A stretch of 64,000 bases of DNA from positions 11,940 to 75,939 of the forward strand of contig JANLIT010000002.1 in NCBI GenBank assembly GCA_024653945.1. Direction: 5' to 3'. The position numbers and the translations under genes were made by a program. The number at the start of each line of letters is the position of its first letter. Positions within the stretch are counted from its first letter, which is position 1. Source of the stretch: Candidatus Campbellbacteria bacterium. Lineage in GTDB: Bacteria > Patescibacteriota > Minisyncoccia > Phycocordibacterales > EsbW-18. Shown here piece by piece: positions 1-64,000 of the stretch. Below the pieces are notes generated by a model. It did not search any database. It saw only the letters and a program-made list of their open reading frames with translations, and was not told where the DNA came from.

Positions 1-11
1 AGAAAACGAAA

Positions 12-45
12 GCGCCCCGCCGAGCACTTTGTGCTAGGCGGGGCA
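12..45. terminator. GC-rich hairpin gccccgcc..ggcggggc, member of a recurring terminator family (also near 50640, 58790, 31095, 41690)
   Basis: inverted repeat gcgccccgccgagcac/gtgctaggcggggc read directly. Confidence 0.4.
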
Positions 46-297
46 ATCGGTACTGCTTGAGGTCCAGGTATTTATGGGGTCAAGGTGCTCATGCAAGCCG
101 GACAGTATTTGTTGTTGCAGGGCCAACAAGGACAGTCTCTGCCGTCATGTGGCCTACCGCAGTTGTGCGGTTCTCGATGAGTGTCCTCGGGTTTCACTGT
201 GGACTCCAACTTCTCGGTGACGACGATTTTATTTTTCATAACAAAACCTCCTCAGGTTCAATGTCTGCGGGAAATATATCACACTCTCTTGAATACA

Positions 298-332
298 AAA
301 AACCACCATCGAGGTGGTTTTTTGTTTTTGTG
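298..332. terminator. bidirectional rho-independent terminator downstream of the tmRNA 3' end
   Basis: aaaaaccacc-atcga-ggtggttttttgttttt: stem flanked by A-run and T-run. Confidence 0.55.
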
Positions 333-386
333 GCGCCGCAAAATGCGGCATCCTACAAAATTATATTCGTCTGCGACTCATTAATT

Positions 387-760
387 TTGTGGAGATGGTG
401 GCGATGAAGCCACGTCCAATATGTGATGTCATACGAGTCTACGTAATCTAGCGTTGTCTTGAGGTCTTACACACTATCTTAAAGACAGGCGAAACGATAG
501 CGTGCCAGAACCGATTGGTGTTACGTATTCGTCGGAACATCCGAGTACGCTAGTTTGAATTGGTTTACACCCGCTAACACCTCTCAAACAAAGATGTCAG
601 AAGACGTCGCTTAGGCGTTAACGAAAGCGAAATCCGATACCGCGAGGTATGGACTTTTGACTGCAGATTGTGCAGGTATGTTTGTACTGTTTTAAGGAAG
701 TCAGCACACTTCCACCACGCACGTATAACAATCGTCACATTGTCGAAACGAGGCATCCCC
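387..760 (-). ncRNA. ssrA: tmRNA (SsrA), standard one-piece, ~370 nt
   Basis: Minus-strand 5' end GGGGATGCCTCGTTTCGACAATG matches the tmRNA 5' consensus GGGGnuG...GGAUUCGAC. 3' end ...GGACGTGGC-TTCATC-GCCAC-CATCTCC-A is a T-arm-like stem-loop followed by a 7-nt strand complementary (with G-U) to the 5' GGGGATG acceptor, then discriminator A. CCA is not encoded. Candidate tag ORF ..AVSDFAFVNA* around 611-645. Adjacent to smpB. Confidence 0.6.
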
Positions 761-871
761 CGACACGAAAGAAATAACAAAGCACAAATATCAAAGTTCA
801 AAAAATAGATGTTCTCCATTCTTTGGATTTTGAGTTTTGGATTTTGAACTTCCACCGCTTCGGTGGTGCCT

Positions 872-1321
872 CTAATATTCTCTTTTCAAAGTACGACGCA
901 TATCTTTTTGCGCTTCTTTCTTCTTCAGTGATTCACGCTTGTCTCCTTTTTTCTTCCCACGAACCAACGCGCAATCAACCTTTATCAATCCTTTCTTATT
1001 ATACATCGATAACGGTACTATTGTCAATCCCTTCTGTTTTTCGCCATCGGCCAATTCTCTGATTTCTTTCTTAGAAAGCAATAAACGGCGAGTTTTCTCG
1101 GGGTCGTAGTTTTCAGGCTGATTTTTTGGCTGATAGGGGCCAATGTGCATTTTCACCAAAAATGCTTCCCCTGCTCGCACGACAATATATGCTCCATCAA
1201 GCGAGCCATTACCTGCGCGTATTGATTTTACCTCGTATCCTTTGAGCTCAATACCCGCCTCAACGTGTTCAAGGACCTCAACGTCGCGGAGCACTTTTTT
1301 ATTTTGAATCAAGGACGCCAT
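872..1321 (-). CDS. smpB: SsrA-binding protein SmpB
   Basis: 149 aa; VKSIRAGNGSL..GAYIVVRAGEAFLV..GPYQPKN..DPEKTRRLLL.KKEI typical SmpB. Confidence 0.9.
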   Translation of the reverse strand: MASLIQNKKVLRDVEVLEHVEAGIELKGYEVKSIRAGNGSLDGAYIVVRAGEAFLVKMHIGPYQPKNQPENYDPEKTRRLLLSKKEIRELADGEKQKGLTIVPLSMYNKKGLIKVDCALVRGKKKGDKRESLKKKEAQKDMRRTLKREY

Positions 1322-1518
1322 ACACGTATCATACCACTACTGCCTGCCCCTTTAACAAAAAAGCCTCGCACGGCTTTCAAGTGCAGGGTTTTTTTGTTGT
1401 ATCCCAACCACGGTGGCGGGGTTACTTAGTTAATACTGATATATAGTCAAAATGTTACTTTCTGCTTACTACCTACTACTTTCTACTTTTGCTTCCTACT
1501 TACTACTTCTTACCATCC

Positions 1519-1917
1519 CTATCCCTTTGTGCCGTCTCTAGTGATTGAAAAGAGTTCATCAAAAATTTGTGAGGGAGGAAATGCCGCTTTAAAAATAAAT
1601 TTGTGCACGCCTAACTTTTTTGCTTCCGTCATGACCGCATCACCCGCCGTATTGGAAAGAATTGCAATCTCTGCGTTCGGTACTAGGTTCTCTTCACGAA
1701 TCACTTTCAACACATCCATGCCCGACATGCCCGGCATTGTAATATCAAGCGCAACAATATCTGGCACAAAGTCGTGTCCGCGAAGAATATCGAGTGCATC
1801 CTTTCCGTTCAGTGCGATACGCAAATTGAGACCCTCCTTTGCCGCACGTTTTTGGTACAACGACATGAGAAACTCATCATCATCAACCATGAGTACTTTG
1901 TGTGATGTCTGTATCAT
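1519..1917 (-). CDS. response-regulator receiver (CheY-like REC) single-domain protein
   Basis: VLMVDDDEF..D..LDITMPGMSGMDVLK..KLGVHKFIFK: acid pocket, phospho-acceptor Asp and conserved Lys. Confidence 0.8.
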   Translation of the reverse strand: MIQTSHKVLMVDDDEFLMSLYQKRAAKEGLNLRIALNGKDALDILRGHDFVPDIVALDITMPGMSGMDVLKVIREENLVPNAEIAILSNTAGDAVMTEAKKLGVHKFIFKAAFPPSQIFDELFSITRDGTKG

Positions 1918-1959
1918 ATGGAGAAAAGAGTTACTAATAATACATTTTCTCGTGCGTAG

Positions 1960-2352
1960 TTATTTGATGTGCGCAACAGAGAGCAGTTCGTCAAAAACCT
2001 GTGAGGGTAAGAGAGACGCTTTCATAATAAATTTTGAAACGTTCAGGTCTTGCATATCTTTTGCAAGGTCATTTTCATTGTTGTTGGAAAGAACAACGAT
2101 GCGCGCTTGTGGTACAAGTTTTTCTGCACGAATTGTTTTCAAGAGGTCCATACCGCTCATGCCCGCCATGGTTACATCAAGGGCAATAATATCAGGAACA
2201 AGTCCTTCGCGAAGTTGCGAGAGGGCCTCTTCACCACTGAATGCCGTAGAGAGTTCAACAGGATACCCCTCCGCCTTTTTTTGGTACAAGGACACGAGAA
2301 ACTGGTCGTCATCAACCATAAGAATCTTTTGTTTGTTTTGTGGCGTGTCCAT
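1960..2352 (-). CDS. response-regulator receiver (REC) single-domain protein, tandem paralog of 1519..1917
   Basis: ILMVDDDQF..LDVTMAGMSGMDLLK..NVSKFIMK; ~45% identical to its neighbour. Confidence 0.8.
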   Translation of the reverse strand: MDTPQNKQKILMVDDDQFLVSLYQKKAEGYPVELSTAFSGEEALSQLREGLVPDIIALDVTMAGMSGMDLLKTIRAEKLVPQARIVVLSNNNENDLAKDMQDLNVSKFIMKASLLPSQVFDELLSVAHIK

Positions 2353-2548
2353 ATCGTAAGGTCAACTATAGCAAAACCACAGGGGCACGCTATGGGTAAA
2401 AACCATTTTGGTGGACTACATAGAAATATTGTCTAAAGAGGAAAATGTGCTATAGTAACAGCGTAAAACACATTGCCCAAAACTATATAACAACCTACGC
2501 CTTCATTAACATCTTATTGCTTACTACTTTATTCTTACTTCTACCCTC

Positions 2549-3070
2549 TTGAGTACCCCAAACAGAAACCGCGTCCGCATGAATGCATTAATCACCGCAA
2601 CCGAAATGCGTGTGATGGGTCCCGATGGAGAAAATCTCGGTGTACTTCCACGTGAAGAAGCTCTCGCCAAAGCGCGCGAGTTCGGACTTGATCTTGTTGA
2701 AATTTCTCCAAACGCAACTCCTCCTGTGGTAAAGATTATCGAATACGGAAAATACTTGTACGAACAAGCAAAGAAAGCTCGTGAAAACAAGGCGAAGTCG
2801 CACCAAACCGAGACCAAGAGCGTGCAGGTCAAAATCGGTACCTCCGAGCACAGCATGGGTATCAAAGCCAAACAAGCATCACAGTGGCTTGCTGAAGGTC
2901 ACCGCGTGCGTTTTGAGCTCTATTTACAAGGCCGTGCTAAGTACTTGGACAAAACCTTCCTCAAAGAGCGTATGGAACGTTTCCTCAAGTTCATCACCGT
3001 GGACTTCAAAATTGCCGAACCTGTCAAACAGGCACCTAAGGGTATGAGTATGGTGCTTGAGAAAAAATAA
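2549..3070 (+). CDS. infC: translation initiation factor IF-3
   Basis: INEEI-like N-terminus (MNALITATEMRVMGPDGENLGVLPREEALAKAREFGLDLVEISPNATPPVVKI), C-terminal domain SVQVKIGTSEHSMGIK. Track start is TTG at 2549; an in-frame ATG lies at 2579. A non-AUG start is classic for infC. Confidence 0.9.
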   Translation: MSTPNRNRVRMNALITATEMRVMGPDGENLGVLPREEALAKAREFGLDLVEISPNATPPVVKIIEYGKYLYEQAKKARENKAKSHQTETKSVQVKIGTSEHSMGIKAKQASQWLAEGHRVRFELYLQGRAKYLDKTFLKERMERFLKFITVDFKIAEPVKQAPKGMSMVLEKK

Positions 3071-3083
3071 CTCTCCGCTCCTG

Positions 3084-3170
3084 CCCTATTTTTGAGAACA
3101 CGAAAACCGCCTGCTGGCGGTTTTCTCTCTCCGACGTCGCCACGCCTACAAAGTTTCTCAAAAATAGGGC
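3084..3170. repeat. palindromic terminator-like element (family also at 21444, 31153, 36855) directly 3' of infC
   Basis: ccctatttttgagaa...aaaaccgcc-tgct-ggcggtttt...ttctcaaaaataggg: outer inverted repeat enclosing a terminator hairpin. Confidence 0.6.
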
Positions 3171-3340
3171 TTCGCTACGTACACGCCGGACCCTGTATGC
3201 AACAGGCTCCGCCTATTAAAAATACAGAAACCACTTGCAAAAAGACAATAAAAATGTACTATGGGTAAGCCCATGTGGGCCTCTTTTTATGAGGACGGGG
3301 CTTCCAACCTCTCACTTCTAACCTCCAACTTCCACTTTAT

Positions 3341-3526
3341 ATGAAGACCAACAAAGCATATTCAAAACGACTTCGCATCACGAAAAACGGTAAGGTTATC
3401 GGCCGAAAAGCTGGTGGCAACCACTACAATGCTAAGGAGTCCCGAAGCACACAACTCGCACGCAAGCGTTCACGAATCATTTCACTTACACCAAAAATCC
3501 GCACGCGTTATTTGCCGTCAAAGTAG
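3341..3526 (+). CDS. rpmI: 50S ribosomal protein L35
   Basis: 61 aa basic protein MKTNKAYSKRLRITKNGKV..RKAGGNHYNAK between infC and rplT (conserved infC-rpmI-rplT order). Confidence 0.85.
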   Translation: MKTNKAYSKRLRITKNGKVIGRKAGGNHYNAKESRSTQLARKRSRIISLTPKIRTRYLPSK

Positions 3527-3574
3527 TTTTCTTATTTCCAACGTCTAACATCTAACTTCCAACTTCCACTTTAT

Positions 3575-3946
3575 ATGACCCGAGTAAAACGAGGAACAAT
3601 TGCACTCAAACGCCGTCGAAATGTGCTCAAACGAGCAAAGGGTTTTCGTAATACACGAAAGAGTAAGGAGAAGCTCGCAAAGGAGTCACTCGTAAAGTCA
3701 GGAATGCACGCATTTGCACACCGCAAAGATAAGAAAAATGATTTCCGTCGATTGTGGCAAACACGCATTTCCGCAGCGGTTGCTCCCCACAACATTTCAT
3801 ACAGCAAATTCATTGGTCTCGTGAATGCAAAAAAGATAACACTGAACCGCAAGATGCTCGCAGAAATCGCGATGACACATCCTCAAACATTTGAACGTAT
3901 CGTCAAACAAGTTCTCGCTCCTCAAACAAAGACAACCGCAAAATAA
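3575..3946 (+). CDS. rplT: 50S ribosomal protein L20
   Basis: MTRVKRGTIALKRRRNVLKRAKGF..RLWQTRISAA..ISYSKFI: L20 signature. Confidence 0.9.
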   Translation: MTRVKRGTIALKRRRNVLKRAKGFRNTRKSKEKLAKESLVKSGMHAFAHRKDKKNDFRRLWQTRISAAVAPHNISYSKFIGLVNAKKITLNRKMLAEIAMTHPQTFERIVKQVLAPQTKTTAK

Positions 3947-3956
3947 TAAAAACACC

Positions 3957-3992
3957 CCCAACATCCTATCGGGGGTATTTTTATGTCCACAA
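3957..3992. terminator. bidirectional intrinsic terminator between rplT (+) and the ABC exporter (-)
   Basis: aaaacaccccc-aacatcctatc-gggggtatttttat: hairpin with T-runs on both strands. Confidence 0.6.
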
Positions 3993-4012
3993 AAAATTAC
4001 TGTGTCTTTACA

Positions 4013-5827
4013 CTATTGATTCTTTTCCATAAAACCACTTACTTGCAAATCCCACAACTTCTTATACAAACCACTATCTTTGTTTGATAACTCATCGTGT
4101 GTTCCATCTTCAACAACTGAACCATTACCCATAACTATAATACGGTCCATTTTTTTCACAGTTGAAAGTCTGTGTGCAATAACAATCGTTGTACAGTCCT
4201 TCATAAGATTTTCTAAAGCACCCTGAATGAGCGACTCTGAGTATGAATCGAGACTTGACGTTGCCTCATCGAAAATAAGTATGGGAGCTTTTTTCAGTAT
4301 TGCTCGTGCGATAGCAACACGTTGACGTTCTCCCCCAGAAAGTTTTATTCCACGTTCACCAACAAACGTTTCATATTTCAAGGGCAAGGTATCAATAAAT
4401 TCATCGCAGTGTGCAAGACATGCGGCTTCCTTAACTTCTTCATCGGTAGCATCTCGACGACCATATCGAATATTTTCAATAAGTGTTCGATGAAAGAGGA
4501 CTGGGTCTTGAGGCACAAAACTGATGTTTTCACGGAGGGATTCCTGCGAAACAAGGCTGATATCTTGACTATCAATGCGTATTGAACCTTTTGTGAGGTT
4601 ATACAGTCGCATGATGAGCCGTACAAGGGTTGTCTTCCCAGCACCAGATGGACCAATAATAGCAACCTTTTCTCCTGGTTTAATGGTGAGGGTGATGTTG
4701 TGTAACACTTTATTATTTTCTCCAAACGCAAATGATATAGAGTCAAACACTATTTCACCTCGTGTCACAACTAACTTTTTTGCGTGTGGTATATTTTTGA
4801 TTTCATGCTTTGTAAGCAAAATATCAACCATCTCTTTTGAATCAGCGATACTTTGATAAATATTTCGAATTATTTTGTTGAGACCCCACAATTGGTTAGC
4901 AACACCAATAATGTACGTCTGTGCCAACACAAACGTACCTATCGTAATAAGACCAAGGCTCCAGTATCGTATCGCAAAGTAAAATACGAAAAATTCAACA
5001 ACAGATATCAGTAAAATTTGTATGGCATCTACAACGTTTCCCAAACGCCAAGAGAAGAGTATTTTTTGGGCCTGATCATTAGAAACTCCTTGGAAACCAA
5101 GTGATTCATGTTTATGGCCGGTGAAAAAAGATATCGCATTGTTGTTTGTTATAGAATCCGCCAAATACCCCGTGGTTCGAGAGTCAGCCTCAGCAACGGC
5201 CGTATCATATTTTAGTTTCCATGTAGAAAACACCACACTAAAGACAACAAATATGACAACCCACACCCCTAAAATAACAGAAATAACAGGAGCCACAGAC
5301 CATGTAATCCATATTGAACCAATAATAGTTATGGTAAGAGGCATCATATTAAAGGCCACGCTGTCAGTGAGAGCCTCAAACGCACGGCTGAAACGACCAA
5401 CCCTTTGAACAAGACTTCCACTAAAATTGTTAGCAAAAAAAGTATATGAATGCTCTATCATATAGGTAAAAGCATTCTGTTTTAAACGCGCCATAACACT
5501 GGACTGCATTTTTGTGAAAAAGTATGTTCCCGCTTGCCAAAAAAGTTGATTTCCTAAATGTAAAAATAAGATAATAAAAATTACTCTATTAAGATCTGAA
5601 ACTACAGAAACGGGGTCTGTGGATTTTCCAAGAATATCAAAAACGTCTTTGTAGTAGAGAGGAACAATAACGTTGACAATCTGAGCACAAAAAAAGAAGA
5701 CGTACGAAAAAACAAACCAGTTTTTCATTGGTCGTACACCATTCCAAAACTGGGTCATTATTTGACTAATGGAAATATTTTGACCTAATCTGCCACTTTC
5801 TTTCATAACCTTCACACTATACAACAA
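4013..5827 (-). CDS. ABC exporter, fused permease-ATPase (MsbA/bacteriocin-exporter type)
   Basis: 604 aa; N-terminal 6-TM domain; C-terminal NBD with Walker A GPSGAGKTT, signature LSGGERQRVAIARAIL, Walker B ILIFDEATSSLD, H-loop IAHRLST. Confidence 0.9.
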   Translation of the reverse strand: MLYSVKVMKESGRLGQNISISQIMTQFWNGVRPMKNWFVFSYVFFFCAQIVNVIVPLYYKDVFDILGKSTDPVSVVSDLNRVIFIILFLHLGNQLFWQAGTYFFTKMQSSVMARLKQNAFTYMIEHSYTFFANNFSGSLVQRVGRFSRAFEALTDSVAFNMMPLTITIIGSIWITWSVAPVISVILGVWVVIFVVFSVVFSTWKLKYDTAVAEADSRTTGYLADSITNNNAISFFTGHKHESLGFQGVSNDQAQKILFSWRLGNVVDAIQILLISVVEFFVFYFAIRYWSLGLITIGTFVLAQTYIIGVANQLWGLNKIIRNIYQSIADSKEMVDILLTKHEIKNIPHAKKLVVTRGEIVFDSISFAFGENNKVLHNITLTIKPGEKVAIIGPSGAGKTTLVRLIMRLYNLTKGSIRIDSQDISLVSQESLRENISFVPQDPVLFHRTLIENIRYGRRDATDEEVKEAACLAHCDEFIDTLPLKYETFVGERGIKLSGGERQRVAIARAILKKAPILIFDEATSSLDSYSESLIQGALENLMKDCTTIVIAHRLSTVKKMDRIIVMGNGSVVEDGTHDELSNKDSGLYKKLWDLQVSGFMEKNQ

Positions 5828-5880
5828 AAATCACGTTGAATCATCTCAAACTAAAGACAGAAACAAGAAAAGTTGCATAA

Positions 5881-5910
5881 TAAAAACCCTCGCTTCTGGC
5901 GAGGGTTTTT
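5881..5910. terminator. bidirectional terminator hairpin
   Basis: aaaaaccctcgc-ttct-ggcgagggttttta. Confidence 0.55.
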
Positions 5911-6370
5911 ATTTCTTGTTGTTCTGATTGATAACAGTAAGCCACTTACCCTTATCTTTTTGACATTTTCGTAGTGAAAGTTTTTCGGAAACCTTCCACA
6001 TACCACCATATATCTTTTTTGCAGTTTTGAGTGAATCTTGCAGGTTCCTTTCATCGCTTACAAAAATGCTTCTTTTACGAGGAAAGAACTGCCAAACCGA
6101 TGGGTCTATTGCATATACTACATTCTTTTCTTGTATCGCTAAAATATCGTGAGATTGCTTGGTGTTACACACCCTATTACCTTTCAACACATGTACAACG
6201 GCCTCCGGAAAGGATTTAAGAACAAAACACCCAGCTAATCGGGATAGTTCACTGCAGTTATCCGTAGCTAAACTAGCCAAAGATTGTCTTGTACCTCCAG
6301 ATTTTCTTAAAACTTTTTTGGCAAAGTTCTGTATCTTATCTATGTTCTTTTTTGTGATGCTGTTTTTCAC
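5909..6370 (-). CDS. hypothetical protein (153 aa, basic)
   Basis: ORF in AT-rich native composition, co-directional and 4-nt overlapping with the upstream gene; no recognisable motif. Confidence 0.45.
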   Translation of the reverse strand: MKNSITKKNIDKIQNFAKKVLRKSGGTRQSLASLATDNCSELSRLAGCFVLKSFPEAVVHVLKGNRVCNTKQSHDILAIQEKNVVYAIDPSVWQFFPRKRSIFVSDERNLQDSLKTAKKIYGGMWKVSEKLSLRKCQKDKGKWLTVINQNNKK

Positions 6371-7059
6371 TGGGTGCTTTTAACATATTCAAACAACCAC
6401 GGAATGTATGTGCCCACATCTGATTTCTCTTTCCATGTTGTTAATGCCTGTTTGAGCATCGGACGATGGTGTGGATAGAAAATCATTTTCTTTACGCCGT
6501 GTATAGATGAAAACGGTTGAGTCGAAAGAATCACTGAGTTGAAGATTTCAGACACATCCCATAAAAAAGGACTTTTATACAGTTTCGGAAAATATTTCTT
6601 CACATAATCAAAAAAGAAAAAATGTAGAATTTCGTGCGCAGTGACAAAACGAACACCATCTTGATGTTTCCAAAAAATTTGAAATGACTTCGTTTCCAAA
6701 AAACGAGGGTTGCAGTCTATTATCGACAGAAAAGCGCGATACCCCTTTCGTGGTGTTGGTTTTTTACCAAACATTTTTTCCACAGTAGTAAAATATATGT
6801 TTTCTGTAACAGACCATTCTTTCTTAAAGATAGAAAGTGTTTTGCGCAATTCTTTATTATGTTTTGTGTAAAAAGTATCCACGTACTTAGAAACCACCTC
6901 TTTTCTTTTTTTAAAAGAAAGCTCTTTCACTTTTTTAAGTTGGGGATGTACAGAAATAATACCTGCACCAAAATCAACCCCACCCTCTTCCGCTGATAAA
7001 AAATCGAGGATAATTTCTTTGTCTAGCTTTTTATTTAATTGAAATGATGTCTTTTTCAT
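6367..7059 (-). CDS. hypothetical protein with HExxH motif (putative Zn-metallopeptidase-like)
   Basis: ..VTAHEILHFFFFD..; ATG at 7059 (the track ORF extends to 7152 on an alternative start); overlaps the P-loop gene by 29 nt. Confidence 0.5.
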   Translation of the reverse strand: MKKTSFQLNKKLDKEIILDFLSAEEGGVDFGAGIISVHPQLKKVKELSFKKRKEVVSKYVDTFYTKHNKELRKTLSIFKKEWSVTENIYFTTVEKMFGKKPTPRKGYRAFLSIIDCNPRFLETKSFQIFWKHQDGVRFVTAHEILHFFFFDYVKKYFPKLYKSPFLWDVSEIFNSVILSTQPFSSIHGVKKMIFYPHHRPMLKQALTTWKEKSDVGTYIPWLFEYVKSTQ

Positions 7060-7510
7060 TTTTTGGTGTCCTTCTGGAAAAGACAACTGTTTGAACCTTA
7101 CGATTATCCCAATCGGTCGTCTTGAGTATTTTTTGAAGATGTAGAACCTCATCTCTCATACTCCTCGTTACAATAAAAATTGCGGGAGTTTGTATCTTTT
7201 TTAAGACTCTAAACCATCGAGCAACTTTTTGGAGGTATTTTTTACTGTAGTGGGGTTTTTCCGTTGAGCGTTTCTCCAAAAATTCTTTATCTTGAAAAGT
7301 TTCTACTTCATCAACGATTACTACCCTTCCCTTTGGTGAGGTACGTATCCGGTCACAATCGGGAAAATACGAAACTGCCATTTTTTTACGTTTTAGAAAT
7401 GGTATAAGTTCCTTCAAAACAAAGTATGTTTTCCCGGAATCACTTGTACCAACTAAAAAGACACTCTTCTTTTTCTTGAGTAAGTTATAAATCTTATTTT
7501 TACGGTTCAT
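7031..7510 (-). CDS. small P-loop NTPase
   Basis: Walker A VFLVGTSDSGKTYF, Walker B-like VVIVDEVE; ATG at 7510 preceded by TATAAT only ~6 nt upstream (leaderless-type start). Confidence 0.6.
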   Translation of the reverse strand: MNRKNKIYNLLKKKKSVFLVGTSDSGKTYFVLKELIPFLKRKKMAVSYFPDCDRIRTSPKGRVVIVDEVETFQDKEFLEKRSTEKPHYSKKYLQKVARWFRVLKKIQTPAIFIVTRSMRDEVLHLQKILKTTDWDNRKVQTVVFSRRTPKNEKDIISIK

Positions 7511-7532
7511 AGCTGAATTATATAAAAGAAAT

Positions 7533-7563
7533 ACGGAGAGAGGAACACTTCCCTCTCTCCGTA
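7533..7563 (-). terminator. intrinsic terminator after the rSAM-peptide pair
   Basis: minus-strand acggagagagg-gaagtgtt-cctctctccgt followed by atttctttt. Confidence 0.6.
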
Positions 7564-7575
7564 TGTAGTGCTGGA

Positions 7576-7698
7576 TCACTTCGTCCGGCACGGGATGTTC
7601 TTGGCCATCTTGCAGCCTGCGCCCGCCTTGGAGTGCTTGGAGCTGCAGGGACGCGGCTCGGAAGCCACAGCAATGCGGGTTCTGCGGTACTTACGCAT
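7576..7698 (-). CDS. 40-aa basic Cys-containing peptide MRKYRRTRIAVASEPRPCSSKHSKAGAGCKMAKNIPCRTK (candidate rSAM substrate/precursor)
   Basis: ATG 6 nt after the rSAM stop codon, SD-like GGGGGTGAAAG upstream, 3 Cys, ~62% GC against a ~40% background, followed by a terminator. Not in the ORF track because it is under 60 aa. Confidence 0.4.
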   Translation of the reverse strand: MRKYRRTRIAVASEPRPCSSKHSKAGAGCKMAKNIPCRTK

Positions 7699-7704
7699 GT
7701 TCTT

Positions 7705-9003
7705 TCACCCCCTTTCGTGTGCGTAGAAGTGGATAACGTCGCACTTATGCCTAGACGGTATCCTGTAGTCACCGCCCTCTACGAGAGCTAGGCCAATGCA
7801 ACTGTCGCAGTAATTCCGATTGCGACAGACCATGCACTGCTGCATCTCTCGAAGAGAGAACTGAGTGAGTACCTGTTTTCGTCGTCGGAGAATCTCGGCC
7901 AATGACTCAGAGGAAGTATCCCCCAACGGTACCCTGAGATCGAGACAAGGATAGACAACGCCCCGTGGGTCAATGGCTATTTGATCCCTACCAGCAAAAC
8001 ACACAGTGTGATTTCGACAGTCGCGATACTTCTTCTGGGTAGGAAAACCGCCGATGCGATCCAGAAAAGGCTTAAACTTCTCTTCCATCTCCTGATACGA
8101 AAGACGGAAAAGCACTTCTTTTCCTGGGCCACTACGGTTCGGTGTAATGTATGGACTGTAGAAAATCGACGCTCCGATTTTCGTTAGAACATCGTGGACC
8201 TCATCGATTCGGTCGATGTTGTGTTTTCCAACCAAAACCGAGAGTGTGACGGGTAGTCCGCACCGAAGCATCTGACGGACGCTCTCCTTGAGTCGATCAA
8301 ATCGATATACCGACCTGGTTAACTCTGAGTACCCAGTCCGTGTTTCATACACCGAAACCTGGATGTCGTACAGGTGAAATCGTGACAACTTTTCGACGGT
8401 ACCCAGAGTGAGAGCCGTTCCGTTCGTTTTTAGTTCCAGAACGAAACCAATCTCCTCAAGATCTTCCATCACAGAGATAGCGTCTCTGCGGAGAAAGAGC
8501 TCTCCTCCTGTAAGAAGAACAAAAACCACTCCCGCCGACTTCAATTCTTGTCCCAACTTCTGAATTCTGTCCCTGGACAAGCCCTTCTCATGGAAGTTGT
8601 CCAAATAGCACCAACTACAACGCTGGTTGCAAAGATACGTCAGCTCGAGATTCGCGTTGATAACCTGCCACTCGCGTATTGCGTAAGCAGACAACTCCTC
8701 TAATGCCGTCTTTTGGGTCCGAATCACTTTTTGTGGGAACCTGTACGCCGACTCATCAGACAAGGAACGAATCACTTCTTTGATTTCAGCAAAATCTGTT
8801 GTAATGTCACCACTATCCTCTGGACGAAATTGCTCCAGAAAATCGTTGGTGAGTTGATGCTGTGGTTCGTTGACAATTCTAACTGCCTGACTTGCAAGAG
8901 GACCCTCGAAAAAAGCTGATTTACGGGTCGTCTTATTAATGATGAATGAAGCGCCCCGAAAATCTCGTGAGATAAGGTTTTTCACGGCCACACCCCTTTT
9001 CAA
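7705..9003 (-). CDS. radical SAM enzyme with C-terminal SPASM-type auxiliary cluster domain and ~100-aa N-terminal extension (possible peptide-recognition domain)
   Basis: CNQRCSWCY (CxxxCxxC) about 120 aa in; C-terminal Cys cluster CFAGRD..YPC..CMVCRNRNYCDSC; GC higher than surroundings. Confidence 0.85.
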   Translation of the reverse strand: MKRGVAVKNLISRDFRGASFIINKTTRKSAFFEGPLASQAVRIVNEPQHQLTNDFLEQFRPEDSGDITTDFAEIKEVIRSLSDESAYRFPQKVIRTQKTALEELSAYAIREWQVINANLELTYLCNQRCSWCYLDNFHEKGLSRDRIQKLGQELKSAGVVFVLLTGGELFLRRDAISVMEDLEEIGFVLELKTNGTALTLGTVEKLSRFHLYDIQVSVYETRTGYSELTRSVYRFDRLKESVRQMLRCGLPVTLSVLVGKHNIDRIDEVHDVLTKIGASIFYSPYITPNRSGPGKEVLFRLSYQEMEEKFKPFLDRIGGFPTQKKYRDCRNHTVCFAGRDQIAIDPRGVVYPCLDLRVPLGDTSSESLAEILRRRKQVLTQFSLREMQQCMVCRNRNYCDSCIGLALVEGGDYRIPSRHKCDVIHFYAHERG

Positions 9004-9111
9004 AGAACTGTAGATGTCGCAGAAGTCTCTATCGTTCTGCTGGTGATAATAAAAGCTGCTACGTATTCTGTCAATACCTCCACAAAATCGACTTTAGAAA
9101 AATTTTATCCT

Positions 9112-9139
9112 CTACATTGCTGGGAATTCGACGAAAAAG
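9112..9139 (-). repeat. direct-repeat copy of the histidine-kinase 3' end (encodes FFVEFPAM*), att-like
   Basis: ctacattgctgggaattcgacgaaaaag aligns with 10702-10728 and 11403-11432, including the in-frame stop. Confidence 0.6.
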
Positions 9140-9142
9140 TGT

Positions 9143-10680
9143 TCACTTTTTAAAATATCCATTCTGTATGCTGTATTCTCTTGTTATCCCAAGGTGGCCA
9201 CATAAGTCTTCGTTGTGAGAAACAATCAGAATTGCACCCTTGAAGTTAGCGAGTGCCTCTGTAAATACAGAGATGGTAGAAATGTCCAAATTGTTAGTTG
9301 GTTCATCAAGAACTACACAATCAAAGTCAGCAATGGTTATCATCGCCAGAGAAAGTCGTGCCAACTCCCCACCGGAGAGTGACCCGGCTTTTTTATTTAC
9401 CTCTGGTGTTTCTCTAAAAAGAAATTGAGCCAAGTGTGTACGCAAAAGTTTGTCATCTGTTGTATGTGTAATACGCTGTATATTTTGAAGTACAGTAAGT
9501 TCTCGGGAAACCAAATCATAGTGCTGGTCTAAATACACCACCTTCAAACTTGGCGTTTTTTTGACTATGCCAACAAGTTTTGCAGGGGAGGTGTCGTCAA
9601 AAAGTGCTCTAAGAAGAAGTGTTTTACCAGACCCATTATCTCCCGTAATCCGTACCCTGTCTCCGGTAAACACATCAAAAGAAATATCCGATACCACTGT
9701 TTTATTTGGAAGAACGAGGTTGGCACCATCAACCGATACTACAAATCTTCTACCTATTTTTTTTGAAGGTACATCAAGCCGTACAATGTGTTTTTTAGAG
9801 AGTATGGCATCCTGCAAATCCTCTTCTTTTTCTTCTTTTGCACTCTTTAGTCTCGTGAGGTTCTTTCCTGATTGTTTCTCCGATTGTTCTTTAAAATATC
9901 CCTTTTCGTACGGCGACATATTGTTGTCCAGTTTCTCTTTTTTTCCAACAGATACAGACCTCTGCTTCTTTGTGTGTTCAACAACAAGTGCCAACTTCGC
10001 TTGTTTCACTATTTTTTTCTTTGCCTCAAACTGGCGCGTGGCAGCGGCGCGTTCGTTCTCAATCAATTGTGCATACGTCGTATAGGTACCTTCCGTGGTT
10101 CTAATTTTTTGATGTTCAATGGTCCAAATTTGGTTAGTTGTTGCATTCAAAAAGTCTATATCGTGTGACACGACGACATACGCACCCACAAAAACTTTTA
10201 GATAGGACTTCAGACGAGCAATTCCAGCAGAATCAAGATGATTGGTTGGTTCATCAAGTAATAGAATACCTGGGGCCAACACTCGAGCAAGAGAAAGATA
10301 TACTTTGATGTATTCCCCACCAGATAAGTTACTCATTTTTGAGTCGAAGGGTACTGTTTTTTTGAAAGGGTCAAAAACTCTTTCTCAAAAAGATGTTTTG
10401 AAACCGAGTGTTTGGATAAGAGAGTGGCAAGAGTGGCTTCTTTATCTGCATCTCTTTTTTGAGGAACAATAAATACTTTTCCATTCACTGTGCAAGAACC
10501 TGTGTCTGGCGCAATATCCCCATGTATCATTTTGAGCAATGTCGTTTTTCCTGTTCCGTTATCACCAATAAGACCAACACAATCTCCTGAAAACAGGGTG
10601 AGGTGCGAAATATGCCACAAAAGCTGATCTCTTATTGAGTAGGATGCGTCTTGTATGAGAATAAGAGGGTTCCTGTTCAT
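9143..10680 (-). pseudogene. ABC-F family ATPase (two NBDs, EttA/Uup-like), interrupted by a frameshift in a homopolymer
   Basis: Track ORFs 10333..10680 (Walker A GLIGDNGTGKTT) and 9143..10336 (starts MSNLSGGEY: signature, Walker B LLLDEPTNHLD, then a second NBD with GDNGSGKT, LSGGELARL, VVLDEPTNNLD) meet at a 7-T run (+ strand 10357-10363). Eight would restore one 500+-aa ABC-F reading frame. Confidence 0.7.
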
Positions 10681-10701
10681 ACCCCCATACTACACCGTAC
10701 C

Positions 10702-10728
10702 TACACCCCAGGGAATTCGACGAAAAAT
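10702..10728 (-). repeat. direct-repeat copy of the histidine-kinase 3' end (encodes FFVEFPGV*), att-like
   Basis: ctacaccccagggaattcgacgaaaaa; reverse complement reads TTT TTC GTC GAA TTC CCT GGG GTG TAG. Confidence 0.6.
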
Positions 10729-10761
10729 AAGGTTGGATATCTTTTATGTCATAATGAGTAC

Positions 10762-11406
10762 ATGGAAGAATCAATCAAACTATCTTTTGAATATTCAAAA
10801 TCTCTTGAGAAAGAGAGAGTTATCAATACAATCAAGCGCCTTCCGTGGTATCGGGATAATAGATATAACGTTGATATAATTGCTTTCCCAAAAAATCTCG
10901 ATACGAATAATCTCGTAAGTACTTCTGACGAGGACATTTTAAATGCTATCGATTTAGAATATAACCAAGAAAAACACATCTCCTCTGAAAAAGAAATGAC
11001 AAAACTTTTTAGCTTATACGAAGGTAGATTAGTATCTTTTTTGAAAGAGACTGAGTTGCCTATCATCTCAAATATTATCGTTCATTTGGTTATGTATGGC
11101 ACAGCAGGAAGTTATTCCTTGCCCAATAAGGTAATCGTTAATATTTCAAAGTTTTACAATGTTGGACTAATGAGAAATATACTCCATGAAATCATCCATC
11201 TACACATTCAACATCTGATAGATACATACAAAATTGGCCAGTGGGAAAAAGAACGAGTGGTTGATTTATTGATGGAGAAATGTTTTCCAGAAATAACAAA
11301 ACAACAACATATTCAGATAGATACCACAAAAATTGATGAGGTATTCAATACACACTACCCAAACGTGCCATATATACTAGAAACTATTGGAGAGATATCT
11401 CGCTAA
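10762..11406 (+). CDS. hypothetical protein with HExxH motif
   Basis: NILHEIIHLHIQH; ATG at 10762 (track ORF starts earlier at 10651); convergent with the HK and overlapping its stop. Confidence 0.5.
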   Translation: MEESIKLSFEYSKSLEKERVINTIKRLPWYRDNRYNVDIIAFPKNLDTNNLVSTSDEDILNAIDLEYNQEKHISSEKEMTKLFSLYEGRLVSFLKETELPIISNIIVHLVMYGTAGSYSLPNKVIVNISKFYNVGLMRNILHEIIHLHIQHLIDTYKIGQWEKERVVDLLMEKCFPEITKQQHIQIDTTKIDEVFNTHYPNVPYILETIGEISR

Positions 11407-13181
11407 ACCCCAGGAAATTCAACGAGGAAGGTGGAGCCTTTACCTCGTCCTTTGGACTCGGCCCATATGCGTCCATTGTGTGCAGTAACAATTTGCTTGG
11501 CAATAAAGAGTCCGTAGCCGGTGCTGTGCACATTGGTGATGCGTGAGTCTTTTCCGCGCCCACCCTCGGTGAAGAGCACCGCCTTGTCTTCGTCCGTCAG
11601 CCCCACACCGCTATCTTTAACAGAGAAAATAATCTTACCGTCTTTGTGTGCAAGAGACACGGTCACCGAACCCTCTGGCGTGTAGTTGATGGCGTTATCA
11701 ATAAGATTTTTAAGCACGTGATTGAAAATATAGTCGGCATCTCCTGAAATCGTATATTCATCCCCCTCTGGTATATCCAAAGCAAGTGCTAGTTTCTTGG
11801 TTTCGGCGCGCCTCTTCATGTCCTCAATCCCCTTCATAAGCAATTCCTTCAAACTCAAATTTTGCATTGCATATGTGACTTGCCCCGTCTTAAAGTCAGA
11901 CACATGCAAGAAATTTTTAACCTCAGTAACTCCCTCTTGTGTACGCCTCAATGCTTCTATAGATATCGCCTTAATATCGGGAGCAACGGGACCAAAACTT
12001 TCAGTGGCAATCGCATCAAACCCAGCCGATGCATCAGTAAGGTACCCTTTAACTTCGTGTGTGATGAACCGGAGTGTCTCAAGTTGTCGCACATTCGCAA
12101 ATTCCAAACTCTTTGCAAGTTTCTGTGTCTCCTCACGCAATCGCACTTCCTGTTTCACACTTTTAATAAGGGCTGTTCCGACGGCCGTAACTAGGCCAAG
12201 CGTCGCAATAATCACATATCGAACATTTTCAATTCTTCGAACAAAGAGCATCGCAAATACCAAGACACCAAGGGCTATCACAAGCATTTGCGTCCCAATA
12301 ATACGCGTGTTGAAGGCATGAAACTTCACCATCATGTATGCAAGAAAGGCAATGAAGAGAACCATTCCAATTGGTCCAATTAGGTTCACCTCATACACGG
12401 AAAAAATATCACCAGCAACGTTAGTTGCTGTAAATATGGAAAGGAAGAACACCGACGCTACTGAAAGCATGACAATCTGCTTTTTAAATTCACCTTCTGC
12501 CGTCTTACGGAAATAGTGAATTCCTAGGTAACCAACAAATGCAATTGCAAAGAATTCGAGAGCATAGATGTAATACCAGAGAGGCCCGTTTATACCCTCG
12601 CAATTAATAAGGTCAAAGGCAACCATATTAAAGCGCGAAGGTAACAAAGCAATAACCGGTGCATACAAGAGGAGAAGTACTCCGTTTTGGTTAATATTCA
12701 AACTCGACTTCTTTAAATAAGTCCAAGTAAAATAGACAACTAAAAACACTAGTGTTACCTGGAAAAATGCCGACATTTCCCAACCAAAATGAACAAAATC
12801 TGCTCGAACAGCTATCCACGTCACTACCTCATTTAAAATAAGTGACGCAAACGTTAGAGAAAGCGCGAGTAGTAGTCTTGAGTGTATTTGTTTTGGGTTT
12901 TTAAAAAAGATAAAAAATCCAAAAAAAACTGAAAAAATAGCGATTGGCAAATATGCATAATAAAGGAGCGTGGGTGCAATTGTTGTATCAAACAAACCAA
13001 GGAAGTTTGCTGTCGAATCGAGACAAAGTAACATTTCCATAACAAAATTGTATAATAGATTCATGAAAAAACAAAAGGGGTATTCGTGGATGAATAAGGG
13101 TTTAAAAGTTAAAAATACAAAAAAGTATGGGGGTGGGGTTTTTGCTACTAGAAATATAGCCAAAAACGAGATACTGGCCAT
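11403..13181 (-). CDS. sensor histidine kinase (multi-TM sensor, HisKA + HATPase_c)
   Basis: About 9 N-terminal TM helices, H-box FITHEVKGYL, N/G boxes (LKNLIDNAINYT, DSGVGL, GYGLFIAKQIV), C-terminus ..STFLVEFPGV*. Likely true start is the ATG near 13040 (MEMLL..). Confidence 0.85.
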   Translation of the reverse strand: MASISFLAIFLVAKTPPPYFFVFLTFKPLFIHEYPFCFFMNLLYNFVMEMLLCLDSTANFLGLFDTTIAPTLLYYAYLPIAIFSVFFGFFIFFKNPKQIHSRLLLALSLTFASLILNEVVTWIAVRADFVHFGWEMSAFFQVTLVFLVVYFTWTYLKKSSLNINQNGVLLLLYAPVIALLPSRFNMVAFDLINCEGINGPLWYYIYALEFFAIAFVGYLGIHYFRKTAEGEFKKQIVMLSVASVFFLSIFTATNVAGDIFSVYEVNLIGPIGMVLFIAFLAYMMVKFHAFNTRIIGTQMLVIALGVLVFAMLFVRRIENVRYVIIATLGLVTAVGTALIKSVKQEVRLREETQKLAKSLEFANVRQLETLRFITHEVKGYLTDASAGFDAIATESFGPVAPDIKAISIEALRRTQEGVTEVKNFLHVSDFKTGQVTYAMQNLSLKELLMKGIEDMKRRAETKKLALALDIPEGDEYTISGDADYIFNHVLKNLIDNAINYTPEGSVTVSLAHKDGKIIFSVKDSGVGLTDEDKAVLFTEGGRGKDSRITNVHSTGYGLFIAKQIVTAHNGRIWAESKGRGKGSTFLVEFPGV

Positions 13182-13632
13182 TTTTGGTGGGTTTATAATG
13201 ACACTGAAAGCAGAGCTGGAGCTTCCATCTTCAATCAGAGACCTAGCTCATCAAATACATGATCAATTTGTCATCGGTATAAAAACCCCCAGCGACAAAC
13301 AGTTGGTTGATAATTTTAACCACAGTTGTAGCCCAAATGCTGGTTTTAAGGGACAAATTTTTTTAGTTGCAATGCGTAAAATACGCAAACACGAAGAGGT
13401 GACCTTCGACTATGCCATGGTCTTAAGTAACCCGGTAAATAGTCCACCTTACAAACTTAGTTGCCTTTGTGGTTCAAAAATTTGTCGAAAAGTAATCAGT
13501 GGAGACGATTGGAAAAACCTTAATCTTCAAAAAAAATACGACGGTTACTTCCAATATTATCTGCAAGAAAAGATAAAAAACCCAAAAAAGAAGCTGTATA
13601 TACTTCCTAAGGATTTCTATGACACTAAGTAA
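13063..13632 (+). CDS. SET-domain protein (putative lysine methyltransferase)
   Basis: NFNHSCSPN, FDY, and a post-SET Cys cluster CLCGSKIC; ATG 13063 preceded by TATAAT at 13051-13056 (leaderless-type). Confidence 0.7.
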   Translation: MKKQKGYSWMNKGLKVKNTKKYGGGVFATRNIAKNEILAIFGGFIMTLKAELELPSSIRDLAHQIHDQFVIGIKTPSDKQLVDNFNHSCSPNAGFKGQIFLVAMRKIRKHEEVTFDYAMVLSNPVNSPPYKLSCLCGSKICRKVISGDDWKNLNLQKKYDGYFQYYLQEKIKNPKKKLYILPKDFYDTK

Positions 13633-13796
13633 TGTTTCTACTCCTCTGCCACTTCTTCTATAACTTCAAAGTCTTGTAAAACGACTGTTTTGTAGTAAGT
13701 ATATCCCACTGAAACAACAACGACTAACAAAAAGAGTACCAGTAGTATCTTTGATTTTTTGTCCATATACAGATACTATACTATGCATACCCTAAT

Positions 13797-15188
13797 ATGC
13801 GAATACTGTTTGTCTCAAAGGACACTATGGCCGGAAACCTTGCTTTCCTCTTAAAAAAAGAGGGGCATAGCGTACGACTTTTCGTTGAAGAACCAGACGG
13901 CAAAAGAAACTTCAACGGCCTCGTCTCCCATACAGATGATTGGAAAAAAGATCTCACATGGGTTGGAAAAGATGATGGGTTAATCATATTTGACGACATA
14001 GGATTCGGAAAAATACAAGACAAACTAAGAAAGGACGGGTATACCGTTTTTGGTGGGTCATACGAAGGTGAGAAACTCGAAATAAATCGATACATCGGAC
14101 AAGAGATTTTTAGACACCACGGAATAAAAACGATGCCCCTTCTTGATTTCCACCACATTGATGATGCGGTGGCTTTTTTAAAAGAAAATCGAGGTATGTG
14201 GGTTCTCAAACAAAATGGTCCTGAGCGTGAATTTAATTACGTCGGGCAATTTGAAGACGCAAGCGATACGATTAGTGTCTTGGAGAATTACAAAAAAGCA
14301 AACGGTAGTTATTCTCAAGGAACCATTTCGCTTCACCAAAGAGTCGTCGGTATTGAGATGGGGGCTGCTCGATATTTCAATGGTAAGAACTGGGTGGGAC
14401 CAACTGAAATTAGTCTGGAACACAAGCGTCTCTTCCCTGGGGACGTCGGACCAACCACGTCAGAAATGGGAACCCTTGCATGGTACGACGACAATGAAAA
14501 CAACAAATTATTTAAAGAGACCCTTGCGAAACTAAAACCCTTTCTACAAAAAGCAGACTTCCGGGGTGACTTCAGTATCAATTGTATTGTGAATGAAGAG
14601 GGTGCGTTCCCCACAGAGGCAACCGCACGTTTTGGTTGCCCGATAGTACACCTCCAGACAGAATTCCAGGAATCGCCGTGGGGAGAGTTCTTATACGCAG
14701 TGGCGAGCGGTAAACCATACAACCTCAAATGGAAAAAAGGGTACGGCCTCGTTGCGATAGTGGCTGTCCCACCTTTCCCGTACCATTTCAAAAATCATCC
14801 AATCACAAGCCGTGGTATGGATGTTTTTTTTAATGATATGACAGAGGAAGATTTTACACACATACACTTTGAGGAAATTTCAAAAAGAGACGACAAGGAG
14901 GGCGGTGGGTACTACATCTCTGATGACAGGGGGTACGCCCTGTATGTGACCGCTATGGGTGAAACCGTGCTTGAAACCCAACGATTACTTCATAAACGAA
15001 TCAAAAAAATACACATTCCTAAAATGTTTTATAGAAATGACATTGGAAGTAGTTTTATGAAATCTGACGCAAAAAAGCTGAAGGAGTGGGGATACCTCAA
15101 CGGTGTTTCAAACAAACCTCAAATACGTAAATCTCACGTGCTCGTGCACACAAAAAGAAAGCAGCACCCCTCACGGAATGCTGCCTGA
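13797..15188 (+). CDS. ATP-grasp family enzyme (PurD-like fold), function uncertain
   Basis: 463 aa; N-terminal Rossmann-like MRILFVSKD..GH.V, central ATP-grasp-like region; no unambiguous PurD signatures. Confidence 0.5.
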   Translation: MRILFVSKDTMAGNLAFLLKKEGHSVRLFVEEPDGKRNFNGLVSHTDDWKKDLTWVGKDDGLIIFDDIGFGKIQDKLRKDGYTVFGGSYEGEKLEINRYIGQEIFRHHGIKTMPLLDFHHIDDAVAFLKENRGMWVLKQNGPEREFNYVGQFEDASDTISVLENYKKANGSYSQGTISLHQRVVGIEMGAARYFNGKNWVGPTEISLEHKRLFPGDVGPTTSEMGTLAWYDDNENNKLFKETLAKLKPFLQKADFRGDFSINCIVNEEGAFPTEATARFGCPIVHLQTEFQESPWGEFLYAVASGKPYNLKWKKGYGLVAIVAVPPFPYHFKNHPITSRGMDVFFNDMTEEDFTHIHFEEISKRDDKEGGGYYISDDRGYALYVTAMGETVLETQRLLHKRIKKIHIPKMFYRNDIGSSFMKSDAKKLKEWGYLNGVSNKPQIRKSHVLVHTKRKQHPSRNAA

Positions 15189-15210
15189 GAATGTCTCCTT
15201 GACGTGCCCT

Positions 15211-15747
15211 TTAGAACATCGAGGAGACGGACTTGATGATCCACTCACCAGCCTCGAGGCCAGTGAAGACTGCGAGCGTCCACCACGTATTGGCGATGAC
15301 GAACGAGACGAGGAAGATTCTCCAGTCCCGAGCCGTCATGCCGTTGTACTGGTGTGCCCCACGGCGCATGTACACGGTGCAGATGAACGGGTCAAACTTC
15401 ACCGAGAGGATCAGCATGACCATCCAGTCGCCGCGGCGCATCGCCCACTGCATCACCTTGTGAAAGAACTTCTCCTTCTCATCGGCATCGCGAACCTCTT
15501 TGAGCGTCTCGATGCCCAACCAGTCGGTACGCGACCAGTCGTAGAAACGAATGGTTGCGTAGCAAACCGCGAGAGACAGAACCCACATGATGGCCGCGCC
15601 GACGAGCGTACCAAAGTACAACATGACGGCCGGGTAGAGCAGGTAGTCAAACCCCTGCACCATCAGGAAGTTGGCAGTAAGGCCAACTCCCAGAATGCCC
15701 AGACGCTCTTTCCATGTCTTGGGCTGCTGAGTATTGGACATTACCAA
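15211..15747 (-). CDS. GC-rich integral membrane protein, unknown function
   Basis: 178 aa, 4-5 TM segments, SD AAGGGAGG before the ATG, ~58% GC. Confidence 0.5.
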   Translation of the reverse strand: MVMSNTQQPKTWKERLGILGVGLTANFLMVQGFDYLLYPAVMLYFGTLVGAAIMWVLSLAVCYATIRFYDWSRTDWLGIETLKEVRDADEKEKFFHKVMQWAMRRGDWMVMLILSVKFDPFICTVYMRRGAHQYNGMTARDWRIFLVSFVIANTWWTLAVFTGLEAGEWIIKSVSSMF

Positions 15748-15850
15748 CCTCCCTTTCGGATCACAACATGAGGTTCATCCCCATGTTTTCTGTTGTCTAT
15801 TATAGCATAAAGAAGTGTGTTGTCAAGACACTCCACAGGTCCTGCCCGAG

Positions 15851-15942
15851 CAGCTAAAAAGCCCTTATTTAAAAGGATTTTCTATCCCCTATAGACTAAA
15901 TTATCTGGGTCAATTGAAATCGTGTCTGTTGTGCGTTTGACC
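15851..15942 (-). repeat. ~90-bp direct repeat, copy 1 (3' end of the M16 peptidase gene plus downstream hairpin)
   Basis: ~85% identical to 18310-18397; encodes ..TDTISIDPDNLVYRG* and the downstream cagctaaaaagccc. Confidence 0.65.
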
Positions 15943-17162
15943 ACCACAACTGCTGGAAACGATGCAAAAATTGTCTTCGCGGCATCTTGGATATCTTTTT
16001 TAGTTACCTTAGCGTAACGAGATTCTATATCAAGAAATTCTTCTGGGTGCTCGGCGTGAAGTGCAAACCACGAAAGAGATTCTGTCCGTTCCTGTGCCCT
16101 TTCATTTTTTACATAATAATTAAAGATACTTCTTTCTCTCGCTGGTTCAAGTTCCCCATCAGTACACTCCTCTGTGCACATACGTAATACCTCACGGCAC
16201 ACAATATCAAAGAGTTCGGGTAATAATTCTGGTGTAGTCCCTGAACTAATTCCAAACTTTCCACACTCAGAGTCAGATGACACAGAAGCTGACGTATCAT
16301 ATGAAAGACCTTTTTCATGTCGAACTGCTTTAAAAAGACGTGATGTCTTACCACCACCAAGAATAGTTGCAAGCATATCAACCGCAGGTTTTGTTTCATC
16401 AAAAAACGTTGGTGCGCGGTAGGAGATAAGTACTCGGTTTTGATCGGCCTGAGAATCGTCAATAAAAGAAAGACTTGGTGAGCGTATATCGCTAAATTGA
16501 AATAAGGTGGGAGAGATACTTGTATTTTTTTCTTCGTCCCAAAAAAATATTTCTTCAACAAGTTTTACAATACTTTCAAAATCCATATCGGCGACAACAC
16601 TCAAAACCGCATTGTGCGGAAGATATCTTTTGGTCCAGAAATCAATCGCATCTTTATGTTGTACATTCATCACCTCTTCGGGAGTCCCAAGAACTCTTCG
16701 TGCAAAAGGTGTTCCAGAAAAAAGAAGTGACTGTGCTTTGTCATATGACAAGGAAGAAGATTGTGATTCGTGTCTTTTTGCTTCTTGAAATACAACCTTC
16801 TGTTCGCGTATAAAATCTTCTTCTCGTAGGAGTGGTTGAAACGTTGCTTCAAAAACATATTTTAAAGCAGAATCCAGAGTATGGCTTGGCACAAGAGCCC
16901 AGTACCAAACATCTTCATACCAGGTCTTTCCACCTCCTCGACCACCACATTCAGAGACAAGATTTTCTAATTCGTTTTTTGTAGGATAGTTTTTTGTTCC
17001 ATCCAACACGAGGTGCTCAAGAAAATGAGCAACTCCGGGCTTTTCTCCGTACACGGCGCCCGCCTTCAAACGTATCGAAACGGCACTGATAGTGCTCCCC
17101 GCCCTTCGTTCGTGGATGAGTTTCATGCCATTTTTAAGCCGTTTTGTGGTGATATTTTGCAT
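15882..17162 (-). CDS. M16-family (pitrilysin-like) zinc peptidase
   Basis: inverted zinc motif HFLEHLVLDGT (HxxEH) about 45 aa in; 426 aa. Confidence 0.85.
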   Translation of the reverse strand: MQNITTKRLKNGMKLIHERRAGSTISAVSIRLKAGAVYGEKPGVAHFLEHLVLDGTKNYPTKNELENLVSECGGRGGGKTWYEDVWYWALVPSHTLDSALKYVFEATFQPLLREEDFIREQKVVFQEAKRHESQSSSLSYDKAQSLLFSGTPFARRVLGTPEEVMNVQHKDAIDFWTKRYLPHNAVLSVVADMDFESIVKLVEEIFFWDEEKNTSISPTLFQFSDIRSPSLSFIDDSQADQNRVLISYRAPTFFDETKPAVDMLATILGGGKTSRLFKAVRHEKGLSYDTSASVSSDSECGKFGISSGTTPELLPELFDIVCREVLRMCTEECTDGELEPARERSIFNYYVKNERAQERTESLSWFALHAEHPEEFLDIESRYAKVTKKDIQDAAKTIFASFPAVVVVKRTTDTISIDPDNLVYRG

Positions 17163-17380
17163 ATACGTGGATTATACCCCAAAAAAATATAAAAAAGAAA
17201 ATGGTGGTGTTTGGTGGTGTTTACCAATTACCACCATTGATCAAAAAATGTTTTCTCACCATCTAGGAATGAGTTTCTCAGGATGGTAAGTGGTCCAAAA
17301 CAGAGGACACCCACCTGCGCAGACGTTAAATTTTTCATACTCAACACGCCTCTGTGCCCGTCTGACAAATAAATAAGGAA

Positions 17381-17440
17381 GGCTACAGTTGGGACAGAAA
17401 ACCCAATCTTTGGGTATCTTTGTAGCCTTCCTTTTAATTC
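17381..17440 (-). terminator. intrinsic terminator after 17434..17967
   Basis: 13-bp stem aaggaaggctaca...tgtagccttcctt followed by a T-rich run on the minus strand. Confidence 0.55.
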
Positions 17441-17967
17441 GCCTTACGGAAATCCTTGATGATTTTGTCTGCACCGTCTCGGTCGATGATGTCCCACGCA
17501 CGTTTATAGTTCTCGTTTGTAGTGTTCCGTGCCACCTTCAACTGCCCACCGGACAGAATAAGCGACAGAATTGCATATGTCATCACGTGGTTGCGTACCT
17601 TTTGGCTTTCATTAGGAAACGGCAACGGCGCGTGTTCCGAACCAGACATCAATCGATGGGTGAGTTCATGGCACAGGGCAACAATGAACTCTTCTTCCGT
17701 GTATCGACTTTTGAGAACCAACGGACGCGAATGGTCTCGTATAGTCCCTGAAAGAACATAGCACTCAATGTGTGGCTCGAATGTGAGTCCTGTGATTTGC
17801 TCCATGTGAGCCATGAGTGCCGAACCAATCTGAGCCCAAATGCGCTCATAGTTGTCCCTGCGGGATTCCAGTTCCTCCTTTGACGGCGGCGTCCAAGTCG
17901 GATAGGCCTCAATTGCCTCCGCTTCGTGGAGACGATTGAGTTCCTCACTTGTGTGAAAGGTAATCAT
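17434..17967 (-). CDS. GC-rich hypothetical protein with HExxH motif (ALCHELTHRL)
   Basis: ATG at 17967 with SD GGAGAA 5 nt upstream (the track's TTG start is 17979). Confidence 0.5.
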   Translation of the reverse strand: MITFHTSEELNRLHEAEAIEAYPTWTPPSKEELESRRDNYERIWAQIGSALMAHMEQITGLTFEPHIECYVLSGTIRDHSRPLVLKSRYTEEEFIVALCHELTHRLMSGSEHAPLPFPNESQKVRNHVMTYAILSLILSGGQLKVARNTTNENYKRAWDIIDRDGADKIIKDFRKAN

Positions 17968-18038
17968 GGTGTTCTCCAATTAAAGATGCCCCCCGCGTAC
18001 TTATCAGGGGGGCAAGTGGTTCGGTAGAGACTTCAGTC

Positions 18039-18146
18039 GCTGGCAGGGAAGCTGTCCTCGCTGTAGTCGTCCTCCTCCGCGTCCATCAACGGACCGAACA
18101 TGGCCGTATCCTCGGTCGTGTCCCGCTCGTCGGGGTCGGGCATGTG
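18039..18146 (-). CDS. possible 35-aa acidic peptide MPDPDERDTTEDTAMFGPLMDAEEDDYSEDSFPASD
   Basis: SD GGAGGTGAGAACAGGTG before the ATG; ~62% GC patch; under the ORF-track length cutoff. Confidence 0.25.
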
Positions 18147-18309
18147 ATTGGGCACCTGTTCTCACCTCCTTTAGTGGGCTGGTTGCCAGTACTATCTACC
18201 TACAAAGATACAGAAGACACGAATAAAAGTCAAGTGCGAAGGGGCACCCCGTTCCAAGCACAAGGGCTTGCCGGGATTAAGTCAAGCAACTTAAGGACTC
18301 CACCAGAAC

Positions 18310-18397
18310 AGCTAAAAAGCCCCCTACGTAGGGGCTTTTCTAGCCCCTATAGACCAATTTGTCTGGGTCAATTGAAATAGTATCCGTTGGGCGTTTA
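18310..18397 (-). repeat. ~90-bp direct repeat, copy 2 (orphan copy of the M16 peptidase 3' end: encodes TDTISIDPDKLVYRG* out of context, plus the hairpin aagcccctacgtaggggctt)
   Basis: alignment with 15851-15942 read directly; lies immediately 3' of the LOG-like gene. Confidence 0.65.
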
Positions 18398-19015
18398 ACC
18401 CCTGAGTTCGCCTTCTTCGCCTGGGCGGTAGCTTGTGGTCATCCGGTCTGCCAATTTGTCCTGCTTCACCAGCTCAATCACTTTTGCCACAAGTTTTTTG
18501 GGGTTCGTGTCAAAAATAACTCGTTCGTGTGAACGATTGCTTCGCTCCAGAATAATTTTCATGGTTTCGTCTGTCGTCCATTCCCCTTCCAAGATACCAA
18601 TCGGCTTATTGTCTTCAAAGGCAATCGTAAATTCATGAATGGTTCCAATGCGTCCGCACCCAAAGAGTACGGCGTCTGATGAGCGTGTAAGAATAAGATC
18701 GCGTCCTGAATAGCCGAAACCTGTGTACACAATCATGTCCATGTAGTCCAACGGCAGGCGAAATGCTTCAACGTGCTCACGTTCAGACGCTGCCGGAGAA
18801 AAACCAATTGATTTGCCACCTGCTTCTTTTGCTCCAATGGCCGCCCACAGAGGAAAACCTGTCGTGGCACCCGTTACAAGAACCGCGCCATTTGCTGCGA
18901 TTTCGTGTCCAAGCTCTTTAGCAACTTCATATGCACGTGAACCACACGAAGCGGTCTCAGCAGCACCTGATACACAAATTTTTATATCGTGTTCTGTTCT
19001 TTTTCGCAAAGACAT
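18395..19015 (-). CDS. LOG/TIGR00725-like Rossmann-fold nucleotide-binding protein
   Basis: ICVSGAAE..GAVLVTGATTG..GFSPAASE..GFGYSG..LFGCGRIGTIHE pattern. Confidence 0.55.
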   Translation of the reverse strand: MSLRKRTEHDIKICVSGAAETASCGSRAYEVAKELGHEIAANGAVLVTGATTGFPLWAAIGAKEAGGKSIGFSPAASEREHVEAFRLPLDYMDMIVYTGFGYSGRDLILTRSSDAVLFGCGRIGTIHEFTIAFEDNKPIGILEGEWTTDETMKIILERSNRSHERVIFDTNPKKLVAKVIELVKQDKLADRMTTSYRPGEEGELRG

Positions 19016-19055
19016 ACGTCAATAGTATACAACAGGATAGTAGTAAGTAGTAAGC

Positions 19056-20468
19056 TTATTTCGAAATGGTGACGTTATCGCCAAGATTTGGATAGACCGC
19101 GTCAACACCAATGTAATCGCGAAGTCGTTGCGCAAGAAACTGGGATGTTTTTGGTTCACCCATTGTGACAAATACTTTCCGCAGGGTTAAGCTCATTGCA
19201 TTTACAAATGCCATAAGACCATTCACATCTCGGTGACCAGAATATCCTGATACAAAACGAACCGTTGCGTTCACTGGGATAGTTTCTTTTCCAATCGTTA
19301 CTTTTTTTGCACCATCAATCAATTGTCGTCCCAAACTTCCTGGAGATTGGTACCCAACAATGAGTAGTGTGCTGTTTGCATCTGAAAGATAGTGTTTTTC
19401 ATGTCCAATAATTCGTCCTCCATGTGACATTCCTGAGCCGGCAATAATAATTTTTGCCCCGGGAGTTTCGTAAATTGCTTTTGATTCTTGTGTTGACGCT
19501 ATCACTGTCAATCCTTTGAAAGCAAAAATATCATCTCCTCCCGCAATCGCTTCTTGCGTCTTTTCATTAAAACTTTCAGGATGGCGTTTATATATTTCAG
19601 TTACTTTTGTGGCAAGAGGGGAATCGAGAAAGACGGCAACTTTTGGAATTTTGTCCTGCTCAATAAGCATATTTATTTCGTACAAAATAGTTTGTGTACG
19701 TTCAATGGAGAATGTTGGGATAAGAAGTGTGCCATTATTTTTGATTGTGTTTTCAATAACATCTTCCAATTGTGCAAGGCGGTCGGGAACATTCTCGTGT
19801 ACACGATCACCATATACACTCTCCATCACCAGAATATTTGCATCCTCAATCACATCAGTATCTTTCATCATAAGTGACGGCATGTTGCCTAAGTCACCAG
19901 TAAAGATAATCTTCCCGACGGACGGGTGTGTGCACTGCACAATTGCCGAACCGAGGATGTGTCCTGCATTCTTAAATTCAAACGTCATATCAGCAACTTG
20001 AAACGGTGTGTAGTATGGGTACGTTTGCCACTGTGAGAATATAGGGGGCACGTCATCGGCTGTGTAGAGAGGTGTTGTGCCACACGAAATCGCCTCTTCG
20101 GTAAGAAGCTGGGCTGCATTTGGAAGCATTACCTCGGCAAGTTCTTTTGTTTCTGGCGTTGAGTAAATGTGCCCACGAAATCCATCTTTCACCAGTTTTG
20201 GAATACGTCCGATATGGTCAATGTGTGCATGTGTTACTACGAGCGCATCAAGTGTTGAAAGGTCGTAGCCGAACGTGTTTGCGTTGCTGACATCACACAT
20301 GCGGAGTCCTTGACGCATACCACAATCAATAAGAGCTTTCCCTTTCGGCGTGGTGAGGAGAAAATTTGCACCAGTTACTGAGCCAACTCCTCCATAAAAA
20401 CCCAACTGCACACTTCCTTTTTCTTTTGCTTTTTCTTTTGCTGTTTTTTTTGTTGTGTCTTGCATCAT
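19056..20468 (-). CDS. metallo-beta-lactamase / beta-CASP family ribonuclease (RNase J-like)
   Basis: HAHIDHIG (HxHxDH) plus later beta-CASP Asp/His motifs; 470 aa. Confidence 0.8.
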   Translation of the reverse strand: MMQDTTKKTAKEKAKEKGSVQLGFYGGVGSVTGANFLLTTPKGKALIDCGMRQGLRMCDVSNANTFGYDLSTLDALVVTHAHIDHIGRIPKLVKDGFRGHIYSTPETKELAEVMLPNAAQLLTEEAISCGTTPLYTADDVPPIFSQWQTYPYYTPFQVADMTFEFKNAGHILGSAIVQCTHPSVGKIIFTGDLGNMPSLMMKDTDVIEDANILVMESVYGDRVHENVPDRLAQLEDVIENTIKNNGTLLIPTFSIERTQTILYEINMLIEQDKIPKVAVFLDSPLATKVTEIYKRHPESFNEKTQEAIAGGDDIFAFKGLTVIASTQESKAIYETPGAKIIIAGSGMSHGGRIIGHEKHYLSDANSTLLIVGYQSPGSLGRQLIDGAKKVTIGKETIPVNATVRFVSGYSGHRDVNGLMAFVNAMSLTLRKVFVTMGEPKTSQFLAQRLRDYIGVDAVYPNLGDNVTISK

Positions 20469-20887
20469 GATGATTGGTTAGAAAGTGGATTTGGTGAAAG
20501 CATAGAACGCACCATGAGCCATGAGGTAATTGAGCCAATACAATCCATAATCAAATCTCCTGCGGTATCAGTTACAATATTTGTCTGTGCAACATACATC
20601 CCATTAAGATATTCAAAAAATTCCCAACTGATGCCAATAACTATCCCTGTTCCGAGTGCAACATACAACATCTGTTGGATCTGTGTATATGATGCTGGAG
20701 TAAAACGCACAAACGCCCATAGTCCAACTCCAGAAACAACAAAACCACCAAGAAAATGCATCATGATGTCGTACCACCAGAACGTCCAGTAATAAAAATT
20801 GACTTGTGCTATCTCATTAAGAAAATAGACAAGGAGTGCAGTGAATAAAAGTATGAAAAGAAAGATGTGTTGGTGTCGTGAGGGCAC
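20465..20887 (-). CDS. small integral membrane protein
   Basis: 4 predicted TM helices; 4-nt overlap with the upstream gene. Confidence 0.45.
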   Translation of the reverse strand: MPSRHQHIFLFILLFTALLVYFLNEIAQVNFYYWTFWWYDIMMHFLGGFVVSGVGLWAFVRFTPASYTQIQQMLYVALGTGIVIGISWEFFEYLNGMYVAQTNIVTDTAGDLIMDCIGSITSWLMVRSMLSPNPLSNQSS

Positions 20888-20974
20888 AAAAGTATCAAAT
20901 TAATGCGTGTAAGTATCGTTTCTATGTATGTAGTATAGCAAAAAAGTAGGATGTAGAAAGTAGTGAGTGACAAA

Positions 20975-21014
20975 CAGAAGCAAGACTCCTGAAGCTTCAG
21001 GAGTCTTGCTTCTG
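20975..21014. terminator. perfect 40-bp palindrome (20-bp arms, no spacer): CAGAAGCAAGACTCCTGAAG|CTTCAGGAGTCTTGCTTCTG
   Basis: read directly; lies 3' of the ndk transcription unit. Confidence 0.5.
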
Positions 21015-21443
21015 TTACAAACGAAAACTTCGACCTATGGGGGGCCGAAGTACTCGTGTGGGGGCTATCTCAGATGAGTTACCTAGCATGTGCTAGGTGG
21101 GTGTCCTAAGTACATACACCGGAGCGTATGGTTTGAAACAAAATCAGACTCCCTGTAACAATTAATTTGATCTAGATAATATCCAAAATAACCCCTACAC
21201 CAATCCTACTCCCTATCAAAGAACACTGACAAGGGGGATAATGCTTTGCACGACACTACACAAAAAAGTGAAGTATGTGTGTCAAAAAATCCGCCATGCA
21301 GACGGATTTTTTGTTTTGTCTGTTTCAAATAATTGACAGAAATTTTCTTTTTATTTGAGATGTGTATTTTTCTATCGTGTTTATGTCTTTTGAATTTAAA
21401 ATAGAACTTTTGTCTTACAAAAGTTCGTGTACGGAGCAAGCTT

Positions 21444-21525
21444 CTATTTTTGAAAGACTTTGAAGGCACGGCGGTGCCGGAGAGAGAAAACCGCCTGCTG
21501 GCGGTTTTCGTGCTTTCAAAAATAG
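21444..21525. repeat. palindromic terminator element (same family as 3084, 31153, 36855) directly 3' of ndk
   Basis: ctatttttgaaagactttgaaggcacggcggtgccggagagagaaaaccgcctgctggcggttttcgtgctttcaaaaatag. Confidence 0.65.
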
Positions 21526-21539
21526 AAGCAAGCGTAGGG

Positions 21540-22124
21540 CTAATTGTCAATTCCAAATCGTTTATATGAGTAAATTGGGCTTGTTCCAAACCAGTAGTCT
21601 ATCTCGTGCTTCGCTTCTTCGGGTGTTTCTGACGCATGCACCAGGTTCATAATTGCTCGTTTCTCGGCATTTGCCAGTACCGGAGAGTCAACGGAAAAAT
21701 CACCACGAATGGTGCCCATTTCTGCAAGGTACGGGAGAGTTGGACCGACAATTTTGCGCACCATGTCAACAGCATGCACACCTTCAACCACCATTCGTAC
21801 CGATGGTCCCATAATAAGGTATTCAATGAGCCACCCCCTCACCTTCTGGCCTATTTCCATGGTGTCTTTAGTTCCCATCTCCTCAATTGCGTCAATACCA
21901 TACTTCTCATATGTGCCCATGGTCTTTTCTCCAAGGCGGTTAATCCATTTTGTATCCTTAGGATAGTGGTCGTTCACACGGTCTTCTGTCGCCTGAAACA
22001 TCTCAAGAGCAACGATCTTCAAATCCCGTTGTTCAAAACGCTGAATAATCTCTCCCACAAGCCCCTTTCGGACTCCGTCGGGCTTTACCATCACAAATGT
22101 TTTCTCTTCTCTGGGGTTTCGCAT
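21540..22124 (-). CDS. ndk: nucleoside-diphosphate kinase-like protein, with insertions
   Basis: FVMVKPDGV..GLVGEII.RFE..G..IVALEM...NLVHASE (NDK active-site His context, NIIHGSD-like); 194 aa, longer than canonical. Confidence 0.7.
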   Translation of the reverse strand: MRNPREEKTFVMVKPDGVRKGLVGEIIQRFEQRDLKIVALEMFQATEDRVNDHYPKDTKWINRLGEKTMGTYEKYGIDAIEEMGTKDTMEIGQKVRGWLIEYLIMGPSVRMVVEGVHAVDMVRKIVGPTLPYLAEMGTIRGDFSVDSPVLANAEKRAIMNLVHASETPEEAKHEIDYWFGTSPIYSYKRFGIDN

Positions 22125-22276
22125 ACGTTGTAATTAGTTTTAACCGTTGCAGTGTAGCAAAAAGTGGCTCTTTTAGCCACCCGAGTTTGGATATCAAATA
22201 GTAAAATAGTAGTAAGTAGAAAGTAGTATGCAGGGGGCTTAGAAAATATCAAATGACAAATTTCAAATGGCAAATA

Positions 22277-25057
22277 TCAAATTTTATACATTGCGTTGAT
22301 TCCAGCTTCAAGTTCTTCGCGAGGACGGCCAAATTTTGCATAGGAAAGTTCCTTCAAGGTATCTACTTTCGTCATATCAGGTTTTTCTGGATACATGGTT
22401 GCGATTGAAAACGGTCGCTCTGTTTTATTTCGAACAAGCATCTTAAGGAATCCGTTGAAGTTGTCTACGTTCATCAAATCGTTTGCGGTAAACACGGGAG
22501 CGAACTGTTTTTCCAAAAATTCAGCATCATCAGAACCAACACGGAAGGAGCACATGGAACCGACGTTGCCAAAGACCGCGTCTTTAATTTTTTCATCCAA
22601 CTGTTTAATGTACTGATGAAAAATACTGAGTCCCAATTTGTATTTTCGTGCTTCCGAGAGAATGGTGGCGATTGAATTTGTGGTGATATTTTGAAATTCA
22701 TCAATGTAGAGATAAAAATTTGGAACATCTCCTTTGCCAACTGCATCAACGCGAGACAGTGCGGCCATGAGAATTTTTCCCACAATAATAAGTCCGACGA
22801 GGTTTGCGTTGATATCACCAAGTCGCCCCTTTGAGAGGTTTACTAAAAGAATTTTACGCTTGTCCATAATATCTCTGAAGTTAAATGCCGAATGTTTCTG
22901 CATCACAATAGGACGCATGATGTCATTGGCAAGAAAGATGTCAAATTTGCTCGTGATGTACGGAACCATGTTTGCAAGAGATGCTTCCCCACCCGCTTTT
23001 TCGGCAACTTCACGCCAAAATTGAACAACCACAGGATTTTTACATCTTGAGAGTTTCAAATCACGAAATGCTTTCTCTGACATGACACGCGACACATCAA
23101 ACAGTGTGTTGCCTGTATCAGGATCTTCAATCACGAGCATTGTCGCATTGCGGAAGTACTGCTCAAACATTGGTCCCATACTCTCAGGCACTCCTCCGTA
23201 CAATTTCTGGAAGATAGAAAAGAGTTCATTCACCACAAACGTCTTCTGTTCAGGGAACGCGGGGTCATATTCCAACATATTGAGTCCCATTGGACGTGCC
23301 GTGTACGCTGGGTCAAAATAAATAACGTCATCAAAACGCTCTTGAGGAACCGATGCGAGTACTTCCATAAGGTCGGTCCCGTGAGGGTCAATCATGCACA
23401 CACCTTCTCCATTCTTAATGTCCTGTATAATCATGTTTTTCAAAAGCGTCGTCTTTCCTGTTCCTGTCTGACCAATACAATAGAAGTGGCGCAACCGATC
23501 TCCCTCCGTCATGTAAATTGGCGTCTTGGTGTTACCGTACACGTTTTCGCCAAGCAACAAACCTTCAGTTGGCAAATCAACTGGTGCAGGAGAACCTCCT
23601 GCTTTTGCACGTTTGAGTTCACGCGATGAGTCACTTCCCACAGCAGGAACGTGGGCGAATGTTGCGAGCTCACGAAGATTCATGGGCAATATCTCATCTG
23701 TGGAGAAAAGTCGGAATGCAAATTCTTTTACCAATCCAGTGAGTTTTGTTTTAGTGAAGCGTGTAAACTTCAATGCGTTTCCACGCGGATCTTCAAGCTG
23801 GCTGAATGTTGCCTCAAGTTCAGACAAAATTGCATCTGAGCGCACTTGTGATGTTGATGACGCAAGGAGACGAATGTTTGTTTCAACGATGGTTTGGCTA
23901 AATTTTTGTTTGAGCTGTTCAATGGTGATGTCGTCCACTGGTCGCTCGCGCTCTTTTTCTTTTTTCTTGTCTTCTTTCTCTTTTGACGCAAAAAAGAATG
24001 AGTGCACCTCTTTACCAACTGACACGACAACCGATTTCTCTGCAAGCGCTTCCTTCATCGGCGTACCTTTCGCCATTTTTTCTATCACTTTTCGAATTTT
24101 GTCCGCATAATCGGTTTCTGCCGGTCGAATCAACACCTGCAATGCAGCGCCTTCACCAACGCGCAACAACTTTCCAAACGCCGACAAAAGAATCGTCAGT
24201 GGGTCGTAATCAAAATGTTCATGTGTTTTGAGAGGAAGCATATACGGCCGTGCGTATGCAGCAATAGAGCCGGCGGTTTTACCTTCTGGAAAGAAAATAT
24301 TGTAATCATTTTTGCGGTCGGCGACACGCGCTTGTGGAAAAATAGAGAGCAACTGTTTCTCAAAAATATCTTTCTTTTCCGTTGGTACCGACATATAGAG
24401 CGTGACGTGTTCAAGGTGCGCTTCAACAGCAAGTTCAATAGAGAAGTACTTTTTCTTTGAACCTTTTTCTGACGCAACTGAGAGTGCGCCGGCGTAGAGT
24501 TGTTCCATTGATGACAGGAGCTCTTTAAGCGGGCGTTGGTGCTCCTTTGCATCCTTGGCATCAAACGGGAGCGTTACCTCTAGGAGCGTCATGTGGAGCG
24601 CCTTCCAGAGTGGTTCGCCTTCTTTGATACCTTTTGTTATATATCCTTCTTTTAAGTATTCGGATAAAAAACGATGAAAGTCGTCTTCAACGTGCGGATT
24701 ATCCATTTTTTCAACAATAGACAGCGCATTACGTATTCCCTTTTCCTGCATTACCGAGAGAAGTTCAGCAATAATGGTATCGTGCTCCTCTGGGGCAAGG
24801 TCCAAAACAACGGCATCAATTTCTGGCTTCAGCATCTCGTGACCTTTCGCAAGCACTGTTTCTGGCGCATGCCCAGCATATGTGTGTATGACTTCTTTTT
24901 CTGGCGTTGGATGAGAGAGCTCGTGTGTTCCTGCATCTACATTTTTTTCAAGTTGTTTGAGTCGTTCACGCAAAAAATTCACCTCTTCATTGGGTGTGGT
25001 GAACTTTTTTTCAGGTGTCAAAGAGAACGTCTCCATATGCACTTTAGTATAGCGCAT
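22277..25057 (-). CDS. VirD4/TrwB/TraD-type coupling-protein-like P-loop ATPase with ~500-aa soluble N-terminal region (no TM helices)
   Basis: Walker A CIGQTGTGKTTLL followed ~25 aa later by MIDPHGTD (the GxTGxGKS...DPxG arrangement of type IV coupling proteins); Walker B FYLYIDEFQN. Confidence 0.65.
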   Translation of the reverse strand: MRYTKVHMETFSLTPEKKFTTPNEEVNFLRERLKQLEKNVDAGTHELSHPTPEKEVIHTYAGHAPETVLAKGHEMLKPEIDAVVLDLAPEEHDTIIAELLSVMQEKGIRNALSIVEKMDNPHVEDDFHRFLSEYLKEGYITKGIKEGEPLWKALHMTLLEVTLPFDAKDAKEHQRPLKELLSSMEQLYAGALSVASEKGSKKKYFSIELAVEAHLEHVTLYMSVPTEKKDIFEKQLLSIFPQARVADRKNDYNIFFPEGKTAGSIAAYARPYMLPLKTHEHFDYDPLTILLSAFGKLLRVGEGAALQVLIRPAETDYADKIRKVIEKMAKGTPMKEALAEKSVVVSVGKEVHSFFFASKEKEDKKKEKERERPVDDITIEQLKQKFSQTIVETNIRLLASSTSQVRSDAILSELEATFSQLEDPRGNALKFTRFTKTKLTGLVKEFAFRLFSTDEILPMNLRELATFAHVPAVGSDSSRELKRAKAGGSPAPVDLPTEGLLLGENVYGNTKTPIYMTEGDRLRHFYCIGQTGTGKTTLLKNMIIQDIKNGEGVCMIDPHGTDLMEVLASVPQERFDDVIYFDPAYTARPMGLNMLEYDPAFPEQKTFVVNELFSIFQKLYGGVPESMGPMFEQYFRNATMLVIEDPDTGNTLFDVSRVMSEKAFRDLKLSRCKNPVVVQFWREVAEKAGGEASLANMVPYITSKFDIFLANDIMRPIVMQKHSAFNFRDIMDKRKILLVNLSKGRLGDINANLVGLIIVGKILMAALSRVDAVGKGDVPNFYLYIDEFQNITTNSIATILSEARKYKLGLSIFHQYIKQLDEKIKDAVFGNVGSMCSFRVGSDDAEFLEKQFAPVFTANDLMNVDNFNGFLKMLVRNKTERPFSIATMYPEKPDMTKVDTLKELSYAKFGRPREELEAGINAMYKI

Positions 25058-25067
25058 CTATACCAAC

Positions 25068-28000
25068 CTATCCTACATTCTCACGTTGGATAACGACAGC
25101 AAGTGCACGCCTAATGAAAGCCTCTGTAGTTTCTTCCCCCCTAAAGATTCCTCCAATAGGACGCAGGCCTGAGTCTCGTGAAAGCATCATGAGGTAATGC
25201 TGGAGTTTTTTGGCTGGAGTGTCATCGGGAAATTGCATTTTCTCAAGAACCTTACGAGCATCCATTGTTTTCCACTGTGTCCACTCTGACCATTCTTCTT
25301 TGAGCGTTCCAAATATCGCACGCATATCACGATTCATCTCATGTTCGATATGTTCAGGACTCAATAAGTGTTCTAGAGAAAGGTTATCTGATACTAAAGG
25401 TCCAAGCCCTTCCCGTTCTTCGAACGGAAGATTTTCTATAGTGCCCGTAGTGTCCTCGGGTAAGGTTGCCGTTTCAGTATATTCTGTAGATGTATCATTC
25501 ACCCCTTGCTCCACGCTTCCTGCGAGGTCGCTAGCGACGACATCTTCTGGTATCTCTGTAGCAACGTCTTCGGGAACATTATTTGGAACAATTCCTTCCT
25601 CAAACCCTGAGGAGGGTATTTTTTCTATCCCATGTGTGCTATCCGGATGGAGCACGTCACTGTAATTAATACTTGAAGTATTTGAAAATTCAAAATGTGC
25701 CACTTCCCCATTTCCTGCAGGAACATACTGTAAAATGTCCCCTTCATGAACAAGGTTGAGTTCTGCAATTGGTATCTCGCGACCATCAGGAAGATGCGCC
25801 ACCGAATGAGACCACGCGTCAGCAAATCCTTTTTTATCAAGATGAAATCTTTCTCCAAGTTCTTTTGCTGAGTTCCAAATATTTCCTCCACGTTCAATAT
25901 CAATTAGTTCTGGGTGTGGAGCAGATTCAAATACACCTGATTCAACAGCGTCGGCATGGTGAGCTGACTTAATAATTTCTGCAATGTTTGCAGTACTTGC
26001 AGCATCTTTTGAATAGACAATTTCGTCTTGTGGACCAATACCATGGAACGTCCCACGGGACGGAATCATTGCAATATCATTTTCTGAAAGTTCTGTATTT
26101 CCCGATACTGATTTAAACATTTCTGGTGCCCGCTTTGGCCAACCAAACATATCTGGCGCAAAATGTCGCAGTACGTAACCAGCCATACTAAAGCCCGCAC
26201 CCATAATGGCACCGTGAACCATTTGATCTCGGAGAAATTTCTTTTGTGAGTCTTTAATTTTTTCCTCATGCAGACCGGTGAGTGCGTCAAGTCGTTGTTC
26301 TAGTTCAGCTTTGTGATTTGCATCACCAACACCCTCATGTGAAGCAACAAATGTAGAGGCGTGGCTCATTGCTTGAACAATATCTAGTTGATTTTTGAGA
26401 CGGTCATTAAACGTACCAAAATCCATTTTGCTGGTATATATTTTATTCTCGGTGTAGTAAATGCGCTCCTCAAGCTGTGAAAATAGTGTCTCCTTTTTGG
26501 CTTCATCGGTTTCATTTTCTATACGTTGTATGAGATGATTAATTTTCTTTTTTGATTCGTCTACATGAATAATATTTTCCGCAGTTGTACTTGTATCATC
26601 AACACCTCGGCGTGCACCTGCTTGTTGCTCTTTTAGTGTTTTTTGCGCGCGTCGTCGAGCCATAAAACCACCCATACCAGCGGCGGCAAGAGGAAGACCG
26701 AGTGTTCCGAGTAACGCACCCGTCATCGCACGAGTAGCAAAACCAGCACCAAAATAAATACCACGTTCAGTTACAATATCCTTGAGAGAACGTACCCACA
26801 CTTTTTCATCGGTGATTTTTTGTATTTGCGCCTCTGCTTCAGGATGTGTTGAAAATAGCTGGTCCATACGTACGCGAGCATATATGGTGTTCATCTGCTC
26901 GGCTAATGTCACCCTATCAGAACCGTTTTTTGCTTCGAGAAGTAGGAGCGCATTGGCGCGTGCTTGGATGAATTGTTTTTCAGCTTCCTCATATTTTTTT
27001 CGTTCTGAACGAGACGCGGTCTCACGTGCCCATTCTGTTGGAATATTTGTAAACACATGGGCTGCTGTATTGAACGAGCGCAGTGTTTCTTCTTCTGCTT
27101 CATTTTCCGCTTGTATTCCGTTTGTGTAGAGAACTTCAAGAGTGCCTTCTTTGTCAAAAACAGCGTCAAGACCAACTTCACGTGTACCAGTTACTAATTT
27201 TTCAATAACATCCCTGTATTCACCTATACCCGCTTTTTGTAGATCCTGCGCTGTTGCTTTTTCAAGTTTTGCAGATTGGTATCCTTTTGTAATACCACGC
27301 CAAAATCGTCCAAAAAATCCTGCCTTTTTATTTTCTTCTGCTCCATGCGCTGCAGCATCCTCCTTAATCTTACCGAGTATAATTTGTTGCAGGTTTTCTT
27401 GTACGAGTGCTTTTTGCCCGATGGTAAGTTCACTGTACCCAGGAACTGTTTCAAGATCTTCTGCCCTCATTCCTGTAAATATTTTTTCAAATTTCTCGTT
27501 TATCTGTGTCAATCTAGCCACAGATGGAAATTTTTCTGGCTTTTCTTCAATTGGTAGATTTGCAGGAGCTTCTGCGATAACCTTCACAGCATCGTGCGCA
27601 CCCTCAATTTGTTCTTTCGTTATACCAACCTCTACCCCCGTCGTAAGAATACTCAAAAGATGTCTTTTTCTTGCTCTCTTTTCCTTCAATTCTTCCGAGG
27701 AAAGTTTTTTTGTACGAAAATCTGTTTCAATTCCTTCTAATTCGTCGGTTAATTTCAAAAACTCATCTTTTGTCTTACGAGAAAGCGTCTCATCATTTTC
27801 TATTCCTATACGCCGACTGTCCAAATACTCCCGTTTCTCTTTTGGCAAAACTATCGTTTCTCCTACCGTTGGTTCTATTTTTGTCTCATCAAAATGCTGG
27901 AGAAAACTTTTATGTATCCTTTCAAACTTATCTCCTTCCTCTTCTGGTATCACGGCAGTATTAACTGTTTCGGGTACACTAACCGCGGTGGGAACTTCTT

Positions 28001-28487
28001 CGGATACGGCTTCTTCTTGAGTAGAAACTGGTGTCACTGTTTCTGGACTAACGGGAACGCTCTCTTTTTCCAGAGAGACGGTGAGTATCCCCGCATTGAT
28101 ACTAATTTTCTTAATTGGAGCATTAAATTTTTTCTCAAGATATTTTACGATACCCGGAATAAGATCGGGTAGATATTTAGTAAGCTTTCTTGTAACCAGT
28201 GCTCGTTTAACCATCCCTGCCCGAACTTTAAAATCACCCGCTTTTAGACGCTGACCATCACTTTCTAGTGATCCATCAACACCAAATTCACCCGCAAGAT
28301 CGTGAGTAAGCTCTGCAGAAATTGAGATTTTGTTTCCATCTCCACCAACCTTTAGTCCACGCACCTCTGCAAGCCCCTGCAGAAGAGTTCGAATCTCATT
28401 CTCCAGTTCTGGGGTAGTCAAAGATTCTTCTTTTAAAGTTTTTTCTTTTGCAGGTTCTTGAGGCAACTGTGGTCCTTCAAATGTCAT
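25068..28487 (-). CDS. 1139-aa protein with central membrane segment(s) and extended coiled-coil/charged regions; unknown function
   Basis: hydrophobic GIYFGAGFATRAMTGALLGTLGLPLAAAGMGGFM near the middle; 11-nt gap to the coupling-protein-like gene. Confidence 0.55.
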   Translation of the reverse strand: MTFEGPQLPQEPAKEKTLKEESLTTPELENEIRTLLQGLAEVRGLKVGGDGNKISISAELTHDLAGEFGVDGSLESDGQRLKAGDFKVRAGMVKRALVTRKLTKYLPDLIPGIVKYLEKKFNAPIKKISINAGILTVSLEKESVPVSPETVTPVSTQEEAVSEEVPTAVSVPETVNTAVIPEEEGDKFERIHKSFLQHFDETKIEPTVGETIVLPKEKREYLDSRRIGIENDETLSRKTKDEFLKLTDELEGIETDFRTKKLSSEELKEKRARKRHLLSILTTGVEVGITKEQIEGAHDAVKVIAEAPANLPIEEKPEKFPSVARLTQINEKFEKIFTGMRAEDLETVPGYSELTIGQKALVQENLQQIILGKIKEDAAAHGAEENKKAGFFGRFWRGITKGYQSAKLEKATAQDLQKAGIGEYRDVIEKLVTGTREVGLDAVFDKEGTLEVLYTNGIQAENEAEEETLRSFNTAAHVFTNIPTEWARETASRSERKKYEEAEKQFIQARANALLLLEAKNGSDRVTLAEQMNTIYARVRMDQLFSTHPEAEAQIQKITDEKVWVRSLKDIVTERGIYFGAGFATRAMTGALLGTLGLPLAAAGMGGFMARRRAQKTLKEQQAGARRGVDDTSTTAENIIHVDESKKKINHLIQRIENETDEAKKETLFSQLEERIYYTENKIYTSKMDFGTFNDRLKNQLDIVQAMSHASTFVASHEGVGDANHKAELEQRLDALTGLHEEKIKDSQKKFLRDQMVHGAIMGAGFSMAGYVLRHFAPDMFGWPKRAPEMFKSVSGNTELSENDIAMIPSRGTFHGIGPQDEIVYSKDAASTANIAEIIKSAHHADAVESGVFESAPHPELIDIERGGNIWNSAKELGERFHLDKKGFADAWSHSVAHLPDGREIPIAELNLVHEGDILQYVPAGNGEVAHFEFSNTSSINYSDVLHPDSTHGIEKIPSSGFEEGIVPNNVPEDVATEIPEDVVASDLAGSVEQGVNDTSTEYTETATLPEDTTGTIENLPFEEREGLGPLVSDNLSLEHLLSPEHIEHEMNRDMRAIFGTLKEEWSEWTQWKTMDARKVLEKMQFPDDTPAKKLQHYLMMLSRDSGLRPIGGIFRGEETTEAFIRRALAVVIQRENVG

Positions 28488-28491
28488 AGGT

Positions 28492-29304
28492 TTATTCTAA
28501 CATCGTTACAACTTCTGGTACGCCATCTGTGATAATGAGCGTATGTTCCCACTGCGCGGTTCGGGAACCATCAACTGTTTTGTATGTCCACTCGTCCTCA
28601 GCAATATCTACTTCACCGCTTCCTTCCGAGACCGTTGGTTCAATGGTAATCACCATCCCCGGCATTAATTTTTTCCCTTTGCTCTTTTGTGCGATATGAA
28701 AAATATGTGGTTCCTCGTGCACTGTGTGCCCCGTACCGTGTCCACCAAGTTCAGCAACAACCTCAAATCCTTCCTTGAGGATATATGGCTCTATTACATT
28801 TCCAATAGCACTAACATACGCTCCTGCACGCGCGACATCAATACCCTTGAAAAGCGCCTTTTTAGTCACTTCAATGAGTCGTTTGGCGGTAGCATCTACA
28901 GAACCGACGGGGACTGTGATGCACATATCTGCTATTCGCCCTTTGTGAATGAGGCCTGTATCCAAACTTACAATATCTCCTTCTTTCAAAATTCTATCTT
29001 TGCTCGGAATACCGTGCACCGCTTGGTTGTTTATTGAAACGCAGAGTGTTGCTGGATACGGAGATGGGGCACCCGCTGGTTTGTAATTTAAAAATGCTGG
29101 AATGTCACCACCCGCACGAATAAGGTCTTCGGCCATATCATTGAGTTCTTGTGTAGAAACACCTGGTGCAACCGCTTTGCCAATGGTATCCAAAATACGA
29201 GCAAGACGTTTCCCCGCAATGCGGATGAAATCTAAATCTTCAGGTGTTTTAATGAGAGACATATTTTCAATAGTGATGAACGTTGTACCGATATATCGGT
29301 ACAA
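28492..29304 (-). CDS. map: methionine aminopeptidase, type I
   Basis: metal ligands in HGIP..D.V.LD..........HTVHEEP..E...VITIEP context. Confidence 0.9.
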   Translation of the reverse strand: MYRYIGTTFITIENMSLIKTPEDLDFIRIAGKRLARILDTIGKAVAPGVSTQELNDMAEDLIRAGGDIPAFLNYKPAGAPSPYPATLCVSINNQAVHGIPSKDRILKEGDIVSLDTGLIHKGRIADMCITVPVGSVDATAKRLIEVTKKALFKGIDVARAGAYVSAIGNVIEPYILKEGFEVVAELGGHGTGHTVHEEPHIFHIAQKSKGKKLMPGMVITIEPTVSEGSGEVDIAEDEWTYKTVDGSRTAQWEHTLIITDGVPEVVTMLE

Positions 29305-29312
29305 CGTTATTT

Positions 29313-29906
29313 TTAGTTATTGGACAGTACGCTAACAATTTTTTCTTGCACCTCTTCAATCGTCCCCATACCGTCAATTTCAAGAAGCGTTCCTTGTTGT
29401 TTAAAGAAGTCCAGTGACCCTTGTGTGTTGTTTTGATACTCTTGGAGACGTTTTGTTATAATCGCTTCGTTGTCATCAGATCGTGTCTCAACTTGTGCTC
29501 GTCCTTTAATTCGCAAACGAAGTTCTTCATCGGGAATGTTGAGATACACAACCACATACGGTCGCTTCAAATAGCGCATCACCTCATCAAATAATTTTGC
29601 CTCCTCAAGTACACGAACCGCACCATCAAAAATAATTCCCTTATCATGACCGAGTGTAACCATTGCTGAAGTCCAGAGATATGACACAATCCAATGTGGA
29701 ACTAAAATTCCTTGGTCCATATCTTTTAAAATCTCTGCACCAATATCTGGATGTGACTGTGCAAGCGCCTTCAGATGTCCCGACGATGAAAAAACAGAAA
29801 ATCCTAATTTTTCTGAAAGCAGTTTTGCCTGCGTTCCCTTTCCAGAACCCGGCTTTCCAAGAATGACGATGGTGTTATATTGCATGCCTTCAGTATACCC
29901 GAGCAC
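29313..29906 (-). CDS. adk: adenylate kinase (short form, no zinc lid)
   Basis: P-loop ILGKPGSGKGTQA; ..GFLLDGFPR-like ..GIIFDGAVR. Confidence 0.9.
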   Translation of the reverse strand: MLGYTEGMQYNTIVILGKPGSGKGTQAKLLSEKLGFSVFSSSGHLKALAQSHPDIGAEILKDMDQGILVPHWIVSYLWTSAMVTLGHDKGIIFDGAVRVLEEAKLFDEVMRYLKRPYVVVYLNIPDEELRLRIKGRAQVETRSDDNEAIITKRLQEYQNNTQGSLDFFKQQGTLLEIDGMGTIEEVQEKIVSVLSNN

Positions 29907-30107
29907 TAACCCAAATAGAAACGGTTAGTGCTGGGCGAGCCTAAGCGAGGTTTAACCTCGCTAACCTCGGAAGTGCTTGTGACTTATAGTTACGACCGTA
30001 GCCATAAGTCACATTGAAATTGTGTCCGTAAGGTCGAACCTTACGTTTCTGAGGTAAATAAAAGAGCCGCCCGAGAGCGAGCGGCTCGTTGGGCGGCGGG
30101 TGGATAC

Positions 30108-30503
30108 CTACAGGATCGATTCCTCCTGAAAGGTGGGGATGTCCATACTCATGTTGTGCAACTCCTCGGCACCCCATGTTTGTGATTCTGTGTCGGTGTG
30201 GTGCGGACCACGGTCCTTGTGCCGAATAGCCCGTACAACGACCCACTGCTCGTCCTTAAAGTGCCACCGCGGATCCTTCTGTTTCGTGAACCACATTCCG
30301 ACTTCTCCGCCAGGAATCTTGAAGGAAACGACGACAAACTGTCTTCCTTCAGATTCCTCTTCTGTGGAGGTCATCGCCAGCACAACTGGCAACACGATGC
30401 GCCATTCGAAGACGCGATCCTGGTTGATGATCGCAGTAAGCACCATCAGGCCAAGCCGTTCCGGCACCGAGAACTGTGTTTCTTTTCCACGAATCTGCAC
30501 CAT
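30108..30503 (-). CDS. island hypothetical protein (131 aa)
   Basis: SD AAAGGAGAAG 8 nt before the ATG; terminator hairpin with T-run just downstream. Confidence 0.4.
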   Translation of the reverse strand: MVQIRGKETQFSVPERLGLMVLTAIINQDRVFEWRIVLPVVLAMTSTEEESEGRQFVVVSFKIPGGEVGMWFTKQKDPRWHFKDEQWVVVRAIRHKDRGPHHTDTESQTWGAEELHNMSMDIPTFQEESIL

Positions 30504-30746
30504 GGCGCTTCTCCTTTCCGGAGTAGACCGACAGGATTGTCGGCAGGCCTTTCCGGCCGTTTGGTACTGCTACCCGAACACTCGTCGGGGTTAATCTGGC
30601 AACACACTATGCTTATCTGCAAAGAAAGTCAAACCAAACGTCCCGCTTTCTCGGTCCTGTTGTGTTGGACACTGAGTGTCCAACACTCGGATACTGGAAA
30701 CAAAAGAGCCGCCCGAGAGCAAACGGCTCTTTGGACAGCCCAGACC

Positions 30747-31007
30747 CTACTTGGAAAGGATGGCAACTCCGATTATCAACTTCCGAGTAGCACCCCTATC
30801 TCGCAGAGTCCTCGATTTCTTGATCTTCTTCAAACTAAGGATTGCGTGGTGTTGCTTGCCCTCCTCATCTTGGACACTCAAATGCAGAGTTCCCATACCG
30901 CCCTCGAAAAGCCAGTTGGCAAGAGCAGAAGAAACAACCTCCTGCCCACCCAAAAGCGTTCCCGCGATACCAATGTTGCTCTGTGCGGTTACTTTTGGAT
31001 ATAGCAT
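30747..31007 (-). CDS. island hypothetical protein (~86 aa from the internal ATG MLYPKV..)
   Basis: SD AAAAAGGAGAAGG before the ATG at 31007; terminator hairpin downstream. Confidence 0.4.
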   Translation of the reverse strand: MLYPKVTAQSNIGIAGTLLGGQEVVSSALANWLFEGGMGTLHLSVQDEEGKQHHAILSLKKIKKSRTLRDRGATRKLIIGVAILSK

Positions 31008-31152
31008 TTCCTTCTCCTTTTTCCAAGGTCTATAGTTAAACAAATTCTGATAGGACAATACGCTTCTAGATAAGCAAAGTCAAACCAAACGTCCTTGTAT
31101 TTAAAGTCCCGCCCAGACATTGTCTGGGCGGGGCGTCGTACGAAGCGAGTCT

Positions 31153-31230
31153 CTATTTTTGAAAGACTTTGTAGGCACGGCGGTGCCGGAAAGAGAAAAC
31201 CGCCACCGGGCGGTTTTCGTGCTTTCAAAA
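31153..31230. repeat. palindromic terminator element directly 3' of secY
   Basis: ctatttttgaaagactttgtaggcacggcggtgccggaaagagaaaaccgccaccgggcggttttcgtgctttcaaaaata. Confidence 0.65.
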
Positions 31231-31249
31231 ATATGAGACGAGTGAAGAG

Positions 31250-32533
31250 CTAGTATTCACGTAATGACACTTGCGCGTCAATCTTTTTCACCAAATCAAT
31301 AATAACCGAGACGGCGATGAGGAGCCCTGTACCACCAACTGCAAGAGAGGTAATGCCAGTCAAACCTTGCATAATGAGAGGCAAAATAGCGATAACACCC
31401 AGAAATGAAGCGCCGAGAAGGGTTAACCGAGTGAGAATGTTTGCAATGTGTTCGGATGTTGATTGACCTGGGCGAACACCGGGAATAAACGCACCGCCCC
31501 GCTGAAGATTCTTTGAAATGGCATCTGGATCAAAGGTAACCGCGGTGTAAAAATACGTAAACAAAAACACAAGAAGGAAGTACGCGACACCGTACGACCA
31601 CCCATTATTCAAAAACCACTGCACGCCAGCAACCATCTTCTGCACGATTGGATTAGCAACTCCCGCAAGAAAGTTTGCAATCATACCTGGAAACAAGAGG
31701 ATGGAAAGCGCAAAAATGATTGGCATCACACCCGCTTGGTTCACGCGAAGTGGTAGGTATGTTGACACACCTCCGTATACTTTGTTGCCACGAATTTGTT
31801 TTGCGTAGGTAACAGGAATTGGTCGTTCTGCCTCTGTTACAATCACAACACCAATAACAATGATGAGTCCAACAACCAGAAAGGCGAGGTACATTGGCAA
31901 CTGTTCGGGTGTGAATGAAAATACGGTTGTTTGTAATGCGCTTGGAATACGTGACACAATACCTGCAAAGATGATGAGTGACATTCCGTTACCAATGCCA
32001 AATTCAGAAATAAGTTCACCAACCCACATGAGGAGTACCGAGCCCGCAACAATCACGATAATGTTGGTGATGAGTGACAAAGATGAGAGATCACCTATAA
32101 CCCCGTTTCGTTGGAGTAGTGTAATAAATCCAAATGCAGAGAGGGCGGCAAGTGGAACAGTGAGCAACCTAGAGTATTGTGCAATACGACGTCGTCCCGC
32201 CTCCCCTTCTTCATGAAACATCGCCTTGAGTTGTGGTGAAAGAATGGTGAGCAACTGCATGATGATTGAACCAGTGATGTATGGACCAACTCCGAGCATC
32301 ACAATTGAAAGACCTGAAAGTCCTCCTCCTGAAAAAAGGTTGAGAAGACCGAAAAATTGATTGTTTGCAAAAAACTGAGAAAGCGCATTAATATCAACAC
32401 CTGGAATTGGAATTGCGGCAAACACGCGCGTCAGTGCGAGTCCTGCAATAACAAAAAGAATGCGAGTTCGCAATTGGCGATCCCCCATAATAATGGAAAA
32501 TTTTTGTACAAAGTTTTTCATCATACGTAACAA
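31250..32533 (-). CDS. secY: preprotein translocase subunit SecY
   Basis: 10-TM SecY; likely true start is the MMKNF ATG near 32524. Confidence 0.9.
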   Translation of the reverse strand: MLRMMKNFVQKFSIIMGDRQLRTRILFVIAGLALTRVFAAIPIPGVDINALSQFFANNQFFGLLNLFSGGGLSGLSIVMLGVGPYITGSIIMQLLTILSPQLKAMFHEEGEAGRRRIAQYSRLLTVPLAALSAFGFITLLQRNGVIGDLSSLSLITNIIVIVAGSVLLMWVGELISEFGIGNGMSLIIFAGIVSRIPSALQTTVFSFTPEQLPMYLAFLVVGLIIVIGVVIVTEAERPIPVTYAKQIRGNKVYGGVSTYLPLRVNQAGVMPIIFALSILLFPGMIANFLAGVANPIVQKMVAGVQWFLNNGWSYGVAYFLLVFLFTYFYTAVTFDPDAISKNLQRGGAFIPGVRPGQSTSEHIANILTRLTLLGASFLGVIAILPLIMQGLTGITSLAVGGTGLLIAVSVIIDLVKKIDAQVSLREY

Positions 32534-32539
32534 TGTGCG

Positions 32540-32989
32540 TTATGCAACCGAACCTCCTGCCTTTTCAATACTTTCGCGCGCGGTGGCTGAGACAGTAACA
32601 CCGGAAACAACAAGCTTCTTGGTGAGTGCTCCCGTACCAAGAATCTTAACAATTGGATTATTACCCTCACGTGCACGAAGCACTTTCTTTGCAACAAGTG
32701 TCTGTGGAGTGACAGTGTCACCCGCATTGAATACTGCTTCAAGAACTGAAAGATTTACTGGAAAAGGCTTGCGACGATTGTCGTTTATGCTGTCTGCGCG
32801 GTGTTTACCGTATCCACGACGCTTTGGAAGCTTCTGAATCATGTCACGAAACTCTGGGCGAATGCGGTGTCCTGCGCGTGCCTTCTGTCCTTTGGTTCCA
32901 CGTCCTGACGTTTTACCACGCTTGCCACCACGACCAACGCGTTTGCCGGTCTTGTGTACTGTTTTTCTTTTGAGATTGTGGAGTTGCAT
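32540..32989 (-). CDS. rplO: 50S ribosomal protein L15
   Basis: MQLHNLKRK..GKRVGRGG.RGKTSGRG.KGQKAR. Confidence 0.9.
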   Translation of the reverse strand: MQLHNLKRKTVHKTGKRVGRGGKRGKTSGRGTKGQKARAGHRIRPEFRDMIQKLPKRRGYGKHRADSINDNRRKPFPVNLSVLEAVFNAGDTVTPQTLVAKKVLRAREGNNPIVKILGTGALTKKLVVSGVTVSATARESIEKAGGSVA

Positions 32990-32994
32990 AGTTG

Positions 32995-33078
32995 TGTAAA
33001 TCCGAAATTCGAATATCGAAATCCGAAAGAATATTTAATTTGTTTCGTGCTTCGTGCTTCGTGCTTCGTGCTTTGGTT
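32995..33078. repeat. r-protein leader repeat (short variant) upstream of rplO
   Basis: aaatccgaaattcgaatatcgaaatccgaaag..(ttcgtgc)x4. Confidence 0.55.
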
Positions 33079-33733
33079 TTTGTACGTTGTGCGTCTTAAT
33101 TTTCTTCGTGAGTTGTGAGAGTGCTTTAATTGTTGCGGTTGCGTTGTTGAGTTTGTTCTTACTACGAGAAAGAATCTTTGCACCAACACCACGAACTCCT
33201 GCGAGTTCAAGCACATCACGTACTGCACCTCCAGCAATAATACCGCGTCCTGGTGCTGGATAAAGCTTTACAATACCACTACTGTACTTCACTTGTACTT
33301 CGTGTGGAATTGAGCCGTCTTCAGTTTGTGAAATAACAATTTTATTTTTGAGTGCGCTTCGGTATGCCTTCTCTACTGCAAGTGCTGTGTCGCCCGCCTT
33401 ACCTGTGCCTACACCAACGGCACCACGGTGGTTTCCCGCAACAACACACACGCTGAAGCTAAAACGACGTCCTCCAGCAACCACACGAGTCACACGGCGA
33501 ATATCAATGATGCGCTGATCAAATTCAGGTTTAATACGGGGTGCGCGTCCGCGAGGAGTGCGACGAGAATTTTTCTGCATACGTCGGTCTTCACGTGATG
33601 CATTTACTGGCGCACTTCCTTTTGGAGCCACTACAACAACGTCTGCCTCAATGTCGGCAGCAAGTGTGTCCTCCACAACAGCGACCTCTGTTGTTTCAAT
33701 CTCGTTTTCTTTTGTACGAATATCGTCGGGCAT
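33035..33733 (-). CDS. rpsE: 30S ribosomal protein S5, with ~70-aa N-terminal extension
   Basis: core ..VTRVVAGGRRFSFSVCVVAGNHRGAVGVGTGKA..; no L30 gene between this and rplO. Confidence 0.9.
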   Translation of the reverse strand: MPDDIRTKENEIETTEVAVVEDTLAADIEADVVVVAPKGSAPVNASREDRRMQKNSRRTPRGRAPRIKPEFDQRIIDIRRVTRVVAGGRRFSFSVCVVAGNHRGAVGVGTGKAGDTALAVEKAYRSALKNKIVISQTEDGSIPHEVQVKYSSGIVKLYPAPGRGIIAGGAVRDVLELAGVRGVGAKILSRSKNKLNNATATIKALSQLTKKIKTHNVQKPKHEARSTKHETN

Positions 33734-33804
33734 AAATAATGGAAGTTGGAGGTTTGAGGTTAGAGGTTGGATGAGTTAGTGATTAGTTTTAGTTTGGTTA
33801 TTTG

Positions 33805-33824
33805 CCTGCCTGCCGGCAGGCAGG
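33805..33824. repeat. perfect 20-bp GC palindrome CCTGCCTGCCGGCAGGCAGG in the rpsE leader
   Basis: identical copy at 41223-41242. Confidence 0.6.
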
Positions 33825-33864
33825 AAATTTGATATTTGATATTGTTTCGTGTTTTGTACTTTTT

Positions 33865-34212
33865 TTAGAACTTTAATCCTCCTTTACGTGCACCATCTGC
33901 AACTTCTTTAATGACACCCGTGTATGCAAATCCTCCTCGATCAAATACTACAGCTGTAATCTTTTTTGTAAGTGATGTCTTTGCAACAATTTCTCCGAGT
34001 TCAAATGCTTTTTCTTTTGCAGTTCCCTTCTTCATTCCCTTTGTCGTACCGGCAACAAGCGTCATTCCTTTTGTATCATCAATAACTTGAAGCGTTGTGA
34101 ATCGATTTGATTTAAACACAGCCAAACGTGGGCGTACTGATGTACCAGAAATCTTCGCGCGGATACGTCCTTGTCGTCGAACTCGTTTTTCTTTTTTTGT
34201 TGGGGCTTTCAT
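33865..34212 (-). CDS. rplR: 50S ribosomal protein L18
   Basis: ..RPRLAVFKSNRFTTLQVIDD.. Confidence 0.9.
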   Translation of the reverse strand: MKAPTKKEKRVRRQGRIRAKISGTSVRPRLAVFKSNRFTTLQVIDDTKGMTLVAGTTKGMKKGTAKEKAFELGEIVAKTSLTKKITAVVFDRGGFAYTGVIKEVADGARKGGLKF

Positions 34213-34300
34213 ATAAAGTTGAAGTTGGAAGTTTGAGGTTGGGAGTTGGTTTTTGTTTTCTTTGTTATTTGCTATTTGTCATTTGCTATTTCCCCTTACT

Positions 34301-34834
34301 CTACGCTGCTCGTTTTCCTTCCTTACGACGAACCACTTCGTCAGAGTATCGGATTCCCTTTCCTTTGTATGGTTCTGGCACTTTTTGGGAACGAATTGTT
34401 GCAGCAAATTGTCCGAGAAGTTCTTTGTCTATAGAAGAAAGGGAGAGTGTGTTTTTCTCAATAGTGAGCGTAAGACCTTCAGGAATTGGGAGAACAACAG
34501 GATGTGAAAAACCAAGTTGCATGACCAAATCTTTTCCTTTCACTTCTGCGCGGTACCCAACTCCTTCAACAATAAGTTTTTTCTCGTAGAGTTTGTTGAC
34601 ACCCGCAACCATGTTCTTGATGTGTGATGCGTATGTTCCCCACAATGCTGACCACATTTCTGGATGCTCCTTTGGAGCAAGTGTCACCACGCCATCTGCA
34701 ACAGAAATGGAAATGTCGCTCTTGAACGTTCGGTGTAATTCACCAAGTGGTCCTTTTACGACAACGCTACCGTCAACAACAGTAATTTCTGTTTTTGGGG
34801 GAATTGTAATGTGTTGTTTGCCGATGCGGGACAT
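34301..34834 (-). CDS. rplF: 50S ribosomal protein L6
   Basis: MSRIGKQHITIP..V.V.GPLGEL. Confidence 0.9.
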   Translation of the reverse strand: MSRIGKQHITIPPKTEITVVDGSVVVKGPLGELHRTFKSDISISVADGVVTLAPKEHPEMWSALWGTYASHIKNMVAGVNKLYEKKLIVEGVGYRAEVKGKDLVMQLGFSHPVVLPIPEGLTLTIEKNTLSLSSIDKELLGQFAATIRSQKVPEPYKGKGIRYSDEVVRRKEGKRAA

Positions 34835-34835
34835 A

Positions 34836-34970
34836 CTATTTTTAAATTCGAAATACGAATATCGAAATTCGAAACAAATTCGAAGTTATAGATTTTAAAG
34901 TTTTAAGCATTTGAATATTCATATTTTGTGCTTGTTTCGAGCTTCGTGCTTCGATATTCGTGCTTATCTT
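34836..34970. repeat. ~130-bp r-protein leader repeat upstream of rplF
   Basis: tttttaaattcgaaatacgaatatcgaaattcgaaacaa...catttgaatattcatattttgtgcttgtttcgagcttcgtgcttcgatattcgtgcttat. Confidence 0.65.
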
Positions 34971-35363
34971 CTACCAGATCATAAAAAGCACTTCTCCTCC
35001 AACCTTCGCCTTTCGAGCTTGCTGACCAGTCATAACGCCTTCTGGTGTTGAAAGAATGAGGTGTCCATAGCCGTTCTTCACTGGGTACACTTCTGTTGAG
35101 CCAATGTAGACACGACGAGAGGGTTTTGAAAGACGTTTTACTCCGTGAATGAGTGCGTCACCGTTTTCATCAAATGCGAGCGTTGCTTCAATTTTGTTTG
35201 TTTTCTTTCCTTTGTGGTCAACGTTTGCAAGGTATCCTTCTTTTTTGAGAACAACTGCAACAGCGTCTTTAAGACGTGAGTGCGGAACAGAGACGGTCTC
35301 AACACCAACACGTGCTGCGTTTTGAAGAGCTGTTATGAAGTTTGCGAGTGGGTCGGTGGTCAT
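34971..35363 (-). CDS. rpsH: 30S ribosomal protein S8
   Basis: MTTDPLANFITALQNA..; C-terminal ..GGEVLFMIW. Confidence 0.9.
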   Translation of the reverse strand: MTTDPLANFITALQNAARVGVETVSVPHSRLKDAVAVVLKKEGYLANVDHKGKKTNKIEATLAFDENGDALIHGVKRLSKPSRRVYIGSTEVYPVKNGYGHLILSTPEGVMTGQQARKAKVGGEVLFMIW

Positions 35364-35414
35364 GGTAGTAAGTAGTATGTAGAAAGTAGTAGGTAGAAAG
35401 TAGTAAGCAAAAAA

Positions 35415-35684
35415 TTACCAAGATGCCTTCTTAATACCTGGAATCATTCCTTTATTTGCAAGTTCGCGGAAACAAATACGACAGAGACCGAATTCGCGCA
35501 TGTATCCTCGTGGGCGACCACATTTAAAACAACGGTTTTTTGTTCGAACTGGAGATGCGTTCTTGCGCAATGCCTGAAGACCCTCGTAATCGTGGGCCTC
35601 TTTCAATGCAGTTCGCTTTGGAGCGGATTTTGCCTGCATCACTGCTCTTTTTTTGTCTCGTGCAATAATTGCTTTTCGGGCCAT
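35415..35684 (-). CDS. rpsN: 30S ribosomal protein S14 (zinc-ribbon type, CxxC..CxxC)
   Basis: [13 protein letters not shown]...[38 protein letters not shown]; ATG at 35684 (track ORF starts at 35726). Confidence 0.85.
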
Positions 35685-35912
35685 ATACTTTTTTCCAAAA
35701 AAAATTCTGCCTCTCGATGTGTCCATGGACCAATTCGGACGAATTGGCCGGCTGACAGATAACGAGGCGGTGGTCTCCTCCGGCGCCTATTGGCTCTGAG
35801 AGGACAAGCTCCCTATTTAGAAGCCCCACCATACTACCAGAAGTCTCCAAAAAGGGCAAGAAAAAGAGAAGCCCCGCTAGCACAAAGTGCGCCGGCGGGG
35901 CGGAAAGAACAA

Positions 35913-36761
35913 CTACTTTGACCAGGATTGTCTGCCCTTTGCCGAAGCAATTCGGCACCACAACAGGGATTGGGCTATGAGCCGATTTCGATGCCGTCGC
36001 TCTTCCTCATCACGAAGGTCTCTTGGTGTCTTGTGCTTACCACCACCGAGGAGAGCCCCAACGGCAAGGCTGTTTATCAACCACTGTTCCTTGTATTTCC
36101 CGAACAATTCATCCGACACAAATTCAAGGTAGTGGAGAATCTGAGACGCTTGATCTCGTTCAGAAATCTTCCTGCTCTTTTCCTTTTCGGATGGTAGCCG
36201 AGTTCCACCGGTAAACGTGAGCATATCGGCAGAACCCCAAAGCGCAAGTGCTCGAACCAGTGGCCCTGATTCCTGATAGTGGAAGTGCCACGGGCGCCCG
36301 TTCGTCCTAGGACCCACTAGAAGCATGGATATCGCTTCTCTCCAGGTGTGAAATTCCTTGCAGAGAAACTGCTGGATTCGAGACGGGTACGGAGGACGTA
36401 GCAGACATTCGTGCACAACCCCAAAGAACGAAATGAGGTCATTACGAAGAATGGCCGACCCTTCTTCCTTTTCGTCTCGAGAAAGCAGGTAGGTCTTGCC
36501 CAAAACCTCATCTGAAGCGATGACTCTGCGTGCTGTGTCCGCGACCCTGCCCTCTTCACCAACTTCGCGAAACACATTGAGCAGAAAGCGGGCCTTGTCT
36601 TTGAACAACTGACGCCCTTCCTCATCCCCTTCGATGGGCGGGTCATTCCAAAGACTGCCACAGGCGTAGAGCAGGCCTATGGCCTCCGCTTCCGTACTGA
36701 CCCTCTGCCAGCACTCCTCGAACTGCTCCCACGTACTAATGACCAACAACTCTTTTTTCAC
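35913..36761 (-). CDS. GC-rich (~58%) 282-aa hypothetical protein inserted between rplE and rpsN
   Basis: GTG start with SD AAAGGAGATCCACC; composition step relative to the flanking r-protein genes. Confidence 0.5.
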   Translation of the reverse strand: MKKELLVISTWEQFEECWQRVSTEAEAIGLLYACGSLWNDPPIEGDEEGRQLFKDKARFLLNVFREVGEEGRVADTARRVIASDEVLGKTYLLSRDEKEEGSAILRNDLISFFGVVHECLLRPPYPSRIQQFLCKEFHTWREAISMLLVGPRTNGRPWHFHYQESGPLVRALALWGSADMLTFTGGTRLPSEKEKSRKISERDQASQILHYLEFVSDELFGKYKEQWLINSLAVGALLGGGKHKTPRDLRDEEERRHRNRLIAQSLLWCRIASAKGRQSWSK

Positions 36762-36854
36762 GGTGGATCTCCTTTCTATAGTGTCGCTCGATGTTTGAGC
36801 GACGGGTCGATCCGCCGTTTATTCTCCACACACAGACACACAAGTCAAGCTACG

Positions 36855-36897
36855 AAGAAAACCGCCTGCTGGCGGTTTTCGTGCTTCTACAAAATAT
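36855..36897. repeat. partial palindromic terminator element directly 3' of rplE
   Basis: gaaaaccgcctgctggcggttttcgtgcttctacaaaatatgag; shares the ttcgtgctt..aaaatatgagacgag tail with 31200-31240. Confidence 0.55.
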
Positions 36898-36912
36898 GAG
36901 ACGAGCGGAGAG

Positions 36913-37485
36913 TTATTTTTTAGCTGGTGTCTTCTTTGCTTTCACTTCTCCCGCTTTCTTAAAGGGAATGCCGATGTATTCAAGGTATTTCTCTGCTGTT
37001 TCTTTATTCTTTGCAGTCGTTACGATACTTACCGCGAGACCAAACACATCTCGAATTTCTTCGTCAGCTGTTTCAGGGAAAATAGTGTGCTCCTTAATAC
37101 CAATTGTGATGTTTCCCATCGGATCAATAGAATCGCGCTCAATACCACGAAAGTCGCGGGTACGAGGAAGTGCAATGTTGATGAGGCGGTCAAGAAAATC
37201 GTACATGCGGTCACCACGAAGTGTAATTTGGTATCCAATCACTTGTCCTTCGCGAAGTTTAAATGATGCAATTGATTTCTTAGCAACACGTCCAGCTGGT
37301 TTCTGTCCGGTAATCTTCATCAAACGGTCTTGAATCACTTCAATCTTGTTTTTGTCCTTTGCTGAACCCGTACCAACAGACACAATGACCTTGGAAACAC
37401 GGGGAACGGCCATCGGGTTTTTTACACCCAGTGTTTCTTTGAGGGCCTCAAATGCTTTATTCTGTTTTTCTTTTACGGTAAGCAT
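36913..37485 (-). CDS. rplE: 50S ribosomal protein L5
   Basis: 190 aa, L5 family. Confidence 0.9.
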   Translation of the reverse strand: MLTVKEKQNKAFEALKETLGVKNPMAVPRVSKVIVSVGTGSAKDKNKIEVIQDRLMKITGQKPAGRVAKKSIASFKLREGQVIGYQITLRGDRMYDFLDRLINIALPRTRDFRGIERDSIDPMGNITIGIKEHTIFPETADEEIRDVFGLAVSIVTTAKNKETAEKYLEYIGIPFKKAGEVKAKKTPAKK

Positions 37486-37490
37486 ATCTT

Positions 37491-37606
37491 TTTAAATCCG
37501 AAATCCGAATATCGAAATCCGAAACAATATCTAATTTCTAAGGTTTTAAACATTTGAACATTCATACTTTGTGTTTGTTTCGAGTTTCGTACTTCGATAT
37601 TCGTAC
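37491..37606. repeat. ~130-bp r-protein leader repeat upstream of rplE
   Basis: aaatccgaaatccgaatatcgaaatccgaaacaatatctaatttctaaggttttaaacatttgaacattcatactttgtgtttgtttcgagtttcgtacttcgatattcgtactt. Confidence 0.65.
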
Positions 37607-37822
37607 TTATATCTTCTTTACATTTGAAACGTGCAACGGCATCGACTTCTCAATAATCTGTCCTTTTTGGCTTCCCTTGCGTGCTTTCTGGTGTCGTTTT
37701 GATTTGTTAATTCCTTCAACAACAACCATGTCTTTCTTTGGCAACGCACGAAGAATCGTGCCCGTGGCACCCTTATCTTTTCCCGTCAATACTTTTATTT
37801 TGTCTCCTTTTTTAACGTGCAT
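37607..37822 (-). CDS. rplX: 50S ribosomal protein L24
   Basis: MHVKKGDKIKVLTGKDKG..G.I; ATG at 37822 (the track ORF extends spuriously into the repeat). Confidence 0.85.
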   Translation of the reverse strand: MHVKKGDKIKVLTGKDKGATGTILRALPKKDMVVVEGINKSKRHQKARKGSQKGQIIEKSMPLHVSNVKKI

Positions 37823-37955
37823 ATTTTTTAAATCCGAAATCCGAATGTCGAAATCCGAAACAAATTCGAAATCATGAGTGTTGGGGTTTTTAACATTTGA
37901 ACATTCATATTTTGTGCTTGTTTCGAGCTTCGTGCTTCGATATTCGTGCTTATTC
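37823..37955. repeat. ~130-bp r-protein leader repeat upstream of rplX
   Basis: near-identical to 39441-39570. Confidence 0.65.
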
Positions 37956-38327
37956 TTATACCACTTCCGGTGCCATTGAAACAATCTTTTGAAAACCGTG
38001 GTCGGCGAGTTCACGTGGAACGGGGCCAAAGATTCGGTTTGCCTTTGGCTCTGGCTTTATCTTATCAACAAGCACAACTGCATTTTCATCAAAACGAACG
38101 TACGAACCATCTTTACGACGAAATGCCTTTGTCTGACGAACAACCACCGCATGTACGACGTCTTTCTTTTTTGTTGCCTTACGAGGTTGTGCAACTTGAA
38201 TTGAAATAACCACCTTATCTCCAATCTCTGCGTAACGGCGCTTTGAACCACCGAGCACTTTGAATACACGTCCGAGAGTTCCTCCGGAGTTATCAGCTAT
38301 CACAACAATTGAACGTGGTTGAATCAT
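37956..38327 (-). CDS. rplN: 50S ribosomal protein L14
   Basis: MIQPRSIVVIADNSGG.. Confidence 0.9.
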   Translation of the reverse strand: MIQPRSIVVIADNSGGTLGRVFKVLGGSKRRYAEIGDKVVISIQVAQPRKATKKKDVVHAVVVRQTKAFRRKDGSYVRFDENAVVLVDKIKPEPKANRIFGPVPRELADHGFQKIVSMAPEVV

Positions 38328-38438
38328 AAATAATAGGGGTTGGGGGTTAGTAGTTGGTGGTTAGTGATTAGTTTTTGTTTGGTGGTTGGATTTGGTTTGT
38401 TTTTCCTAACGGTCAAACCAATGACCAACTTCTCATTC

Positions 38439-38690
38439 CTAACTTCTAACATCCATTACTTTGAAATGTTTATCTTTTGAAATTGGCCGTGTTGCAACAA
38501 TCGTTACCTTGTCTCCAATGTGCTTTGTGTTGCCAGCATCGTGTGCCTTAAACTTCTTGTGCTTGGTTACATACTTTCCATACTTTGGATCTTTGATGTA
38601 ACGCTCAACAAGCACCACAATAGTGTCTTTCATTTTATCTGACACAACTATGCCGACGAGTGTTTTTTGTTTTATTTCTTGTGTGTCCAT
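38439..38690 (-). CDS. rpsQ: 30S ribosomal protein S17
   Basis: ..KTLVGIVVSDKM.DTIVV.VER.. Confidence 0.9.
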   Translation of the reverse strand: MDTQEIKQKTLVGIVVSDKMKDTIVVLVERYIKDPKYGKYVTKHKKFKAHDAGNTKHIGDKVTIVATRPISKDKHFKVMDVRS

Positions 38691-38784
38691 ATAAAGTGGA
38701 GGTTGGAAGTTTGAGGTTGGTGATTGGTTTTAGTTTAGTATAGTTTTTGCTACTTGCTATTTGTCATTTGTCATTTGTCATTTG

Positions 38785-39003
38785 TTATTTATTGCCTCTA
38801 CTCGTAAGTTCTGTAAGCGCGCGGGCAACATCTTTCTTACTCTCTCGCATCTTCTTCACATCACGGCCTTTACTTCCTGACATTGCGAACCTATCTTGCC
38901 GTAGTGCTTCTCGCTTCTCAGCGATAAGAACCATGAGTTCAGTATCGTTTTTCTTTTGTATGTCAGTTGTTTTGGTCATGTTCGGGTATACTACAGTGCG
39001 CAT
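38785..39003 (-). CDS. rpmC: 50S ribosomal protein L29
   Basis: 72 aa helical; ..ELMVLIAEKREALRQDRF.. Confidence 0.85.
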   Translation of the reverse strand: MRTVVYPNMTKTTDIQKKNDTELMVLIAEKREALRQDRFAMSGSKGRDVKKMRESKKDVARALTELTSRGNK

Positions 39004-39017
39004 CTACTCTCCGCAAG

Positions 39018-39440
39018 CTAACGGCTTCGTGTCATAATCTTTGTTTTCAGTGGCATTTTTGCACCACCTTTGCGCAACACTTCTCGCGCAATCTCTTCAG
39101 ACACACCGTCTACTTCAAACAAAACGCGTCCTTGGAAAATTTCAACAACAAATCCTTTTGGATCTCCTTTTCCCTTACCCATACCTACTTCTGCACCTTT
39201 TGCTGTGTAGGGTCGGTCTGGAAACACGCGTGTCCAAAGGTTTCCGTTCTTACCAAGGGCTCGGCGTATAACACGACGAGATGCTTCAATCTGATTTGAG
39301 GTAACTCGTGATGAAGACATTGCCTTCAAACCAAAAGAACCAAATGCAAGTGTTGCTCCACGTGTTGCAGTAATAACCTTCTTGGGGTTTTGGCGTTTGG
39401 TTTGCCACTTTCGGTATTTAACTTTTTTAGGAAATAACAT
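39018..39440 (-). CDS. rplP: 50S ribosomal protein L16
   Basis: MLFPKKVKYRKWQTKR.. Confidence 0.9.
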   Translation of the reverse strand: MLFPKKVKYRKWQTKRQNPKKVITATRGATLAFGSFGLKAMSSSRVTSNQIEASRRVIRRALGKNGNLWTRVFPDRPYTAKGAEVGMGKGKGDPKGFVVEIFQGRVLFEVDGVSEEIAREVLRKGGAKMPLKTKIMTRSR

Positions 39441-39570
39441 ATATTTTTTTAAATTCGAAATCCGAATGTCGAAATCCGAAACAAATTCGAAATCATGAGT
39501 GTTGGGGTTTTAAACATTTGAACATTCATACTTTGTGCTTGTTTCGAGTTTCGTACTTCGATATTCGTGC
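39441..39570. repeat. ~130-bp r-protein leader repeat upstream of rplP
   Basis: tttttaaattcgaaatccgaatgtcgaaatccgaaacaaattcgaaatcatgagtgttggggttttaaacatttgaacattcatactttgtgcttgtttcgagtttcgtacttcgatattcgtgcttat. Confidence 0.65.
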
Positions 39571-40230
39571 TTATTTCTTGTCAAAGATATCCCCACGGTA
39601 AATCCACACACGGATACCAATCTGACCTTGTGGAATGTGTGCCTCATCATGTGCATAATCAATATCTGCACGGAATGTCTGCAACGGAATACGCCCACGC
39701 TTAATCTGTTCACGGCGTGCCATGTCAGATCCGCCGAGACGTCCTGAAAGATGAATACGGACTCCTTGTACGTCACGGTTTGCCATAACTTTCTCAACCG
39801 TCTGTTTCAACACACGACGAAATGGTGTTCGTTTCTCAATTCCTTCAACTGCCATCGCAGCCACAATTGCCGCGTGCGATTCGGGAGATTTTATTTCTTC
39901 AACTTCAAGTTTGAGTGTGTCCGCACTTGCAAGTTTGTTCTTAAGAACAAACGTGTCCAATTCTTTCTTGAGTTTTGCGATACCCTCACCAGAACGTCCA
40001 ATGATAAGACCGGGACGAGATGTTTTGATGACGATACGCAACTGTGAGTTACGTCGTTCGATATCCACACCACTCACATACATCATACGCGTAAGCTGTG
40101 TAATTTTTCGACGAAGTAACACGTCGGTTCGGAGAAACTTTTGATATTCACCCGCACGAGCAAACCATCGTGATTGCCAATCACGCAAGATACCTAGACG
40201 GTGTGCAAATGGATGTACTCGATGTGTCAT
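39571..40230 (-). CDS. rpsC: 30S ribosomal protein S3
   Basis: KH domain ..IIGRSGEGI..; 219 aa. Confidence 0.9.
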   Translation of the reverse strand: MTHRVHPFAHRLGILRDWQSRWFARAGEYQKFLRTDVLLRRKITQLTRMMYVSGVDIERRNSQLRIVIKTSRPGLIIGRSGEGIAKLKKELDTFVLKNKLASADTLKLEVEEIKSPESHAAIVAAMAVEGIEKRTPFRRVLKQTVEKVMANRDVQGVRIHLSGRLGGSDMARREQIKRGRIPLQTFRADIDYAHDEAHIPQGQIGIRVWIYRGDIFDKK

Positions 40231-40269
40231 ATAATAATTAATTTCAAAGTTACAATATCAAATTTCAAA

Positions 40270-40674
40270 TTATTTTACTGTTTTCTTTACTGTCTTTTTT
40301 GATGCGCTCTTTTTGACATTTGTTTTTTGAACTTTGTCATTTTTTAACTCTTGTACTGCAAGAGTTAAAATAATATTACTTGAGTGCTTATCAATCTTTG
40401 ATGAGCGACCTTGGGCACGTGGAAGTGATCGGTGCATTGTCAAACCCTTATCAACGCGAAATTCTTTTATAACCAAAGATCCTGTATCTGTAACACCGTG
40501 TGTCTTTGCATTTGCAGCTGCGGAGTTAATCATTTTTGCGAGAGGACCTGTCGCTCGTTTCTGTGTAGCGTTCAAAAGGACAAGCGCACGTGCAACCGTC
40601 TTACCCTTAACCAAGTTCGCAACAAGGCGAACTTTTCGTGGTGACTGGCGGTAATTTTTCAAGTACGCTTTCAT
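40270..40674 (-). CDS. rplV: 50S ribosomal protein L22
   Basis: 134 aa L22 family. Confidence 0.9.
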   Translation of the reverse strand: MKAYLKNYRQSPRKVRLVANLVKGKTVARALVLLNATQKRATGPLAKMINSAAANAKTHGVTDTGSLVIKEFRVDKGLTMHRSLPRAQGRSSKIDKHSSNIILTLAVQELKNDKVQKTNVKKSASKKTVKKTVK

Positions 40675-40753
40675 ATAAAGTGGGGGTTGGAAGTTTGATG
40701 TTAGAGGTTGGATGAGTATTTTTGTTACACGTTACATGTCTTGTGGTACATGC

Positions 40754-41101
40754 TTACTTCTTCGCCACTGTTGCATCAGCTGCAGTTTTTGCTGATTTAG
40801 CTGCTGTAATTTCGGCATCCTTCTTTGCTGTATCAAGTGCTTTCTGCATTTGACCTCCGTGACGCTTAAATGTTTTTGATGGTGAAAATTCACCAAGACG
40901 GTGACCCACCATTTCCTCCGTTACAAACACATCAATGAATGACTTACCGTTGTGAACGGCAAATGTGTACCCAACCATCTCGGGTGAAATCACACTTGGG
41001 CGTGCCCACGTCTTAATAGGGCCATCTGTGGCTTTTTGCTTCGCAACCTTCTCCATAAGGCGAACGTTGAGATATGGTCCTTTTTTGAGTGACCGTGTCA
41101 T
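40754..41101 (-). CDS. rpsS: 30S ribosomal protein S19, with Ala/Lys-rich C-terminal tail
   Basis: [34 protein letters not shown]. Confidence 0.9.
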
Positions 41102-41222
41102 AGTGAATAAAAATCGGCCTCGTGGCCTTTGGAGATAATAGCAAAAAGTGAGCGGATGTCAAACCCACTCTTATGATTCGGCGACTTGAGTTAACCTCAG
41201 ATATTTTCCAACTTCTAATTTC

Positions 41223-41242
41223 CCTGCCTGCCGGCAGGCAGG
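41223..41242. repeat. perfect 20-bp GC palindrome CCTGCCTGCCGGCAGGCAGG in the rpsS leader
   Basis: identical to 33805-33824. Confidence 0.6.
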
Positions 41243-41375
41243 CAACCTCCATTATTTTAGACTTTTCCACAGGGGTTGCTTTTTTGTATTGATACGGTAT
41301 AGTGCTTGAGGATGTTATTACGAGCGCACATACCCTATCCGCGGTTCAGCGGGTGGGTTTCTGGAGGAAGTAGCT

Positions 41376-41579
41376 ATGTGCAAGAAGTTTGAAGTGGTGG
41401 AACAAGCCCATCGAGAAAAGCGTAGAATCCGAGTCACTGGGCCTGGAACCAACTTCACCGGCACCGTCGAGAAGGTTAACCCCTCTCTCCTTTCGGCCGA
41501 AATCAGAGGTGAGGGGACTCACACCCACTTCTTCGCTGGCGGAGAAAGCGCCCGCGACTTCACTGTCACGCTGGTCTAG
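41376..41579 (+). CDS. GC-rich small protein (67 aa) within the rpsS-rplB insertion
   Basis: SD GGAGGAAGTAGCT before the ATG; ~60% GC. Confidence 0.4.
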   Translation: MCKKFEVVEQAHREKRRIRVTGPGTNFTGTVEKVNPSLLSAEIRGEGTHTHFFAGGESARDFTVTLV

Positions 41580-41757
41580 CTCCACAGGGCCAGAACCAAG
41601 AACCCCAAAAAGGCGGCAATCCTACAAGGAAGCCGCCTTTACTCATTTCTGAAACATACAGAGTAAGTTTCTTTTTTATATTTAACGTACGGAGTGAACC
41701 CCGCCCTATATACAAACCCCGCCTGCAGTCTTGCGGGCGGGGTTACAACCAAGCAAT

Positions 41758-42150
41758 TCAGTGGACTGTTTCTCCTGACGGGTAAAACATCTTCCAGTAG
41801 TGACGTCCCATACCAGTAATGCAGAAGCATTGAACGAGAGATGTTCTCCCGAAGACTAGCCCAACGAACTCGGGCTGGCGCTGAAGGCTGAACTCCACCA
41901 ACCCATCGGTGCACATTGCCCGAAGTTCGAGCAGTATCTTTTCCTCAGTGGTCACCCTTAGAGCAACCAGTGGGGAGAACGCCCGAACCCTCTTCACCAA
42001 AGACGGGAGGGACATCCAATCGTCGGCAGCAACCAAATGCTTGAGAATTTCCTCTTTGAGAGTCGGGCCACTCTTCTTGCCCCAATCTTCTTCGAGAAGT
42101 TCCAAGGCTCCCCACAACAAGGTCCTTACCCTGTTCCAGTTTGTGGCCAT
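41758..42150 (-). CDS. GC-rich hypothetical protein (130 aa) within the rpsS-rplB insertion
   Basis: SD AAAGGAGACTCGAA before the ATG. Confidence 0.4.
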   Translation of the reverse strand: MATNWNRVRTLLWGALELLEEDWGKKSGPTLKEEILKHLVAADDWMSLPSLVKRVRAFSPLVALRVTTEEKILLELRAMCTDGLVEFSLQRQPEFVGLVFGRTSLVQCFCITGMGRHYWKMFYPSGETVH

Positions 42151-42279
42151 TTCGAGTCTCCTTTTTCTGGTTTAGTCTCGATAATCAAATCTGATAAAAA
42201 TGTAGCCGAAAATAAAGTCACTGTCAAGTTTTGTTGAACATCTGTTGACAATCTTTCAACAACAAACTATACTCATTTC

Positions 42280-43062
42280 ATGTCCCCTACTACAAAACTC
42301 CGTGAACTCGGACTCAATAACAAAGAAATCACTGTGTATCTCGCCTTACTCAAACACGGCCGACGAACACCTGCCGCACTCTCACAACTTACAAAGATAA
42401 ACCGTGCGACGGTATACAGTGTTGCAAGAAATCTACAATCAAAGGGTCTTATTGCTGAGGATATCAGCGGTCATTCTCGTTTCTTTCTACCCCTTCCTCC
42501 CAACAATTTGAATCAACTTATTGATCGCCCAAAACGTGAGCTACAAGAAAAGGAAGATCTTGTTCGCAACACCATTGAAGAGTTATACCAACTCGCTTCA
42601 GAACATGAATATCCTGTTCCAAAAATTCGTTTTGTCCAGGAAGGCGATCTCGAAGATTTTTTGTTTGGTAATACAGTGAGATGGGAGAAGAGTGCTCTGG
42701 AACAAGACGGAACATGGTGGGGCTTTCAAGACCATAGTTTTGTGGAGGTGTATGAAAAGTGGATTCACTGGTCGTGGACAACACTTGAGGGAAAGGATGT
42801 GCGTCACCGCGCAAAAATCATAACGAACACATCGGAAATTGAAAAAAGGTTGCAGCCAAAATATTCAAGAGAAAAGCGCGACATGAGATTTCTCCCTGGA
42901 GAAAAGTTCATGTCCACGATGTGGGTCGTCGGCGAATACGTTATTATGATTGCAACCAAACATCACCCGTTTTATCTCGTCGAGATTCATGATGTGTTAC
43001 TTGCGCACAACATGCGAGAAATGTTTAAAAAACTTTGGGGGCAAACTCGCGAAATTACCTAA
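42280..43062 (+). CDS. TrmB-family winged-helix transcriptional regulator
   Basis: N-terminal HTH LGLNNKEITVYLALLKHGRRTPAALSQLTKINRATVYSVARNLQSKGLI plus a ~170-aa C-terminal domain. Confidence 0.65.
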   Translation: MSPTTKLRELGLNNKEITVYLALLKHGRRTPAALSQLTKINRATVYSVARNLQSKGLIAEDISGHSRFFLPLPPNNLNQLIDRPKRELQEKEDLVRNTIEELYQLASEHEYPVPKIRFVQEGDLEDFLFGNTVRWEKSALEQDGTWWGFQDHSFVEVYEKWIHWSWTTLEGKDVRHRAKIITNTSEIEKRLQPKYSREKRDMRFLPGEKFMSTMWVVGEYVIMIATKHHPFYLVEIHDVLLAHNMREMFKKLWGQTREIT

Positions 43063-43101
43063 CACTAAAACACCTGCGGATATACCGCAGGTGTTTTAGT
43101 G

Positions 43102-43944
43102 TTATTTTTTCTTGCCGACGCGACGTCGTGTGACGATGAGGAAGTTTGAGTACTTCTTTGGCTTGCGTGTCTTGTGTCCCTTTCCGACGTTCTTTCCGTG
43201 TCGTGTGCGCGCTCGGCGGTGTCCACGTCCCTGACGGCCTTCTCCTCCTCCGTGTGGGTGGTCTACTGGGTTCATCGCTGTTCCACGTACCTTTGGTTTC
43301 TTTCCGAGCCATCGATTGCGTCCTGCCTTTCCGAGATTAACGAGTTTATTTTCTGGATTTGAAACTTCTCCGACTGATGCCCATGCGTTTTCAGATACTT
43401 TGCGGGTCTCCGTTGATGGCATTTTCAAAAGTGTATAGCCACCATCATGAGCAATCACTTCAGCAAATACTCCAGCACTTCGTGCAATCTTTGCCCCATC
43501 GTTTGGCTTTCCTTCAATGTTGTACACGAACGTACCAACAGGAATCTTTGCGAGTGGAAGTCGGTTTCCAGGAGTAACGGGTGCTTTTTCAGACGCGAGG
43601 AATGTTGCTCCAACTTTGAGCGACTGTGGTGCAAGAATGTATCGGCGTTCACCATCTGCATAGCAAATAAGTGCAATAAATCCTGAACGGTTTGGATCGT
43701 ACTCAATTGTTTCAACACGTGCAGGAATATCTTTTTTGTTGTATACAAAATCAACATCACGGAATGCTCGTTTGTGACCAGCACCGATACTGATTGTGGT
43801 ACGTCGCCCAAACGCATTGTGTCCAAAACTGCGTCGGAATCCTTTCGTGAGCGCCTTGTGTGGTTTTCCGGCAATCAAAAGCTTGCGGTATTCAATACCG
43901 GTCATTCCACGGCGTCCTGCACTTGTTGGTTTATAGTGTTTCAT
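43102..43944 (-). CDS. rplB: 50S ribosomal protein L2
   Basis: 280 aa; ..GNVLPL..IP.GT.VHNIE..PGKGA. Confidence 0.9.
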   Translation of the reverse strand: MKHYKPTSAGRRGMTGIEYRKLLIAGKPHKALTKGFRRSFGHNAFGRRTTISIGAGHKRAFRDVDFVYNKKDIPARVETIEYDPNRSGFIALICYADGERRYILAPQSLKVGATFLASEKAPVTPGNRLPLAKIPVGTFVYNIEGKPNDGAKIARSAGVFAEVIAHDGGYTLLKMPSTETRKVSENAWASVGEVSNPENKLVNLGKAGRNRWLGKKPKVRGTAMNPVDHPHGGGEGRQGRGHRRARTRHGKNVGKGHKTRKPKKYSNFLIVTRRRVGKKK

Positions 43945-44070
43945 AAAAATAAATCTGAAATTCGAATATCGAAATCCGAAACAATATCTAATTTCTAAAT
44001 TCTAAGGTTTTAAACATTTGAATATTCATATTTTGTGCTTGTTTCGTATTTCGAAATTCGTGCTTCGTAT
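43945..44070. repeat. ~130-bp r-protein leader repeat upstream of rplB
   Basis: aaatctgaaattcgaatatcgaaatccgaaacaatatctaatttctaaattctaaggttttaaacatttgaatattcatattttgtgcttgtttcgtatttcgaaattcgtgcttcgtat. Confidence 0.65.
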
Positions 44071-44532
44071 TTATACTATTTCGATAGTATCTCCCTTTTT
44101 AAGCGTTACGTACGCCTTCTTTCCACCCCCTACGGTTGCCGCTTTTCCACGTCGTGACAGTTTTACCTTTGTTGCAATCTTTGTCACGCGAACGTGTACT
44201 GGTGTGATACCGTACACATCTTTTATCGCGGATGCAATGAGACTCTTGTTTGCATATGACGCGACATCAAAGACATACACATTGTTTTGAGACACGCTCG
44301 TTGCTTTTTCAGTGATGCGTGGGCGCGTGAGAATATCTGCGTTTACTTTTCCAGACGCAATTGTTTGTTTGATTTTCTTTTCAGGTTGCTTTTTCTCTAC
44401 GGCAACAACTTTCTTTGGTGCGTCGTCATGAATATCGTCTTTCACGTGTACTGTGTCGGCAACAGCTTTGCGCGCAAACAAAGAGGTCTTTGCCTTTGCA
44501 CCGCTTGAGTTGTCTTTTTTTCGAAATAACAT
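44071..44532 (-). CDS. rplW: 50S ribosomal protein L23, with ~50-aa Lys-rich N-terminal extension
   Basis: core ..DILTRPRITEKATSV...KAYVTLKKGDTIE; start MLFRKK in the same context as the rplP start MLFPKK. Confidence 0.8.
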   Translation of the reverse strand: MLFRKKDNSSGAKAKTSLFARKAVADTVHVKDDIHDDAPKKVVAVEKKQPEKKIKQTIASGKVNADILTRPRITEKATSVSQNNVYVFDVASYANKSLIASAIKDVYGITPVHVRVTKIATKVKLSRRGKAATVGGGKKAYVTLKKGDTIEIV

Positions 44533-44664
44533 ATATTTTTTAAATTCGAAACCCGAATGTCGAAATCCGAAGCAGGTTCGAAATCATGGGCGTTTGGGTT
44601 TTAAATATTTGAACATTCATATTTTGTGTTTGTTTCGAGTTTCGTGTTTCGATATTCGTGTTTA
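44533..44664. repeat. ~130-bp r-protein leader repeat upstream of rplW
   Basis: tttttaaattcgaaacccgaatgtcgaaatccgaagcaggttcgaaatcatgggcgtttgggttttaaatatttgaacattcatattttgtgtttgtttcgagtttcgtgtttcgatattcgtgtttac. Confidence 0.65.
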
Positions 44665-45423
44665 CTACTGTTTCTTTTCAACCCACCGTTTTACGGCTTC
44701 ATCTGGATTAACCACAATGAGGTATGTGTATGTCATTGCGTCAACGGCATTGAGATTGCGAACCTCTTCAACGGCAACATTTCCTAGGTTTCTAAAGCTT
44801 TTCTTTACCATCTCGTCTGCTGTTGTTGTAAGAATGAGCGCTGCGTTTTGCTTTTTACCAATCATTTTTTCAAAACCTGCAATCTTTGAAAATACACCGA
44901 GAATATCTTTGGCTTCTGCTGTTTTTGGTGTACCAAATGTAATTGAGTCAACAAAGAGAATTTCTTTATCCTTAAGTTTGCGTGAGAGGACGCTGAAAAG
45001 AGCTGATGCGCGCATCTTTTTAGGAATCGTCACACTGTAATCCTTGTCTGAACGTGGGCCGTGAGTCACACCTCCTCCCTTCCATAATGGAGAGCGGATT
45101 GAACCGTGACGTGCGCGTCCTGTTCCTTTTTGTCGCCATGGCTTTTTGCCTCCACCACGAACTTCACCGCGACCTTTTGTGTGAGCACCTGCACGACCTG
45201 CGCGTGCATTGTTCTGCATGCCGAGTACCACTTGGTGCACGAGGTCTGCGTTCCAATTCACACCAAAAATCTGCCCCGGAAGTGTAACGGTGCTTACCTC
45301 TTTTCCTTTGATATCAAAAATAGGAGCTTTCAAATCCTTGCCGTCTTTTGCAACAACAACCTTCTTTGGTTTGAGTGCCTTAGTTGTTTTTACTGTTTTC
45401 TTTTGTGCTGGTTTTTTTTCCAT
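44665..45423 (-). CDS. rplD: 50S ribosomal protein L4, with N-terminal extension
   Basis: 252 aa L4/L1e family. Confidence 0.9.
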   Translation of the reverse strand: MEKKPAQKKTVKTTKALKPKKVVVAKDGKDLKAPIFDIKGKEVSTVTLPGQIFGVNWNADLVHQVVLGMQNNARAGRAGAHTKGRGEVRGGGKKPWRQKGTGRARHGSIRSPLWKGGGVTHGPRSDKDYSVTIPKKMRASALFSVLSRKLKDKEILFVDSITFGTPKTAEAKDILGVFSKIAGFEKMIGKKQNAALILTTTADEMVKKSFRNLGNVAVEEVRNLNAVDAMTYTYLIVVNPDEAVKRWVEKKQ

Positions 45424-45464
45424 TTTGTTTGAATTCTTTGGAAGCTAAGCTTCCAAAAGGAAGC

Positions 45465-46103
45465 TTAGCTTCCCATCACTTCAACAACGGTACCACGTCG
45501 TCCTGGGACTGCTCCGGAAATAAAAATCTGTCCGTTTGCAACGTCAACGAGAAGAACCTTGAGGTTTTTAACCGTGATTCGGTCTCCACCCATACGTCCA
45601 CCCATACGACGTCCTTTCATAACACGCTGAACTCCACCAGCTCCGATTGAACCTGGCTCACGCTCAGAGTGTTTCTGTCCGTGTGTTCGGCGACCTCCTT
45701 TGAAACCGTGTCGCTTCACCACACCCTGAAAACCTTTTGATTTGGATGTACCTGAAACGGTCACTGTGTCGCCAGGAGTAAACACACCCGCATCAATCAT
45801 AGTCCCGAGTGGGAGTTCTGCAGGATCAGAAACCGGAAATTCCATAAATCCCGCAAACATACCCTTTGACTTTTGTGCGTTGTTCACATTTTTTTCTTTT
45901 CGTACGTCATACCCAACCTGCACAGCAGTGTACCCGTCAATATCTTTTGTTTTGATTTGTGTGACAACGGCAGGAGAAACACGAATAAGCGTTGCTGGGT
46001 GCACAACACCGTTGTCATCAAAGACTTGTGTCATTTCTTGTTTTGTTCCGACGAGAAATTTCATGAATTTGTTTTGAATACGAGTGAGCCCTGGCTCGGA
46101 CAC
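45465..46103 (-). CDS. rplC: 50S ribosomal protein L3
   Basis: ..KQEMTQVFDDNG...ATLIRVSPAVVTQIKT; 212 aa. Confidence 0.9.
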   Translation of the reverse strand: MSEPGLTRIQNKFMKFLVGTKQEMTQVFDDNGVVHPATLIRVSPAVVTQIKTKDIDGYTAVQVGYDVRKEKNVNNAQKSKGMFAGFMEFPVSDPAELPLGTMIDAGVFTPGDTVTVSGTSKSKGFQGVVKRHGFKGGRRTHGQKHSEREPGSIGAGGVQRVMKGRRMGGRMGGDRITVKNLKVLLVDVANGQIFISGAVPGRRGTVVEVMGS

Positions 46104-46297
46104 ATCCGAGCTAGGGCTCTAGTGTCCAGAGGTTCCTGTGGGAACATGGCGCATACGTGGGGACTACTATACACGACCACCTTTCAGAGTGCAAGTTCTC
46201 AGTGATAAAATACTTGACAAACATACTTTTCGTAGTACCATACACACCAGAACCTGACCGAAATGAATTCGGCAGAATTGACCTTTGGGAGGATGGG

Positions 46298-46603
46298 ATG
46301 ACGAAAAAACTCAACGGAAGGTTCATGGTGTTGCAGATGCGCCTAAACAAACTGCTCTTCGAGCAGATCAAGCTTAACGCTAGAGTTGCCACGTACGAGA
46401 CACAGAAGGCAACGGTGCGAGGAGAAATCAACTTCCTATTGCGTAGCCAGGGAGCGAGGACTATCTTGGGTGAAAGGGTCTATGCACTGATTGAGTCAAA
46501 CCACGCCGATGCATCTCAACGGGCCAGCGCAAACAATCTCGAAATCATGGGAATCATGATCGAGATGAACAAAGAGATTCCCGCACCCGATTCGAAACTC
46601 TGA
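46298..46603 (+). CDS. small hypothetical protein (~101 aa), cassette gene 1 between rplC and rpsJ
   Basis: SD GGGAGGATGGG before the ATG; followed by terminator cgaccagctagtacagctggtcgttttttt (46613-46650). Confidence 0.45.
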   Translation: MTKKLNGRFMVLQMRLNKLLFEQIKLNARVATYETQKATVRGEINFLLRSQGARTILGERVYALIESNHADASQRASANNLEIMGIMIEMNKEIPAPDSKL

Positions 46604-46767
46604 TGTCCACAACAACGCCTCGACCAGCTAGTACAGCTGGTCGTTTTTTTATCCAGCACTTAAAGTTAAGTGCTGGATTTATTCCGATTTGATTTTTGAT
46701 TGACAAGACACACCACAAAGAATATTGTTGCCCCAGAAATGTATCCCAACTCCAGAAAGGAGCGCGT

Positions 46768-47085
46768 ATGAAATTTGCCATCGCCATAGGTCCAAAAGGT
46801 GGTGGACCTCACAAAGGCTTCATCGCTGAATCTGAGGAAAACATCAAAATACGAACCGCACGTCTTCGAGAACATGGATTCACCATCGTTCCTATCAACG
46901 TTTCCCTTCTACCGTCTGACACTGAGGTCGCAAAGATGTTTGCGGAGAGTCAAATTCACCGGTCTATCGACCCAACTACCACCGAACTCTTTGAGGCCGT
47001 CATGAACTTGGGAATCAAGATTGGCTGGAAAGCTAGGGGACAAGACATCGTCTCCCACATCAGTGGTTGTTGTCGAAAAAAGTAA
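46768..47085 (+). CDS. small hypothetical protein (~105 aa), cassette gene 2; paralogous context to gene 3
   Basis: sigma70-like promoter TTGACA-17-TATTGT (about 46692-46720), SD AGGAGCGCGT, terminator cacgaccagcccaccagctggtcgtttttg (47107-47140). Confidence 0.5.
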   Translation: MKFAIAIGPKGGGPHKGFIAESEENIKIRTARLREHGFTIVPINVSLLPSDTEVAKMFAESQIHRSIDPTTTELFEAVMNLGIKIGWKARGQDIVSHISGCCRKK

Positions 47086-47210
47086 CTTCAACCAAACACG
47101 CTCTCACGACCAGCCCACCAGCTGGTCGTTTTTGTTTTATTGACAAAACAGACCATGAAGAATAGTGTTACCCCAGAATCAATCACGCGTTCCACATAAG
47201 GAGAAAAGTT

Positions 47211-47510
47211 ATGAAGCTCGGCGTCGTACTTCGCTCTGATGGTACAGTTTTCGGAGACATCATGTCTCCAACCGCGGAAGGCTTCGGCAACGCAATGGCT
47301 CGTGTACCAGATGGATTCATGGTCATTGAGGTCTCCGTCGACCTCGATCCAGAACAAGCTTCTGCGGTTCAGAAGCTTGGAAACAACGAGCTCTCAATGG
47401 AAGAGCTCCGACGCATAAGCCATTTGATCCGTCTCGGAATTCAGATGGGAATTGAGGTTCAGAAAGTACTCGCCATCTTCCGCATCCATGATGGCCGTCG
47501 AAAAAAGTAG
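47211..47510 (+). CDS. small hypothetical protein (99 aa), cassette gene 3
   Basis: promoter TTGACAAAACAGACCATGAAGAATAGTGTT, SD AAGGAGAAAAGTT, near-identical terminator (47527-47560). Confidence 0.5.
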   Translation: MKLGVVLRSDGTVFGDIMSPTAEGFGNAMARVPDGFMVIEVSVDLDPEQASAVQKLGNNELSMEELRRISHLIRLGIQMGIEVQKVLAIFRIHDGRRKK

Positions 47511-47639
47511 CGACCGCCGGATGTACCCCACGACCAGCCCACCAGCTGGTCGTTTTTGTCTTAAAACATACGGAGCGAGCCCTAAAGGATTGCTGTTTGT
47601 AGTCAATCACTTCGTTCTTGAACAAACAGGGAACCTCTA

Positions 47640-47758
47640 TTTTTTGAATTTTTTTGTATTTAACATACGAAGTGAGCCTATTACAACAAAGAAACTCTCG
47701 GAGCCCGATGAGGGTGAGAGTGAGTGCGTTTTCAGTAGAAAACGACACGTGTTCTTTG
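47640..47758 (+). repeat. dispersed ~100-nt element (candidate small RNA / cassette-border repeat): ..tttaacatacgaagtgagcc..aaactctcggagcccgatgagggtgagagtgagtgcgttttcagtagaaaacgacacgtg
   Basis: homologous copies at 51588-51700 (opposite strand), 53340-53400 (3' part) and 41670-41712 (5' part). Confidence 0.55.
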
Positions 47759-47780
47759 TTGTAAGTAGGTGAGCGGAGAG

Positions 47781-48149
47781 CTACATCATTTTCACTTCAA
47801 TGTTTACTCCGGATGGGAGTGAAAGAGATGTGAGAGATTCAATAACTTTTGGGGTTGGGTTGAGAATATCAAGTACTCGTTTGTGCACACGCATTTCAAA
47901 TTGTTCTCGTGCATCTTTGTCAATGAATGCTGCACGGTTGACAGTAAAGAGTGAGCGTTCGGTAGGAAGAGGAATTGGACCAACAACAACAGCTTCATAT
48001 TTTACAGCGGTATCCATAATCTGCTTTACGGATTCATCAAGAAGTTTACTTTCATACGCACGAATACGGATGCGCAACTTGTGTGGCGCCTCATCGTGCA
48101 CTTTCTCTTTCTTTGTCTTTCGTGTTGTTTTTGGTTTCAAGGTACTCAT
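47781..48149 (-). CDS. rpsJ: 30S ribosomal protein S10
   Basis: ..KLRIRIRAYESKLLDESVKQIMDTA...VVGPIPLPT. Confidence 0.9.
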   Translation of the reverse strand: MSTLKPKTTRKTKKEKVHDEAPHKLRIRIRAYESKLLDESVKQIMDTAVKYEAVVVGPIPLPTERSLFTVNRAAFIDKDAREQFEMRVHKRVLDILNPTPKVIESLTSLSLPSGVNIEVKMM

Positions 48150-48314
48150 ACGCTACGCGGGGACACTGTATCCCATTGTTTGCCCTTTGTCCAGAACGCA
48201 TTCTAGAGCCCTCAGATACGAGGCGCGAGCGAGGATTCGACTGAGCGATATTGCAATATCGTGAAGAAGAACCGGAGCTCGCAACAAAGTAGATGAGGGC
48301 TATCGAATGCGTTC

Positions 48315-49517
48315 TTACGCTACGATTTTTGTAACCACACCAGCTCCAACAGTCTTACCTCCCTCTCGGATAGCAAAGCGCTGTTGTGCTTCAAGCGCGA
48401 TTGGTGCTGTAAGTTTTACTTTGAATGTAACGGTGTCTCCAGGCATAACCATCTGCACTCCTTCGTTAAGCGTCACTTCTCCCGTCACATCCGTTGTGCG
48501 GATGTAGAACTGAGGCTTGTATCCAGAGATAAATGGTGTGTGGCGACCACCTTCTTCCTTTGTGAGGATGAGCACTTCTGCTTCAAATTCTGTGTGAGGT
48601 GTCACACTACCAGGAGCTGAGATAACTTGTCCGCGCGTAACATCTTCTTTCTTCAAACCACGGATGAGAATACCTGCATTGTCTCCTGCTATACCAGAAT
48701 CAAGTGACTTGTTGAACATTTCAATTCCTGTCACTGTTGATTTTTGTGTTGGCGTAAGACCGACAACTTCAATATCCTGACCAACCTTAATTGTTCCTCG
48801 TTCAATACGGCCGGTTACTACAGTACCGCGTCCTTCAATTGAGAAGATGTCTTCAACTGGCATAAGGAACGGCTTGTCAACTTCACGAACAGGTTCAGGA
48901 ATGTATGAGTCCAGAGTGTTGACGAGTTCAAAGACGCCCTTTGCCCATTCATCATCCATAGATGTTGCAGCAAGCGCTTTTAATCCAGAACCACGAATCA
49001 CTGGTGTCTCTTTTCCGTCAAATCCGTACTTCGTGAGCATTTCGCGTACTTCCTCTTCAACGAGGTCAACAAGGTCCTTGTCAGACACCATGTCAACTTT
49101 GTTCAAGAAAACAATCATTTTTGGAACTCCAACCTGTTTTGCAAGGAGAATGTGTTCTCGTGTTTGTGGCATTGCTCCATCTGAAGCGGCGACAACGAGA
49201 ATTGCGCCGTCCATTTGAGCAGCACCGGTAATCATGTTCTTGATGTAGTCGGCGTGTCCAGGAGCATCAATGTGCGCGTAGTGGCGAAGTGGTGTCCAGT
49301 ACTCGGAGTGGTGGAGCGCAATAGTAATACCGCGTGCCTTTTCTTCCGGTGCACTGTCAATTTTATCAATTGCTTCAACGCGAGCGCCGTATCCCTTGTC
49401 CTTGTTCATGTCCAAGATTTTGAGGATTGCTGCGGTGAGCGTAGTCTTGCCGTGGTCAACGTGTCCGATGGTACCGACGTTAACGTGAGGCTTTGAACGG
49501 TCAAATGTTTCTGCCAT
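48315..49517 (-). CDS. tuf: elongation factor Tu
   Basis: [22 protein letters not shown]; 400 aa. Confidence 0.95.
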
Positions 49518-49630
49518 AAATTTGTTGATTATTAAAAATAACTATTGTTTGTAATGGTTTTGTGCCCCACACGAGGATGCACATGCTGAGAACAAAAACA
49601 CGCGTAGCGCGCATTTTGTAAGGCGTTGCC

Positions 49631-49659
49631 ATTGTACACAACCATTTTGATATCGTCAA
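49631..49659 (-). promoter_or_regulatory. sigma70-type promoter for tuf: TTGACG-17 nt-TACAAT (minus strand), ~105-nt leader
   Basis: read on the reverse complement: ttgacgatatcaaaatggttgtgtacaatggc. Confidence 0.55.
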
Positions 49660-49769
49660 TCCCGTTGCCGCTCTTTACGTGCAAAACTGTGGAGAAACTG
49701 TGGATTAAAAACAAAACGAGCCCGTTCTCCAAAGCGTGCGCATGCACACAATGAAGGAACGGACTCTGC

Positions 49770-49976
49770 TCAAAGAACGACATCCTGTGTCTCATCGGAA
49801 TGGAACTCGGGCACATCTTCCGAGCGCACGCCGTAATCCAACCACGTATCGTGCGTCTCGAGGTATGACGCGCACCACCTCAAGAAAAGCTTTGTGCTGA
49901 TTCCTGCCACCACCATACATCCGATGGTGATGAGGAACGGCATGGGTGAAATGTCTGGCGGAAGCGGGAGGCTCAT
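49770..49976 (-). CDS. GC-rich small membrane protein (68 aa)
   Basis: SD GAGGTGA before the ATG; 10 nt after the upstream gene's stop. Confidence 0.4.
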   Translation of the reverse strand: MSLPLPPDISPMPFLITIGCMVVAGISTKLFLRWCASYLETHDTWLDYGVRSEDVPEFHSDETQDVVL

Positions 49977-49985
49977 GTTGTCACC

Positions 49986-50519
49986 TCACTTCGTGTTGTG
50001 CAGAGGCATTGATGTCGGTGTGGGAAGAAGTGCGGCGGACACTGGCACCCACGACTCCCGCGCCTTCGTCTCCGAGAGCGCGCGAATGAATTCTGGGGAG
50101 AAGGCGAAGGTGTCGTCATCAGCCTCGTGGCACATGAACCGTGTCTCAAAGGCCAAAATGTCAAAACCACGTTGTGCTTCGAGACGCATTTTTCGAGAAT
50201 CCTCAATCAACGTCTCCAGAAGTACGCGCTCGAAACTCTCCCAGGGACTCTTCGTGCCACTCAGCATTTTCTCCAAAAAGAAGTTGACACAGACAACGCT
50301 GTACTCAACCTCGATGTGAGAATGCTTGTGCTCTCGAAAATGCGTACGGATGATATCGGGAATGTGCTTCCGAATATCATCCGTCGACGGGCGAGGTGCC
50401 TGCACGCTCTTCTGCCAGGCGGCGTCACGTTCAGAGGTGCTTGTGATAAGTCCTCTGACAAGAAGTGCACAAAAAGCCACGATGAGAGTCATGATAAGTA
50501 AAGCGAGCGAGAACGGCAT
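49986..50519 (-). CDS. GC-rich membrane-anchored protein (177 aa)
   Basis: N-terminal TM helix, SD GAAAGGGG, promoter-like TTGACA-18-TATTAT upstream (about 50580-50615). Confidence 0.5.
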   Translation of the reverse strand: MPFSLALLIMTLIVAFCALLVRGLITSTSERDAAWQKSVQAPRPSTDDIRKHIPDIIRTHFREHKHSHIEVEYSVVCVNFFLEKMLSGTKSPWESFERVLLETLIEDSRKMRLEAQRGFDILAFETRFMCHEADDDTFAFSPEFIRALSETKARESWVPVSAALLPTPTSMPLHNTK

Positions 50520-50639
50520 GGTGGACCCCTTTCCAGAGAGTTGCGACGTTTAGCGTGAACACAGGTTATTTTCCGAGGTCAATAATACACCAAAGTATAC
50601 ATCTTTGTCAATCCCATTCTTTTGTATCCTGTGGATACG

Positions 50640-50680
50640 CAAAAGCCCCGCCGACTCGTGGTCGGCGGGGCTTTTTAAGC
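50640..50680. terminator. bidirectional terminator aaaagccccgccgactcgtggtcggcggggcttttta
   Basis: hairpin plus T-run. Confidence 0.6.
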
Positions 50681-50704
50681 TTTTGAATCTAGTGTTTCTT
50701 CAGA

Positions 50705-51403
50705 CTAGTCGTGCTTCATCTCGTGTCCAAGGTGCTCAAGGTAACGACCTGCTGCGCTCTGACCGCCGAGGCCGAATGCCAAACCGAAGGCGAGTGAGAG
50801 AGCAATCACTACTCCTGTAAAGAGTGTCTGCAAGAATGCAACACCAATACCGAGTTGTGAAAGTGAAACCAAGAGAGCAAAAATCCAGATTGCCCACTTT
50901 GAAAGTGTGCCGAGGAATCCTGCTGATGCGATGTTTGCGGCCTTTGCTGATGCAACAACAATTCTACGAACCGCTTCAGCAAGTACAACCGACACAAGCA
51001 TGATGAGAACTGCAACAATCACCTGTGGCAAGTATCCCAACACAACATCTCGTAAGAAAGCAGTTACCTGTGTGAGATTCACGATTTCAAGTGATGCAAT
51101 CAAGAAGACAACGATAATGAACCATCGTACAAGCTCCCCAATGAATTTTCCTGAGTTGAGTGAGAAACCTGCTCGTGCAAGTGTTTGTTCCAAGCCAGCA
51201 CCACGAAGTGCGCTGTCCAACTTAATTGACTTAAGAATCTGTTCTACCGCACGCGCAAGAAGCGATGCAATAATCCAACCGATGATAAAAATAATGAGCG
51301 CAACAAGAAGTTTTGGCAGGAATGCAATGACTCCTCCCCACACTGTTGCAAGTGATGTTGCGACAGTGACACCTGTTGTCTGAAGAACTGTGGTTCCTAA
51401 CAT
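50705..51403 (-). CDS. membrane protein built of repeated TM-helix units (TM-helix-repeat / mechanosensitive-channel-like)
   Basis: 232 aa, about 6 TM segments with recurring LxxLxxVxxxL pattern. Confidence 0.5.
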   Translation of the reverse strand: MLGTTVLQTTGVTVATSLATVWGGVIAFLPKLLVALIIFIIGWIIASLLARAVEQILKSIKLDSALRGAGLEQTLARAGFSLNSGKFIGELVRWFIIVVFLIASLEIVNLTQVTAFLRDVVLGYLPQVIVAVLIMLVSVVLAEAVRRIVVASAKAANIASAGFLGTLSKWAIWIFALLVSLSQLGIGVAFLQTLFTGVVIALSLAFGLAFGLGGQSAAGRYLEHLGHEMKHD

Positions 51404-51587
51404 AGTATTGTTAAATTAATTTAAATTATACGTAATAATCAGTTTTTAATGATTTTCAGGATGTGTGCCTGAACACCGTGCCACAAGGGCAGTTTTTCGA
51501 CTTTTAATGTCTTTAATGATAGCACCGCAAGGAATGTCCTTTAATGCCCCTGTGGACAACTCTACGCTCGCCCCGCCCTTCCACAAA

Positions 51588-51700
51588 CACGTGTCGTTTT
51601 CTGCTGAAAACGCACTCACTCTCGCCCTCACGGGCTCCGAGAGTTTTGTGTATAGGGCGGGGCTCGTTCCGTACCACGAATTTTTGTTGCTACAAAAATT
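51588..51700 (-). repeat. dispersed ~100-nt element, copy 2 (orientation opposite to 47640-47758)
   Basis: cgtgtcgttttctgctgaaaacgcactcactctcgccctcacgggctccgagagttttgtgtatagggcggggctcgttccgtaccacg. Confidence 0.55.
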
Positions 51701-51819
51701 CTGTAAAAAGAAAACAATTGACAGATACTGTTTTCAGGCGTACGTTTGCGACAGAACATACGCAGGTTAACGCATGTATCCTCTTGAGCCTTGGCTAGGA
51801 GGAAGAAAGGGTCCATCCA

Positions 51820-52494
51820 ATGAACGCTGGAGAACTGAAGGTATTGGTGGGAAAGTGTTTCGGACAATTTTTCCTCAAAATCTGGACATCCGTGGCTTTG
51901 GTGGCCATCGGCACGGTCATACTCGGCATCGAACTTTTCGTACGTGAGAGTGGGCCGAATCTTTTTCTTTTCCTTATCGGGGTAATACTCATCGTTTGGG
52001 GGCTTGCTCTCTCGATACGGTTCACCAACAAGCTGAGGGGGCTCCGACGGACCCTGGCCGAGTACGAGGAGGCGTGGCGCACACGGATGTGGACGGGAGG
52101 AAATCTCGGTCTTGTGATTTCTTCTCTCGTGGAAAACCGTCTGGTGGATATGTGGCAGCGGGGCGTCTTTGCCGAAGAGCTGGTTAAGACACTTGGTGTC
52201 GGCCCATACCAAGTGGATGCTCTTTTCGAGGTGCCGTTCACGAATGGGGACATTCGCGATGAAGAGGTTGATTTACAGACCGGGTTGGGATGGCTACTCC
52301 ACGGTAAGTATCTCGTTCCGGCGGAGCACGGCTTTGGGGCGTTCGTCTGGTCGGACACGAAGGTGTACGAGAAATTCTTCGCACTTCCAGAGAATAGGAT
52401 GCGCGACGACTTCGACCCGAACAAGGAACCCGAGCTTCTCGACGCCGTGCGCGATGGCCGTGTTTCACTCCCCGGTGGTGTAAAAATCACCTAA
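51820..52494 (+). CDS. GC-rich membrane-anchored hypothetical protein (224 aa)
   Basis: 2 N-terminal TM helices; AGGAGG upstream; terminator cccgag..ctcggg after the stop, plus palindromic ggaagccaggcttcc hairpins. Confidence 0.5.
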   Translation: MNAGELKVLVGKCFGQFFLKIWTSVALVAIGTVILGIELFVRESGPNLFLFLIGVILIVWGLALSIRFTNKLRGLRRTLAEYEEAWRTRMWTGGNLGLVISSLVENRLVDMWQRGVFAEELVKTLGVGPYQVDALFEVPFTNGDIRDEEVDLQTGLGWLLHGKYLVPAEHGFGAFVWSDTKVYEKFFALPENRMRDDFDPNKEPELLDAVRDGRVSLPGGVKIT

Positions 52495-52597
52495 ACTGCA
52501 CTGCTCTTTTCACGAAGAACCCGAGTTCGCTCACGCGACCTCGGGCTTTCTTTTTGGAAGCCAGGCTTCCCCGTTGGAAGCCTGGCTTCCAAAAATG

Positions 52598-53152
52598 CTA
52601 CAACCCCAATTTATTCACTAATTTTCGATGCGGATAGTCAAACACATCGCGCAGGAGTTTGTCATTCATGCTCGTGCGGTAGGAAAAATCTTTTGTTGAA
52701 AATGCAGAGTAGCGAATGTCAGTTCCGCATTCCGCTTCAAGTTGTGTGATTGCTTTTGCTAATGCTTTATCATCAATTCTATCGGCAATAACAAGCACAT
52801 CCGTTCGTGAATCTTCTTCTTCAATAAAAATACCAGACACAACAAGTAATTTGAGTGCACCACATTTTGAAACACGTGACACCACAGGTACATCTGCAAG
52901 CATGTTGCCGAGCATGAGGTGTTTCACACTCATCATGTGTGGAAATTCTGGGTTGAGTAACCATCCACGTGCGCGTTTTTTAAGAAAGCCTGCTGACTTC
53001 AAACGCGCGAGTGGTGTCTTGAGCGACGATGATACAATACTTGTTTTTTCAGCAAGCGTTGCTGTCCCGTAGATACCTTCTGGGTGAAACAGAAAAAAAC
53101 GCATCAGTCGAACCGGCGCACTTCCTCCAAATAATTTTGCGAGTAGATCCAT
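52598..53152 (-). CDS. hypothetical protein, possible winged-helix regulator
   Basis: 184 aa; weak HTH-like segment; low confidence on function. Confidence 0.35.
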   Translation of the reverse strand: MDLLAKLFGGSAPVRLMRFFLFHPEGIYGTATLAEKTSIVSSSLKTPLARLKSAGFLKKRARGWLLNPEFPHMMSVKHLMLGNMLADVPVVSRVSKCGALKLLVVSGIFIEEEDSRTDVLVIADRIDDKALAKAITQLEAECGTDIRYSAFSTKDFSYRTSMNDKLLRDVFDYPHRKLVNKLGL

Positions 53153-53319
53153 CCCGATAGTGTTATATGCCGAATAATATGTAGAACCTTACAATACTCT
53201 TTTCTATTAAAATACCATGATACACGGGTCACTGAAAAAACTATCGGGATCCATACAAGAGTTAGTATACCCTCCTTTTAAAACAAAAACACCCCTTTTG
53301 GGGGTGTTTTTATGCACTT

Positions 53320-53645
53320 TTGTGCTGAAAAAGATTACTTCAAAGTTACATGTCACGCGTCGTTTTCTATTGAAAACGCGCTCGGAGCCTCCTTCGGCAC
53401 AACCTACTGGTTGCCCACCTCAATGAGTACATTGTTATAACCAAGTTACAAATCTACTAATTTGCCTACTGGGTCGCACCGTCGTGCTCCGTCTCAAAGT
53501 GACTCTATTTGAGAGTCACTTTGCCACGAGTTTCTAGCTTCCTCATTGTGCTTCGCACAATTCCGTCGCAAGAACTCTCGGCCCCGTCTCGGTGCTCTCT
53601 CCTGCTTACGCAGGCGCACCTGCGACCGAAAAGTAACTTTGAAAT
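53320..53645 (-). ncRNA. candidate structured non-coding region (~300 nt, ~52% GC) between the rplL stop and an intrinsic terminator (53290-53318)
   Basis: several perfect hairpins (aaagtgactct-attt-gagagtcacttt; gcagg-tgcg-cctgc), bounded by inverted repeats ttacttcaaagttac / gtaactttgaa; contains the 3' module of the dispersed element (cgcgttttcaatagaaaacgacgcg). Confidence 0.25.
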
Positions 53646-54140
53646 TTATTTTAAAGTTACCTTTCCGCCGGCTTCCTCAATCTTCTTCTTCATAACCTCT
53701 GCATCTTCTTTCTTCACTGCCTCCTTGATAACGCCAGGTGCGCCATCAACGAGATCCTTTGCTTCCTTGAGACCAAGACCTGAAACTTCCTTCACAGCCT
53801 TGATAACAGCAATCTTGTTCTCCCCAACTGATGTAAGTTCAACAGTGTACTCGCTCTTTTCATCTGCACCTGCTGCACCTGCTGCAGGAGCTGCTGCGAC
53901 AGCAACTGCTGACACCCCAAACTTTTCCTCAAACACCTTCACGAGTCGGTTCAAATCCAACACGCTCATTTGTTCAATTGCGTCAATAATTTTCTTGAAC
54001 TCGGCTGGAATTGCTACATCCGCAGTTTTCTCTACTGTCTTTGCAACTGGCTTGTCCGCCACAGCTGGGGTTGTTGTTTCCTCTACTGGCTTGTCCGCCG
54101 TAGCATCTGCGGAGGCGGAAGTTTTTGTTTGTTCATCCAT
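53646..54140 (-). CDS. rplL: 50S ribosomal protein L7/L12, with ~35-aa N-terminal extension
   Basis: ..[70 protein letters not shown]; ATG at 54140. Confidence 0.85.
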
Positions 54141-54281
54141 ATGTATTAGGTTAAATTCGAAATTCAAATATCGAAATCCGAGACAATATCTCATTTTCTA
54201 AATCAAAATGTTTTAAACATTTGTACATTAGAATTTTGAATTTGTTTCGTGTTTCGTACTTCGATTTTCGTGCTTATAGTA
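54141..54281. repeat. ~130-bp r-protein leader repeat upstream of rplL
   Basis: ttaaattcgaaattcaaatatcgaaatccgagacaatatctcattttctaaatcaaaatgttttaaacatttgtacattagaattttgaatttgtttcgtgtttcgtacttcgattttcgtgcttat. Confidence 0.6.
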
Positions 54282-54782
54282 TTATTTCTTTTCTGCAATG
54301 GCACCAAGCGCAATAACCAATCGTTGAATTGGCGAGTTAATGACGTTGGCAAACATTCCACGCAATACTGTTTGTGAAGGAATTGTTGCAATCTCAAGCA
54401 TGCGCTCGCGATTCAAAAATTCACCATCAAAAATACCACCGAGAATACCGAGGTGTCCTTCAAATTTTTTCTGGAACGTGTAGATGTTTCGCGCTGGTGC
54501 TGTTGTATCAACTGCGTCTGCACTTTGTGGATATGCGATTGCTACCTCACCATCAAGCGCAGGAATATCTCCCTTTGCTTTTGAACTTGTGAGTGCTTTC
54601 TTGATGAGTGTCTTTTTTGCAACAGTGTATCCAACGTCATTTGCTTTCAACTCTTTTCGAATTTCCATAGCATCACGCACCGTGAGACCGTGGAAGTTAA
54701 CAAAAACAGCCGAGGGAACACGCTTAATGATGTCCTGAAGCTTTTCAAGAATTGTTTCTTTTTGCTTTCGTGTAATTGGCAT
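54282..54782 (-). CDS. rplJ: 50S ribosomal protein L10
   Basis: 166 aa L10 family. Confidence 0.9.
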   Translation of the reverse strand: MPITRKQKETILEKLQDIIKRVPSAVFVNFHGLTVRDAMEIRKELKANDVGYTVAKKTLIKKALTSSKAKGDIPALDGEVAIAYPQSADAVDTTAPARNIYTFQKKFEGHLGILGGIFDGEFLNRERMLEIATIPSQTVLRGMFANVINSPIQRLVIALGAIAEKK

Positions 54783-55042
54783 ATGTTTTTTGTGTTAAAC
54801 AAAAAAACGGCTACAAGTGCCGCCGCTCTAAGAGTGGTCGACCTCAGTAGGACCTCTGACTCTTGTACGTGTGAGTCTGCCTACTTTCTCCGGCCTTGTG
54901 AAAACAACTATACTCAATCCCTCTCATAAATGCAACATCCCATGCGCAAAGCCCCGCTCGAGTACGAGCGGGGCTTTCCTTACTACTTACTACTTCCTAC
55001 TTTCTACTCTTGGCTTTCTACCTACTACTTTCTACTTCCCAC

Positions 55043-58000
55043 TTATCTTTCTTCAACATCTGGATCATCAAGCTCTGAATTGTCGAGTGGGTCTGCACAT
55101 CCTGGATCTACTGGGCCACCCGCTCCATCAAAATCCTTTAGCCCATCGCCATCATTATCAAATGTGTCATTACACTGTGCAATAGGGAGATCTCGCTCAT
55201 CGTTGTCTTCAGTAGTTGTACATCCGGGGTCAGCTGGGTAATCAATGAGGCCGTCGGGTGTACTTTCATTGTCCTCACCGTCACGACACTGTGGAATAGG
55301 TGCATCATATTCAGTCGGATCACATAATGCTCCGATACATGATGTTGGACACAGTGCCGGATTGTCACTTTGGCACGAACCACATCCCGGGTCATTATCA
55401 TCTGGAGTTAAAAGATTTCCATCTGCACCTGCAAAATCAATAAATGCATCCCCGTCATCGTTGTTTATCTCATCAAAACATTCCGCGTAGTGCACATCGA
55501 CAGTGACCGAGTCAGAGATTTCAAGACCGTTATCAATATTGGTGCAGGTAAGTGTAAACACTGTATTGTCGGCCATAATCACACCGCTTGCCTCGCTACC
55601 GTCATCCGTTTTTGCACCAATCCAGTTTGGTACACCTCCAGTGCCTTCGCAGTTTTGTACATTTGTCGTCTCCCACGTAAGGTTTACTGGGACACCGATG
55701 AGAACATCAACTGGAACGGAAACATTATTCACATACAAATTTACGGTGCCCGAGGATGCATCTGGTGTGTAGGTAAGATTGAAGGTAATTGAACCACCTA
55801 AAGATGAAATTGTTTGTGAATGAGTTGGTAACACAAGATTTTTTGCACTCCTCACCACAAGAGTATATCCGGGTTTGTCTGCTGAAATTGTATAGTCATA
55901 CCCTCCTAGAATATCTCCGTATGATATAGGACCGATTATTTGGCCTGGTTCGTGTATCAAAACGGGACCAGTGATGTCCCACGCTGTTGGTATGTTTGAC
56001 CTTACGATAATATTTCCAACCACATCCACAGAACATTGAGCAGTTAATGAGTTGCTTGTAACGGTCACGGTTTTTGGTGTTCCTTCGGTTATGTATGTTG
56101 TTACACAAGAAGAACCAAATGAATTACATGCGGTTCCGCCACCCACACCACCATTGCTGGTATCCCATGTGTATGTTCCGTTACCTCCGCCTGCAGTGAG
56201 AGTGACGGGAACTTCAACACCTATGGGTTGGGTTGCGGGTGAACATGTTGGACCCACGTTCACCGTCACACTTGCGGGTGCACTCGTTCCTCCTGGGCCA
56301 GAACAGGTAATTGTAAATGTTGTTGCGCTGGTAAGTGCTATTGATGTGTCTGAACCCGCTGGTGTGTTGGCAGGAATAACAAAACCTGACGTTCCTCCAG
56401 CGGTCACCGAACACGATGTTGCATTTGTTGAACTCCAGTTAAGTGTTGCGGTGGTGTTATAAGTAATAGGATTTGCTGTCGCGGTGAGTGTTGCTGTTGG
56501 TGTGATATTCACAAGAACACTATCCGTTGCGCTTCCCCCTGCGTTTGCACAGGTGATTGTGTATGTCCGTACGGTCGCGCCGTTTGCAATACTTGTCTGC
56601 GCATACGTACCATTGGGAGAGTATGTTTTTGAACCAGTCCACCCCGTAACCGCCGGTGATGCTGATGCCGTACATGACGTTGCATTTCCAGAAACTATCC
56701 ATTGCAAATCAACGTTTGCTCCTCCGGCAGGAAGTGACAATGGACCTTCACCATATGAACTACCGCCTGACTGTTTTCCTTGAAGATTAACGGTTGGTGC
56801 TGGGAGTGCAGTAATCGTCAGATTAAATGTATCCGAACGAACAGTTGCTCCTGATGTACCAGTAACGGTAATGGGGTAGGTACCTGCAGTAGCAGTTCCA
56901 CTATTAATCGTCAATATAGGCGCGGGCGTACACGTCAGGTTTGGTGTACAAGGTGTTGAAGAATATGAAGCAGATGCACCACTTGGAATTCCTGATGACG
57001 TGAGCGCAACAGAGGCTGCAGTTCCTGCTGTTTTTGTAACGGTGATTGTGTTGGTGACCGATAGTCCTTGCACGACACTTTTATCGCCTGCGTCTGCCAC
57101 CGTGAAGTTGAAGGCTGGTGCAGTCACGATAACTCGGCAGGATTCAGATTCATTAGTCCAAGGAGTGGGGAGCTCTGACCAAGGTTCATTTGAGCCTTTT
57201 CTTACCCTAACATCATAGGTCCCTTGAGTTGAAAACGTACGGGTACATGATTGGGTAGAACACGCCGTTGTTCCACCGTCCATATCCCATTGGTATGTTG
57301 TGCCGATACCCCCAGAGGCCGTAAGTGTGACACTGCTTCCAGCTGTGATTGATGAAGAAAGTGGTGAACAGGATGCAATACATCGAGGTACGGAACCCGT
57401 CTTTGCGGCGTACAAATAATCGGTATAATCAGGAGGATTTGGAGCTCCATCTGACACAAGGTCAATTTGATACGCACAGTTCACCGGAGAACCCGACGAG
57501 GGATATGGTACCGAGAAAGTGTGAGAGTAGCCCGCTCCTGTTCCTGATGTGTCCGGTAGCATTGTAAACGAAGTGATACTTTTCCGGATTTGTGTGGAAA
57601 GATAATCGGAAGCACCCCACGCCCTGAACACATACCAAGACACCAGACTCACAGGGAACGAACAACGGGGAGATGTGTTCTTCACCGTGATTGACGCCTG
57701 ACCAGTGGCTGGGTTGGTTGTTATCTTATCGCTATCGGGATAGGAAAAGGATTGGCCATCTACACCTTTAATATAGCTATCAGGATTACAGGCAATAGTT
57801 GTCGGCGTACACGTTTTGTCTCCACCAGACATAGTAACCGAACCACCCACACAGTTAGAGGAAGCTGTCCATCCGCCCCAATCTGTCCCATCCCCAAAAT
57901 AACCAGTTAAAGATACAACCGTGTTGGCATTATACGTTTCTGTACAATTTGTGTGGCCCGAAACATTACCACAATCAATACCGTTACCACCAGAAACTCC

Positions 58001-58696
58001 CACAGGCGCTGTAATGTACAAAGTGCCGTACCCTATTGAATTTGGATTAATGGTGAGTGTGTACTCGGTAACGGCGACGGGAGTAAATGTTGCAGTAACT
58101 GTACAATTGGCCATAATTGGCCCCGTGGTAAAGGTTGTTCCATTAAGTGTTCCTCCACAACCCGAGGCCGATGCGGTGTAATTAGCATTTGGAGTAACGG
58201 TGAAAGTTGTGCTACCACCGGAACTAACAGATCTCGAAGCTGGAGAAATAGTACCCTGTGCTCCAGATGTAGGTGACGTTCTTCCCAACACGGTGTACGA
58301 AGCGCCAGTAACGGTGACAGTAACATCGCGGGATAATGAGTATGAATCATTTTCGCATGTAATCGTAAATGTTGTTGTGGTTGTGAGTGCGGTTGATGCA
58401 TCAGAGCCGTCTACTGGTAATTGTGGTCCAAAACCAGGACCACTACCAGAACAAATATATGCGTGACTAGAGTTCCAAGTAAGTGTAGTGGTTTGACCAG
58501 AACCAACTGAGGTTGGACTTGCAGAGAACGACGTTATGGCAACAGGTTGATCACAGGGATACTCCTCTGGTGGACACTGTTCTATAGCAAGAACTGGCTG
58601 CGGACTGATGAGCGACCACGCGACAAAGAGCGCACACCCAACGAGCATGCCAGCTGAAATATTTTTTAAAAGACGTGTGTGTTTTAGAAAAAACAT
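55043..58696 (-). CDS. giant (1217 aa) secreted Thr/Ser/Gly-rich beta-sandwich repeat protein with three C-terminal Cys-bracketed Asp-rich DxDxDG-type (calcium-binding-like) repeats
   Basis: N-terminal signal/anchor MFFLKHTRLLKNISAGMLVGCALFVAWSLISP; C-terminal repeats such as QCNDTFDNDGDGLKDFDGAGGPVDPGCADPLDNSELDDPDVEER*. Confidence 0.8.
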   Translation of the reverse strand: MFFLKHTRLLKNISAGMLVGCALFVAWSLISPQPVLAIEQCPPEEYPCDQPVAITSFSASPTSVGSGQTTTLTWNSSHAYICSGSGPGFGPQLPVDGSDASTALTTTTTFTITCENDSYSLSRDVTVTVTGASYTVLGRTSPTSGAQGTISPASRSVSSGGSTTFTVTPNANYTASASGCGGTLNGTTFTTGPIMANCTVTATFTPVAVTEYTLTINPNSIGYGTLYITAPVGVSGGNGIDCGNVSGHTNCTETYNANTVVSLTGYFGDGTDWGGWTASSNCVGGSVTMSGGDKTCTPTTIACNPDSYIKGVDGQSFSYPDSDKITTNPATGQASITVKNTSPRCSFPVSLVSWYVFRAWGASDYLSTQIRKSITSFTMLPDTSGTGAGYSHTFSVPYPSSGSPVNCAYQIDLVSDGAPNPPDYTDYLYAAKTGSVPRCIASCSPLSSSITAGSSVTLTASGGIGTTYQWDMDGGTTACSTQSCTRTFSTQGTYDVRVRKGSNEPWSELPTPWTNESESCRVIVTAPAFNFTVADAGDKSVVQGLSVTNTITVTKTAGTAASVALTSSGIPSGASASYSSTPCTPNLTCTPAPILTINSGTATAGTYPITVTGTSGATVRSDTFNLTITALPAPTVNLQGKQSGGSSYGEGPLSLPAGGANVDLQWIVSGNATSCTASASPAVTGWTGSKTYSPNGTYAQTSIANGATVRTYTITCANAGGSATDSVLVNITPTATLTATANPITYNTTATLNWSSTNATSCSVTAGGTSGFVIPANTPAGSDTSIALTSATTFTITCSGPGGTSAPASVTVNVGPTCSPATQPIGVEVPVTLTAGGGNGTYTWDTSNGGVGGGTACNSFGSSCVTTYITEGTPKTVTVTSNSLTAQCSVDVVGNIIVRSNIPTAWDITGPVLIHEPGQIIGPISYGDILGGYDYTISADKPGYTLVVRSAKNLVLPTHSQTISSLGGSITFNLTYTPDASSGTVNLYVNNVSVPVDVLIGVPVNLTWETTNVQNCEGTGGVPNWIGAKTDDGSEASGVIMADNTVFTLTCTNIDNGLEISDSVTVDVHYAECFDEINNDDGDAFIDFAGADGNLLTPDDNDPGCGSCQSDNPALCPTSCIGALCDPTEYDAPIPQCRDGEDNESTPDGLIDYPADPGCTTTEDNDERDLPIAQCNDTFDNDGDGLKDFDGAGGPVDPGCADPLDNSELDDPDVEER

Positions 58697-58842
58697 AATA
58701 TAAAATAGTTTGTTGTTGAGAACAGCAATCGTTCTCAGTGTACTGTTAGTATAGTACCGCTGTATACAACTAATACCAATTGCGAGTGTTAATAAAAAGC
58801 CCCGCCTAGCACACTGTGCGTAGGCGGGGCTTTTCTTTCTAT

Positions 58843-58923
58843 TTTTTGTTATTTGCTATTTGCTATTTGAATTGCTTCCTACTTCCTACAAGCTACAAGC
58901 TACAAGCTACAAGCTACAAGCTA
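58843..58923. repeat. tandem heptanucleotide repeats: (tatttgc)~3, (cttccta)2, (caagcta)5, in the spacer between the two giant genes
   Basis: read directly. Confidence 0.7.
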
Positions 58924-58924
58924 C

Positions 58925-61369
58925 TTATATCTCTTCAATTGTTGGGTCGTCTAACTCCGATGGGTCCAATTCACTTGCACATCCTGGGTCGGCTTCTTTA
59001 TTGGGAGGGGTAACTTCCCAGTAATCAATCTTTCCATCACCATCATCATCAAGTCCGTTGTTACATTGTGTTACTGGTTTAATTGGCGCCGGTTTACAGC
59101 GTGGATCTGTCGGGTCAACATCACACTGCGGAGGTTTTTGATCACTTTCACTATCATCTTCCCCGCTCGTGCACCCTGGGTCGTCATCTCTTGTGCCGCG
59201 AATTCCATCTTTACCAAGATAATCAACAAAAGTATCGCCATCATTGTCTAACATATCGGAACACTGCGGTGGGCGCGTTCCAATTTGTACTGAATCCGAA
59301 AGAGTACCGCTCGTTGCGGCCACAGTTACAGCTGCAGTTGGAACTACGACTTTGGTACACGTAATGGTGAACATGAGCAAGTCATCAGAAGTAATTGGAT
59401 TACTTGGCAACGTGCCATTATCAGGTTTAGTACCTGTCCAACCACCACTAGCAACACACGAACCCACACCCCTACTCGTCCAAGAAAGCGTTGCTGATTT
59501 GTTGTACAAAACTCTCACTGGTCCATCTGATAGCGGACCACCAACTTCACCTGCCTTAAGGTCAAGCTTGGGACCCGTATCATCGTCGTCGTCTCCAATT
59601 GGAGTATAGGTAATTGTAAAGGTGATGTCGGAACCTGTATCTGGGATACTTTGTGATGCCGTTGCTGGTTCAATAACTGGACCTGTAAAGTTTGGAAGTG
59701 TTGGAACGTTTGAAATGGTGTAATCGCCCGGTTTTTGGTTTGCATACGTTTCACTTTGTGATGGTGTGTCCTGTTCAAGCGGTGCACCACTGCTTCTTGT
59801 GATACTCCATGTTGTTGGTTGGTTTGATACAACCCGCACACTTCCTTTGACAACAACGTCACATGTTCTTGTGACACCCCCGCTAGTTAAGCTCACTGTT
59901 TTTGTGTTTGCGACTGCGTACGCTGGGGTACATGGTGAAACGTTTGCCTCACACGTAGGGCTCCCGCCCGTATTCCATGTGTATGGAATAGTTGCATTTT
60001 GTGCTTCGATAGATGCTGGAACAAGAACTCCTTTTTGTTGTGTTGCAGGAGAACATGCGAGTCCTACAGGCGGTACTGCAGAAACCGTTACAGCACAGGT
60101 AGCAGTTTCTATACCCCGCGTGACAACGACTGATTTTGCACCCGCAGTACCCCATTGTGTTGTAAATGTCGCCGTGTTTCCACCGGTTGCCGGCGTACCT
60201 CCTCCTGTCCAACTGTATGTTCCAGAACCATTTGTTGCTGTAAATTGTTGGTTCGTGTTGAGAGGAACTATTACTGGTGTCGGGGAACAGATAAGAGCTG
60301 TTGGGGGGGCGACGGGGACCGTTACCGAAACACTGTCACTGTCACTTCCTCCTGCATTTGAACAAATGATGGTGTATGTTCTGTTTGAAGTGCCGTTCAC
60401 AATACCTGCTTGCACATTTGTTGGAGAAACTCCTTTTGTTCCACTCCACCCAGCAACTGTCGGCGAAGCGGATGCAGTACACGTTGTTGGGTTGTTTGTT
60501 GTTATCCATTGAAGATCTATTGAACCACCCGTTGCTGGTAGTGAGATTGGTCCGTTCGTATAACCACCCGTATTTGCAATGCGACCCCTAAGGGCGACTG
60601 TCGGTGGTGGATTAGCAATATCATCGTTGGTAATCGTACACGTCTTATTCTGTTCTCCGGCGAGTGTTACAGAACCACTTGCAGTACAATCGCCTCCCCA
60701 CGTGCCGGCCGTATATCCAGGAAGATTGGTTTCAGACACGGTGTATGTTCCTGCGTGAAAGTAGTTGCTGGCACCACTTGTTACTGATGTGGTATTTACG
60801 CGCAAAGGAAAGGCCGAAACGAGTGCGGTTCCGCCACTGTTGTTAATAACAGTTTTAGTAACGGTAAGGTGTGGTCCACACAAAGGCAGAGGGTAGGACG
60901 CAAATTCATAGTCAAAAACCGTGTAGGCCGGCATTTGTGCAAAATCTGGGTTTGTTGTGGGTGCACTTGGACCTTCAAAGAAATCGGATTGATATTGACA
61001 CGTGGAAGGTTGTGACCTTGATATTGTTCTTGTTATACCAGGTCCAATTGAATTCGTGGCATCACTATAGAGCGTTTGTGTTGCAAGGAATGTCGTCCCC
61101 GAGCCCCCTTGCCACTCATCAAATACCTTGTATGTAGCCATGTGAATTGAATACGTACACTCTGTTGAGAAATTTTTTACTTCAATTGACGTGGGAAGAT
61201 TGCTGGTAACGCTAAATGGATTACCGTTTGGCTGACGGAGGTCTGCTCGTGGATTAGGAACGCATGTTGCATACGCGGGTGTTGGTGCAACAAAAAAAGC
61301 ACCGAAGACCGTGAGGGTGGCGAGGAGAAGTGTGGTGTTACTTATTTTAGATACAGTGTGTGTGGTCAT
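58925..61369 (-). CDS. giant (814 aa) secreted paralog with the same C-terminal Cys/Asp-rich repeat module and the same C-terminal ending
   Basis: signal peptide MTTHTVSKISNTTLLLATLTVFGAFFVAPTPAYA; internal domain ~45% identical to the neighbour's; C-terminus ..TQCNNGLDDDGDGKIDYWEV....DPGCASELDPSELDDPTIEEI*. Confidence 0.8.
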   Translation of the reverse strand: MTTHTVSKISNTTLLLATLTVFGAFFVAPTPAYATCVPNPRADLRQPNGNPFSVTSNLPTSIEVKNFSTECTYSIHMATYKVFDEWQGGSGTTFLATQTLYSDATNSIGPGITRTISRSQPSTCQYQSDFFEGPSAPTTNPDFAQMPAYTVFDYEFASYPLPLCGPHLTVTKTVINNSGGTALVSAFPLRVNTTSVTSGASNYFHAGTYTVSETNLPGYTAGTWGGDCTASGSVTLAGEQNKTCTITNDDIANPPPTVALRGRIANTGGYTNGPISLPATGGSIDLQWITTNNPTTCTASASPTVAGWSGTKGVSPTNVQAGIVNGTSNRTYTIICSNAGGSDSDSVSVTVPVAPPTALICSPTPVIVPLNTNQQFTATNGSGTYSWTGGGTPATGGNTATFTTQWGTAGAKSVVVTRGIETATCAVTVSAVPPVGLACSPATQQKGVLVPASIEAQNATIPYTWNTGGSPTCEANVSPCTPAYAVANTKTVSLTSGGVTRTCDVVVKGSVRVVSNQPTTWSITRSSGAPLEQDTPSQSETYANQKPGDYTISNVPTLPNFTGPVIEPATASQSIPDTGSDITFTITYTPIGDDDDDTGPKLDLKAGEVGGPLSDGPVRVLYNKSATLSWTSRGVGSCVASGGWTGTKPDNGTLPSNPITSDDLLMFTITCTKVVVPTAAVTVAATSGTLSDSVQIGTRPPQCSDMLDNDGDTFVDYLGKDGIRGTRDDDPGCTSGEDDSESDQKPPQCDVDPTDPRCKPAPIKPVTQCNNGLDDDGDGKIDYWEVTPPNKEADPGCASELDPSELDDPTIEEI

Positions 61370-61449
61370 AGGAATAAGTGATAAGGCGGAGGAGTTTGGC
61401 TCCTCTGGAGGAGCTAAACTCCTCCGACTTATAGTGGTAATAGTATTTA

Positions 61450-62043
61450 TTATTGTCGAGCAACGTACGCAATGTGCACCTTCACACCCGTAGCACCACT
61501 GGAAAGCGTTATATTTACATCATTTCCGTCCTTTGTGGCATAGAAATTAGTCACAGGATTCTCTGTAGGTGTTGCCTCTTTCACAATCGTCCACCCTTGT
61601 GTGGTCAAAAGATTCTTGAAAAGAGCGATGTTTTCCTCGAGTGTCTTTGCCGACACATATTCAACTGTTGGAAGCTGTTCGTTACGGTTTGTGTACGTAA
61701 GTTTTGCACTAGTACCAATAGTGACACCTTCTTCAGGTAGAAGTTCCTGCGGAAAACCTGCAATAATCTGTCCTTGTTCGGCAACTTCAGACGTGTAATC
61801 CTTTTCTTCTTCTACAGGAGCTACTGGTTGTTTGTTCAGAAGAGCAAAGAGTCCCCACCCAATGAGAATAATAAGCAAAATAATCAGAAACACACGAAGT
61901 GGTTTCATGTGGTGTCCTTGTGTCGGCATTCCGCCAGAAACTTCCTGACTAAGTGGTGTTGTGCGCATGTCTTCCATATATAAAAGGTTAGTAGAATAAA
62001 TGTTGTATGTAGTACTACAAATAATACACCTTATATAGTACAC
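61450..62043 (-). CDS. membrane-anchored hypothetical protein (true start probably an internal Met near 61910-61980)
   Basis: single TM LRVFLIILLIILIGWGLFALL followed by a ~130-aa soluble domain. Confidence 0.45.
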   Translation of the reverse strand: MYYIRCIICSTTYNIYSTNLLYMEDMRTTPLSQEVSGGMPTQGHHMKPLRVFLIILLIILIGWGLFALLNKQPVAPVEEEKDYTSEVAEQGQIIAGFPQELLPEEGVTIGTSAKLTYTNRNEQLPTVEYVSAKTLEENIALFKNLLTTQGWTIVKEATPTENPVTNFYATKDGNDVNITLSSGATGVKVHIAYVARQ

Positions 62044-62089
62044 GCCACGGGTGGTCTACCATATCGCATCTGTGGATATACAGATGTCA

Positions 62090-62118
62090 TTGACTTTTGC
62101 CACAATGGGGAGTATGCT
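62090..62118 (+). promoter_or_regulatory. sigma70-type promoter TTGACT-17-TATGCT for nusA; leader contains terminator-like hairpin gtcgcgccagaatggtcgcgattttt (~62150-62178)
   Basis: read directly. Confidence 0.45.
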
Positions 62119-62295
62119 CCATGGTGTTAGTGCAGAGAGGAATGTCGCGCCAGAATGGTCGCGATTTTTGTTTAAAGTATTGGGTTAGGTGTTGGCAATT
62201 AGTTTTGGTTTAGTTTTTTATTCTTAATACATACTACTTTCTACATACCACTTTCTACTTACTACATTCTACTTACTACTTAACCCTATCCACAT

Positions 62296-63621
62296 ATGCC
62301 ATTTGATATCAAAGCACTTACCACAGTCCTCGGAGAACTTGAGGAAGAGCGGGGTGTTACAAAAGAAAAAGTTATGGAGGCAATTGAATTTGCTCTCGCT
62401 ACTGCGTACAAAAAAGAGTACGGCAAGCGTGACCAGGTTGTGCGTGCACGATTTGACATCAACACTGGTACGACAGAGTTTGAACAAATCAAAACAATTG
62501 TTGATGATTCGACTGTTCGCTTCAAAGAAGACGCGGATGACGAAATTTTAGAAGAAACGGATGCATCACAAACAAAAAAAATTCTTGTTGCAACAGGCGA
62601 TGCTCCACGTGCTACAGATGTTGTTGAGGATGAAATAAAACTTCCCCTTTTCAACACTGAAAAGCACATGTTGCTTGAAGATGCGAAGAAAATTAAAAAA
62701 GATGCAAAAGTTGGTGATGAGATTGTATTCCCTCTTGAAATGCATGACGACTTCGGACGCATCGCCGCACAAACTGCAAAGCAGGTTATCATTCAAAAAA
62801 TTCGCGAGGCAGAAAAAGAGCACCTCTCACATGAATATGGTGAACGTGAAGGAGAAATTCTGTCCGGAACGGTGCAACGCGTTGAGCGCGGAAACGTGTT
62901 TGTAGACCTTGGACGCGCCGTTGGAATCTTGCCCTACGATGAACAAATTCCTGGTGAACGATTCCGTGCGGGCGAACGTATTCGCGCATATCTTTTTAAA
63001 GTTGAGGAAACACCTCGTGGCGTCTTTTTGCGCATGTCACGTTCACACCCACAATTTCTCGTTCGTCTTTTTGAAAACGAATCACCAGAAGTTGCACAAG
63101 GTGTTGTTGAAATAAAAGCAATCGCACGCGAGCCGGGAAGTCGTTCAAAGGTTGCGGTGTTCTCAAACGATGAACACATTGATCCTGTTGGTTCGCTTGT
63201 TGGACAACGCGGTGTTCGTGTTTCAACTGTCATGTCTGAACTCGCTGGAGAAAAAATTGATGTTATTGAGTGGTCCGAAACCGCCGAGCACTTTATTGAA
63301 GATGCACTCTCTCCGGCAAAAGTGTTGTCTGTTGAAATTGTTGACGAAGAAACACATAGCGCAGTTGTTCGCGTAACCGAAGACCAGCAATCACTTGCCA
63401 TCGGACGCGGAGGACAAAACGTTCGTCTCGCAGCAAAATTGACAGGATGGCGCATTGATATCCGCTCCGCCGGCACAGAAGAAGGTGCCGAAGATGGTGA
63501 AACGGAAGGAGCGTCTGAAATTTCAAAAGAGGCAGACCAACCATCCGAAACCGAAGTTTCAAAGGATGAAACAACTACACCCGAAAAAGAAACTGGCACT
63601 CCTGAAAAAGGGGACAAATAA
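62296..63621 (+). CDS. nusA: transcription termination/antitermination factor NusA with acidic C-terminal tail
   Basis: N-terminal domain, S1, two KH (..IGRGGQNVRLA..). Confidence 0.9.
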   Translation: MPFDIKALTTVLGELEEERGVTKEKVMEAIEFALATAYKKEYGKRDQVVRARFDINTGTTEFEQIKTIVDDSTVRFKEDADDEILEETDASQTKKILVATGDAPRATDVVEDEIKLPLFNTEKHMLLEDAKKIKKDAKVGDEIVFPLEMHDDFGRIAAQTAKQVIIQKIREAEKEHLSHEYGEREGEILSGTVQRVERGNVFVDLGRAVGILPYDEQIPGERFRAGERIRAYLFKVEETPRGVFLRMSRSHPQFLVRLFENESPEVAQGVVEIKAIAREPGSRSKVAVFSNDEHIDPVGSLVGQRGVRVSTVMSELAGEKIDVIEWSETAEHFIEDALSPAKVLSVEIVDEETHSAVVRVTEDQQSLAIGRGGQNVRLAAKLTGWRIDIRSAGTEEGAEDGETEGASEISKEADQPSETEVSKDETTTPEKETGTPEKGDK

Positions 63622-63939
63622 AGGGTATTTTGGCGGAGATAAAATAAAAATAAAATCTAGATAAAGTGTTTCATGGCAGTTGTGAAACGAGTTTGGACGC
63701 CAACCGCGTAACGTACCGACCTCTTTTGCACATACACAGTTGACGACCTGCTCTGGGTTGTACATTATTGTAGCCACTATCTATTAATTACTAATTACTA
63801 CACAATTATACGTCGCGCCCTGTGTCACGTCTTAAGTCACGTTTTAGTTGACGTTAACGTGACATGATTCCGCGGAATCAGGTACGTGACATGATTTCGT
63901 AAAATCAACAGTTGCGCGACGCGATTTTGTGAAATCGTA

Positions 63940-64000
63940 TGAAAAAATTTCTTATAGGAACACTCGCGGTTGTATTGTTAGCAAGTCCATTTGCCCTTCT
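63940..64000 (+). CDS. 5' end of a gene encoding a signal-peptide protein (MKKFLIGTLAVVLLASPFAL...), truncated by the window edge
   Basis: ATG plus hydrophobic signal-like N-terminus. Confidence 0.3.

Follow-up and report, generated by a model that had tools for sequence, protein, structure and literature searches.

The 23S rRNA intervening sequence (IVS) of Coxiella has terminal inverted repeats, is cut by RNase III in the middle of its stem, carries an S23p open reading frame (ORF) and contains tandem heptamers, and excision from the transcript by RNase III is known for the IVSs of Coxiella, Salmonella and Leptospira (PMC4990558). An account of the origin of 23S IVSs with their S23p/PF05635 ORF, of their mobility mechanism and of the function of the protein has been lacking for about 30 years (PMC4990558). 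The rRNA genes of CPR bacteria contain 23S_rRNA_IVP ORFs and, at IVS sites, unclassified short insertions (PMC11270868). RNase III also binds and cuts the Correia element, a miniature inverted-repeat transposable element (MITE), and the expression of the adjacent gene is changed (PMC2649163). Runs of the heptamer TAACTGA are found in Beggiatoaceae, Cyanobacteria and Bacteroidetes (MacGregor, 2015; PMC4679880).

The DNA analysed here is a 64-kb stretch from a Candidatus Campbellbacteria genome, which as a whole is called the window. A preliminary description of it had reported a family of conserved repeats upstream of eight ribosomal protein (r-protein) genes. The family is real: repeat search, alignment and an nhmmer profile gave 8 copies, with a mean column identity of 78% in the alignment and E-values of 8e-18 to 8e-42 against the profile built from the window copies. 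All 8 are found on the minus strand; the operon is encoded on this strand, so the copies are in mRNA sense. Each extends from the stop codon of the preceding gene to 8-15 nt short of the following ATG, and Pfam identifies the genes 3' of the copies as L15, L6, L5, L24, L16, L2, L23 and L7/L12. The sequence TTCGNNNTTCGNNNTTCG occurs 29 times as compared to 0.02 expected, every time within window copies. Sizes range from 93 to 132 nt; the description as near-identical full-length elements holds for the seven copies of about 130 nt and not for the rplO copy, which measures about 93 nt and has no central core. Including a decayed copy, the window contains 9 in total:

32993..33085, minus strand, short copy before rplO (L15), nhmmer E = 8.8e-18, also identified by alignment and by comparison of the junction with relatives; right arm 32998-33031, left arm with heptads AAGCACG x4 at 33040-33082, in the 3' end of the S5 ORF
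34839..34969, minus strand, full copy in the S8-to-rplF (L6) spacer, nhmmer E = 6.5e-38; left arm 34932-34960, right arm 34844-34877
37489..37613, minus strand, full copy in the L24-to-rplE (L5) spacer, nhmmer E = 2.3e-37; left arm 37575-37603, right arm 37494-37527
37825..37955, minus strand, full copy in the L14-to-rplX (L24) spacer, nhmmer E = 9.2e-42; left arm 37918-37946, right arm 37830-37863
39446..39577, minus strand, full copy in the S3-to-rplP (L16) spacer, nhmmer E = 8.2e-42; left arm 39539-39567, right arm 39451-39484
43948..44077, minus strand, full copy in the L23-to-rplB (L2) spacer, nhmmer E = 3.8e-34; left arm 44039-44067, right arm 43951-43984
44537..44668, minus strand, full copy in the L4-to-rplW (L23) spacer, nhmmer E = 4.3e-37; left arm 44630-44658, right arm ~44542-44575
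54148..54279, minus strand, full copy in the L10-to-rplL (L7/L12) spacer, nhmmer E = 1.2e-32; left arm 54242-54270, right arm 54153-54186
53646-54140, rplL gene (L7/L12), start codon at 54140, Pfam Ribosomal_L12
764..851, plus strand, decayed ninth copy in the smpB/tmRNA gap, nhmmer E = 2.8e-4 and sequence; neighbours smpB (872-1321, minus strand) and the tmRNA gene (387-760, minus strand, 79 bits)

The ninth copy is devoid of CpG, which is replaced by TG or CA, and its orientation with respect to transcription is opposite to that of the r-protein copies. The MLFPKK and MLFRKK sequences, which had been taken as part of the repeat context, turned out to be the native N-termini of L16 and L23, kept in element-free relatives with a 1-nt spacer.

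The arms consist of inverted heptamer arrays (CGAAnnn on one side and nnnTTCG on the other, with 4-5 heptamers per arm), whose units include AAATCCG, AAGCACG and AATATCG, opposite their complements; tandem-repeat (TRF) analysis confirmed period-7 arrays. The right arm is inverted with respect to the left one, as originally described, but complementarity is only partial and comprises 21 conserved pairs, which form CGAA:UUCG blocks with internal loops of 2-3 nt between them. The two arms share one heptamer vocabulary without requiring complementarity. No compensatory change was observed at any of the 21 pairs among the window copies, and arm swapping among 48 elements gave 26.9 ± 0.12 pairs as compared to 26.7 in the native combinations, showing no arm-to-arm covariation. 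In positional counterparts from relatives, the pair count is 73.7% versus 70.2% in shuffles, with one clean GC-to-CG swap, which is a weak and ambiguous signal. The minimum free energy of the mRNA strand is -22 to -29 kcal/mol; the z-scores of the window hairpins, -1.5 to -4.1, are those of weak stems, and the stems are interrupted. In 6 of the 8 copies the complement strand is more stable than the mRNA strand. Of three counterparts in L130, a close relative, two did not exceed shuffled sequences in folding. Nearly all spacers of the window have period-7 arrays, which belong to three additional families and stop just before an ATG.

The same junctions were compared in related genomes. The S8/L6, S5/L15 and L4/L23 junctions measure 1-6 nt in relatives (4-5 nt between S8 and rplF; 1 nt between L4 and rplW in L001, L003 and L005), and the element is absent from the S3/L16 and L14/L24 junctions of L004 and L005, which measure 5-12 nt (12 nt for S3/L16). 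The junctions are partly empty in L001 and L003, and in relatives the one between L23 and rplB measures 10 nt or holds different, short heptamer runs. As to the proposed check of whether related genomes have the repeat at the same spacers, some of them do at three junctions: an element of equal length is found at L16, L24 and L5 in relatives whose S3 identity goes down to 81%, with positional counterparts in L130 at all three and, at L24, also in L001 and L003. Four further junctions are empty or filled with other short sequences in every sampled relative. Retained function could be the reason why the L16, L24 and L5 junctions are occupied. Identity between copies of the same genome is 86-95%, and that between positional counterparts only 55-62%. 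Every heptamer of the relative has CC/GG or TC in place of CG, even though CpG is not depleted in its genome; decay alone does not account for this. Judging from these sequences, the L16, L24 and L5 insertions appear to be older, the occupant in relatives being a CpG-poor variant of the element.

The family extends far beyond the window. A search with the right-arm pattern retrieved at least 120 loci (about 2 expected), and the profile HMM built from the window copies only matches all 120 of those taken from it; 172 matches of this HMM span at least 100 of its 139 positions, with E-values down to 2e-23. The loci, some of them on complete chromosomes, belong to at least 12 phylum-level groups, several genomes having more than one copy, with hosts in Planctomycetota, Verrucomicrobiota/PVC, Desulfobacterota, Pseudomonadota, Aminicenantes, WOR-3, Nitrospirota, Chloroflexota, Omnitrophota, Bacteroidota, Binatia and many CPR lineages. 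The elements have sharp ends (AAAT[TC]CGAA...TTCG[GA]ATTT) and flanks that are unrelated between loci. They occupy every type of intergenic context, in both orientations and adjoining unrelated genes: S7, S13, ilvB, dnaJ, glmS-like, etfA-like and many other genes lie 3' of them, and other copies are antisense, lie in the gap of convergent genes or of tRNA genes, or are inserted in 23S rRNA. A specific colonisation of r-protein spacers describes the 64-kb window, where all 8 r-protein copies are in sense and before L-protein genes (p ~0.03, from a hypergeometric count over those 64 kb), but not the family, in which only two r-protein genes are among the 38 downstream genes. In the family as a whole we found sites away from r-protein genes, both orientations and no covariation, which is the combination that the preliminary description had named as evidence against a leader. 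The MITE that it offered as the alternative comes much closer; the elements are short, non-coding, multi-copy and bounded by terminal inverted repeats. However, target-site duplications were found neither at 53 sharp-ended elements nor at filled-versus-empty junctions, very short A/T ones being possible, and pairs of arms 0.4-3 kb apart enclosed ordinary genes or a PF05635 ORF and no transposase. Mobility can only be inferred, because neither a transposase nor a target-site duplication was found.

Copies of the element are also present in rRNA. The 23S rRNA gene of a Saccharibacteria genome (L036; 1318 bits) contains at least 4 inserted copies, at model positions ~161-170, 283-289 and 583 (the last in helix 25) and close to the 3' end. 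The helix 25 insertion is at a known IVS site, and a 23S insertion of this gene matches the rplF copy with E = 2e-14 (blastn). Moreover, in 9 independent cases the same arms surround one small gene, placed in sense between operon genes, that belongs to PF05635 (23S rRNA IVS protein, S23p or four-helix-bundle protein). Six of the nine cassettes, with arms around a PF05635/TIGR02436 ORF, were found starting from element loci, and all three PF05635 homologues that were looked up independently have the same flanking arms. These three lie between groEL and dnaJ, between an ABC ATPase gene and that of its permease, and between a radical-SAM gene and a GT2 gene, each occupying the spacer from the stop codon to about 10 nt short of the next ATG. 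The PF05635 protein is a homopentamer, related to the DGR accessory protein Avd. No PF05635 gene is present in the 64-kb window, and the window copies are ORF-less.

Compared with the 23S IVSs of Coxiella burnetii and Leptospira, the architecture is the same: terminal inverted repeats form a long, extended stem, a PF05635 ORF in the loop is optional, tandem heptamers and short ORF-less forms occur, the target genes are heavily transcribed, and the distribution is sporadic and looks horizontal. The site differs, as the window copies are in intercistronic spacers of protein-coding operons and not in the variable helices of 23S rRNA (9, 25, 45), and so does the unit, since the arms in the window are made entirely of CGAAnnn heptamers and the Coxiella unit is GACAGAT, the classical IVSs being compared by their description. 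Like the Correia elements (CREE) of Neisseria and ERIC, the elements are 100-160 bp long, multi-copy, intergenic, presumably co-transcribed and hairpin-forming, with terminal inverted repeats; unlike them, they show no duplication of TA or another target and no transposase-bearing parent, have arms of tandem heptamers and span at least 12 phylum-level groups rather than a genus or family. REPIN-RAYT systems share the combination of a small gene flanked by an inverted repeat with many dispersed gene-less intergenic hairpin doublets. Here, however, the flanked gene encodes an Avd-related PF05635 four-helix bundle and not a Y1 transposase, the GTAG or CGTC head is absent, and each arm consists of heptamers over about 35 nt. 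Cyanobacterial STRR likewise form heptanucleotide repeat leaders. TAACTGA leaders resemble the window copies in having runs of a 7-nt unit directly before start codons, internal r-protein operon sites included, and in a cross-phylum distribution without a known transfer mechanism (PMC4679880); they differ in being direct repeats of one unit with neither an inverted partner nor a known associated gene. In the window, 8-15 nt separate the right arm from the ATG, but the units vary, they face an inverted array, and TAACTGA is absent. The autoregulatory leaders of r-protein genes (among others L10, L20, S15 and the S8 site of spc) also combine r-protein mRNA with a predicted stem-loop near the start codon, but the present element precedes eight genes, occurs beyond r-protein genes and is absent in near relatives.

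We consider it probable that the leaders are ORF-less miniatures of a widespread IVS-like palindromic insertion family, and not a dedicated r-protein regulator. In this lineage of ultra-small bacteria (Parcubacteria/CPR), copies would have entered S10-spc and L10-L7/L12 operon junctions that used to be tight; the full-size form of the family would be the arms enclosing a PF05635 gene, and the window copies its gene-less form. The elements would be transcribed together with the r-protein genes, and the RNA is expected to form a long interrupted hairpin that draws the upstream stop and the downstream start codons together. On the model of rRNA IVSs and Correia elements, the stem is probably cleaved by RNase III, which would divide the polycistronic mRNA; according to the predicted folds, the window hairpins, being weak and interrupted, may be poor substrates. 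The A/U-rich tail TTTAAAAAAT-ATG on the downstream fragment would serve as a start region that is unstructured and has no Shine-Dalgarno sequence, and the orientation surviving in these genes may be the one with the weaker-folding mRNA strand. An effect on r-protein synthesis, if any, would be a by-product of insertion, with no dedicated feedback circuit.

A broader proposal, which we put forward tentatively and only as possible in its entirety, is that the arms and PF05635 constitute an unrecognised cross-phylum class of self-propagating cassettes. Their targets would be transcribed spacers, i.e., intercistronic junctions and, in rRNA, the tips of helices; the cassettes would manifest themselves in one form as the classical 23S IVSs, and the window leaders would be miniature ORF-less derivatives. 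The PF05635 protein would read the 4-5 heptamers of an arm, mediating spread or maintenance, and spread might proceed via an RNA intermediate, the stems being RNase III-processed 'IVSs of mRNAs'.

A dedicated regulatory leader, whose hairpin would be the operator for an r-protein or an assembly factor and would coordinate the translation of large-subunit proteins, agrees with the position of the eight window copies, all in sense, abutting the start codon and before L-protein genes, with the filled L16, L24 and L5 junctions of relatives, and with the slight excess of pairs over shuffles in positional counterparts. It is nevertheless unlikely: the same element lies at non-ribosomal genes, antisense, in convergent and tRNA gaps and in 23S rRNA, L004 and L005 are without it at the same junctions, the arms do not covary, the complement outfolds the mRNA strand, and most L130 counterparts fold like shuffles. 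Furthermore, one structure before eight different genes fits poorly with mimicry of a single rRNA binding site. The common autoregulatory RNA target proposed earlier finds no Rfam leader match, either at gathering or at E <= 0.05-1, and the family stands at unrelated genes in both orientations. The other suggestion, that each element holds a promoter from which its r-protein gene is transcribed separately, is very improbable. Three copies contain a weak match (TCGACA-17-AAAAAT, 9/12), and Correia elements create promoters (PMC2649163), but sigma-70-like sites are no commoner than in shuffles (20 vs. 17.8 ± 4.4), the weak -10 stops 1-3 nt ahead of the ATG, so that the transcript would start inside the gene, and a strong 11/12 promoter is located elsewhere, before S19 (41162-41135). 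In addition, PF05635 cassettes with the same arms lie in sense inside operons.

Alternatively, the functional unit may be the heptamer array on the RNA and not the hairpin, a reader protein (candidates are S1, a cold-shock protein or a PF05635-type pentamer) binding about 7 nt per site and determining how downstream cistrons are translated, or how stable they are, in a bacterium that has no Shine-Dalgarno sequences. The common vocabulary of the arms, for which complementarity is unneeded, is consistent with this, as are the three further array families ending just before an ATG and the TAACTGA runs upstream of start codons, r-protein operons included, for which the same candidate binders were proposed (PMC4679880). 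The concerted heptamer change across all copies between close relatives would also be expected from co-evolution with a trans-acting reader. We regard this explanation as unlikely, considering that the PF05635 gene is absent from the window, the reader being a candidate only, and that the elements are also found downstream of genes, antisense and in rRNA; besides, slippage alone can create and homogenise heptamer arrays, according to Mrazek (2007) as cited in PMC4679880.

With the leaders read as miniatures of an IVS-like insertion family, one element appears in three settings, namely rRNA genes, PF05635 operon cassettes and ORF-less miniatures, the last found in the spacers of at least 12 phylum-level groups. 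What was a peculiarity of rRNA would thereby become a general family of elements, with thousands of natural insertions for comparison, which would make the heptamer arms and PF05635 a concrete candidate protein-nucleic acid pair. Repeated 'leaders' ahead of ribosomal genes are not necessarily regulators, which should be kept in mind in annotation. As for the CPR bacteria, their most compact and most expressed operons appear to tolerate 130-nt insertions that break translational coupling, a finding that bears on how translation may start at internal cistrons in bacteria of this group without Shine-Dalgarno sequences.

The window comes from a Parcubacteria/CPR genome; among named sequences, its best S3 homologues are those of Candidatus Campbellbacteria and Parcubacteria MAGs. 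Both the S10-spc cluster and the L10-L7/L12 pair are encoded on the minus strand of the window. As the preliminary description had claimed, homologous repeats lie upstream of eight ribosomal protein genes, all on this strand, and they were recovered by repeat search, by alignment and by nhmmer (E values from 8e-18 to 8e-42; mean column identity of 78% in the alignment). The copies begin at the stop codon of the preceding gene and end 8-15 nt short of the ATG of rplO, rplF, rplE, rplX, rplP, rplB, rplW and rplL, and TTCGNNNTTCGNNNTTCG, with 29 occurrences as compared to 0.02 expected in the window, is confined to them. In mRNA sense, a full copy consists of a left arm (AAGCACG-AATATCG-AAGCACG-AAnCTCG-AAACAA), a centre of 55-60 nt that contains ...ATATGAATGTTCAAATGTTTAAAAC..., a right arm (TTGTTTCG-GATTTCG-AYATTCG-GATTTCG-RATTT) and an A-rich tail preceding the ATG, both arms being made up of period-7 arrays. 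Eight near-identical elements of about 115-135 bp had been described; eight do exist, but the one before rplO is short, with a left arm that falls within the 3' end of the S5 ORF, which is extended, its original stop codon being replaced through the insertion of the element. The L30 gene is not present at this S5/L15 junction (window 33035-32989), as is usual in CPR bacteria. A ninth copy was detected by nhmmer next to a tmRNA gene that ARAGORN and the default-filter Rfam search had overlooked, and that was found by a permissive Rfam search only.

Element-related features of the window
33040-33082, inside rpsE (33035-33733): four left-arm heptamers AAGCACG, encoding the C-terminal tail of S5
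764-851: ninth copy, without CpG, between smpB and the tmRNA gene
387-760, minus strand: tmRNA gene (79 bits against a gathering score of 47), with smpB just upstream
39451-39529, minus strand: one example of the mini-ORF MNVQMFKTPTLMISNLFRISTFGFRI (25-26 codons), which is open in five of the seven full copies (before rplF, rplX, rplP, rplW and rplL)

In related contigs the S8/L6 junction measures 4-5 nt, S5/L15 1-6 nt and L4/L23 1 nt, and S3/L16 and L14/L24 measure 5-12 nt in two of these contigs (L004 and L005). The window elements are therefore insertions, with respect to these relatives, into formerly coupled cistron junctions. The codons for MLFPKK and MLFRKK, previously read as part of the repeat context, belong to native N-termini that are unchanged in relatives without the element. 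The junctions before L16, L24 and L5 are also occupied in L130, a close relative (S3 98% identical in protein, coding DNA 70-89% identical), and the one before L24 in two further contigs, L001 and L003. There, the heptamers carry CCAA/TTGG or TCAA/TTTG in place of CGAA/TTCG. Copies within one genome are 86-95% alike and positional counterparts across genomes only 55-62%, and a copy contains 8-9 CpG in the window as compared to 0-1 in L130. Genome-wide depletion was discarded as the cause of the CpG-less copies, since those loci have an observed/expected CpG ratio of 1.0 or more. This concerted heptamer difference could be explained by gene conversion among copies, by replacement with another subfamily or by co-evolution with a trans-acting factor. 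In L130, two copies out of three have folds no better than those of shuffles, and pair counting across positional counterparts gave a weak signal only. A solo right arm was observed in the secY-adk spacer of L003. The relatives also contain another class of hairpin leaders, with G+C-rich arms (e.g. CCCAGCACTTAG...CTAAGTGCTGGG) followed by the conserved tail GATTTTATAAATCTCGCTAACGCTCGCTAATAAAATC:

L003 5009-5168 and 6796-6962, L004 6950-7124: leaders of this class, found before L16, L5 and L23

When the exact right-arm pattern TCGRATTTCGAYATTYGNNTTTC was searched in one genome per species, at least 120 loci were found, with about 2 expected. Among the matches listed, the hosts are Planctomycetota (Pirellulales, Gemmataceae, Phycisphaerae, Brocadiaceae), Verrucomicrobiota, Lentisphaerae, Kiritimatiellia, Desulfobacterota and other 'delta' groups, Gamma- and Alphaproteobacteria, Aminicenantes, WOR-3, Nitrospirales, Dehalogenimonas, Omnitrophota, Bacteroidia, Binatia and many CPR lineages; several genomes contribute 4-6 loci each. 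The listed loci include complete chromosomes and megabase contigs, from genomes with 34-70% G+C, and the pattern also occurs on eight predicted viral contigs. An HMM built from the window copies alone gave, on the family loci, 172 matches spanning at least 100 of its 139 positions, with E values down to 2e-23. The plasmid collection gave no blastn match to the element, and a metagenome scan with the lineage-specific core CACAAARTATGAATRTTCAAAT returned four chance matches in coding DNA.

The ends of the family elements are sharp (AAAT[TC]CGAA...TTCG[GA]ATTT) and their flanks unrelated; no target-site duplication was seen either at these ends or at filled and empty junctions. The elements are intergenic and found in every context: of the full copies, 23 are in sense between genes of the same direction, 10 in antisense, 6 between divergent and 4 between convergent genes, and beside gene starts 38 elements are sense and 18 antisense. 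The downstream genes are diverse, S7 and S13 being the only ribosomal ones. The two arms share one heptamer vocabulary, and no covariation between them was found across the family, native arms forming 26.7 base pairs of 35 as compared to 26.9 ± 0.12 for arms swapped between elements. This presence in all contexts and both orientations, together with the lack of covariation, refutes at the family level the regulatory-leader reading of the preliminary description, by the criteria which that description had itself set. A transposase between distant inverted arms was sought and rejected, since the enclosed genes are ordinary (dnaK, ispA/xseA, LmbE/GNAT and similar).

In six of the listed family loci the inverted arms are separated by 390-515 bp, or are truncated at the edge of the locus. 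These loci belong to Verrucomicrobiae, a deltaproteobacterium, a contig labelled Alcaligenaceae, Brocadia, Dehalogenimonas and a Patescibacteria MAG, and in each of them one homologous ORF, 117-132 aa long, lies between the arms and corresponds to PF05635 (in Pfam, 23S rRNA intervening-sequence protein) and to TIGR02436 (an NCBIfam four-helix-bundle protein). The subfamily comprises at least 8000 sequences at E <= 1e-10, many on contigs under 2 kb, as expected because repeats break assemblies. When PF05635 homologues were looked up independently, arms flanked three out of three, and the cassettes, all in sense, were located between groEL and dnaJ, between an ABC ATPase and a MacB-type permease gene, and between a radical-SAM and a GT2 gene. 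The groEL-dnaJ and radical-SAM/GT2 cassettes take up the spacer entirely, beginning at the upstream stop codon and stopping 5-10 nt short of the ATG, just as the ORF-less window copies do; in the ABC cassette, too, the right arm ends 8 nt before the ATG, but its left arm comes after 45-60 nt of unrelated sequence.

The family also reaches into rRNA. A Saccharibacteria 23S rRNA gene (locus L036, 3425-6545, 1318 bits) contains at least four ORF-less copies in variable helices, as heptamer-armed insertions of 130-210 nt, each with extra small flanking hairpins, and a fifth copy lies just upstream of the gene. One insertion is at 23S model position 583, which we take to be helix 25, a classical site of intervening sequences (IVSs). 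A 23S insertion of this locus and the window copy before rplF aligned at E = 2e-14, and the orientation of the element in this rRNA is opposite to that in the ribosomal protein mRNAs. The window elements belong to a heptamer-armed family that includes rRNA insertions and PF05635 cassettes. Published descriptions agree with this: the Coxiella IVS, 428 nt long and located in helix 45, has terminal inverted repeats, an S23p (PF05635) ORF, RNase III cuts in mid-stem and tandem heptamers in variable number, and its origin and mobility are given as unknown (PMC4990558). In CPR rRNA genes, 23S_rRNA_IVP ORFs and short unclassified insertions have been reported at IVS sites, the insertions at 23IS2 and 23IS4 (PMC11270868), and Avd, of diversity-generating retroelements, is a relative of PF05635 (PMC10053308). 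The 'ATGACC' of the elements was considered as a vestigial PF05635 start codon and dismissed, since its complement is also present in the right half and the motif is therefore a feature of the heptamer vocabulary.

The consensus fold of the window copies is a long hairpin in which CGAA:UUCG blocks are parted by internal loops of 2-3 nt; none of its 21 pairs is compensatory. The minimum free energies range from -16 to -29 kcal/mol and the z values from -1.5 to -4.1, and in six of the eight copies the complement folds more stably than the mRNA strand (-38.0 vs. -21.9 kcal/mol before rplW). Strand asymmetry through G-U pairs favours the complement in the window, and in the family there is none. 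A conserved leader peptide was rejected: the mini-ORF, which starts in the element centre and stops 8-13 nt ahead of the main ATG, is frame-broken before rplE and rplB, and the peptide sequence is not kept. Termination-reinitiation could occur at this mini-ORF.

Other repeats occupy the spacers of the window. A second leader family consists of G-free heptamers (CCAACCT/CTAACCT/CCAACTT ... CCACTTTAT-ATG), which directly precede S5, L18, L14, S17, L22, L35 and L20, are found in L001 and L130 too, and contain CCUCC, which resembles the 16S 3' tail and not its complement. Most of the remaining intergenic spacers (before S8, nusA, infC, S3 and others) are filled by period-7 arrays of at least two more families, and the TRF rows are mostly of period 7, 14 or 21. 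In an Aminicenantes locus, AAATGAC-type heptamers come after the family element.

Other repeats of the window
3301-3334 and 3536-3568, plus strand: G-free heptamer leaders
33731-33776, 34210-34255, 38325-38370, 38688-38733 and 40672-40717, genes on the minus strand: G-free heptamer leaders
1456-1508, 35365-35407, 54979-55045 and 62223-62282: CTTACTA-type period-7 arrays
22244-22282, 34261-34291, 38759-38790 and 58845-58869: AAATGAC/AAATAGC-type period-7 arrays
40240-40271 and 58886-58924: further period-7 arrays
33805-33824 (S5 leader) and 41223-41242 (upstream of S19): perfect 20-nt palindrome CCTGCCTGCCGGCAGGCAGG, two occurrences vs. 0 expected
21429-21524 and 31138-31233, downstream of ndk and secY: 96-nt module with a terminator-like hairpin, 91% identical
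30056-30097/30698-30739 and 30595-30643/31046-31094: internal repeats of the gene-poor secY-adk stretch (1.36 kb)

The S10-spc cluster is also broken by stretches of 1-2 kb (35727-36912, 41102-43101 and 46065-47780). The stretch between S14 and L5 holds a 282-aa ORF without Pfam match; that between L2 and S19 holds a TrmB-like gene on the opposite strand and a strong promoter before S19 at 41162-41135; another lies between S10 and L3. Unannotated ORFs are present at the same places in L001 and L004.

A dedicated regulator of large-subunit genes would account for the position of all eight copies before L genes (hypergeometric p about 0.03, the window having 17 L and 7 S genes) and for the three junctions that are occupied in relatives too; considering the diversity of genes that follow the element elsewhere, we regard such a regulator as quite unlikely. 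Rfam searches of window and canonical copies, at gathering and at permissive E-values, returned only chance matches to miRNA hairpins and no family for the element. Promoters serving each gene are highly improbable: sigma-70 promoters and intrinsic terminators were no more numerous in the window copies than in shuffles. Altogether, nothing in the window elements pointed to a promoter, to a known leader or to a covarying structure. It is also conceivable, if unlikely, that the heptamers of the elements have been domesticated as a platform for an RNA-binding protein that reads them, as suggested by the period-7 arrays, belonging to three other families, that run up to the ATG in almost every spacer of the window, and by the TAACTGA precedent (PMC4679880).

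As inserted members of the heptamer-armed family, the elements would be co-transcribed with the operon, because no terminator or promoter separates the cistrons and because PF05635 cassettes are found in sense within operons. The RNA would fold into an interrupted hairpin, whose cleavage by RNase III would segment the polycistronic mRNA, in analogy with rRNA IVSs and Correia elements (PMC2649163); since the stems of the window copies are weak, we propose this cleavage only tentatively. With the A/U-rich tail, the downstream cistron would have a start region that is unstructured and lacks a Shine-Dalgarno sequence, and the leaders of the window generally have none. That the window copies are uniformly in sense may be due to selection against the orientation with the more strongly folding RNA.

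The elements work like co-transcribed MITEs, but differ from them in having neither a target duplication nor a transposase parent, and like rRNA IVSs, although the window copies lie outside rRNA. With REPIN-RAYT systems they share the plan of one flanked gene and many gene-less doublets, the gene being here PF05635 and there a Y1 transposase. In the searchable literature, subscription journals excepted, we came across no account of IVS-like elements with heptamer arms outside rRNA, nor of their spread across phyla; a prior mention is possible. Once explained in this way, the claim of ribosomal protein leaders in the window becomes an ordinary one, and the interest rests in the family that stands behind it.

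Follow-up and report, generated by a model that had tools for sequence, protein, structure and literature searches.

An intergenic hairpin repeat with a conserved three-way junction across Patescibacteria

We describe a family of abundant intergenic hairpins of ~80–125 nt that carry a conserved three-way junction at their tip and occur across the Patescibacteria (CPR). Eight copies or fragments were located by covariance-model and motif scans in the window, the 64-kb stretch of DNA that was analysed. The repeat appears to be specific to Patescibacteria; Rfam 15 contained no family matching it, and no description of it was found in the literature searched. We tentatively favour, at slightly less than even odds, a structured REP/MITE-like repeat that forms a boundary module at transcript 3′ ends, with a junction that would bind protein.

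Copies in the window and beyond

An earlier note on this DNA had proposed a dispersed ~100-nt element with a conserved 7-bp hairpin, present as two full copies in opposite orientation, a 5′ half and a 3′ half. The repeat is real: the window contains the hairpin CGTTTTC-NNNN-GAAAACG at exactly three positions (47727, 51595 and 53361), compared with 0.57 matches expected by chance at two or fewer mismatches, and a 45-nt inverted repeat (96% complementary) links 47709–47753 with 51586–51630. The two full copies, A (plus strand) and B (minus strand), were retained with revised coordinates, and the unit is ~120 nt, with conserved flanks 5′ GUACGGAGCGAGC and 3′ GAGCGGAGAGCUA that extend the helix of both. 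The proposed 5′ half (41670–41712) is a truncated copy, D, in which 41687–41716 matches the 5′ part of B at 87%. The sequence taken as a 3′ half (53340–53400) is instead the P3 hairpin of a structured segment of ~300 nt, copy C. Four further copies, E, F, G and H, lie outside the flagged range; E–G emerged from the kind of covariance-model build and scan that had been suggested, and H from a motif scan. The features are as follows.

47664–47783, plus strand: copy A, full element with P0 (purine-loop helix), P1 and three-way junction; covariance model R1, 68.9 bits, E = 3.8e-18
47694–47721, plus strand: P2 of copy A, ACUCUC-GGA-GCCC-GAUGA-GGGU-GA-GAGU, a tandem G·A, K-turn-like arm identified from sequence, fold and family alignment
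47724–47748, plus strand: P3 of copy A, GUG-CGUUUUC-AGUA-GAAAACG-A-CAC, with 7-bp upper stem, bulged A and lower stem
51557–51675, minus strand: copy B, full element between divergent genes; R1, 59 bits; orthologue at L052:603–732
53336–53646, minus strand: copy C, enlarged structured derivative of ~300 nt; fold z = −7.8; R1, 32.3 bits for 53343–53406; conserved P3 hairpin at 53357–53382
41684–41716, plus strand: copy D, 5′ half only (5′ P0 motif and a P1 5′ arm like that of B, then an unrelated hairpin); 87% match to B
41653–41669, plus strand: solo 5′ motif AAACATACAGAGTAAGT, 30 nt upstream of copy D; sequence and flank-motif scan
47565–47581, plus strand: solo 5′ motif AACATACGGAGCGAGCC followed by a different hairpin, ~85 nt upstream of copy A; sequence and flank-motif scan
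31138–31252, plus strand: copy E, variant 2 (P3 = GAAAACCGCC/GGCGGUUUUC, without the bulged A); R1, 25.9 bits, E = 2.6e-5; last 3 nt complement the SecY stop codon
21429–21542, plus strand: copy F, variant 2; R1, 25 bits; last 3 nt complement the Ndk stop codon
3068–3182, minus strand: copy G, variant 2; R1, 29.8 bits; last 3 nt complement the IF-3 stop codon
36859–36915, plus strand: copy H, 3′ half of variant 2 (P3, P1 3′ arm and 3′ P0 motif); 3′ motif match; last 3 nt complement the L5 stop codon
21404–21426, unstranded: H0 hairpin directly 5′ of copy F; on the minus strand it scores as terminator-like (hairpin and U-rich tail) for Ndk
31108–31133, unstranded: H0 hairpin directly 5′ of copy E; weak R1 hairpin matches at 31107–31133
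3185–3213, unstranded: H0 hairpin directly 5′ of copy G; sequence
51678–51701, unstranded: H0 hairpin directly 5′ of copy B; the L052 orthologue lacks it

Beyond the window, the 21-nt hairpin pattern matched 56 genome loci, 49 of which were CPR or further metagenome-assembled genomes (MAGs) with the CGGAG-hairpin-CGAG arm in the flanks; viral contigs scanned with the same pattern gave no matches. Copies reach a density of up to three per 5–8 kb in other loci. Tandem copies were seen in some loci (L034 and L041).

Structure, covariation and strand

The element is a rod-like hairpin (P0/P1) that ends in a compact three-way junction with arms P2 and P3. In the window genome, the P0 helix is broken by symmetric purine loops, CGAG/CGAG and CGGAG/CGGAG, and is followed by P1, which varies between copies, is 94% Watson-Crick and reaches 40–46 bp (gapless count). 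P2 contains a bulged G and tandem G·A pairs ("CGGAG...CGAG"), and P3 has a fixed geometry of lower stem, bulged A, 7-bp stem and ARNR tetraloop. Copy B forms the same three-way junction as copy A, and their fold z-scores against shuffles are −6.3 and −5.5, respectively.

Covariation was seen in both alignments used. In a MAFFT alignment of 25 copies, 84.7% of cells pair versus 42–56% with slid partners, and double-change cells number 146 versus 53 in shuffles. When 58 copies (Saccharibacteria, Paceibacterota and related MAGs) were aligned by fitting to the model, all 33 modelled pairs showed changes on both sides, with 88.5% pairing (42–53% slid) and a covariation score of 0.554 versus 0.142. 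The P3 lower-stem pair adjoining the hairpin covaries (pair 51–73), and further copies with unrelated P3 sequences keep the 7-bp, bulged-A and ARNR geometry. The window is ~82% identical to MAG CAZVYH01; between B and its L052 orthologue the core is identical, while P1/P0 pairs have been swapped by compensatory substitutions, such as G-C to A-U beside the tandem GA. This covariation supports the earlier reading of the copies as a genuine family with a conserved secondary structure.

P2 resembles the kink-turn, or tandem sheared G·A internal loop, of L7Ae-family binding sites in having G·A and A·G pairs beside a short stem-loop and a 5′-strand G left unpaired. A canonical K-turn (ACUC / UCG / GA ... 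GA / GAGU) can be drawn for the type-1 copies A and B, whereas types 2 and 3 allow only a 1-nt bulge in place of the 3-nt bulge of the K-turn, and variant 2 (E–G) differs from it in placing UA or AA opposite GG.

Folding favours the modelled strand over its reverse complement in 44/54 copies, and the mean advantage is 5.6 kcal/mol. G·U outnumbers A·C on that strand by 11:1 in P3 and 45:20 in P2; the sequences counted are related, and the independent events behind these figures are few. Structural selection acts on the purine-rich strand, which is antisense to the tightly adjoining gene. Many copies have an intrinsic-terminator-like hairpin (H0) directly upstream, so the purine-rich strand may be poorly transcribed; the strand whose transcription in the window is certain is the reverse complement, which forms part of the adjoining gene's 3′ UTR (for example, at copy F). 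We infer that the element acts at the RNA level. Like intrinsic terminators, it places a hairpin at a gene 3′ end, often between convergent genes, but it has no obligatory U tract, its stem extends to 40–46 bp with a branched tip, and the small terminator-like H0 often stands alongside as a separate hairpin. The lack of a U tract after the stem in general excludes classical intrinsic termination; the absence of a U-tail had been reported before and is correct for A, B, E and F, which upholds the view that this is not a simple terminator.

Independent genes for small trans-acting or RNP-forming RNAs, as the earlier note had also suggested, are a doubtful explanation. On that view the long stem would serve in processing: its cleavage, by RNase III for example, would free a 60–80-nt three-way-junction RNA. 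The long perfect stems do resemble rRNA processing stems. A compact, covarying, strand-specific junction with K-turn-like tandem GA and fixed P3 geometry would suit such RNAs, and some copies adjoin tRNA, tmRNA and 23S genes, as expected of co-transcribed stable RNAs. However, no conserved or consistent promoter was seen, the region upstream of B is not conserved in the orthologue, and the terminator-like hairpins that often lie immediately 5′ leave a promoter no room. A trans-acting RNA encoded by approximately 100 near-identical copies in each genome would be unusual, and the variable parts are paired and thus unavailable as guides. The tigRNAs, TIGR stem-loop RNAs of CPR bacteria, likewise have unit-specific palindromic stems around a conserved centre and some tandem copies, but they need two unpaired variable ~9-nt spacers bounded by box C/D motifs, and their arrays lie beside a tas (Nop-domain) gene (PMC12045711; bioRxiv 10.64898/2026.09.09.750476). 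The element instead has a fully paired, nearly invariant centre, dispersed copies and no spacers.

It is highly improbable that the junction is a new self-cleaving ribozyme or another RNA-processing signal punctuating polycistronic transcripts. The compact junction, fixed helix lengths and multi-copy, intergenic occurrence beside tRNA, tmRNA and rRNA genes are compatible with one, and the repeat setting matches that of known small ribozymes, which are often carried on repeats. Conserved unpaired nucleotides are very few, however; the hammerhead core CUGAUGA...GAAA is absent, no Rfam ribozyme matches even at E ≤ 10, and orientation relative to transcripts is inconsistent.

Placement at gene ends

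On its 3′ side the element usually abuts a convergent gene's stop codon. Five copies in the window have an intact 3′ end and face a gene (S10, L5, SecY, IF-3 and Ndk), and each of them stops exactly on the stop codon of that gene; the last three nucleotides of copy A (CTA, 47781–47783), for instance, are the complement of the S10 stop codon (ORF 47781–48149, minus strand). Across the loci, where ORFs were called by a crude script and those of at least 150 aa were counted, the 3′ neighbour is a convergent gene in 24/39 cases, and its stop codon falls −22 to +15 nt from the stem edge in 18 of the 24. Same-strand stop codons are equally near the 5′ edge in only 4/14 (18 versus 4, binomial p = 0.002). 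Thirteen copies follow a same-strand tRNA gene at a distance of 0–75 nt, and in other phyla the element follows tRNA genes. The 50 nt upstream are more structured than the 50 nt downstream (Wilcoxon p = 0.01). Both orientations are found within co-directional gene pairs, a pattern that would suit a selfish repeat no less than a functional one.

In line with the earlier note, elements occur where other genes break ribosomal-protein operons, and B lies between divergent genes. Folded-strand recombination sites like integron attC, with cassettes inserted into those operons, are a very unlikely explanation. The resemblance to attC lies in structure that is better preserved than sequence, in a folded strand antisense to the adjacent ORF, in a site beginning at or overlapping the stop codon of that ORF and in a length of 60–140 nt; elements border non-ribosomal inserts after S10, L5 and SecY and inside the L2–S19 insert, and indels separate the region around B and C from the relative. 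Against this, the R″/R′ core sites (RYYYAAC / GTTRRRY) are absent from the window copies, which also undercuts the recombination sites proposed earlier. Conservation lies at the apex rather than the base, the element adjoins core housekeeping genes (SecA, SecY, GatB, RecG, RNR and IF-3) and not cassettes, many copies follow tRNA genes, and no integron integrase was seen.

Flank-derived stems, spread and possible function

In five tRNA-linked copies (L014, L026, L043, L055 and L004), the P1 3′ arm plus flank is an exact 12–20-nt copy of the upstream tRNA 3′ end, and an inverted copy of that segment forms the other stem arm. In copy C, which is absent from the syntenic relative L052, the final 15 nt of the L7/L12 gene recur once directly and once inverted, and these two copies make up the closing stem. 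Beyond the tRNA-linked copies and C, a general scripted test for this X-X′-core-X pattern gave a negative result. Integrative elements likewise leave direct repeats of tRNA 3′ ends (genomic-island att sites), and in the tRNA-linked copies the 12–20-nt exact copy (T loop to acceptor end) lies at the far side of the inserted DNA, but here only ~110–150 bp separate the repeats, there is no integrase, the inverted copy makes a stem arm, and the core is the same beside different tRNAs and beside protein genes.

These features bear on whether the repeat is selfish, non-autonomous mobile DNA (MITE-like or a mini integrative element) with no cellular role that inserts at gene 3′ ends, its core folding as a single-stranded DNA or RNA intermediate for a candidate transposase, recombinase or reverse transcriptase. 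We consider this rather unlikely, although several observations fit it. Within one genome, five CAYQFA01 copies have nearly identical cores with unrelated outer stems, and elsewhere stems are shared as well as cores (E/F/G in the window; L017/L021/L038). Truncation is seen in D and H. C occurs in the window, flanked by a 15-nt direct repeat of its target, but not in the relative, and tRNA-3′-end direct repeats flank tRNA-linked copies, as with integrative elements. Most window copies have a TA dinucleotide at both ends, P1 is almost purely Watson-Crick, as in DNA palindromes, and both orientations occur inside operons. The MITE suggested earlier gains from the many copies, the truncations and the single presence/absence difference, but the two ends do not form an inverted repeat, and the long stem varies by copy. 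The conserved base before the 5′ TA speaks against simple TA duplication. The restricted X-X′-core-X pattern, the lack of an associated enzyme gene and the viral contigs without any copy also argue against selfish DNA, and conservation of the junction across phyla, together with an orthologous copy kept at ~82% genome identity, suggests long-term purifying selection rather than recent spread.

The closest parallels are the REP/BIME, ERIC (IRU) and Correia/NEMIS repeats of proteobacteria, which share with the element many intergenic-only copies (dozens to hundreds) usually near gene 3′ ends, imperfect palindromes in either orientation, truncations, and copies present in one relative but absent from another. 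TA flanks the ERIC and Correia elements, which affect mRNA stability or processing when transcribed. Those repeats are genus- or family-restricted and conserved in the stem or terminal inverted repeats; the element, in contrast, has an apical junction common to phyla, a stem that can vary freely and derives in part from copies of flanking genes, and termini that are purine-purine loops rather than inverted repeats. We know of no RAYT or transposase for it.

In the boundary-module reading that we prefer, the element would act where closely spaced transcription units end. Its 3′ edge usually meets the stop codon of the opposite-strand gene (or a tRNA 3′ end), and a small, often terminator-like H0 hairpin flanks it on the 5′ side. 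The long stem could provide a stable 3′-end or processing structure for transcripts from either side, and the conserved purine-rich junction could be the handle for a putative trans-acting protein. Copies would spread and decay in the manner of REP/ERIC/Correia-type repeats, and flanking DNA seems to be the source from which the stem is remade and extended, perhaps by quasi-palindrome template switching. The family is far wider than the window alone shows and spans Patescibacteria phyla.

The hairpin element, its copies, and its fold

Three sites in the window, 47727, 51595, and 53361, carry the hairpin CGTTTTC-N4-GAAAACG, each with a perfect stem, against a chance expectation of 0.57 matches (two or fewer mismatches allowed). 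A 45-nt inverted repeat (47709–47753 versus 51586–51630) is 96% complementary, and copies A and B, on the forward and reverse strands, respectively, fold into the same three-way junction (z = −5.5 and −6.3 compared with dinucleotide shuffles). On this evidence, an earlier note was correct in describing a repeated hairpin element with two full copies in opposite orientation, and three adjustments are needed. The unit is longer than the proposed ~100 nt once the conserved flanks (5′ GUACGGAGCGAGC, 3′ GAGCGGAGAGCUA) are included; what had been called a 3′ half at 53340–53400 is rather the P3 hairpin of a larger structured segment (copy C); and further copies (E, F, G, and H) lie outside the 41670–53400 range, located by motif scans or by R1, a covariance model built from an alignment of 25 copies as the same note had proposed. 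A 5′ half suspected near 41670–41712 corresponds to copy D, within which 41687–41716 matches the 5′ part of copy B at 87%. Run unfiltered, R1 recovers A, B, C, E, F, and G. The copies are many, some are truncated, and their density in the window is eight copies or fragments per 64 kb.

Copies of the element in the window
47664–47783, forward strand: copy A, full, type 1 (R1 68.9 bits)
51557–51675, reverse strand: copy B, full, type 1 (R1 59 bits)
53336–53646: copy C, P3 hairpin within a ~300-nt structured segment (R1 32.3 bits; fold z = −7.8)
3068–3182, reverse strand: copy G, full, variant 2 (R1 29.8 bits)
31138–31252, forward strand: copy E, full, variant 2 (R1 25.9 bits)
21429–21542, forward strand: copy F, full, variant 2 (R1 25.0 bits)
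41684–41716: copy D, 5′ half
36859–36915: copy H, 3′ half, found by motif scan
41653 and 47565: two solo 5′ motifs, found by motif scan

The family plan comprises three helices. P1 is variable in sequence (94% Watson-Crick pairs, 2.7% G·U) and reaches 40–46 bp by a gapless count. P2 has a 3–6-bp stem, an unpaired G, tandem G·A/A·G, and a 4–5-bp hairpin with a GNNG or GNRA loop, and P3 is capped by an ARNR tetraloop on a 7-bp upper stem, below which come a bulged A in the 3′ strand and a 3–4-bp lower stem. Variant 2 copies (E, F, and G) have GAAAACCGCC/GGCGGUUUUC as P3, and the bulged A is missing. Further copies found with R1 in loci of other genomes carry unrelated P3 sequences (GCGCCCGGCC..., GGGCACUGCA..., GGAAAAUUUUC...) and retain the geometry of 7 bp, bulged A, and ARNR loop.

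In a plain MAFFT alignment of the 25 copies, 84.7% of cells were paired compared with 42–56% when partners were slid by 1–3 columns, and double-change cells numbered 146 versus 53 in shuffles. A model-fitted alignment of 58 copies gave changes on both sides in 33/33 pairs and 88.5% pairing (42–53% when slid), but it is biased towards the model, and the MAFFT result is therefore the cleaner test of covariation. Pairing read directly off the sequences shows that the flank motifs are not independent signals: together they form a helix, P0, that continues P1 via symmetric purine loops (CGGAG faces CGGAG, and CGAG faces CGAG with tandem G·A). Covariation is seen in the closing pairs of P0: copy A has U·G and G·U, copy B has C-G and G-C, and L052, a syntenic locus described below, has A-U where B has G-C. 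Copy F has AA in place of both GA dinucleotides. MAFFT put variants 1 and 2 out of structural register, and a joint model of both with P0 was abandoned.

Of 54 copies, 44 give a better fold on the modelled, purine-rich strand than on its reverse complement (mean difference 5.6 kcal/mol). On this strand, G·U outnumbers A·C 11:1 in P3 and 45:20 in P2, and inspection of A, F, G, and L052 gave seven G·U pairs in total and zero A·C, although neither set of counts is phylogenetically independent. On the opposite strand, the tandem G·A loops and purine-rich tetraloops would turn into tandem pyrimidine mismatches; P1 has no power to discriminate the strands. These data point to structural selection on the purine-rich strand.

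Placement at gene and tRNA 3′ ends and the origin of the stems

Placement was analyzed with script-called ORFs of at least 150 aa. The 3′ neighbor of the element was a convergent gene in 24 of 39 cases, and the stop codon of that gene lay −22 to +15 nt from the outer edge of P1 in 18 of the 24; of 14 same-strand stop codons, only 4 came equally near the 5′ edge (18 versus 4, binomial p = 0.002). The elements thus sit at gene 3′ ends in a polar manner. The adjoining genes are S10, L5, SecY, IF-3, and Ndk in the window and unrelated housekeeping genes across the loci, SecA, GatB, RecG, ribonucleotide reductase, PBP1A, thioredoxin reductase, L25, SSB, and CorA among them. For A, E, F, G, and H in the window this junction is exact: each ends in the 3-nt complement (CUA or UUA) of the host gene's stop codon. 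Among the many Paceibacterota and related MAG copies, a same-strand tRNA gene lies 0–75 nt upstream of the element in 13 loci, and other copies face a convergent tRNA 3′ end or sit beside a tmRNA or 23S gene. Replication strand does not explain the orientation, as copies face both ways and GC skew is uniform across the window.

Compared with the 50 nt downstream of the element, the 50 nt upstream are the more structured (Wilcoxon p = 0.01); they hold a small hairpin, H0, in many cases accompanied by a U tract. H0 of copy F is scored as a terminator of Ndk, which lies on the opposite strand, so between stop codon and terminator the Ndk mRNA must include the element's reverse complement. The strand that is certain to be transcribed beside the host gene is thus the opposite of the purine-rich one, and the purine-rich strand is often shielded from upstream transcription by a terminator-like hairpin. 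A folded purine-rich strand would suit independent small-RNA genes, but a sigma-70 promoter scan upstream of the copies stayed at chance level and found no consistent site, and for such reasons we regard small-RNA genes as distinctly unlikely. The paradox of a selected strand that differs from the transcribed one keeps alive another rival, a selfish element whose core would fold as ssDNA or as an RNA intermediate; we consider this improbable, though less so than small-RNA genes.

Stems derived from the flanks were seen in several copies. In five tRNA-linked loci, the 3′ arm of P1 and its flank are an exact copy of the upstream tRNA's 3′ end, from T loop to acceptor end (20 nt in L014, 19 in L043, 17 in L026, 14 in L055, and 12 in L004); the inverted complement of that segment makes up the 5′ arm. 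The non-palindromic TTCAAAT/ATTTGAA of L014 establishes that the 5′ arm is inverted, not direct. At copy C, the L7/L12 gene ends in GTAACTTTAAAATAA with an inverted copy immediately after, and the stem is closed ~300 nt on by a direct copy, GTAACTTTGAAGTAA, that still reads V-T-L-K-stop; L052 lacks the element and has one copy only of this L7/L12 end sequence. At L024, the last ~30 nt of gatB with the stop codon form the 3′ arm, and an inverted copy of that sequence forms the 5′ arm. Five copies in one Saccharibacteria MAG (CAYQFA01) have almost identical cores on perfect but unrelated 35–45-bp stems. From these sequences we infer that stems are perfected and lengthened from neighboring DNA. 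Quasi-palindrome template switching, a known mutational mechanism in bacteria, could be the means, and two successive events might leave a tRNA followed in order by H0, an inverted copy, the core, and a direct copy. A script that looked for "flank, inverted flank, core, flank" in general gave a negative result, with poor delimitation of the arms; the pattern is documented only for copy C and the five tRNA-linked copies.

L052 belongs to an uncultured Candidatus Saccharibacteria MAG (CAZVYH01) and is syntenic with 50952–54913 of the window at ~82% nucleotide identity; from this synteny the window was assigned to a Saccharibacteria (TM7) chromosome. Copy B is kept there and copy C is absent; that is, one orthologue is retained with compensatory changes and one indel separates the relatives. 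L052 also has an extra ~920-nt segment (L052:2222–3146), a cassette-like indel beside the L7/L12 gene bounded by two copies of a terminator that is single in the window (53276–53330). In copy C, P2 is replaced by a strongly structured insert of ~250 nt (53400–53640, reverse strand) with several perfect hairpins, e.g., 53487–53531; the insert matched no Rfam family and is absent from L052.

Pfam identifies S10, L3, L4, L23, L2, S19, L22, S3, L5, SecY, EF-Tu, L10, and L7/L12 on the reverse strand of the window, together with IF-3 and Ndk. The S10 protein had no exact match on record. A phage origin, raised by a T7-like phage promoter motif, was rejected: megablast against phages was empty, and Pfam describes a bacterial ribosomal-protein region. 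The ribosomal-protein operons are broken up by non-ribosomal genes. A TrmB-like regulator (42280–43062, forward) separates L2 from S19, an uncharacterized 282-aa gene (35913–36761, reverse) follows L5, and MscS-like (50705–51403, reverse) and NfeD-like (51820–52494, forward) membrane genes lie between tuf and L7/L12. Between S10 and L3, adjacent in the usual gene order, is a block of three tandem small paralogous ORFs (46157–47560, forward; 148, 129, and 99 aa), none with a Pfam match and each followed by the same terminator, CACGACCAGCCCACCAGCTGGTCGTTTTT. A ~130-nt AT-rich repeat with periodic TTCGAAAT-like units (43950–44080, 44541–44671, and 54152–54283; 67–78% identical) fills the L23-L2, L4-L23, and L10-L7/L12 intergenic spaces within the ribosomal-protein operons. 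Long N-terminal extensions precede the Pfam domains of several ribosomal proteins: L23 (153 aa in all; 44071–44532), L4 (252 aa in all; 44665–45423), and L7/L12 (182 aa in all; 53646–54194). Two large reverse-strand ORFs near L10 (55043–58696 and 58925–61369) are not RpoB/RpoC; PKD and SpaA-like prealbumin-fold domains are all that they show, pointing to surface proteins. Perfect 20-bp palindromes with A/T runs on either side, between convergent genes (43060–43104 and 52551–52595), look like ordinary bidirectional terminators, so classical terminators would also be in use in this genome.

Distribution and comparison with known systems

An exact-pattern scan for GCGTTTTCANNAGAAAACGAC with one genome per species returned 56 loci. 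Saccharibacteria, the Paceibacterota/Parcubacteria group, or unnamed MAGs account for 49, often with several loci per genome, and all 49 have the CGGAG-hairpin-CGAG arm in their flanks; the seven from other phyla lack the arm and look like chance matches. The structured, covarying junction is shared by different phyla. Head-to-tail tandem copies were seen in two MAGs (L034:1–160, period ~86 nt, and L041:4780–4950). The hairpin pattern had no match in viral contigs, and a metagenome scan with the variant 2 hairpin returned solely an unrelated palindromic terminator of another organism. Rfam 15 covariance models gave no match in the whole window at gathering thresholds and only chance-level matches in a relaxed search, around A (E ≤ 10) and around C (E ≤ 1); in 17 loci they found tRNA, tmRNA, and 23S only, none overlapping an element. 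The literature searched does not describe the element.

An intrinsic terminator is a G+C-rich hairpin directly followed by a U run. The earlier note had described the element as lacking a U-tail; no U run follows the stems of A, B, E, and F, and those after G and H are the antisense of terminal Lys codons. Within 20900–37100, only H0 of copy F, and none of the elements, was called terminator-like. Without a U tract, the element is not an intrinsic terminator.

MITEs are non-autonomous DNA transposons recognized by terminal inverted repeats common to all copies, target-site duplication, and many copies with presence/absence differences. Eight copies or fragments in 64 kb and the absence of C, with retention of B, in L052 agree with the last of these. 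However, the element termini (5′ CGGAGCGAG, 3′ GAGCGGAGAGC) are not reverse complements, and the inner stem P1 varies among copies with identical cores. A, E, F, G, and L001 have TA at each end, and B and L052 have TG at the 3′ end; the base preceding the 5′ TA is conserved among copies. Copy C is bounded by a 15-nt direct repeat. REP/BIME sequences are ~35-nt imperfect palindromes with a conserved 5′ GTAG head in genomes that encode a RAYT transposase, whereas the element is 80–125 nt, branched, and by inspection without a GTAG head. It appears to act most like REP, ERIC, and Correia repeats, yet it would fall outside those families: no terminal inverted repeats are common to its copies, a GTAG head is lacking, and it is the apex, not the stem, that is conserved.

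tRNA-targeting integrative elements consist of an insert that carries an integrase gene and is bounded by a direct repeat of the tRNA 3′ end. The five tRNA-linked loci have such a repeat, but only ~110–150 bp lie between its copies, which leaves no place for an integrase. The folded strand of an integron attC site carries the core sites RYYYAAC (R″) and GTTRRRY (R′) at its base. Only A and D are preceded by ATTTAAC, and GTTRRRY is at the 3′ end of no copy; with the core sites absent, the element is not an attC site, and even attC-like sites folded as single strands are very unlikely.

A kink-turn has a C stem, a 3-nt bulge, tandem sheared G·A/A·G, and an NC stem. P2 resembles this, type 1 copies fitting the 3-nt bulge pattern (ACUC/UCG/GA...GA/GAGU), although sheared G·A geometry is not readable from sequence and types 2 and 3 fit with a 1-nt bulge only. 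The hammerhead core is CUGAUGA ... GAAA ... UH at a three-way junction. Despite its junction, the element has its tandem GA inside arm P2, with no CUGA uridine turn, no GAAA, and no Rfam match, and the core motifs of other small ribozymes are absent; a ribozyme or processing signal is the least probable of the rivals.

tigRNAs have two variable, unpaired ~9-nt spacers with box C/D bounds inside a stem, and their units form an array beside a tas (Nop-domain) gene (PMC12045711; bioRxiv 10.64898/2026.09.09.750476). The center of the element is fully paired and nearly invariant, its copies are dispersed, and none of the ~30 window ORFs scanned with Pfam has a Nop domain. Lacking unpaired variable spacers, it is not a TIGR guide.

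Possible roles and meaning for Patescibacteria

The best single account, which we hold tentatively, is a REP/ERIC/Correia-like intergenic repeat with a role at transcript boundaries, in which the three-way junction would be the handle for a protein. It is possible, but on balance doubtful, that the element represents a class of structured nucleic-acid module new to description, present throughout Patescibacteria at ~100 copies per ~1-Mb genome, with either of two readings. In one, the junction would recruit a protein that stops or processes transcription without a U tract; if true, gene and tRNA 3′ ends would be shielded from antisense read-through in extremely compact genomes. In the other, it would be a new kind of mobile element that settles at the 3′ ends of transcripts and uses the last 12–50 nt of the neighboring gene to rebuild its stem, which would account for both the perfect flank-derived stems and the stop-codon junctions. 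We rate the novelty as lying in a hairpin repeat that has a phylum-spanning three-way-junction core and flank-templated stems.

Patescibacteria (CPR) make up a large share of bacterial diversity, and, to our knowledge, almost nothing is known of their transcription organization or non-coding RNAs; what makes the element of real interest is its pervasiveness in this major, poorly understood lineage. The covariance model can be used to annotate a sizeable share of CPR intergenic DNA, and the junction is a well-defined RNA bait for a protein partner in cultivable Saccharibacteria. The flank-copied stems are a clean natural case of palindrome growth from adjacent sequence, and the element accounts for local breaks in otherwise conserved ribosomal-protein operons. 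It lies every few kilobases, on the stop codons of core genes (S10, L5, SecY, IF-3, SecA, and others) and beside tRNAs, and is either a general part of the gene-expression machinery of Patescibacteria or their dominant genomic parasite.

Follow-up and report, generated by a model that had tools for sequence, protein, structure and literature searches.

Why should three small genes lie in a row between rplC and rpsJ, on the strand opposite to the ribosomal-protein genes on either side? In the stretch of DNA analysed here (64 kb, hereafter the window), three plus-strand small-protein units fill the 1.7-kb gap between these two minus-strand genes, oriented so as to be transcribed away from rplC and towards rpsJ. 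Their products are already in NCBI as hypothetical proteins (MCR4274568-70), and the GC content of the region shows no anomaly. The sequence-only reading had assigned the array to 46104-47780, an interval that does hold it; however, the part from 46104 to about 46194 is rplC leader and promoter, and 47560-47780 is spacer. The genes of the locus are as follows.

44665-45423, minus strand: rplD
45465-46064, minus strand: rplC (ribosomal protein uL3) coding sequence, from the ORF list; left neighbour of the array
46298-46603, plus strand: ORF1, 101 aa
46768-47085, plus strand: ORF2, 105 aa
47211-47510, plus strand: ORF3, 99 aa
47781-48149, minus strand: rpsJ (ribosomal protein uS10), right neighbour, convergent with the array
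48315-49517, minus strand: tuf

The start of rplC is likely the ATG at 46064 rather than the upstream GTG at 46103, and the gene shares 96% identity with its Pfam Ribosomal_L3 counterpart in a related genome, L001.

Each ORF comes with its own -35/-10 promoter, SD site and terminator, which bears out the initial description of three independent promoter-gene-terminator units. Promoters and terminators were called by consensus match.

46214-46241, plus strand: unit 1 promoter, TTGACA-16-TACCAT (10/12 positions in the consensus scan)
46287-46292: unit 1 SD site GGGAGG, 5 nt before the ATG
46621-46650, plus strand: terminator 1, CGACCAGCT-AGTAC-AGCTGGTCG then T7; hairpin at 46621-46643
46651-46678: perfect inverted repeat of 13 bp, ATCCAGCACTTAA/TTAAGTGCTGGAT, immediately before unit 2
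46700-46728, plus strand: unit 2 promoter, TTGACA-17-TATTGT (10/12 positions in the consensus scan)
46757-46762: unit 2 SD site AAGGAG
47106-47134, plus strand: terminator 2, ACGACCAGC-CCACCA-GCTGGTCGT then T5; hairpin at 47106-47129
47140-47168, plus strand: unit 3 promoter, TTGACA-17-TAGTGT, twin of the unit 2 promoter
47198-47203: unit 3 SD site AAGGAG
47530-47558, plus strand: terminator 3, hairpin at 47530-47553 then T5

The promoters are of the sigma-70 type as predicted from sequence, with -35 and -10 hexamers 16-18 nt apart upstream of a gene, and a 30-nt promoter pattern occurs twice where 0 occurrences are expected. The common form first proposed, TTGACA-17-TAttgT, fits unit 2 (TATTGT), but unit 1 has a 16-nt spacer and TACCAT, and unit 3 has TAGTGT. 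Because this last hexamer matches 3/6 positions, the unit 3 promoter was not listed by the consensus scan; its -35 is perfect, and its weak -10 is a putative one, read from the twin promoter of unit 2. The three plus-strand intrinsic terminators begin 18-21 nt past the stop codons and have 9-bp stems (6 GC pairs), 5-6-nt loops and runs of five to seven T; the T-run of terminator 2 abuts the unit 3 -35. They had been called near-identical, and rightly so: the stems of all three units are identical and absent from the rest of the window, in which the stem pattern GACCAGC..GCTGGTC occurs three times, always in the array (0 in 100 shuffles). Since an intrinsic terminator insulates each gene, plus-strand transcription should stop short of rpsJ. 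The earlier suggestion of convergent transcription into rplC is inapplicable, because the array genes diverge from rplC, converge on rpsJ and each end in a terminator. The stem was also considered, and rejected, as a mobile-element signature: its 54 metagenome matches to CGACCAGC-N3-9-GCTGGTCGTTTTT, none of them similar to the locus in protein or DNA, are unrelated terminators of other organisms. The arms of the inverted repeat (CCAGCACTTAAA / TTTAAGTGCTGG) also stand in L001, upstream of its single family gene.

Codon usage designates the annotated frame as the best of six for each ORF, at +0.11 (ORF1), +0.14 (ORF2) and +0.30 (ORF3) bits per codon, with negative scores for the overlapping antisense ORFs. 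The ORF1 and ORF2 scores are below those of ribosomal proteins. As no homolog was found for ORF1 in 5.8 billion clusters, nor for ORF2 outside this genome, the case for coding in these two is built on codon usage specific to the frame, on SD sites and on flanking signals. Both proteins are basic (pI 9.9 and 9.3). ORF1, with no predicted transmembrane segment, is modelled as a two-helix antiparallel hairpin (pLDDT 88.5 for the best AlphaFold model, 47-68 for the other four), a fold that gave no lead to function as it matches only generic coiled coils (E >= 0.2). The ORF3 model is beta-beta-alpha-beta-alpha plus a long helix (pLDDT 71). None of the three has a significant profile or structural match in Pfam-A, NCBIfam, PHROGs, PADLOC, PDB sequences and folds: the only matches in family and fold searches were below curated cut-offs or were designed helical proteins, and the PDB sequence search returned designed repeat proteins as sole matches, which say nothing of function. 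On the favoured reading, ORF1-3 are genuine monocistronic genes whose small, soluble and probably cytoplasmic products are confined to a very narrow lineage of Campbellbacteria.

ORF2 and ORF3 are divergent paralogs, as had been proposed. Their proteins are about 20% identical (BLASTP E=0.004), and a family profile built without ORF2 ranks it first among 833 six-frame segments (E=0.003); ORF2 retains the conserved positions of the ORF3 family. Units 2 and 3 are far more alike in their flanks than in their proteins, at 84-97% versus about 20% identity, so that the units are mosaic: 84% over the 44-nt promoter, 76% over the 34-nt end of the coding sequence and 97% over the 35-nt terminator. Along their 3' ends, 13 conserved nucleotides are followed by 20 diverged and 35 conserved ones, a patchiness that selection on specific elements fits at least as well as gene conversion. 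ORF1 was tried as a third paralog and rejected, with no BLASTP or HMM match to ORF2 or ORF3. ORF1 and ORF2 do have a (L/M)GI.(M/I) motif and a 13-nt match in common, at a similar distance from the terminator, which amounts to a hint of kinship.

The family is extremely small. Among about 15 billion proteins it has four members, ORF3, ORF2, P0006 and P0007; a full HMMER scan of 1.84 billion representatives returned only the latter two besides ORF2 and ORF3, and word-indexed searches agree. In L001, a homolog with 62% identity to ORF3, the best-conserved member, occupies the same position in the same orientation (dN 0.35, dS saturated, dN/dS about 0.09), which establishes ORF3 as a real gene; ORF3 is nearer to that homolog than to ORF2. 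Protein-coding conservation in relatives, on which the initial proposal had been made to depend, is thus found for ORF3: two further metagenomic contigs keep its coding sequence, of which the only one with flanks long enough to judge comes from a closely related genome, and each copy has a TTGACA box and an intrinsic terminator. The P0006 gene is a single unit that lies antisense between rplC and rpsJ, with its TTGACA box and own terminator; P0007 is likewise a stand-alone unit with TTGACA box and terminator, but beside a different gene. Family pI spans 5.4 to 9.7, and only the two window copies, ORF2 and ORF3, have the RKK tail. Neither the family nor ORF1 has a relative in IMG/VR, nor has ORF3 one in GenBank phages; with no IMG/VR, GenBank phage or PHROG match, a phage- or plasmid-like origin of the array was set aside.

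The uneven conservation invites the reading that only ORF3 works, ORF1, ORF2 or both being decaying or spurious leftovers of duplication and rearrangement at a recombination-prone spot. This would suit the lack of homologs of ORF1 and ORF2 outside this genome, their low codon scores next to that of ORF3, the dN/dS of about 1.3 between ORF2 and ORF3 (from a weak alignment) and an adjacent spacer that resembles rearranged repeat material. However, ORF1 and ORF2 are intact frames of more than 100 codons with a good SD site at 5 nt, strong -35 and -10 boxes and intact terminators; codon usage ranks both annotated frames first of six, and ORF2 keeps the conserved family positions. We regard partial loss of function as highly unlikely.

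To the left of the array stands the rplC promoter with its leader.

46065-46194, minus strand: rplC promoter and leader, with -35 TTGCAC at 46194-46189 and -10 TATAGT at 46171-46166

This promoter is followed by a structured 5' leader of about 95 nt (fold z = -4.2) with a core hairpin, CCAUGUUCC..GGAACCUCUGG, at 46149-46126. Promoter and leader are 95% identical between the window and L001, against a dS of about 0.9 in neighbouring genes, and a TTGCA-17/18-TATAGT promoter with leader is present in 14 loci. Covariance-model and regular-expression matches are found solely upstream of rplC and solely where the rpsJ-rplC gap exceeds 300 nt. The core hairpin is present in 13 sequences, all upstream of rplC; one is that of the window and the others come from 12 fetched loci, the close relative L001 among them. 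In their alignment 93.9% of cells pair, versus 22-54% when the alignment is slid, and four pairs are changed on both sides. The leader thus has what is expected of a conserved structured 5' UTR of a ribosomal-protein operon, covariation included. In most relatives it ends in a hairpin then a U-run, in the manner of an attenuator; the copies in the window, L001 and L003 have no U-run. A leader peptide was rejected, as the invariant leader AUG starts no conserved peptide and its frame in L009 stops after four codons. In E. coli, L4 mediates attenuation at the S10 operon leader; both leaders are structured 5' UTRs, but the present one lies ahead of rplC-rplD, upstream of rplC and not of rpsJ. It is not similar to any Rfam family, known autogenous ribosomal-protein leaders included: with Rfam 15, the window has no match up to E = 5 and the 12 loci have none at the gathering score. 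We propose it as a candidate leader/attenuator, not in Rfam, that at least 12 Paceibacteria species have in common.

Because rplC has its own conserved promoter and structured leader, the array lies between two transcription units and not inside an operon. To describe it as inside the ribosomal superoperon, as was initially done, is misleading, and one should be wary of taking a location 'inside the ribosomal operon' for evidence of a role linked to the ribosome. A regulatory module could nevertheless be imagined, in which transcription of the array or its proteins modulate rplC or rpsJ expression, by competition with the rplC promoter, by collision with rpsJ read-through or by binding of the rplC leader. 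The -35 boxes of unit 1 and rplC are only 20 bp apart, which places the two promoters back to back; a family gene adjoins the rplC promoter and leader in two genomes, a position that could reflect function rather than shared ancestry; and ORF1 and ORF2 are basic. Moreover, a terminator scan of the window found no canonical minus-strand terminator for rpsJ, unlike in L001, so that read-through antisense to the array, and with it some regulatory coupling, is possible. Against such a module, the genes face away from rplC and their strong terminators leave no transcription into it; 11 other species keep the leader and have no array-gene relative in the fetched neighbourhood; P0007 adjoins a different gene; the cargo of the junction is unrelated from genome to genome; and neither family pI nor the RKK tail is constant. 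We find this reading rather improbable. An extended version holds even less appeal: the rpsJ-rplC break would be a functional platform and not a passive gap, with the leader/attenuator setting ribosomal-protein output and the small genes, back-to-back or convergent, expressed in inverse relation to ribosome synthesis by way of promoter competition or read-through from rpsJ. Were this long shot true, ORF1 and the ORF3 family would be tied to the ribosome or the growth state and specific to a few ultra-small bacteria, for example as hibernation-like or leader-binding proteins.

The rpsJ-rplC gap measures 0.4-3.9 kb (424-3910 nt) in 19/76 related Paceibacteria, so that the position, at first judged highly unusual, is less so in this lineage. 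The cargo includes HicB and HicA (L062, L068), a pair of RHH and YafQ-like (RelE-like) proteins, the latter below the Pfam cut-off (L079), a DDE transposase (L009), a sugar transferase, NUDIX and DUF4395, with no relation between genomes. In L003, the closest relative in the genome collection, the gap holds an unrelated antisense ORF of 215 aa with a hydrophobic, signal-peptide-like N-terminus. The junction in this Paceibacteria branch is an old operon break, a permissive hot spot for accessory genes. Its borders showed no integrase, tRNA or attachment-site repeat. As the same gap in related bacteria holds varied accessory genes, the array appears as a local oddity and not a new regulatory device; and since a second break in the cluster, rplB/rpsS, also holds self-contained genes, promoter-gene-terminator units are this genome's normal gene format.

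We consider it fairly probable, on these grounds, that the array is made up of accessory genes specific to this lineage, which lie in a hot spot of recurrent insertion and have multiplied there by duplication. The array sits between a tuf-rpsJ unit, which ends at 47781, and a unit of rplC-rplD and onward that starts at the 46194-46065 promoter and leader, at a junction where unrelated accessory genes come and go. It probably grew locally: a single ancestral family gene, as in L001, would have been duplicated into units 2 and 3, an unrelated ORF1 added beside the rplC promoter, and, as the coding parts diverged, promoter and terminator modules either copied from unit to unit or homogenised. Each gene would be read from its sigma-70-type promoter, and we infer a dispensable accessory role rather than regulation of ribosomal proteins. 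Variable accessory islets offer the closest likeness: there too the core (here rpsJ and rplC) is fixed and the cargo varies (toxin-antitoxin modules, transposase, enzymes, orphan genes), and copy number varies as well, with one unit in L001 and three here; unlike them, the present site is within the highly conserved S10 ribosomal-protein cluster.

Integron cassette arrays also have tandem short ORFs, each trailed by a similar hairpin. However, cassette ORFs are promoterless and every array ORF has a TTGACA-type promoter. The attC sites of integrons are imperfect palindromes of 55-140 nt with a GTTRRRY core; the array hairpins, at 23-24 nt with a T-run, are classical intrinsic terminators and not attC, the GTTRRRY core is absent after them, and no integrase is evident beside the array, whose immediate neighbours are rplC and rpsJ.

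A different kind of cargo would be selfish or involved in conflict: toxin, antitoxin, immunity or anti-defence proteins kept by addiction or arms-race selection. Type II toxin-antitoxin systems (HicAB, RelBE/YafQ-DinJ) also consist of small proteins of about 100 aa, and such modules, as well as a transposase, occupy the same junction in other Paceibacteria. Fast evolution (dN 0.35 in the ORF3 family versus 0.03-0.12 in the neighbouring ribosomal proteins), strong divergence of the tandem paralogs and an extremely narrow distribution would all fit. Yet the array genes are monocistronic, a hairpin and T-run separating neighbouring ORFs where toxin-antitoxin pairs form overlapping or adjacent co-transcribed two-gene operons; they have no sequence or fold similarity to toxin or antitoxin families and no Pfam, NCBIfam, PADLOC or PHROGs match; and the single family gene of L001 has no partner. 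The initial proposal of addiction, immunity or small regulatory proteins finds no support in homology or fold, and draws only on analogy with the toxin-antitoxin modules at the junction in other genomes. We judge conflict cargo unlikely.

As accessory genes of a hot spot, the three units exemplify how the S10 ribosomal-protein cluster, the most conserved of bacteria, is broken and colonised in ultra-small CPR bacteria, and their proteins are a tiny unclassified addition to the large CPR pool of hypothetical proteins. More useful are the by-products of the analysis: the candidate rplC leader, the recurrent rpsJ-rplC insertion hot spot and a repeated structured element. A search of one literature library found no description of CPR ribosomal-protein operon breaks or of a Patescibacteria ribosomal leader, and the leader and the repeated element are more novel than the array itself. 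The element lies at the right border of the array.

47560-47780: structured spacer from terminator 3 to the rpsJ stop codon, fold z = -5.4
47676-47768: repeated element A, within the spacer

The spacer also contains a plus-strand hairpin then a T-run, at about 47597-47655. It was considered as a duplicated rplC junction and rejected, the best local alignment, of 26 nt, being weak and reached by about 1% of shuffles (3/500 and 3/300); a plus-strand copy of the leader core in it was not significant either (31/300 shuffles). A hammerhead-like core in element A was also dismissed, as the loop that carries its 'GAUGA' is different in copy B, and Rfam gives no match. The 62-nt core of element A recurs with 95% identity at 51586-51646, and a 30-nt match lies at 53354-53383; copies A and B fold alike but differ in their closing stems. 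As a further long shot, the shared terminator hairpins and this repeated element might mark a hairpin-targeted shuffling of self-contained gene units into the ribosomal-protein cluster.

The window derives from a Candidatus Campbellbacteria MAG (CPR/Patescibacteria). NCBI proteins MCR4274568-72, encoded on a 238-kb contig, are exact matches to the three small ORFs of the array, S10 and EF-Tu. Bacterial rpsJ and rplC usually lie a few bases apart; here they are separated by 1.7 kb, within which we find, as the sequence-only reading had described, three promoter-gene-terminator units on the opposite strand.

Genes and units around the array
48315-49517, minus: tuf
47781-48149, minus: rpsJ
46214-46241, plus: unit 1 promoter, TTGACA-16-TACCAT
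46298-46603, plus: ORF1, 101 aa, GGGAGG ahead
46621-46643, plus: unit 1 terminator, hairpin then T7
46700-46728, plus: unit 2 promoter, TTGACA-17-TATTGT
46768-47085, plus: ORF2, 105 aa, AAGGAG ahead
47106-47129, plus: unit 2 terminator, hairpin then T5
47140-47168, plus: unit 3 promoter, TTGACA-17-TAGTGT
47211-47510, plus: ORF3, 99 aa, AAGGAG ahead
47530-47553, plus: unit 3 terminator, hairpin then T5
45465-46064, minus: rplC, followed by rplD and rplW

The left end of the interval first assigned to the array (46104 to ~46194) is rplC territory, and its right 220 nt contain no unit. The repeats within the array far exceed what chance would give: the 64 kb contain three copies of the stem GACCAGC..GCTGGTC, all in the array, and 100 shuffles contain none, while the unit 2 promoter has a single twin in the window, that of unit 3, with 0 expected. 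Units 2 and 3 are 84% identical over 44 nt in the promoter, 76% over the final 34 CDS nucleotides and 97% over 35 nt in the terminator. The promoter type originally proposed, TTGACA-17-TAttgT, describes these two units, the weak -10 box of unit 3 being assigned from its unit 2 twin, and does not extend to unit 1, which has another -10 box and a 16-nt spacer.

Of the six frames, the annotated one scores highest for codon usage in ORF1 (+0.11), ORF2 (+0.14) and ORF3 (+0.30 bits per codon), as compared with 0.3-0.48 for ribosomal proteins and negative scores for the long antisense ORFs overlapping the array. Conservation as coding sequence is found for ORF3. A homolog, P0006 (62% identical), is encoded on L001, a related metagenomic contig whose S10, L3 and L2 proteins are 94-96% identical to those of the window (dS ~0.6-1.0). 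Its gene likewise lies in the rpsJ-rplC gap, oriented against both neighbours, and forms a single unit that has a TTGACA box of its own and a terminator whose sequence differs. Since dN/dS between the two genes is ~0.09 (dN 0.35, dS saturated), the ORF3 family protein is under purifying selection, even though ORF3 changes at three to ten times the rate of the ribosomal proteins beside it in the dN comparison with L001. When the family profile was run with HMMER against all 1.84 billion representatives, a single member was added, P0007 (44% identical), encoded on a 637-nt groundwater contig. Its gene has its own TTGACA box and terminator and thus also stands alone, but next to a gene other than those adjoining ORF3. 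On sequence grounds ORF2 is a divergent paralog of ORF3, as had been proposed: BLASTP aligns the two at E = 0.004, and with a profile that leaves ORF2 out, ORF2 comes top of 833 six-frame window segments (E = 0.003). The C-terminal RKK put forward as a further likeness is indeed common to ORF2 and ORF3 and falls within a DNA stretch alike between units 2 and 3; P0006 and P0007 lack it, which rules it out as a family motif.

The ORF3 family is new. No homologs of ORF1 or ORF2 outside their own genome were found in 5.8 billion clusters, and comparison of the three ORFs with Pfam, NCBIfam, PHROGs and PADLOC gave nothing significant and no assignable function. None contains a hydrophobic segment of membrane-helix length. 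The predicted fold of the ORF3 family is beta-beta-alpha-beta-alpha with a long C-terminal helix (pLDDT 71), and ORF1 is predicted as a two-helix hairpin, with a top model at pLDDT 88.5 and the remaining models far lower; fold searches with the models returned generic helical matches only, PDB sequence searches no match, and viral contigs and phage genomes no trace of the array proteins.

The family has one gene in L001 and two in the window, which adds ORF1. A 13-bp inverted repeat just 5' of unit 2 (46651-46678) has the same arms as a repeat 5' of the family gene in L001, which would place unit 2 at the ancestral position, with ORF1 between it and rplC. The spacer of the window's rplC promoter resembles that of the outgroup L003, the closest relative in the genome collection, and the rearranged promoter region is therefore probably that of L001. 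By dN, ORF3 is nearer to its L001 counterpart (0.35) than to ORF2 (~0.9), while units 2 and 3 have promoters and terminators with 84-97% identity, much more than neutral sites retain between window and L001. Diverged proteins with near-identical flanks thus make these units mosaics, in which regulatory modules may have been recently copied or converted between old paralogs, or a recent duplication may have been followed by extremely fast divergence of ORF2. The 3' end of the units is conserved in patches (13 nt kept, 20 diverged, 35 kept), so that selection on those elements is an alternative to conversion. The ORF1 terminator has the same stem with another loop, and a resemblance seen in ORF1 around a (L/M)GI motif is weak and not significant.

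The region immediately upstream of rplC carries a promoter and a structured leader (z = -4.2) that is 95% identical between window and L001, where nearby synonymous sites are almost saturated. In S10 neighbourhoods fetched from 80 related species, a TTGCA-17/18-T(G)TATAGT promoter precedes rplC in 14 loci, and 13 sequences (the window and 12 loci, including the close relative L001) share 3' of it the core hairpin C(C/U)AUGUYCC...GGRACCNNUGG. A variable hairpin lies between promoter and invariant core, and in most species a hairpin and a U-run follow.

The rplC leader in the window and in relatives
Window 46065-46194, minus: promoter TTGCAC-17-TATAGT at 46194-46166, leader of ~95 nt
L001 6715-6850
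L003 4458-4498
L009 8281-8330
L015 9801-9853
L020 7416-7467
L023 6725-6776
L029 7340-7383
L040 8134-8186
L043 6780-6831
L046 10149-10188
L050 6511-6570

A regular expression for the core hairpin has 12 matches in 1.8 Mb, all 47-235 nt upstream of rplC and on its strand, and a covariance model recovers the same set and nothing more at E below 0.01. In the alignment 93.9% of cells pair, against 22-54% with partners slid, and four pairs are altered on both sides. The leader has no match in Rfam 15, is confined to loci with an rpsJ-rplC distance above 300 nt, and is a candidate ribosomal-protein leader or attenuator.

Given this conserved promoter and leader, rplC opens its own transcription unit, and the three small genes therefore lie between two units rather than inside the superoperon where they had been placed. 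Array transcription runs away from rplC towards rpsJ, which overturns the idea of convergent transcription into rplC. A regulatory link with the ribosomal genes could arise in only two ways. First, the terminator scan found no canonical rpsJ terminator in the window, so transcription of the strong tuf-rpsJ unit could continue antisense across the array; rpsJ of L001 has a clean bidirectional terminator. Second, the unit 1 and rplC promoters stand back to back, with 20 bp between their -35 boxes, and could compete. By eye, the promoter-proximal sequences of rpsJ (TACAGT-GTCCCCGCGTAGCGTATG, 48150-48200, minus) and rplC (TATAGT-AGTCCCCACGTATGCGCC, 46140-46175, minus) look alike; the GTCCCC stretch upstream of rpsJ is missing in L001.

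Among 76 relatives with rpsJ and rplC on one contig, the gap is below 200 nt in 47 and 424-3910 nt in 19, and in seven of the nine loci with S10 at least 76% identical to that of the window it reaches at least 313 nt. In Paceibacteria the rpsJ|rplC junction is a hot spot where insertions recur, and the array's position, called highly unusual, is less so than claimed. The cargo is unrelated between genomes and also includes orphan ORFs; no relatives of ORF1-3 are encoded in the neighbourhoods listed below.

Cargo at the junction in relatives
L062: HicB
L068: HicB and HicA
L079: RHH protein and YafQ-like protein (the latter below the Pfam cut-off)
L009: DDE transposase
L038: sugar transferase
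L046: NUDIX
L020: DUF4395
L003: antisense 215-aa ORF with hydrophobic, signal-peptide-like N-terminus

That the array proteins might be addiction or immunity factors is suggested only by analogy with the toxin-antitoxin modules at this junction and by their fast evolution; gene organisation and every homology test speak against membership of a toxin-antitoxin family. The best-supported reading is that the array would yield three monocistronic mRNAs of ~400 nt, each starting at a sigma-70-type promoter and stopping at an intrinsic terminator, for small, soluble, lineage-specific accessory proteins, and would be tolerated here because the site was already an operon boundary. The original observation is real and well beyond chance; its interpretation was partly right, correct as to the units and the paralogs, with the geometry wrong and the rarity overstated. 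The array is a set of orphan accessory genes at a hot spot of variable content, ordinary in kind and eye-catching in place, and the rplC leader and the hot-spot pattern most deserve follow-up.

A second break in the ribosomal cluster separates rplB from rpsS (41102-43101), and the content of this gap differs in L001.

Features of the rplB-rpsS gap
43060-43104, plus: hairpin with 20-bp stem, then T-run, at the rplB end
42280-43062, plus: TrmB-family regulator (PF01978, E = 3e-13), TTGACA promoter found by scan
41758-42150, minus: divergent 130-aa ORF, TTGACA promoter found by scan
41376-41579, plus: 67-aa ORF
41162-41135, minus: rpsS's own promoter, TTGACA-16-TATTAT

All three gap genes have a promoter or terminator discernible in the sequence; the promoter-gene-terminator format is thus ordinary for this genome and not specific to the array.

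The spacer to the right of the array (47560-47780) folds very stably (z = -5.4), and its main hairpin belongs to a repeated element.

Copies of the element and of motif TACGRRRYGAGCC
47676-47768: element A, main hairpin of the spacer, 62-nt core
51571-51664: element B, opposite orientation to A, core 51586-51646, 95% identical to that of A
53354-53383: element C, partial, 30 nt recurring downstream of rplL
41687-41700, plus: motif, directly 5' of a hairpin
46081-46093, plus: motif, likewise
47568-47581, plus: motif, likewise
47665-47678, plus: motif, likewise
51661-51674, minus: motif, likewise

The closing stems of A and B are wholly different yet both paired, and the two copies share a two-hairpin fold. 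Rfam has no match for the element, and it was not found in the 82 related loci; it may represent a REP-type family of extragenic palindromes or else a small RNA of an undescribed kind. The motif, which precedes both A and B, has six matches at up to two mismatches against 1.3 expected; on the other strand, its rplC-side copy forms the 3' end of the leader, between leader hairpin and start codon.

Upstream of tuf (49530-53500) the usual rpsL-rpsG-fusA genes are not seen, and the order of translation genes therefore looks generally rearranged; membrane-protein-like ORFs lie there instead (49986-50519, 50705-51403 and 51820-52494), with rplL and rplJ beyond them (53646-54782).
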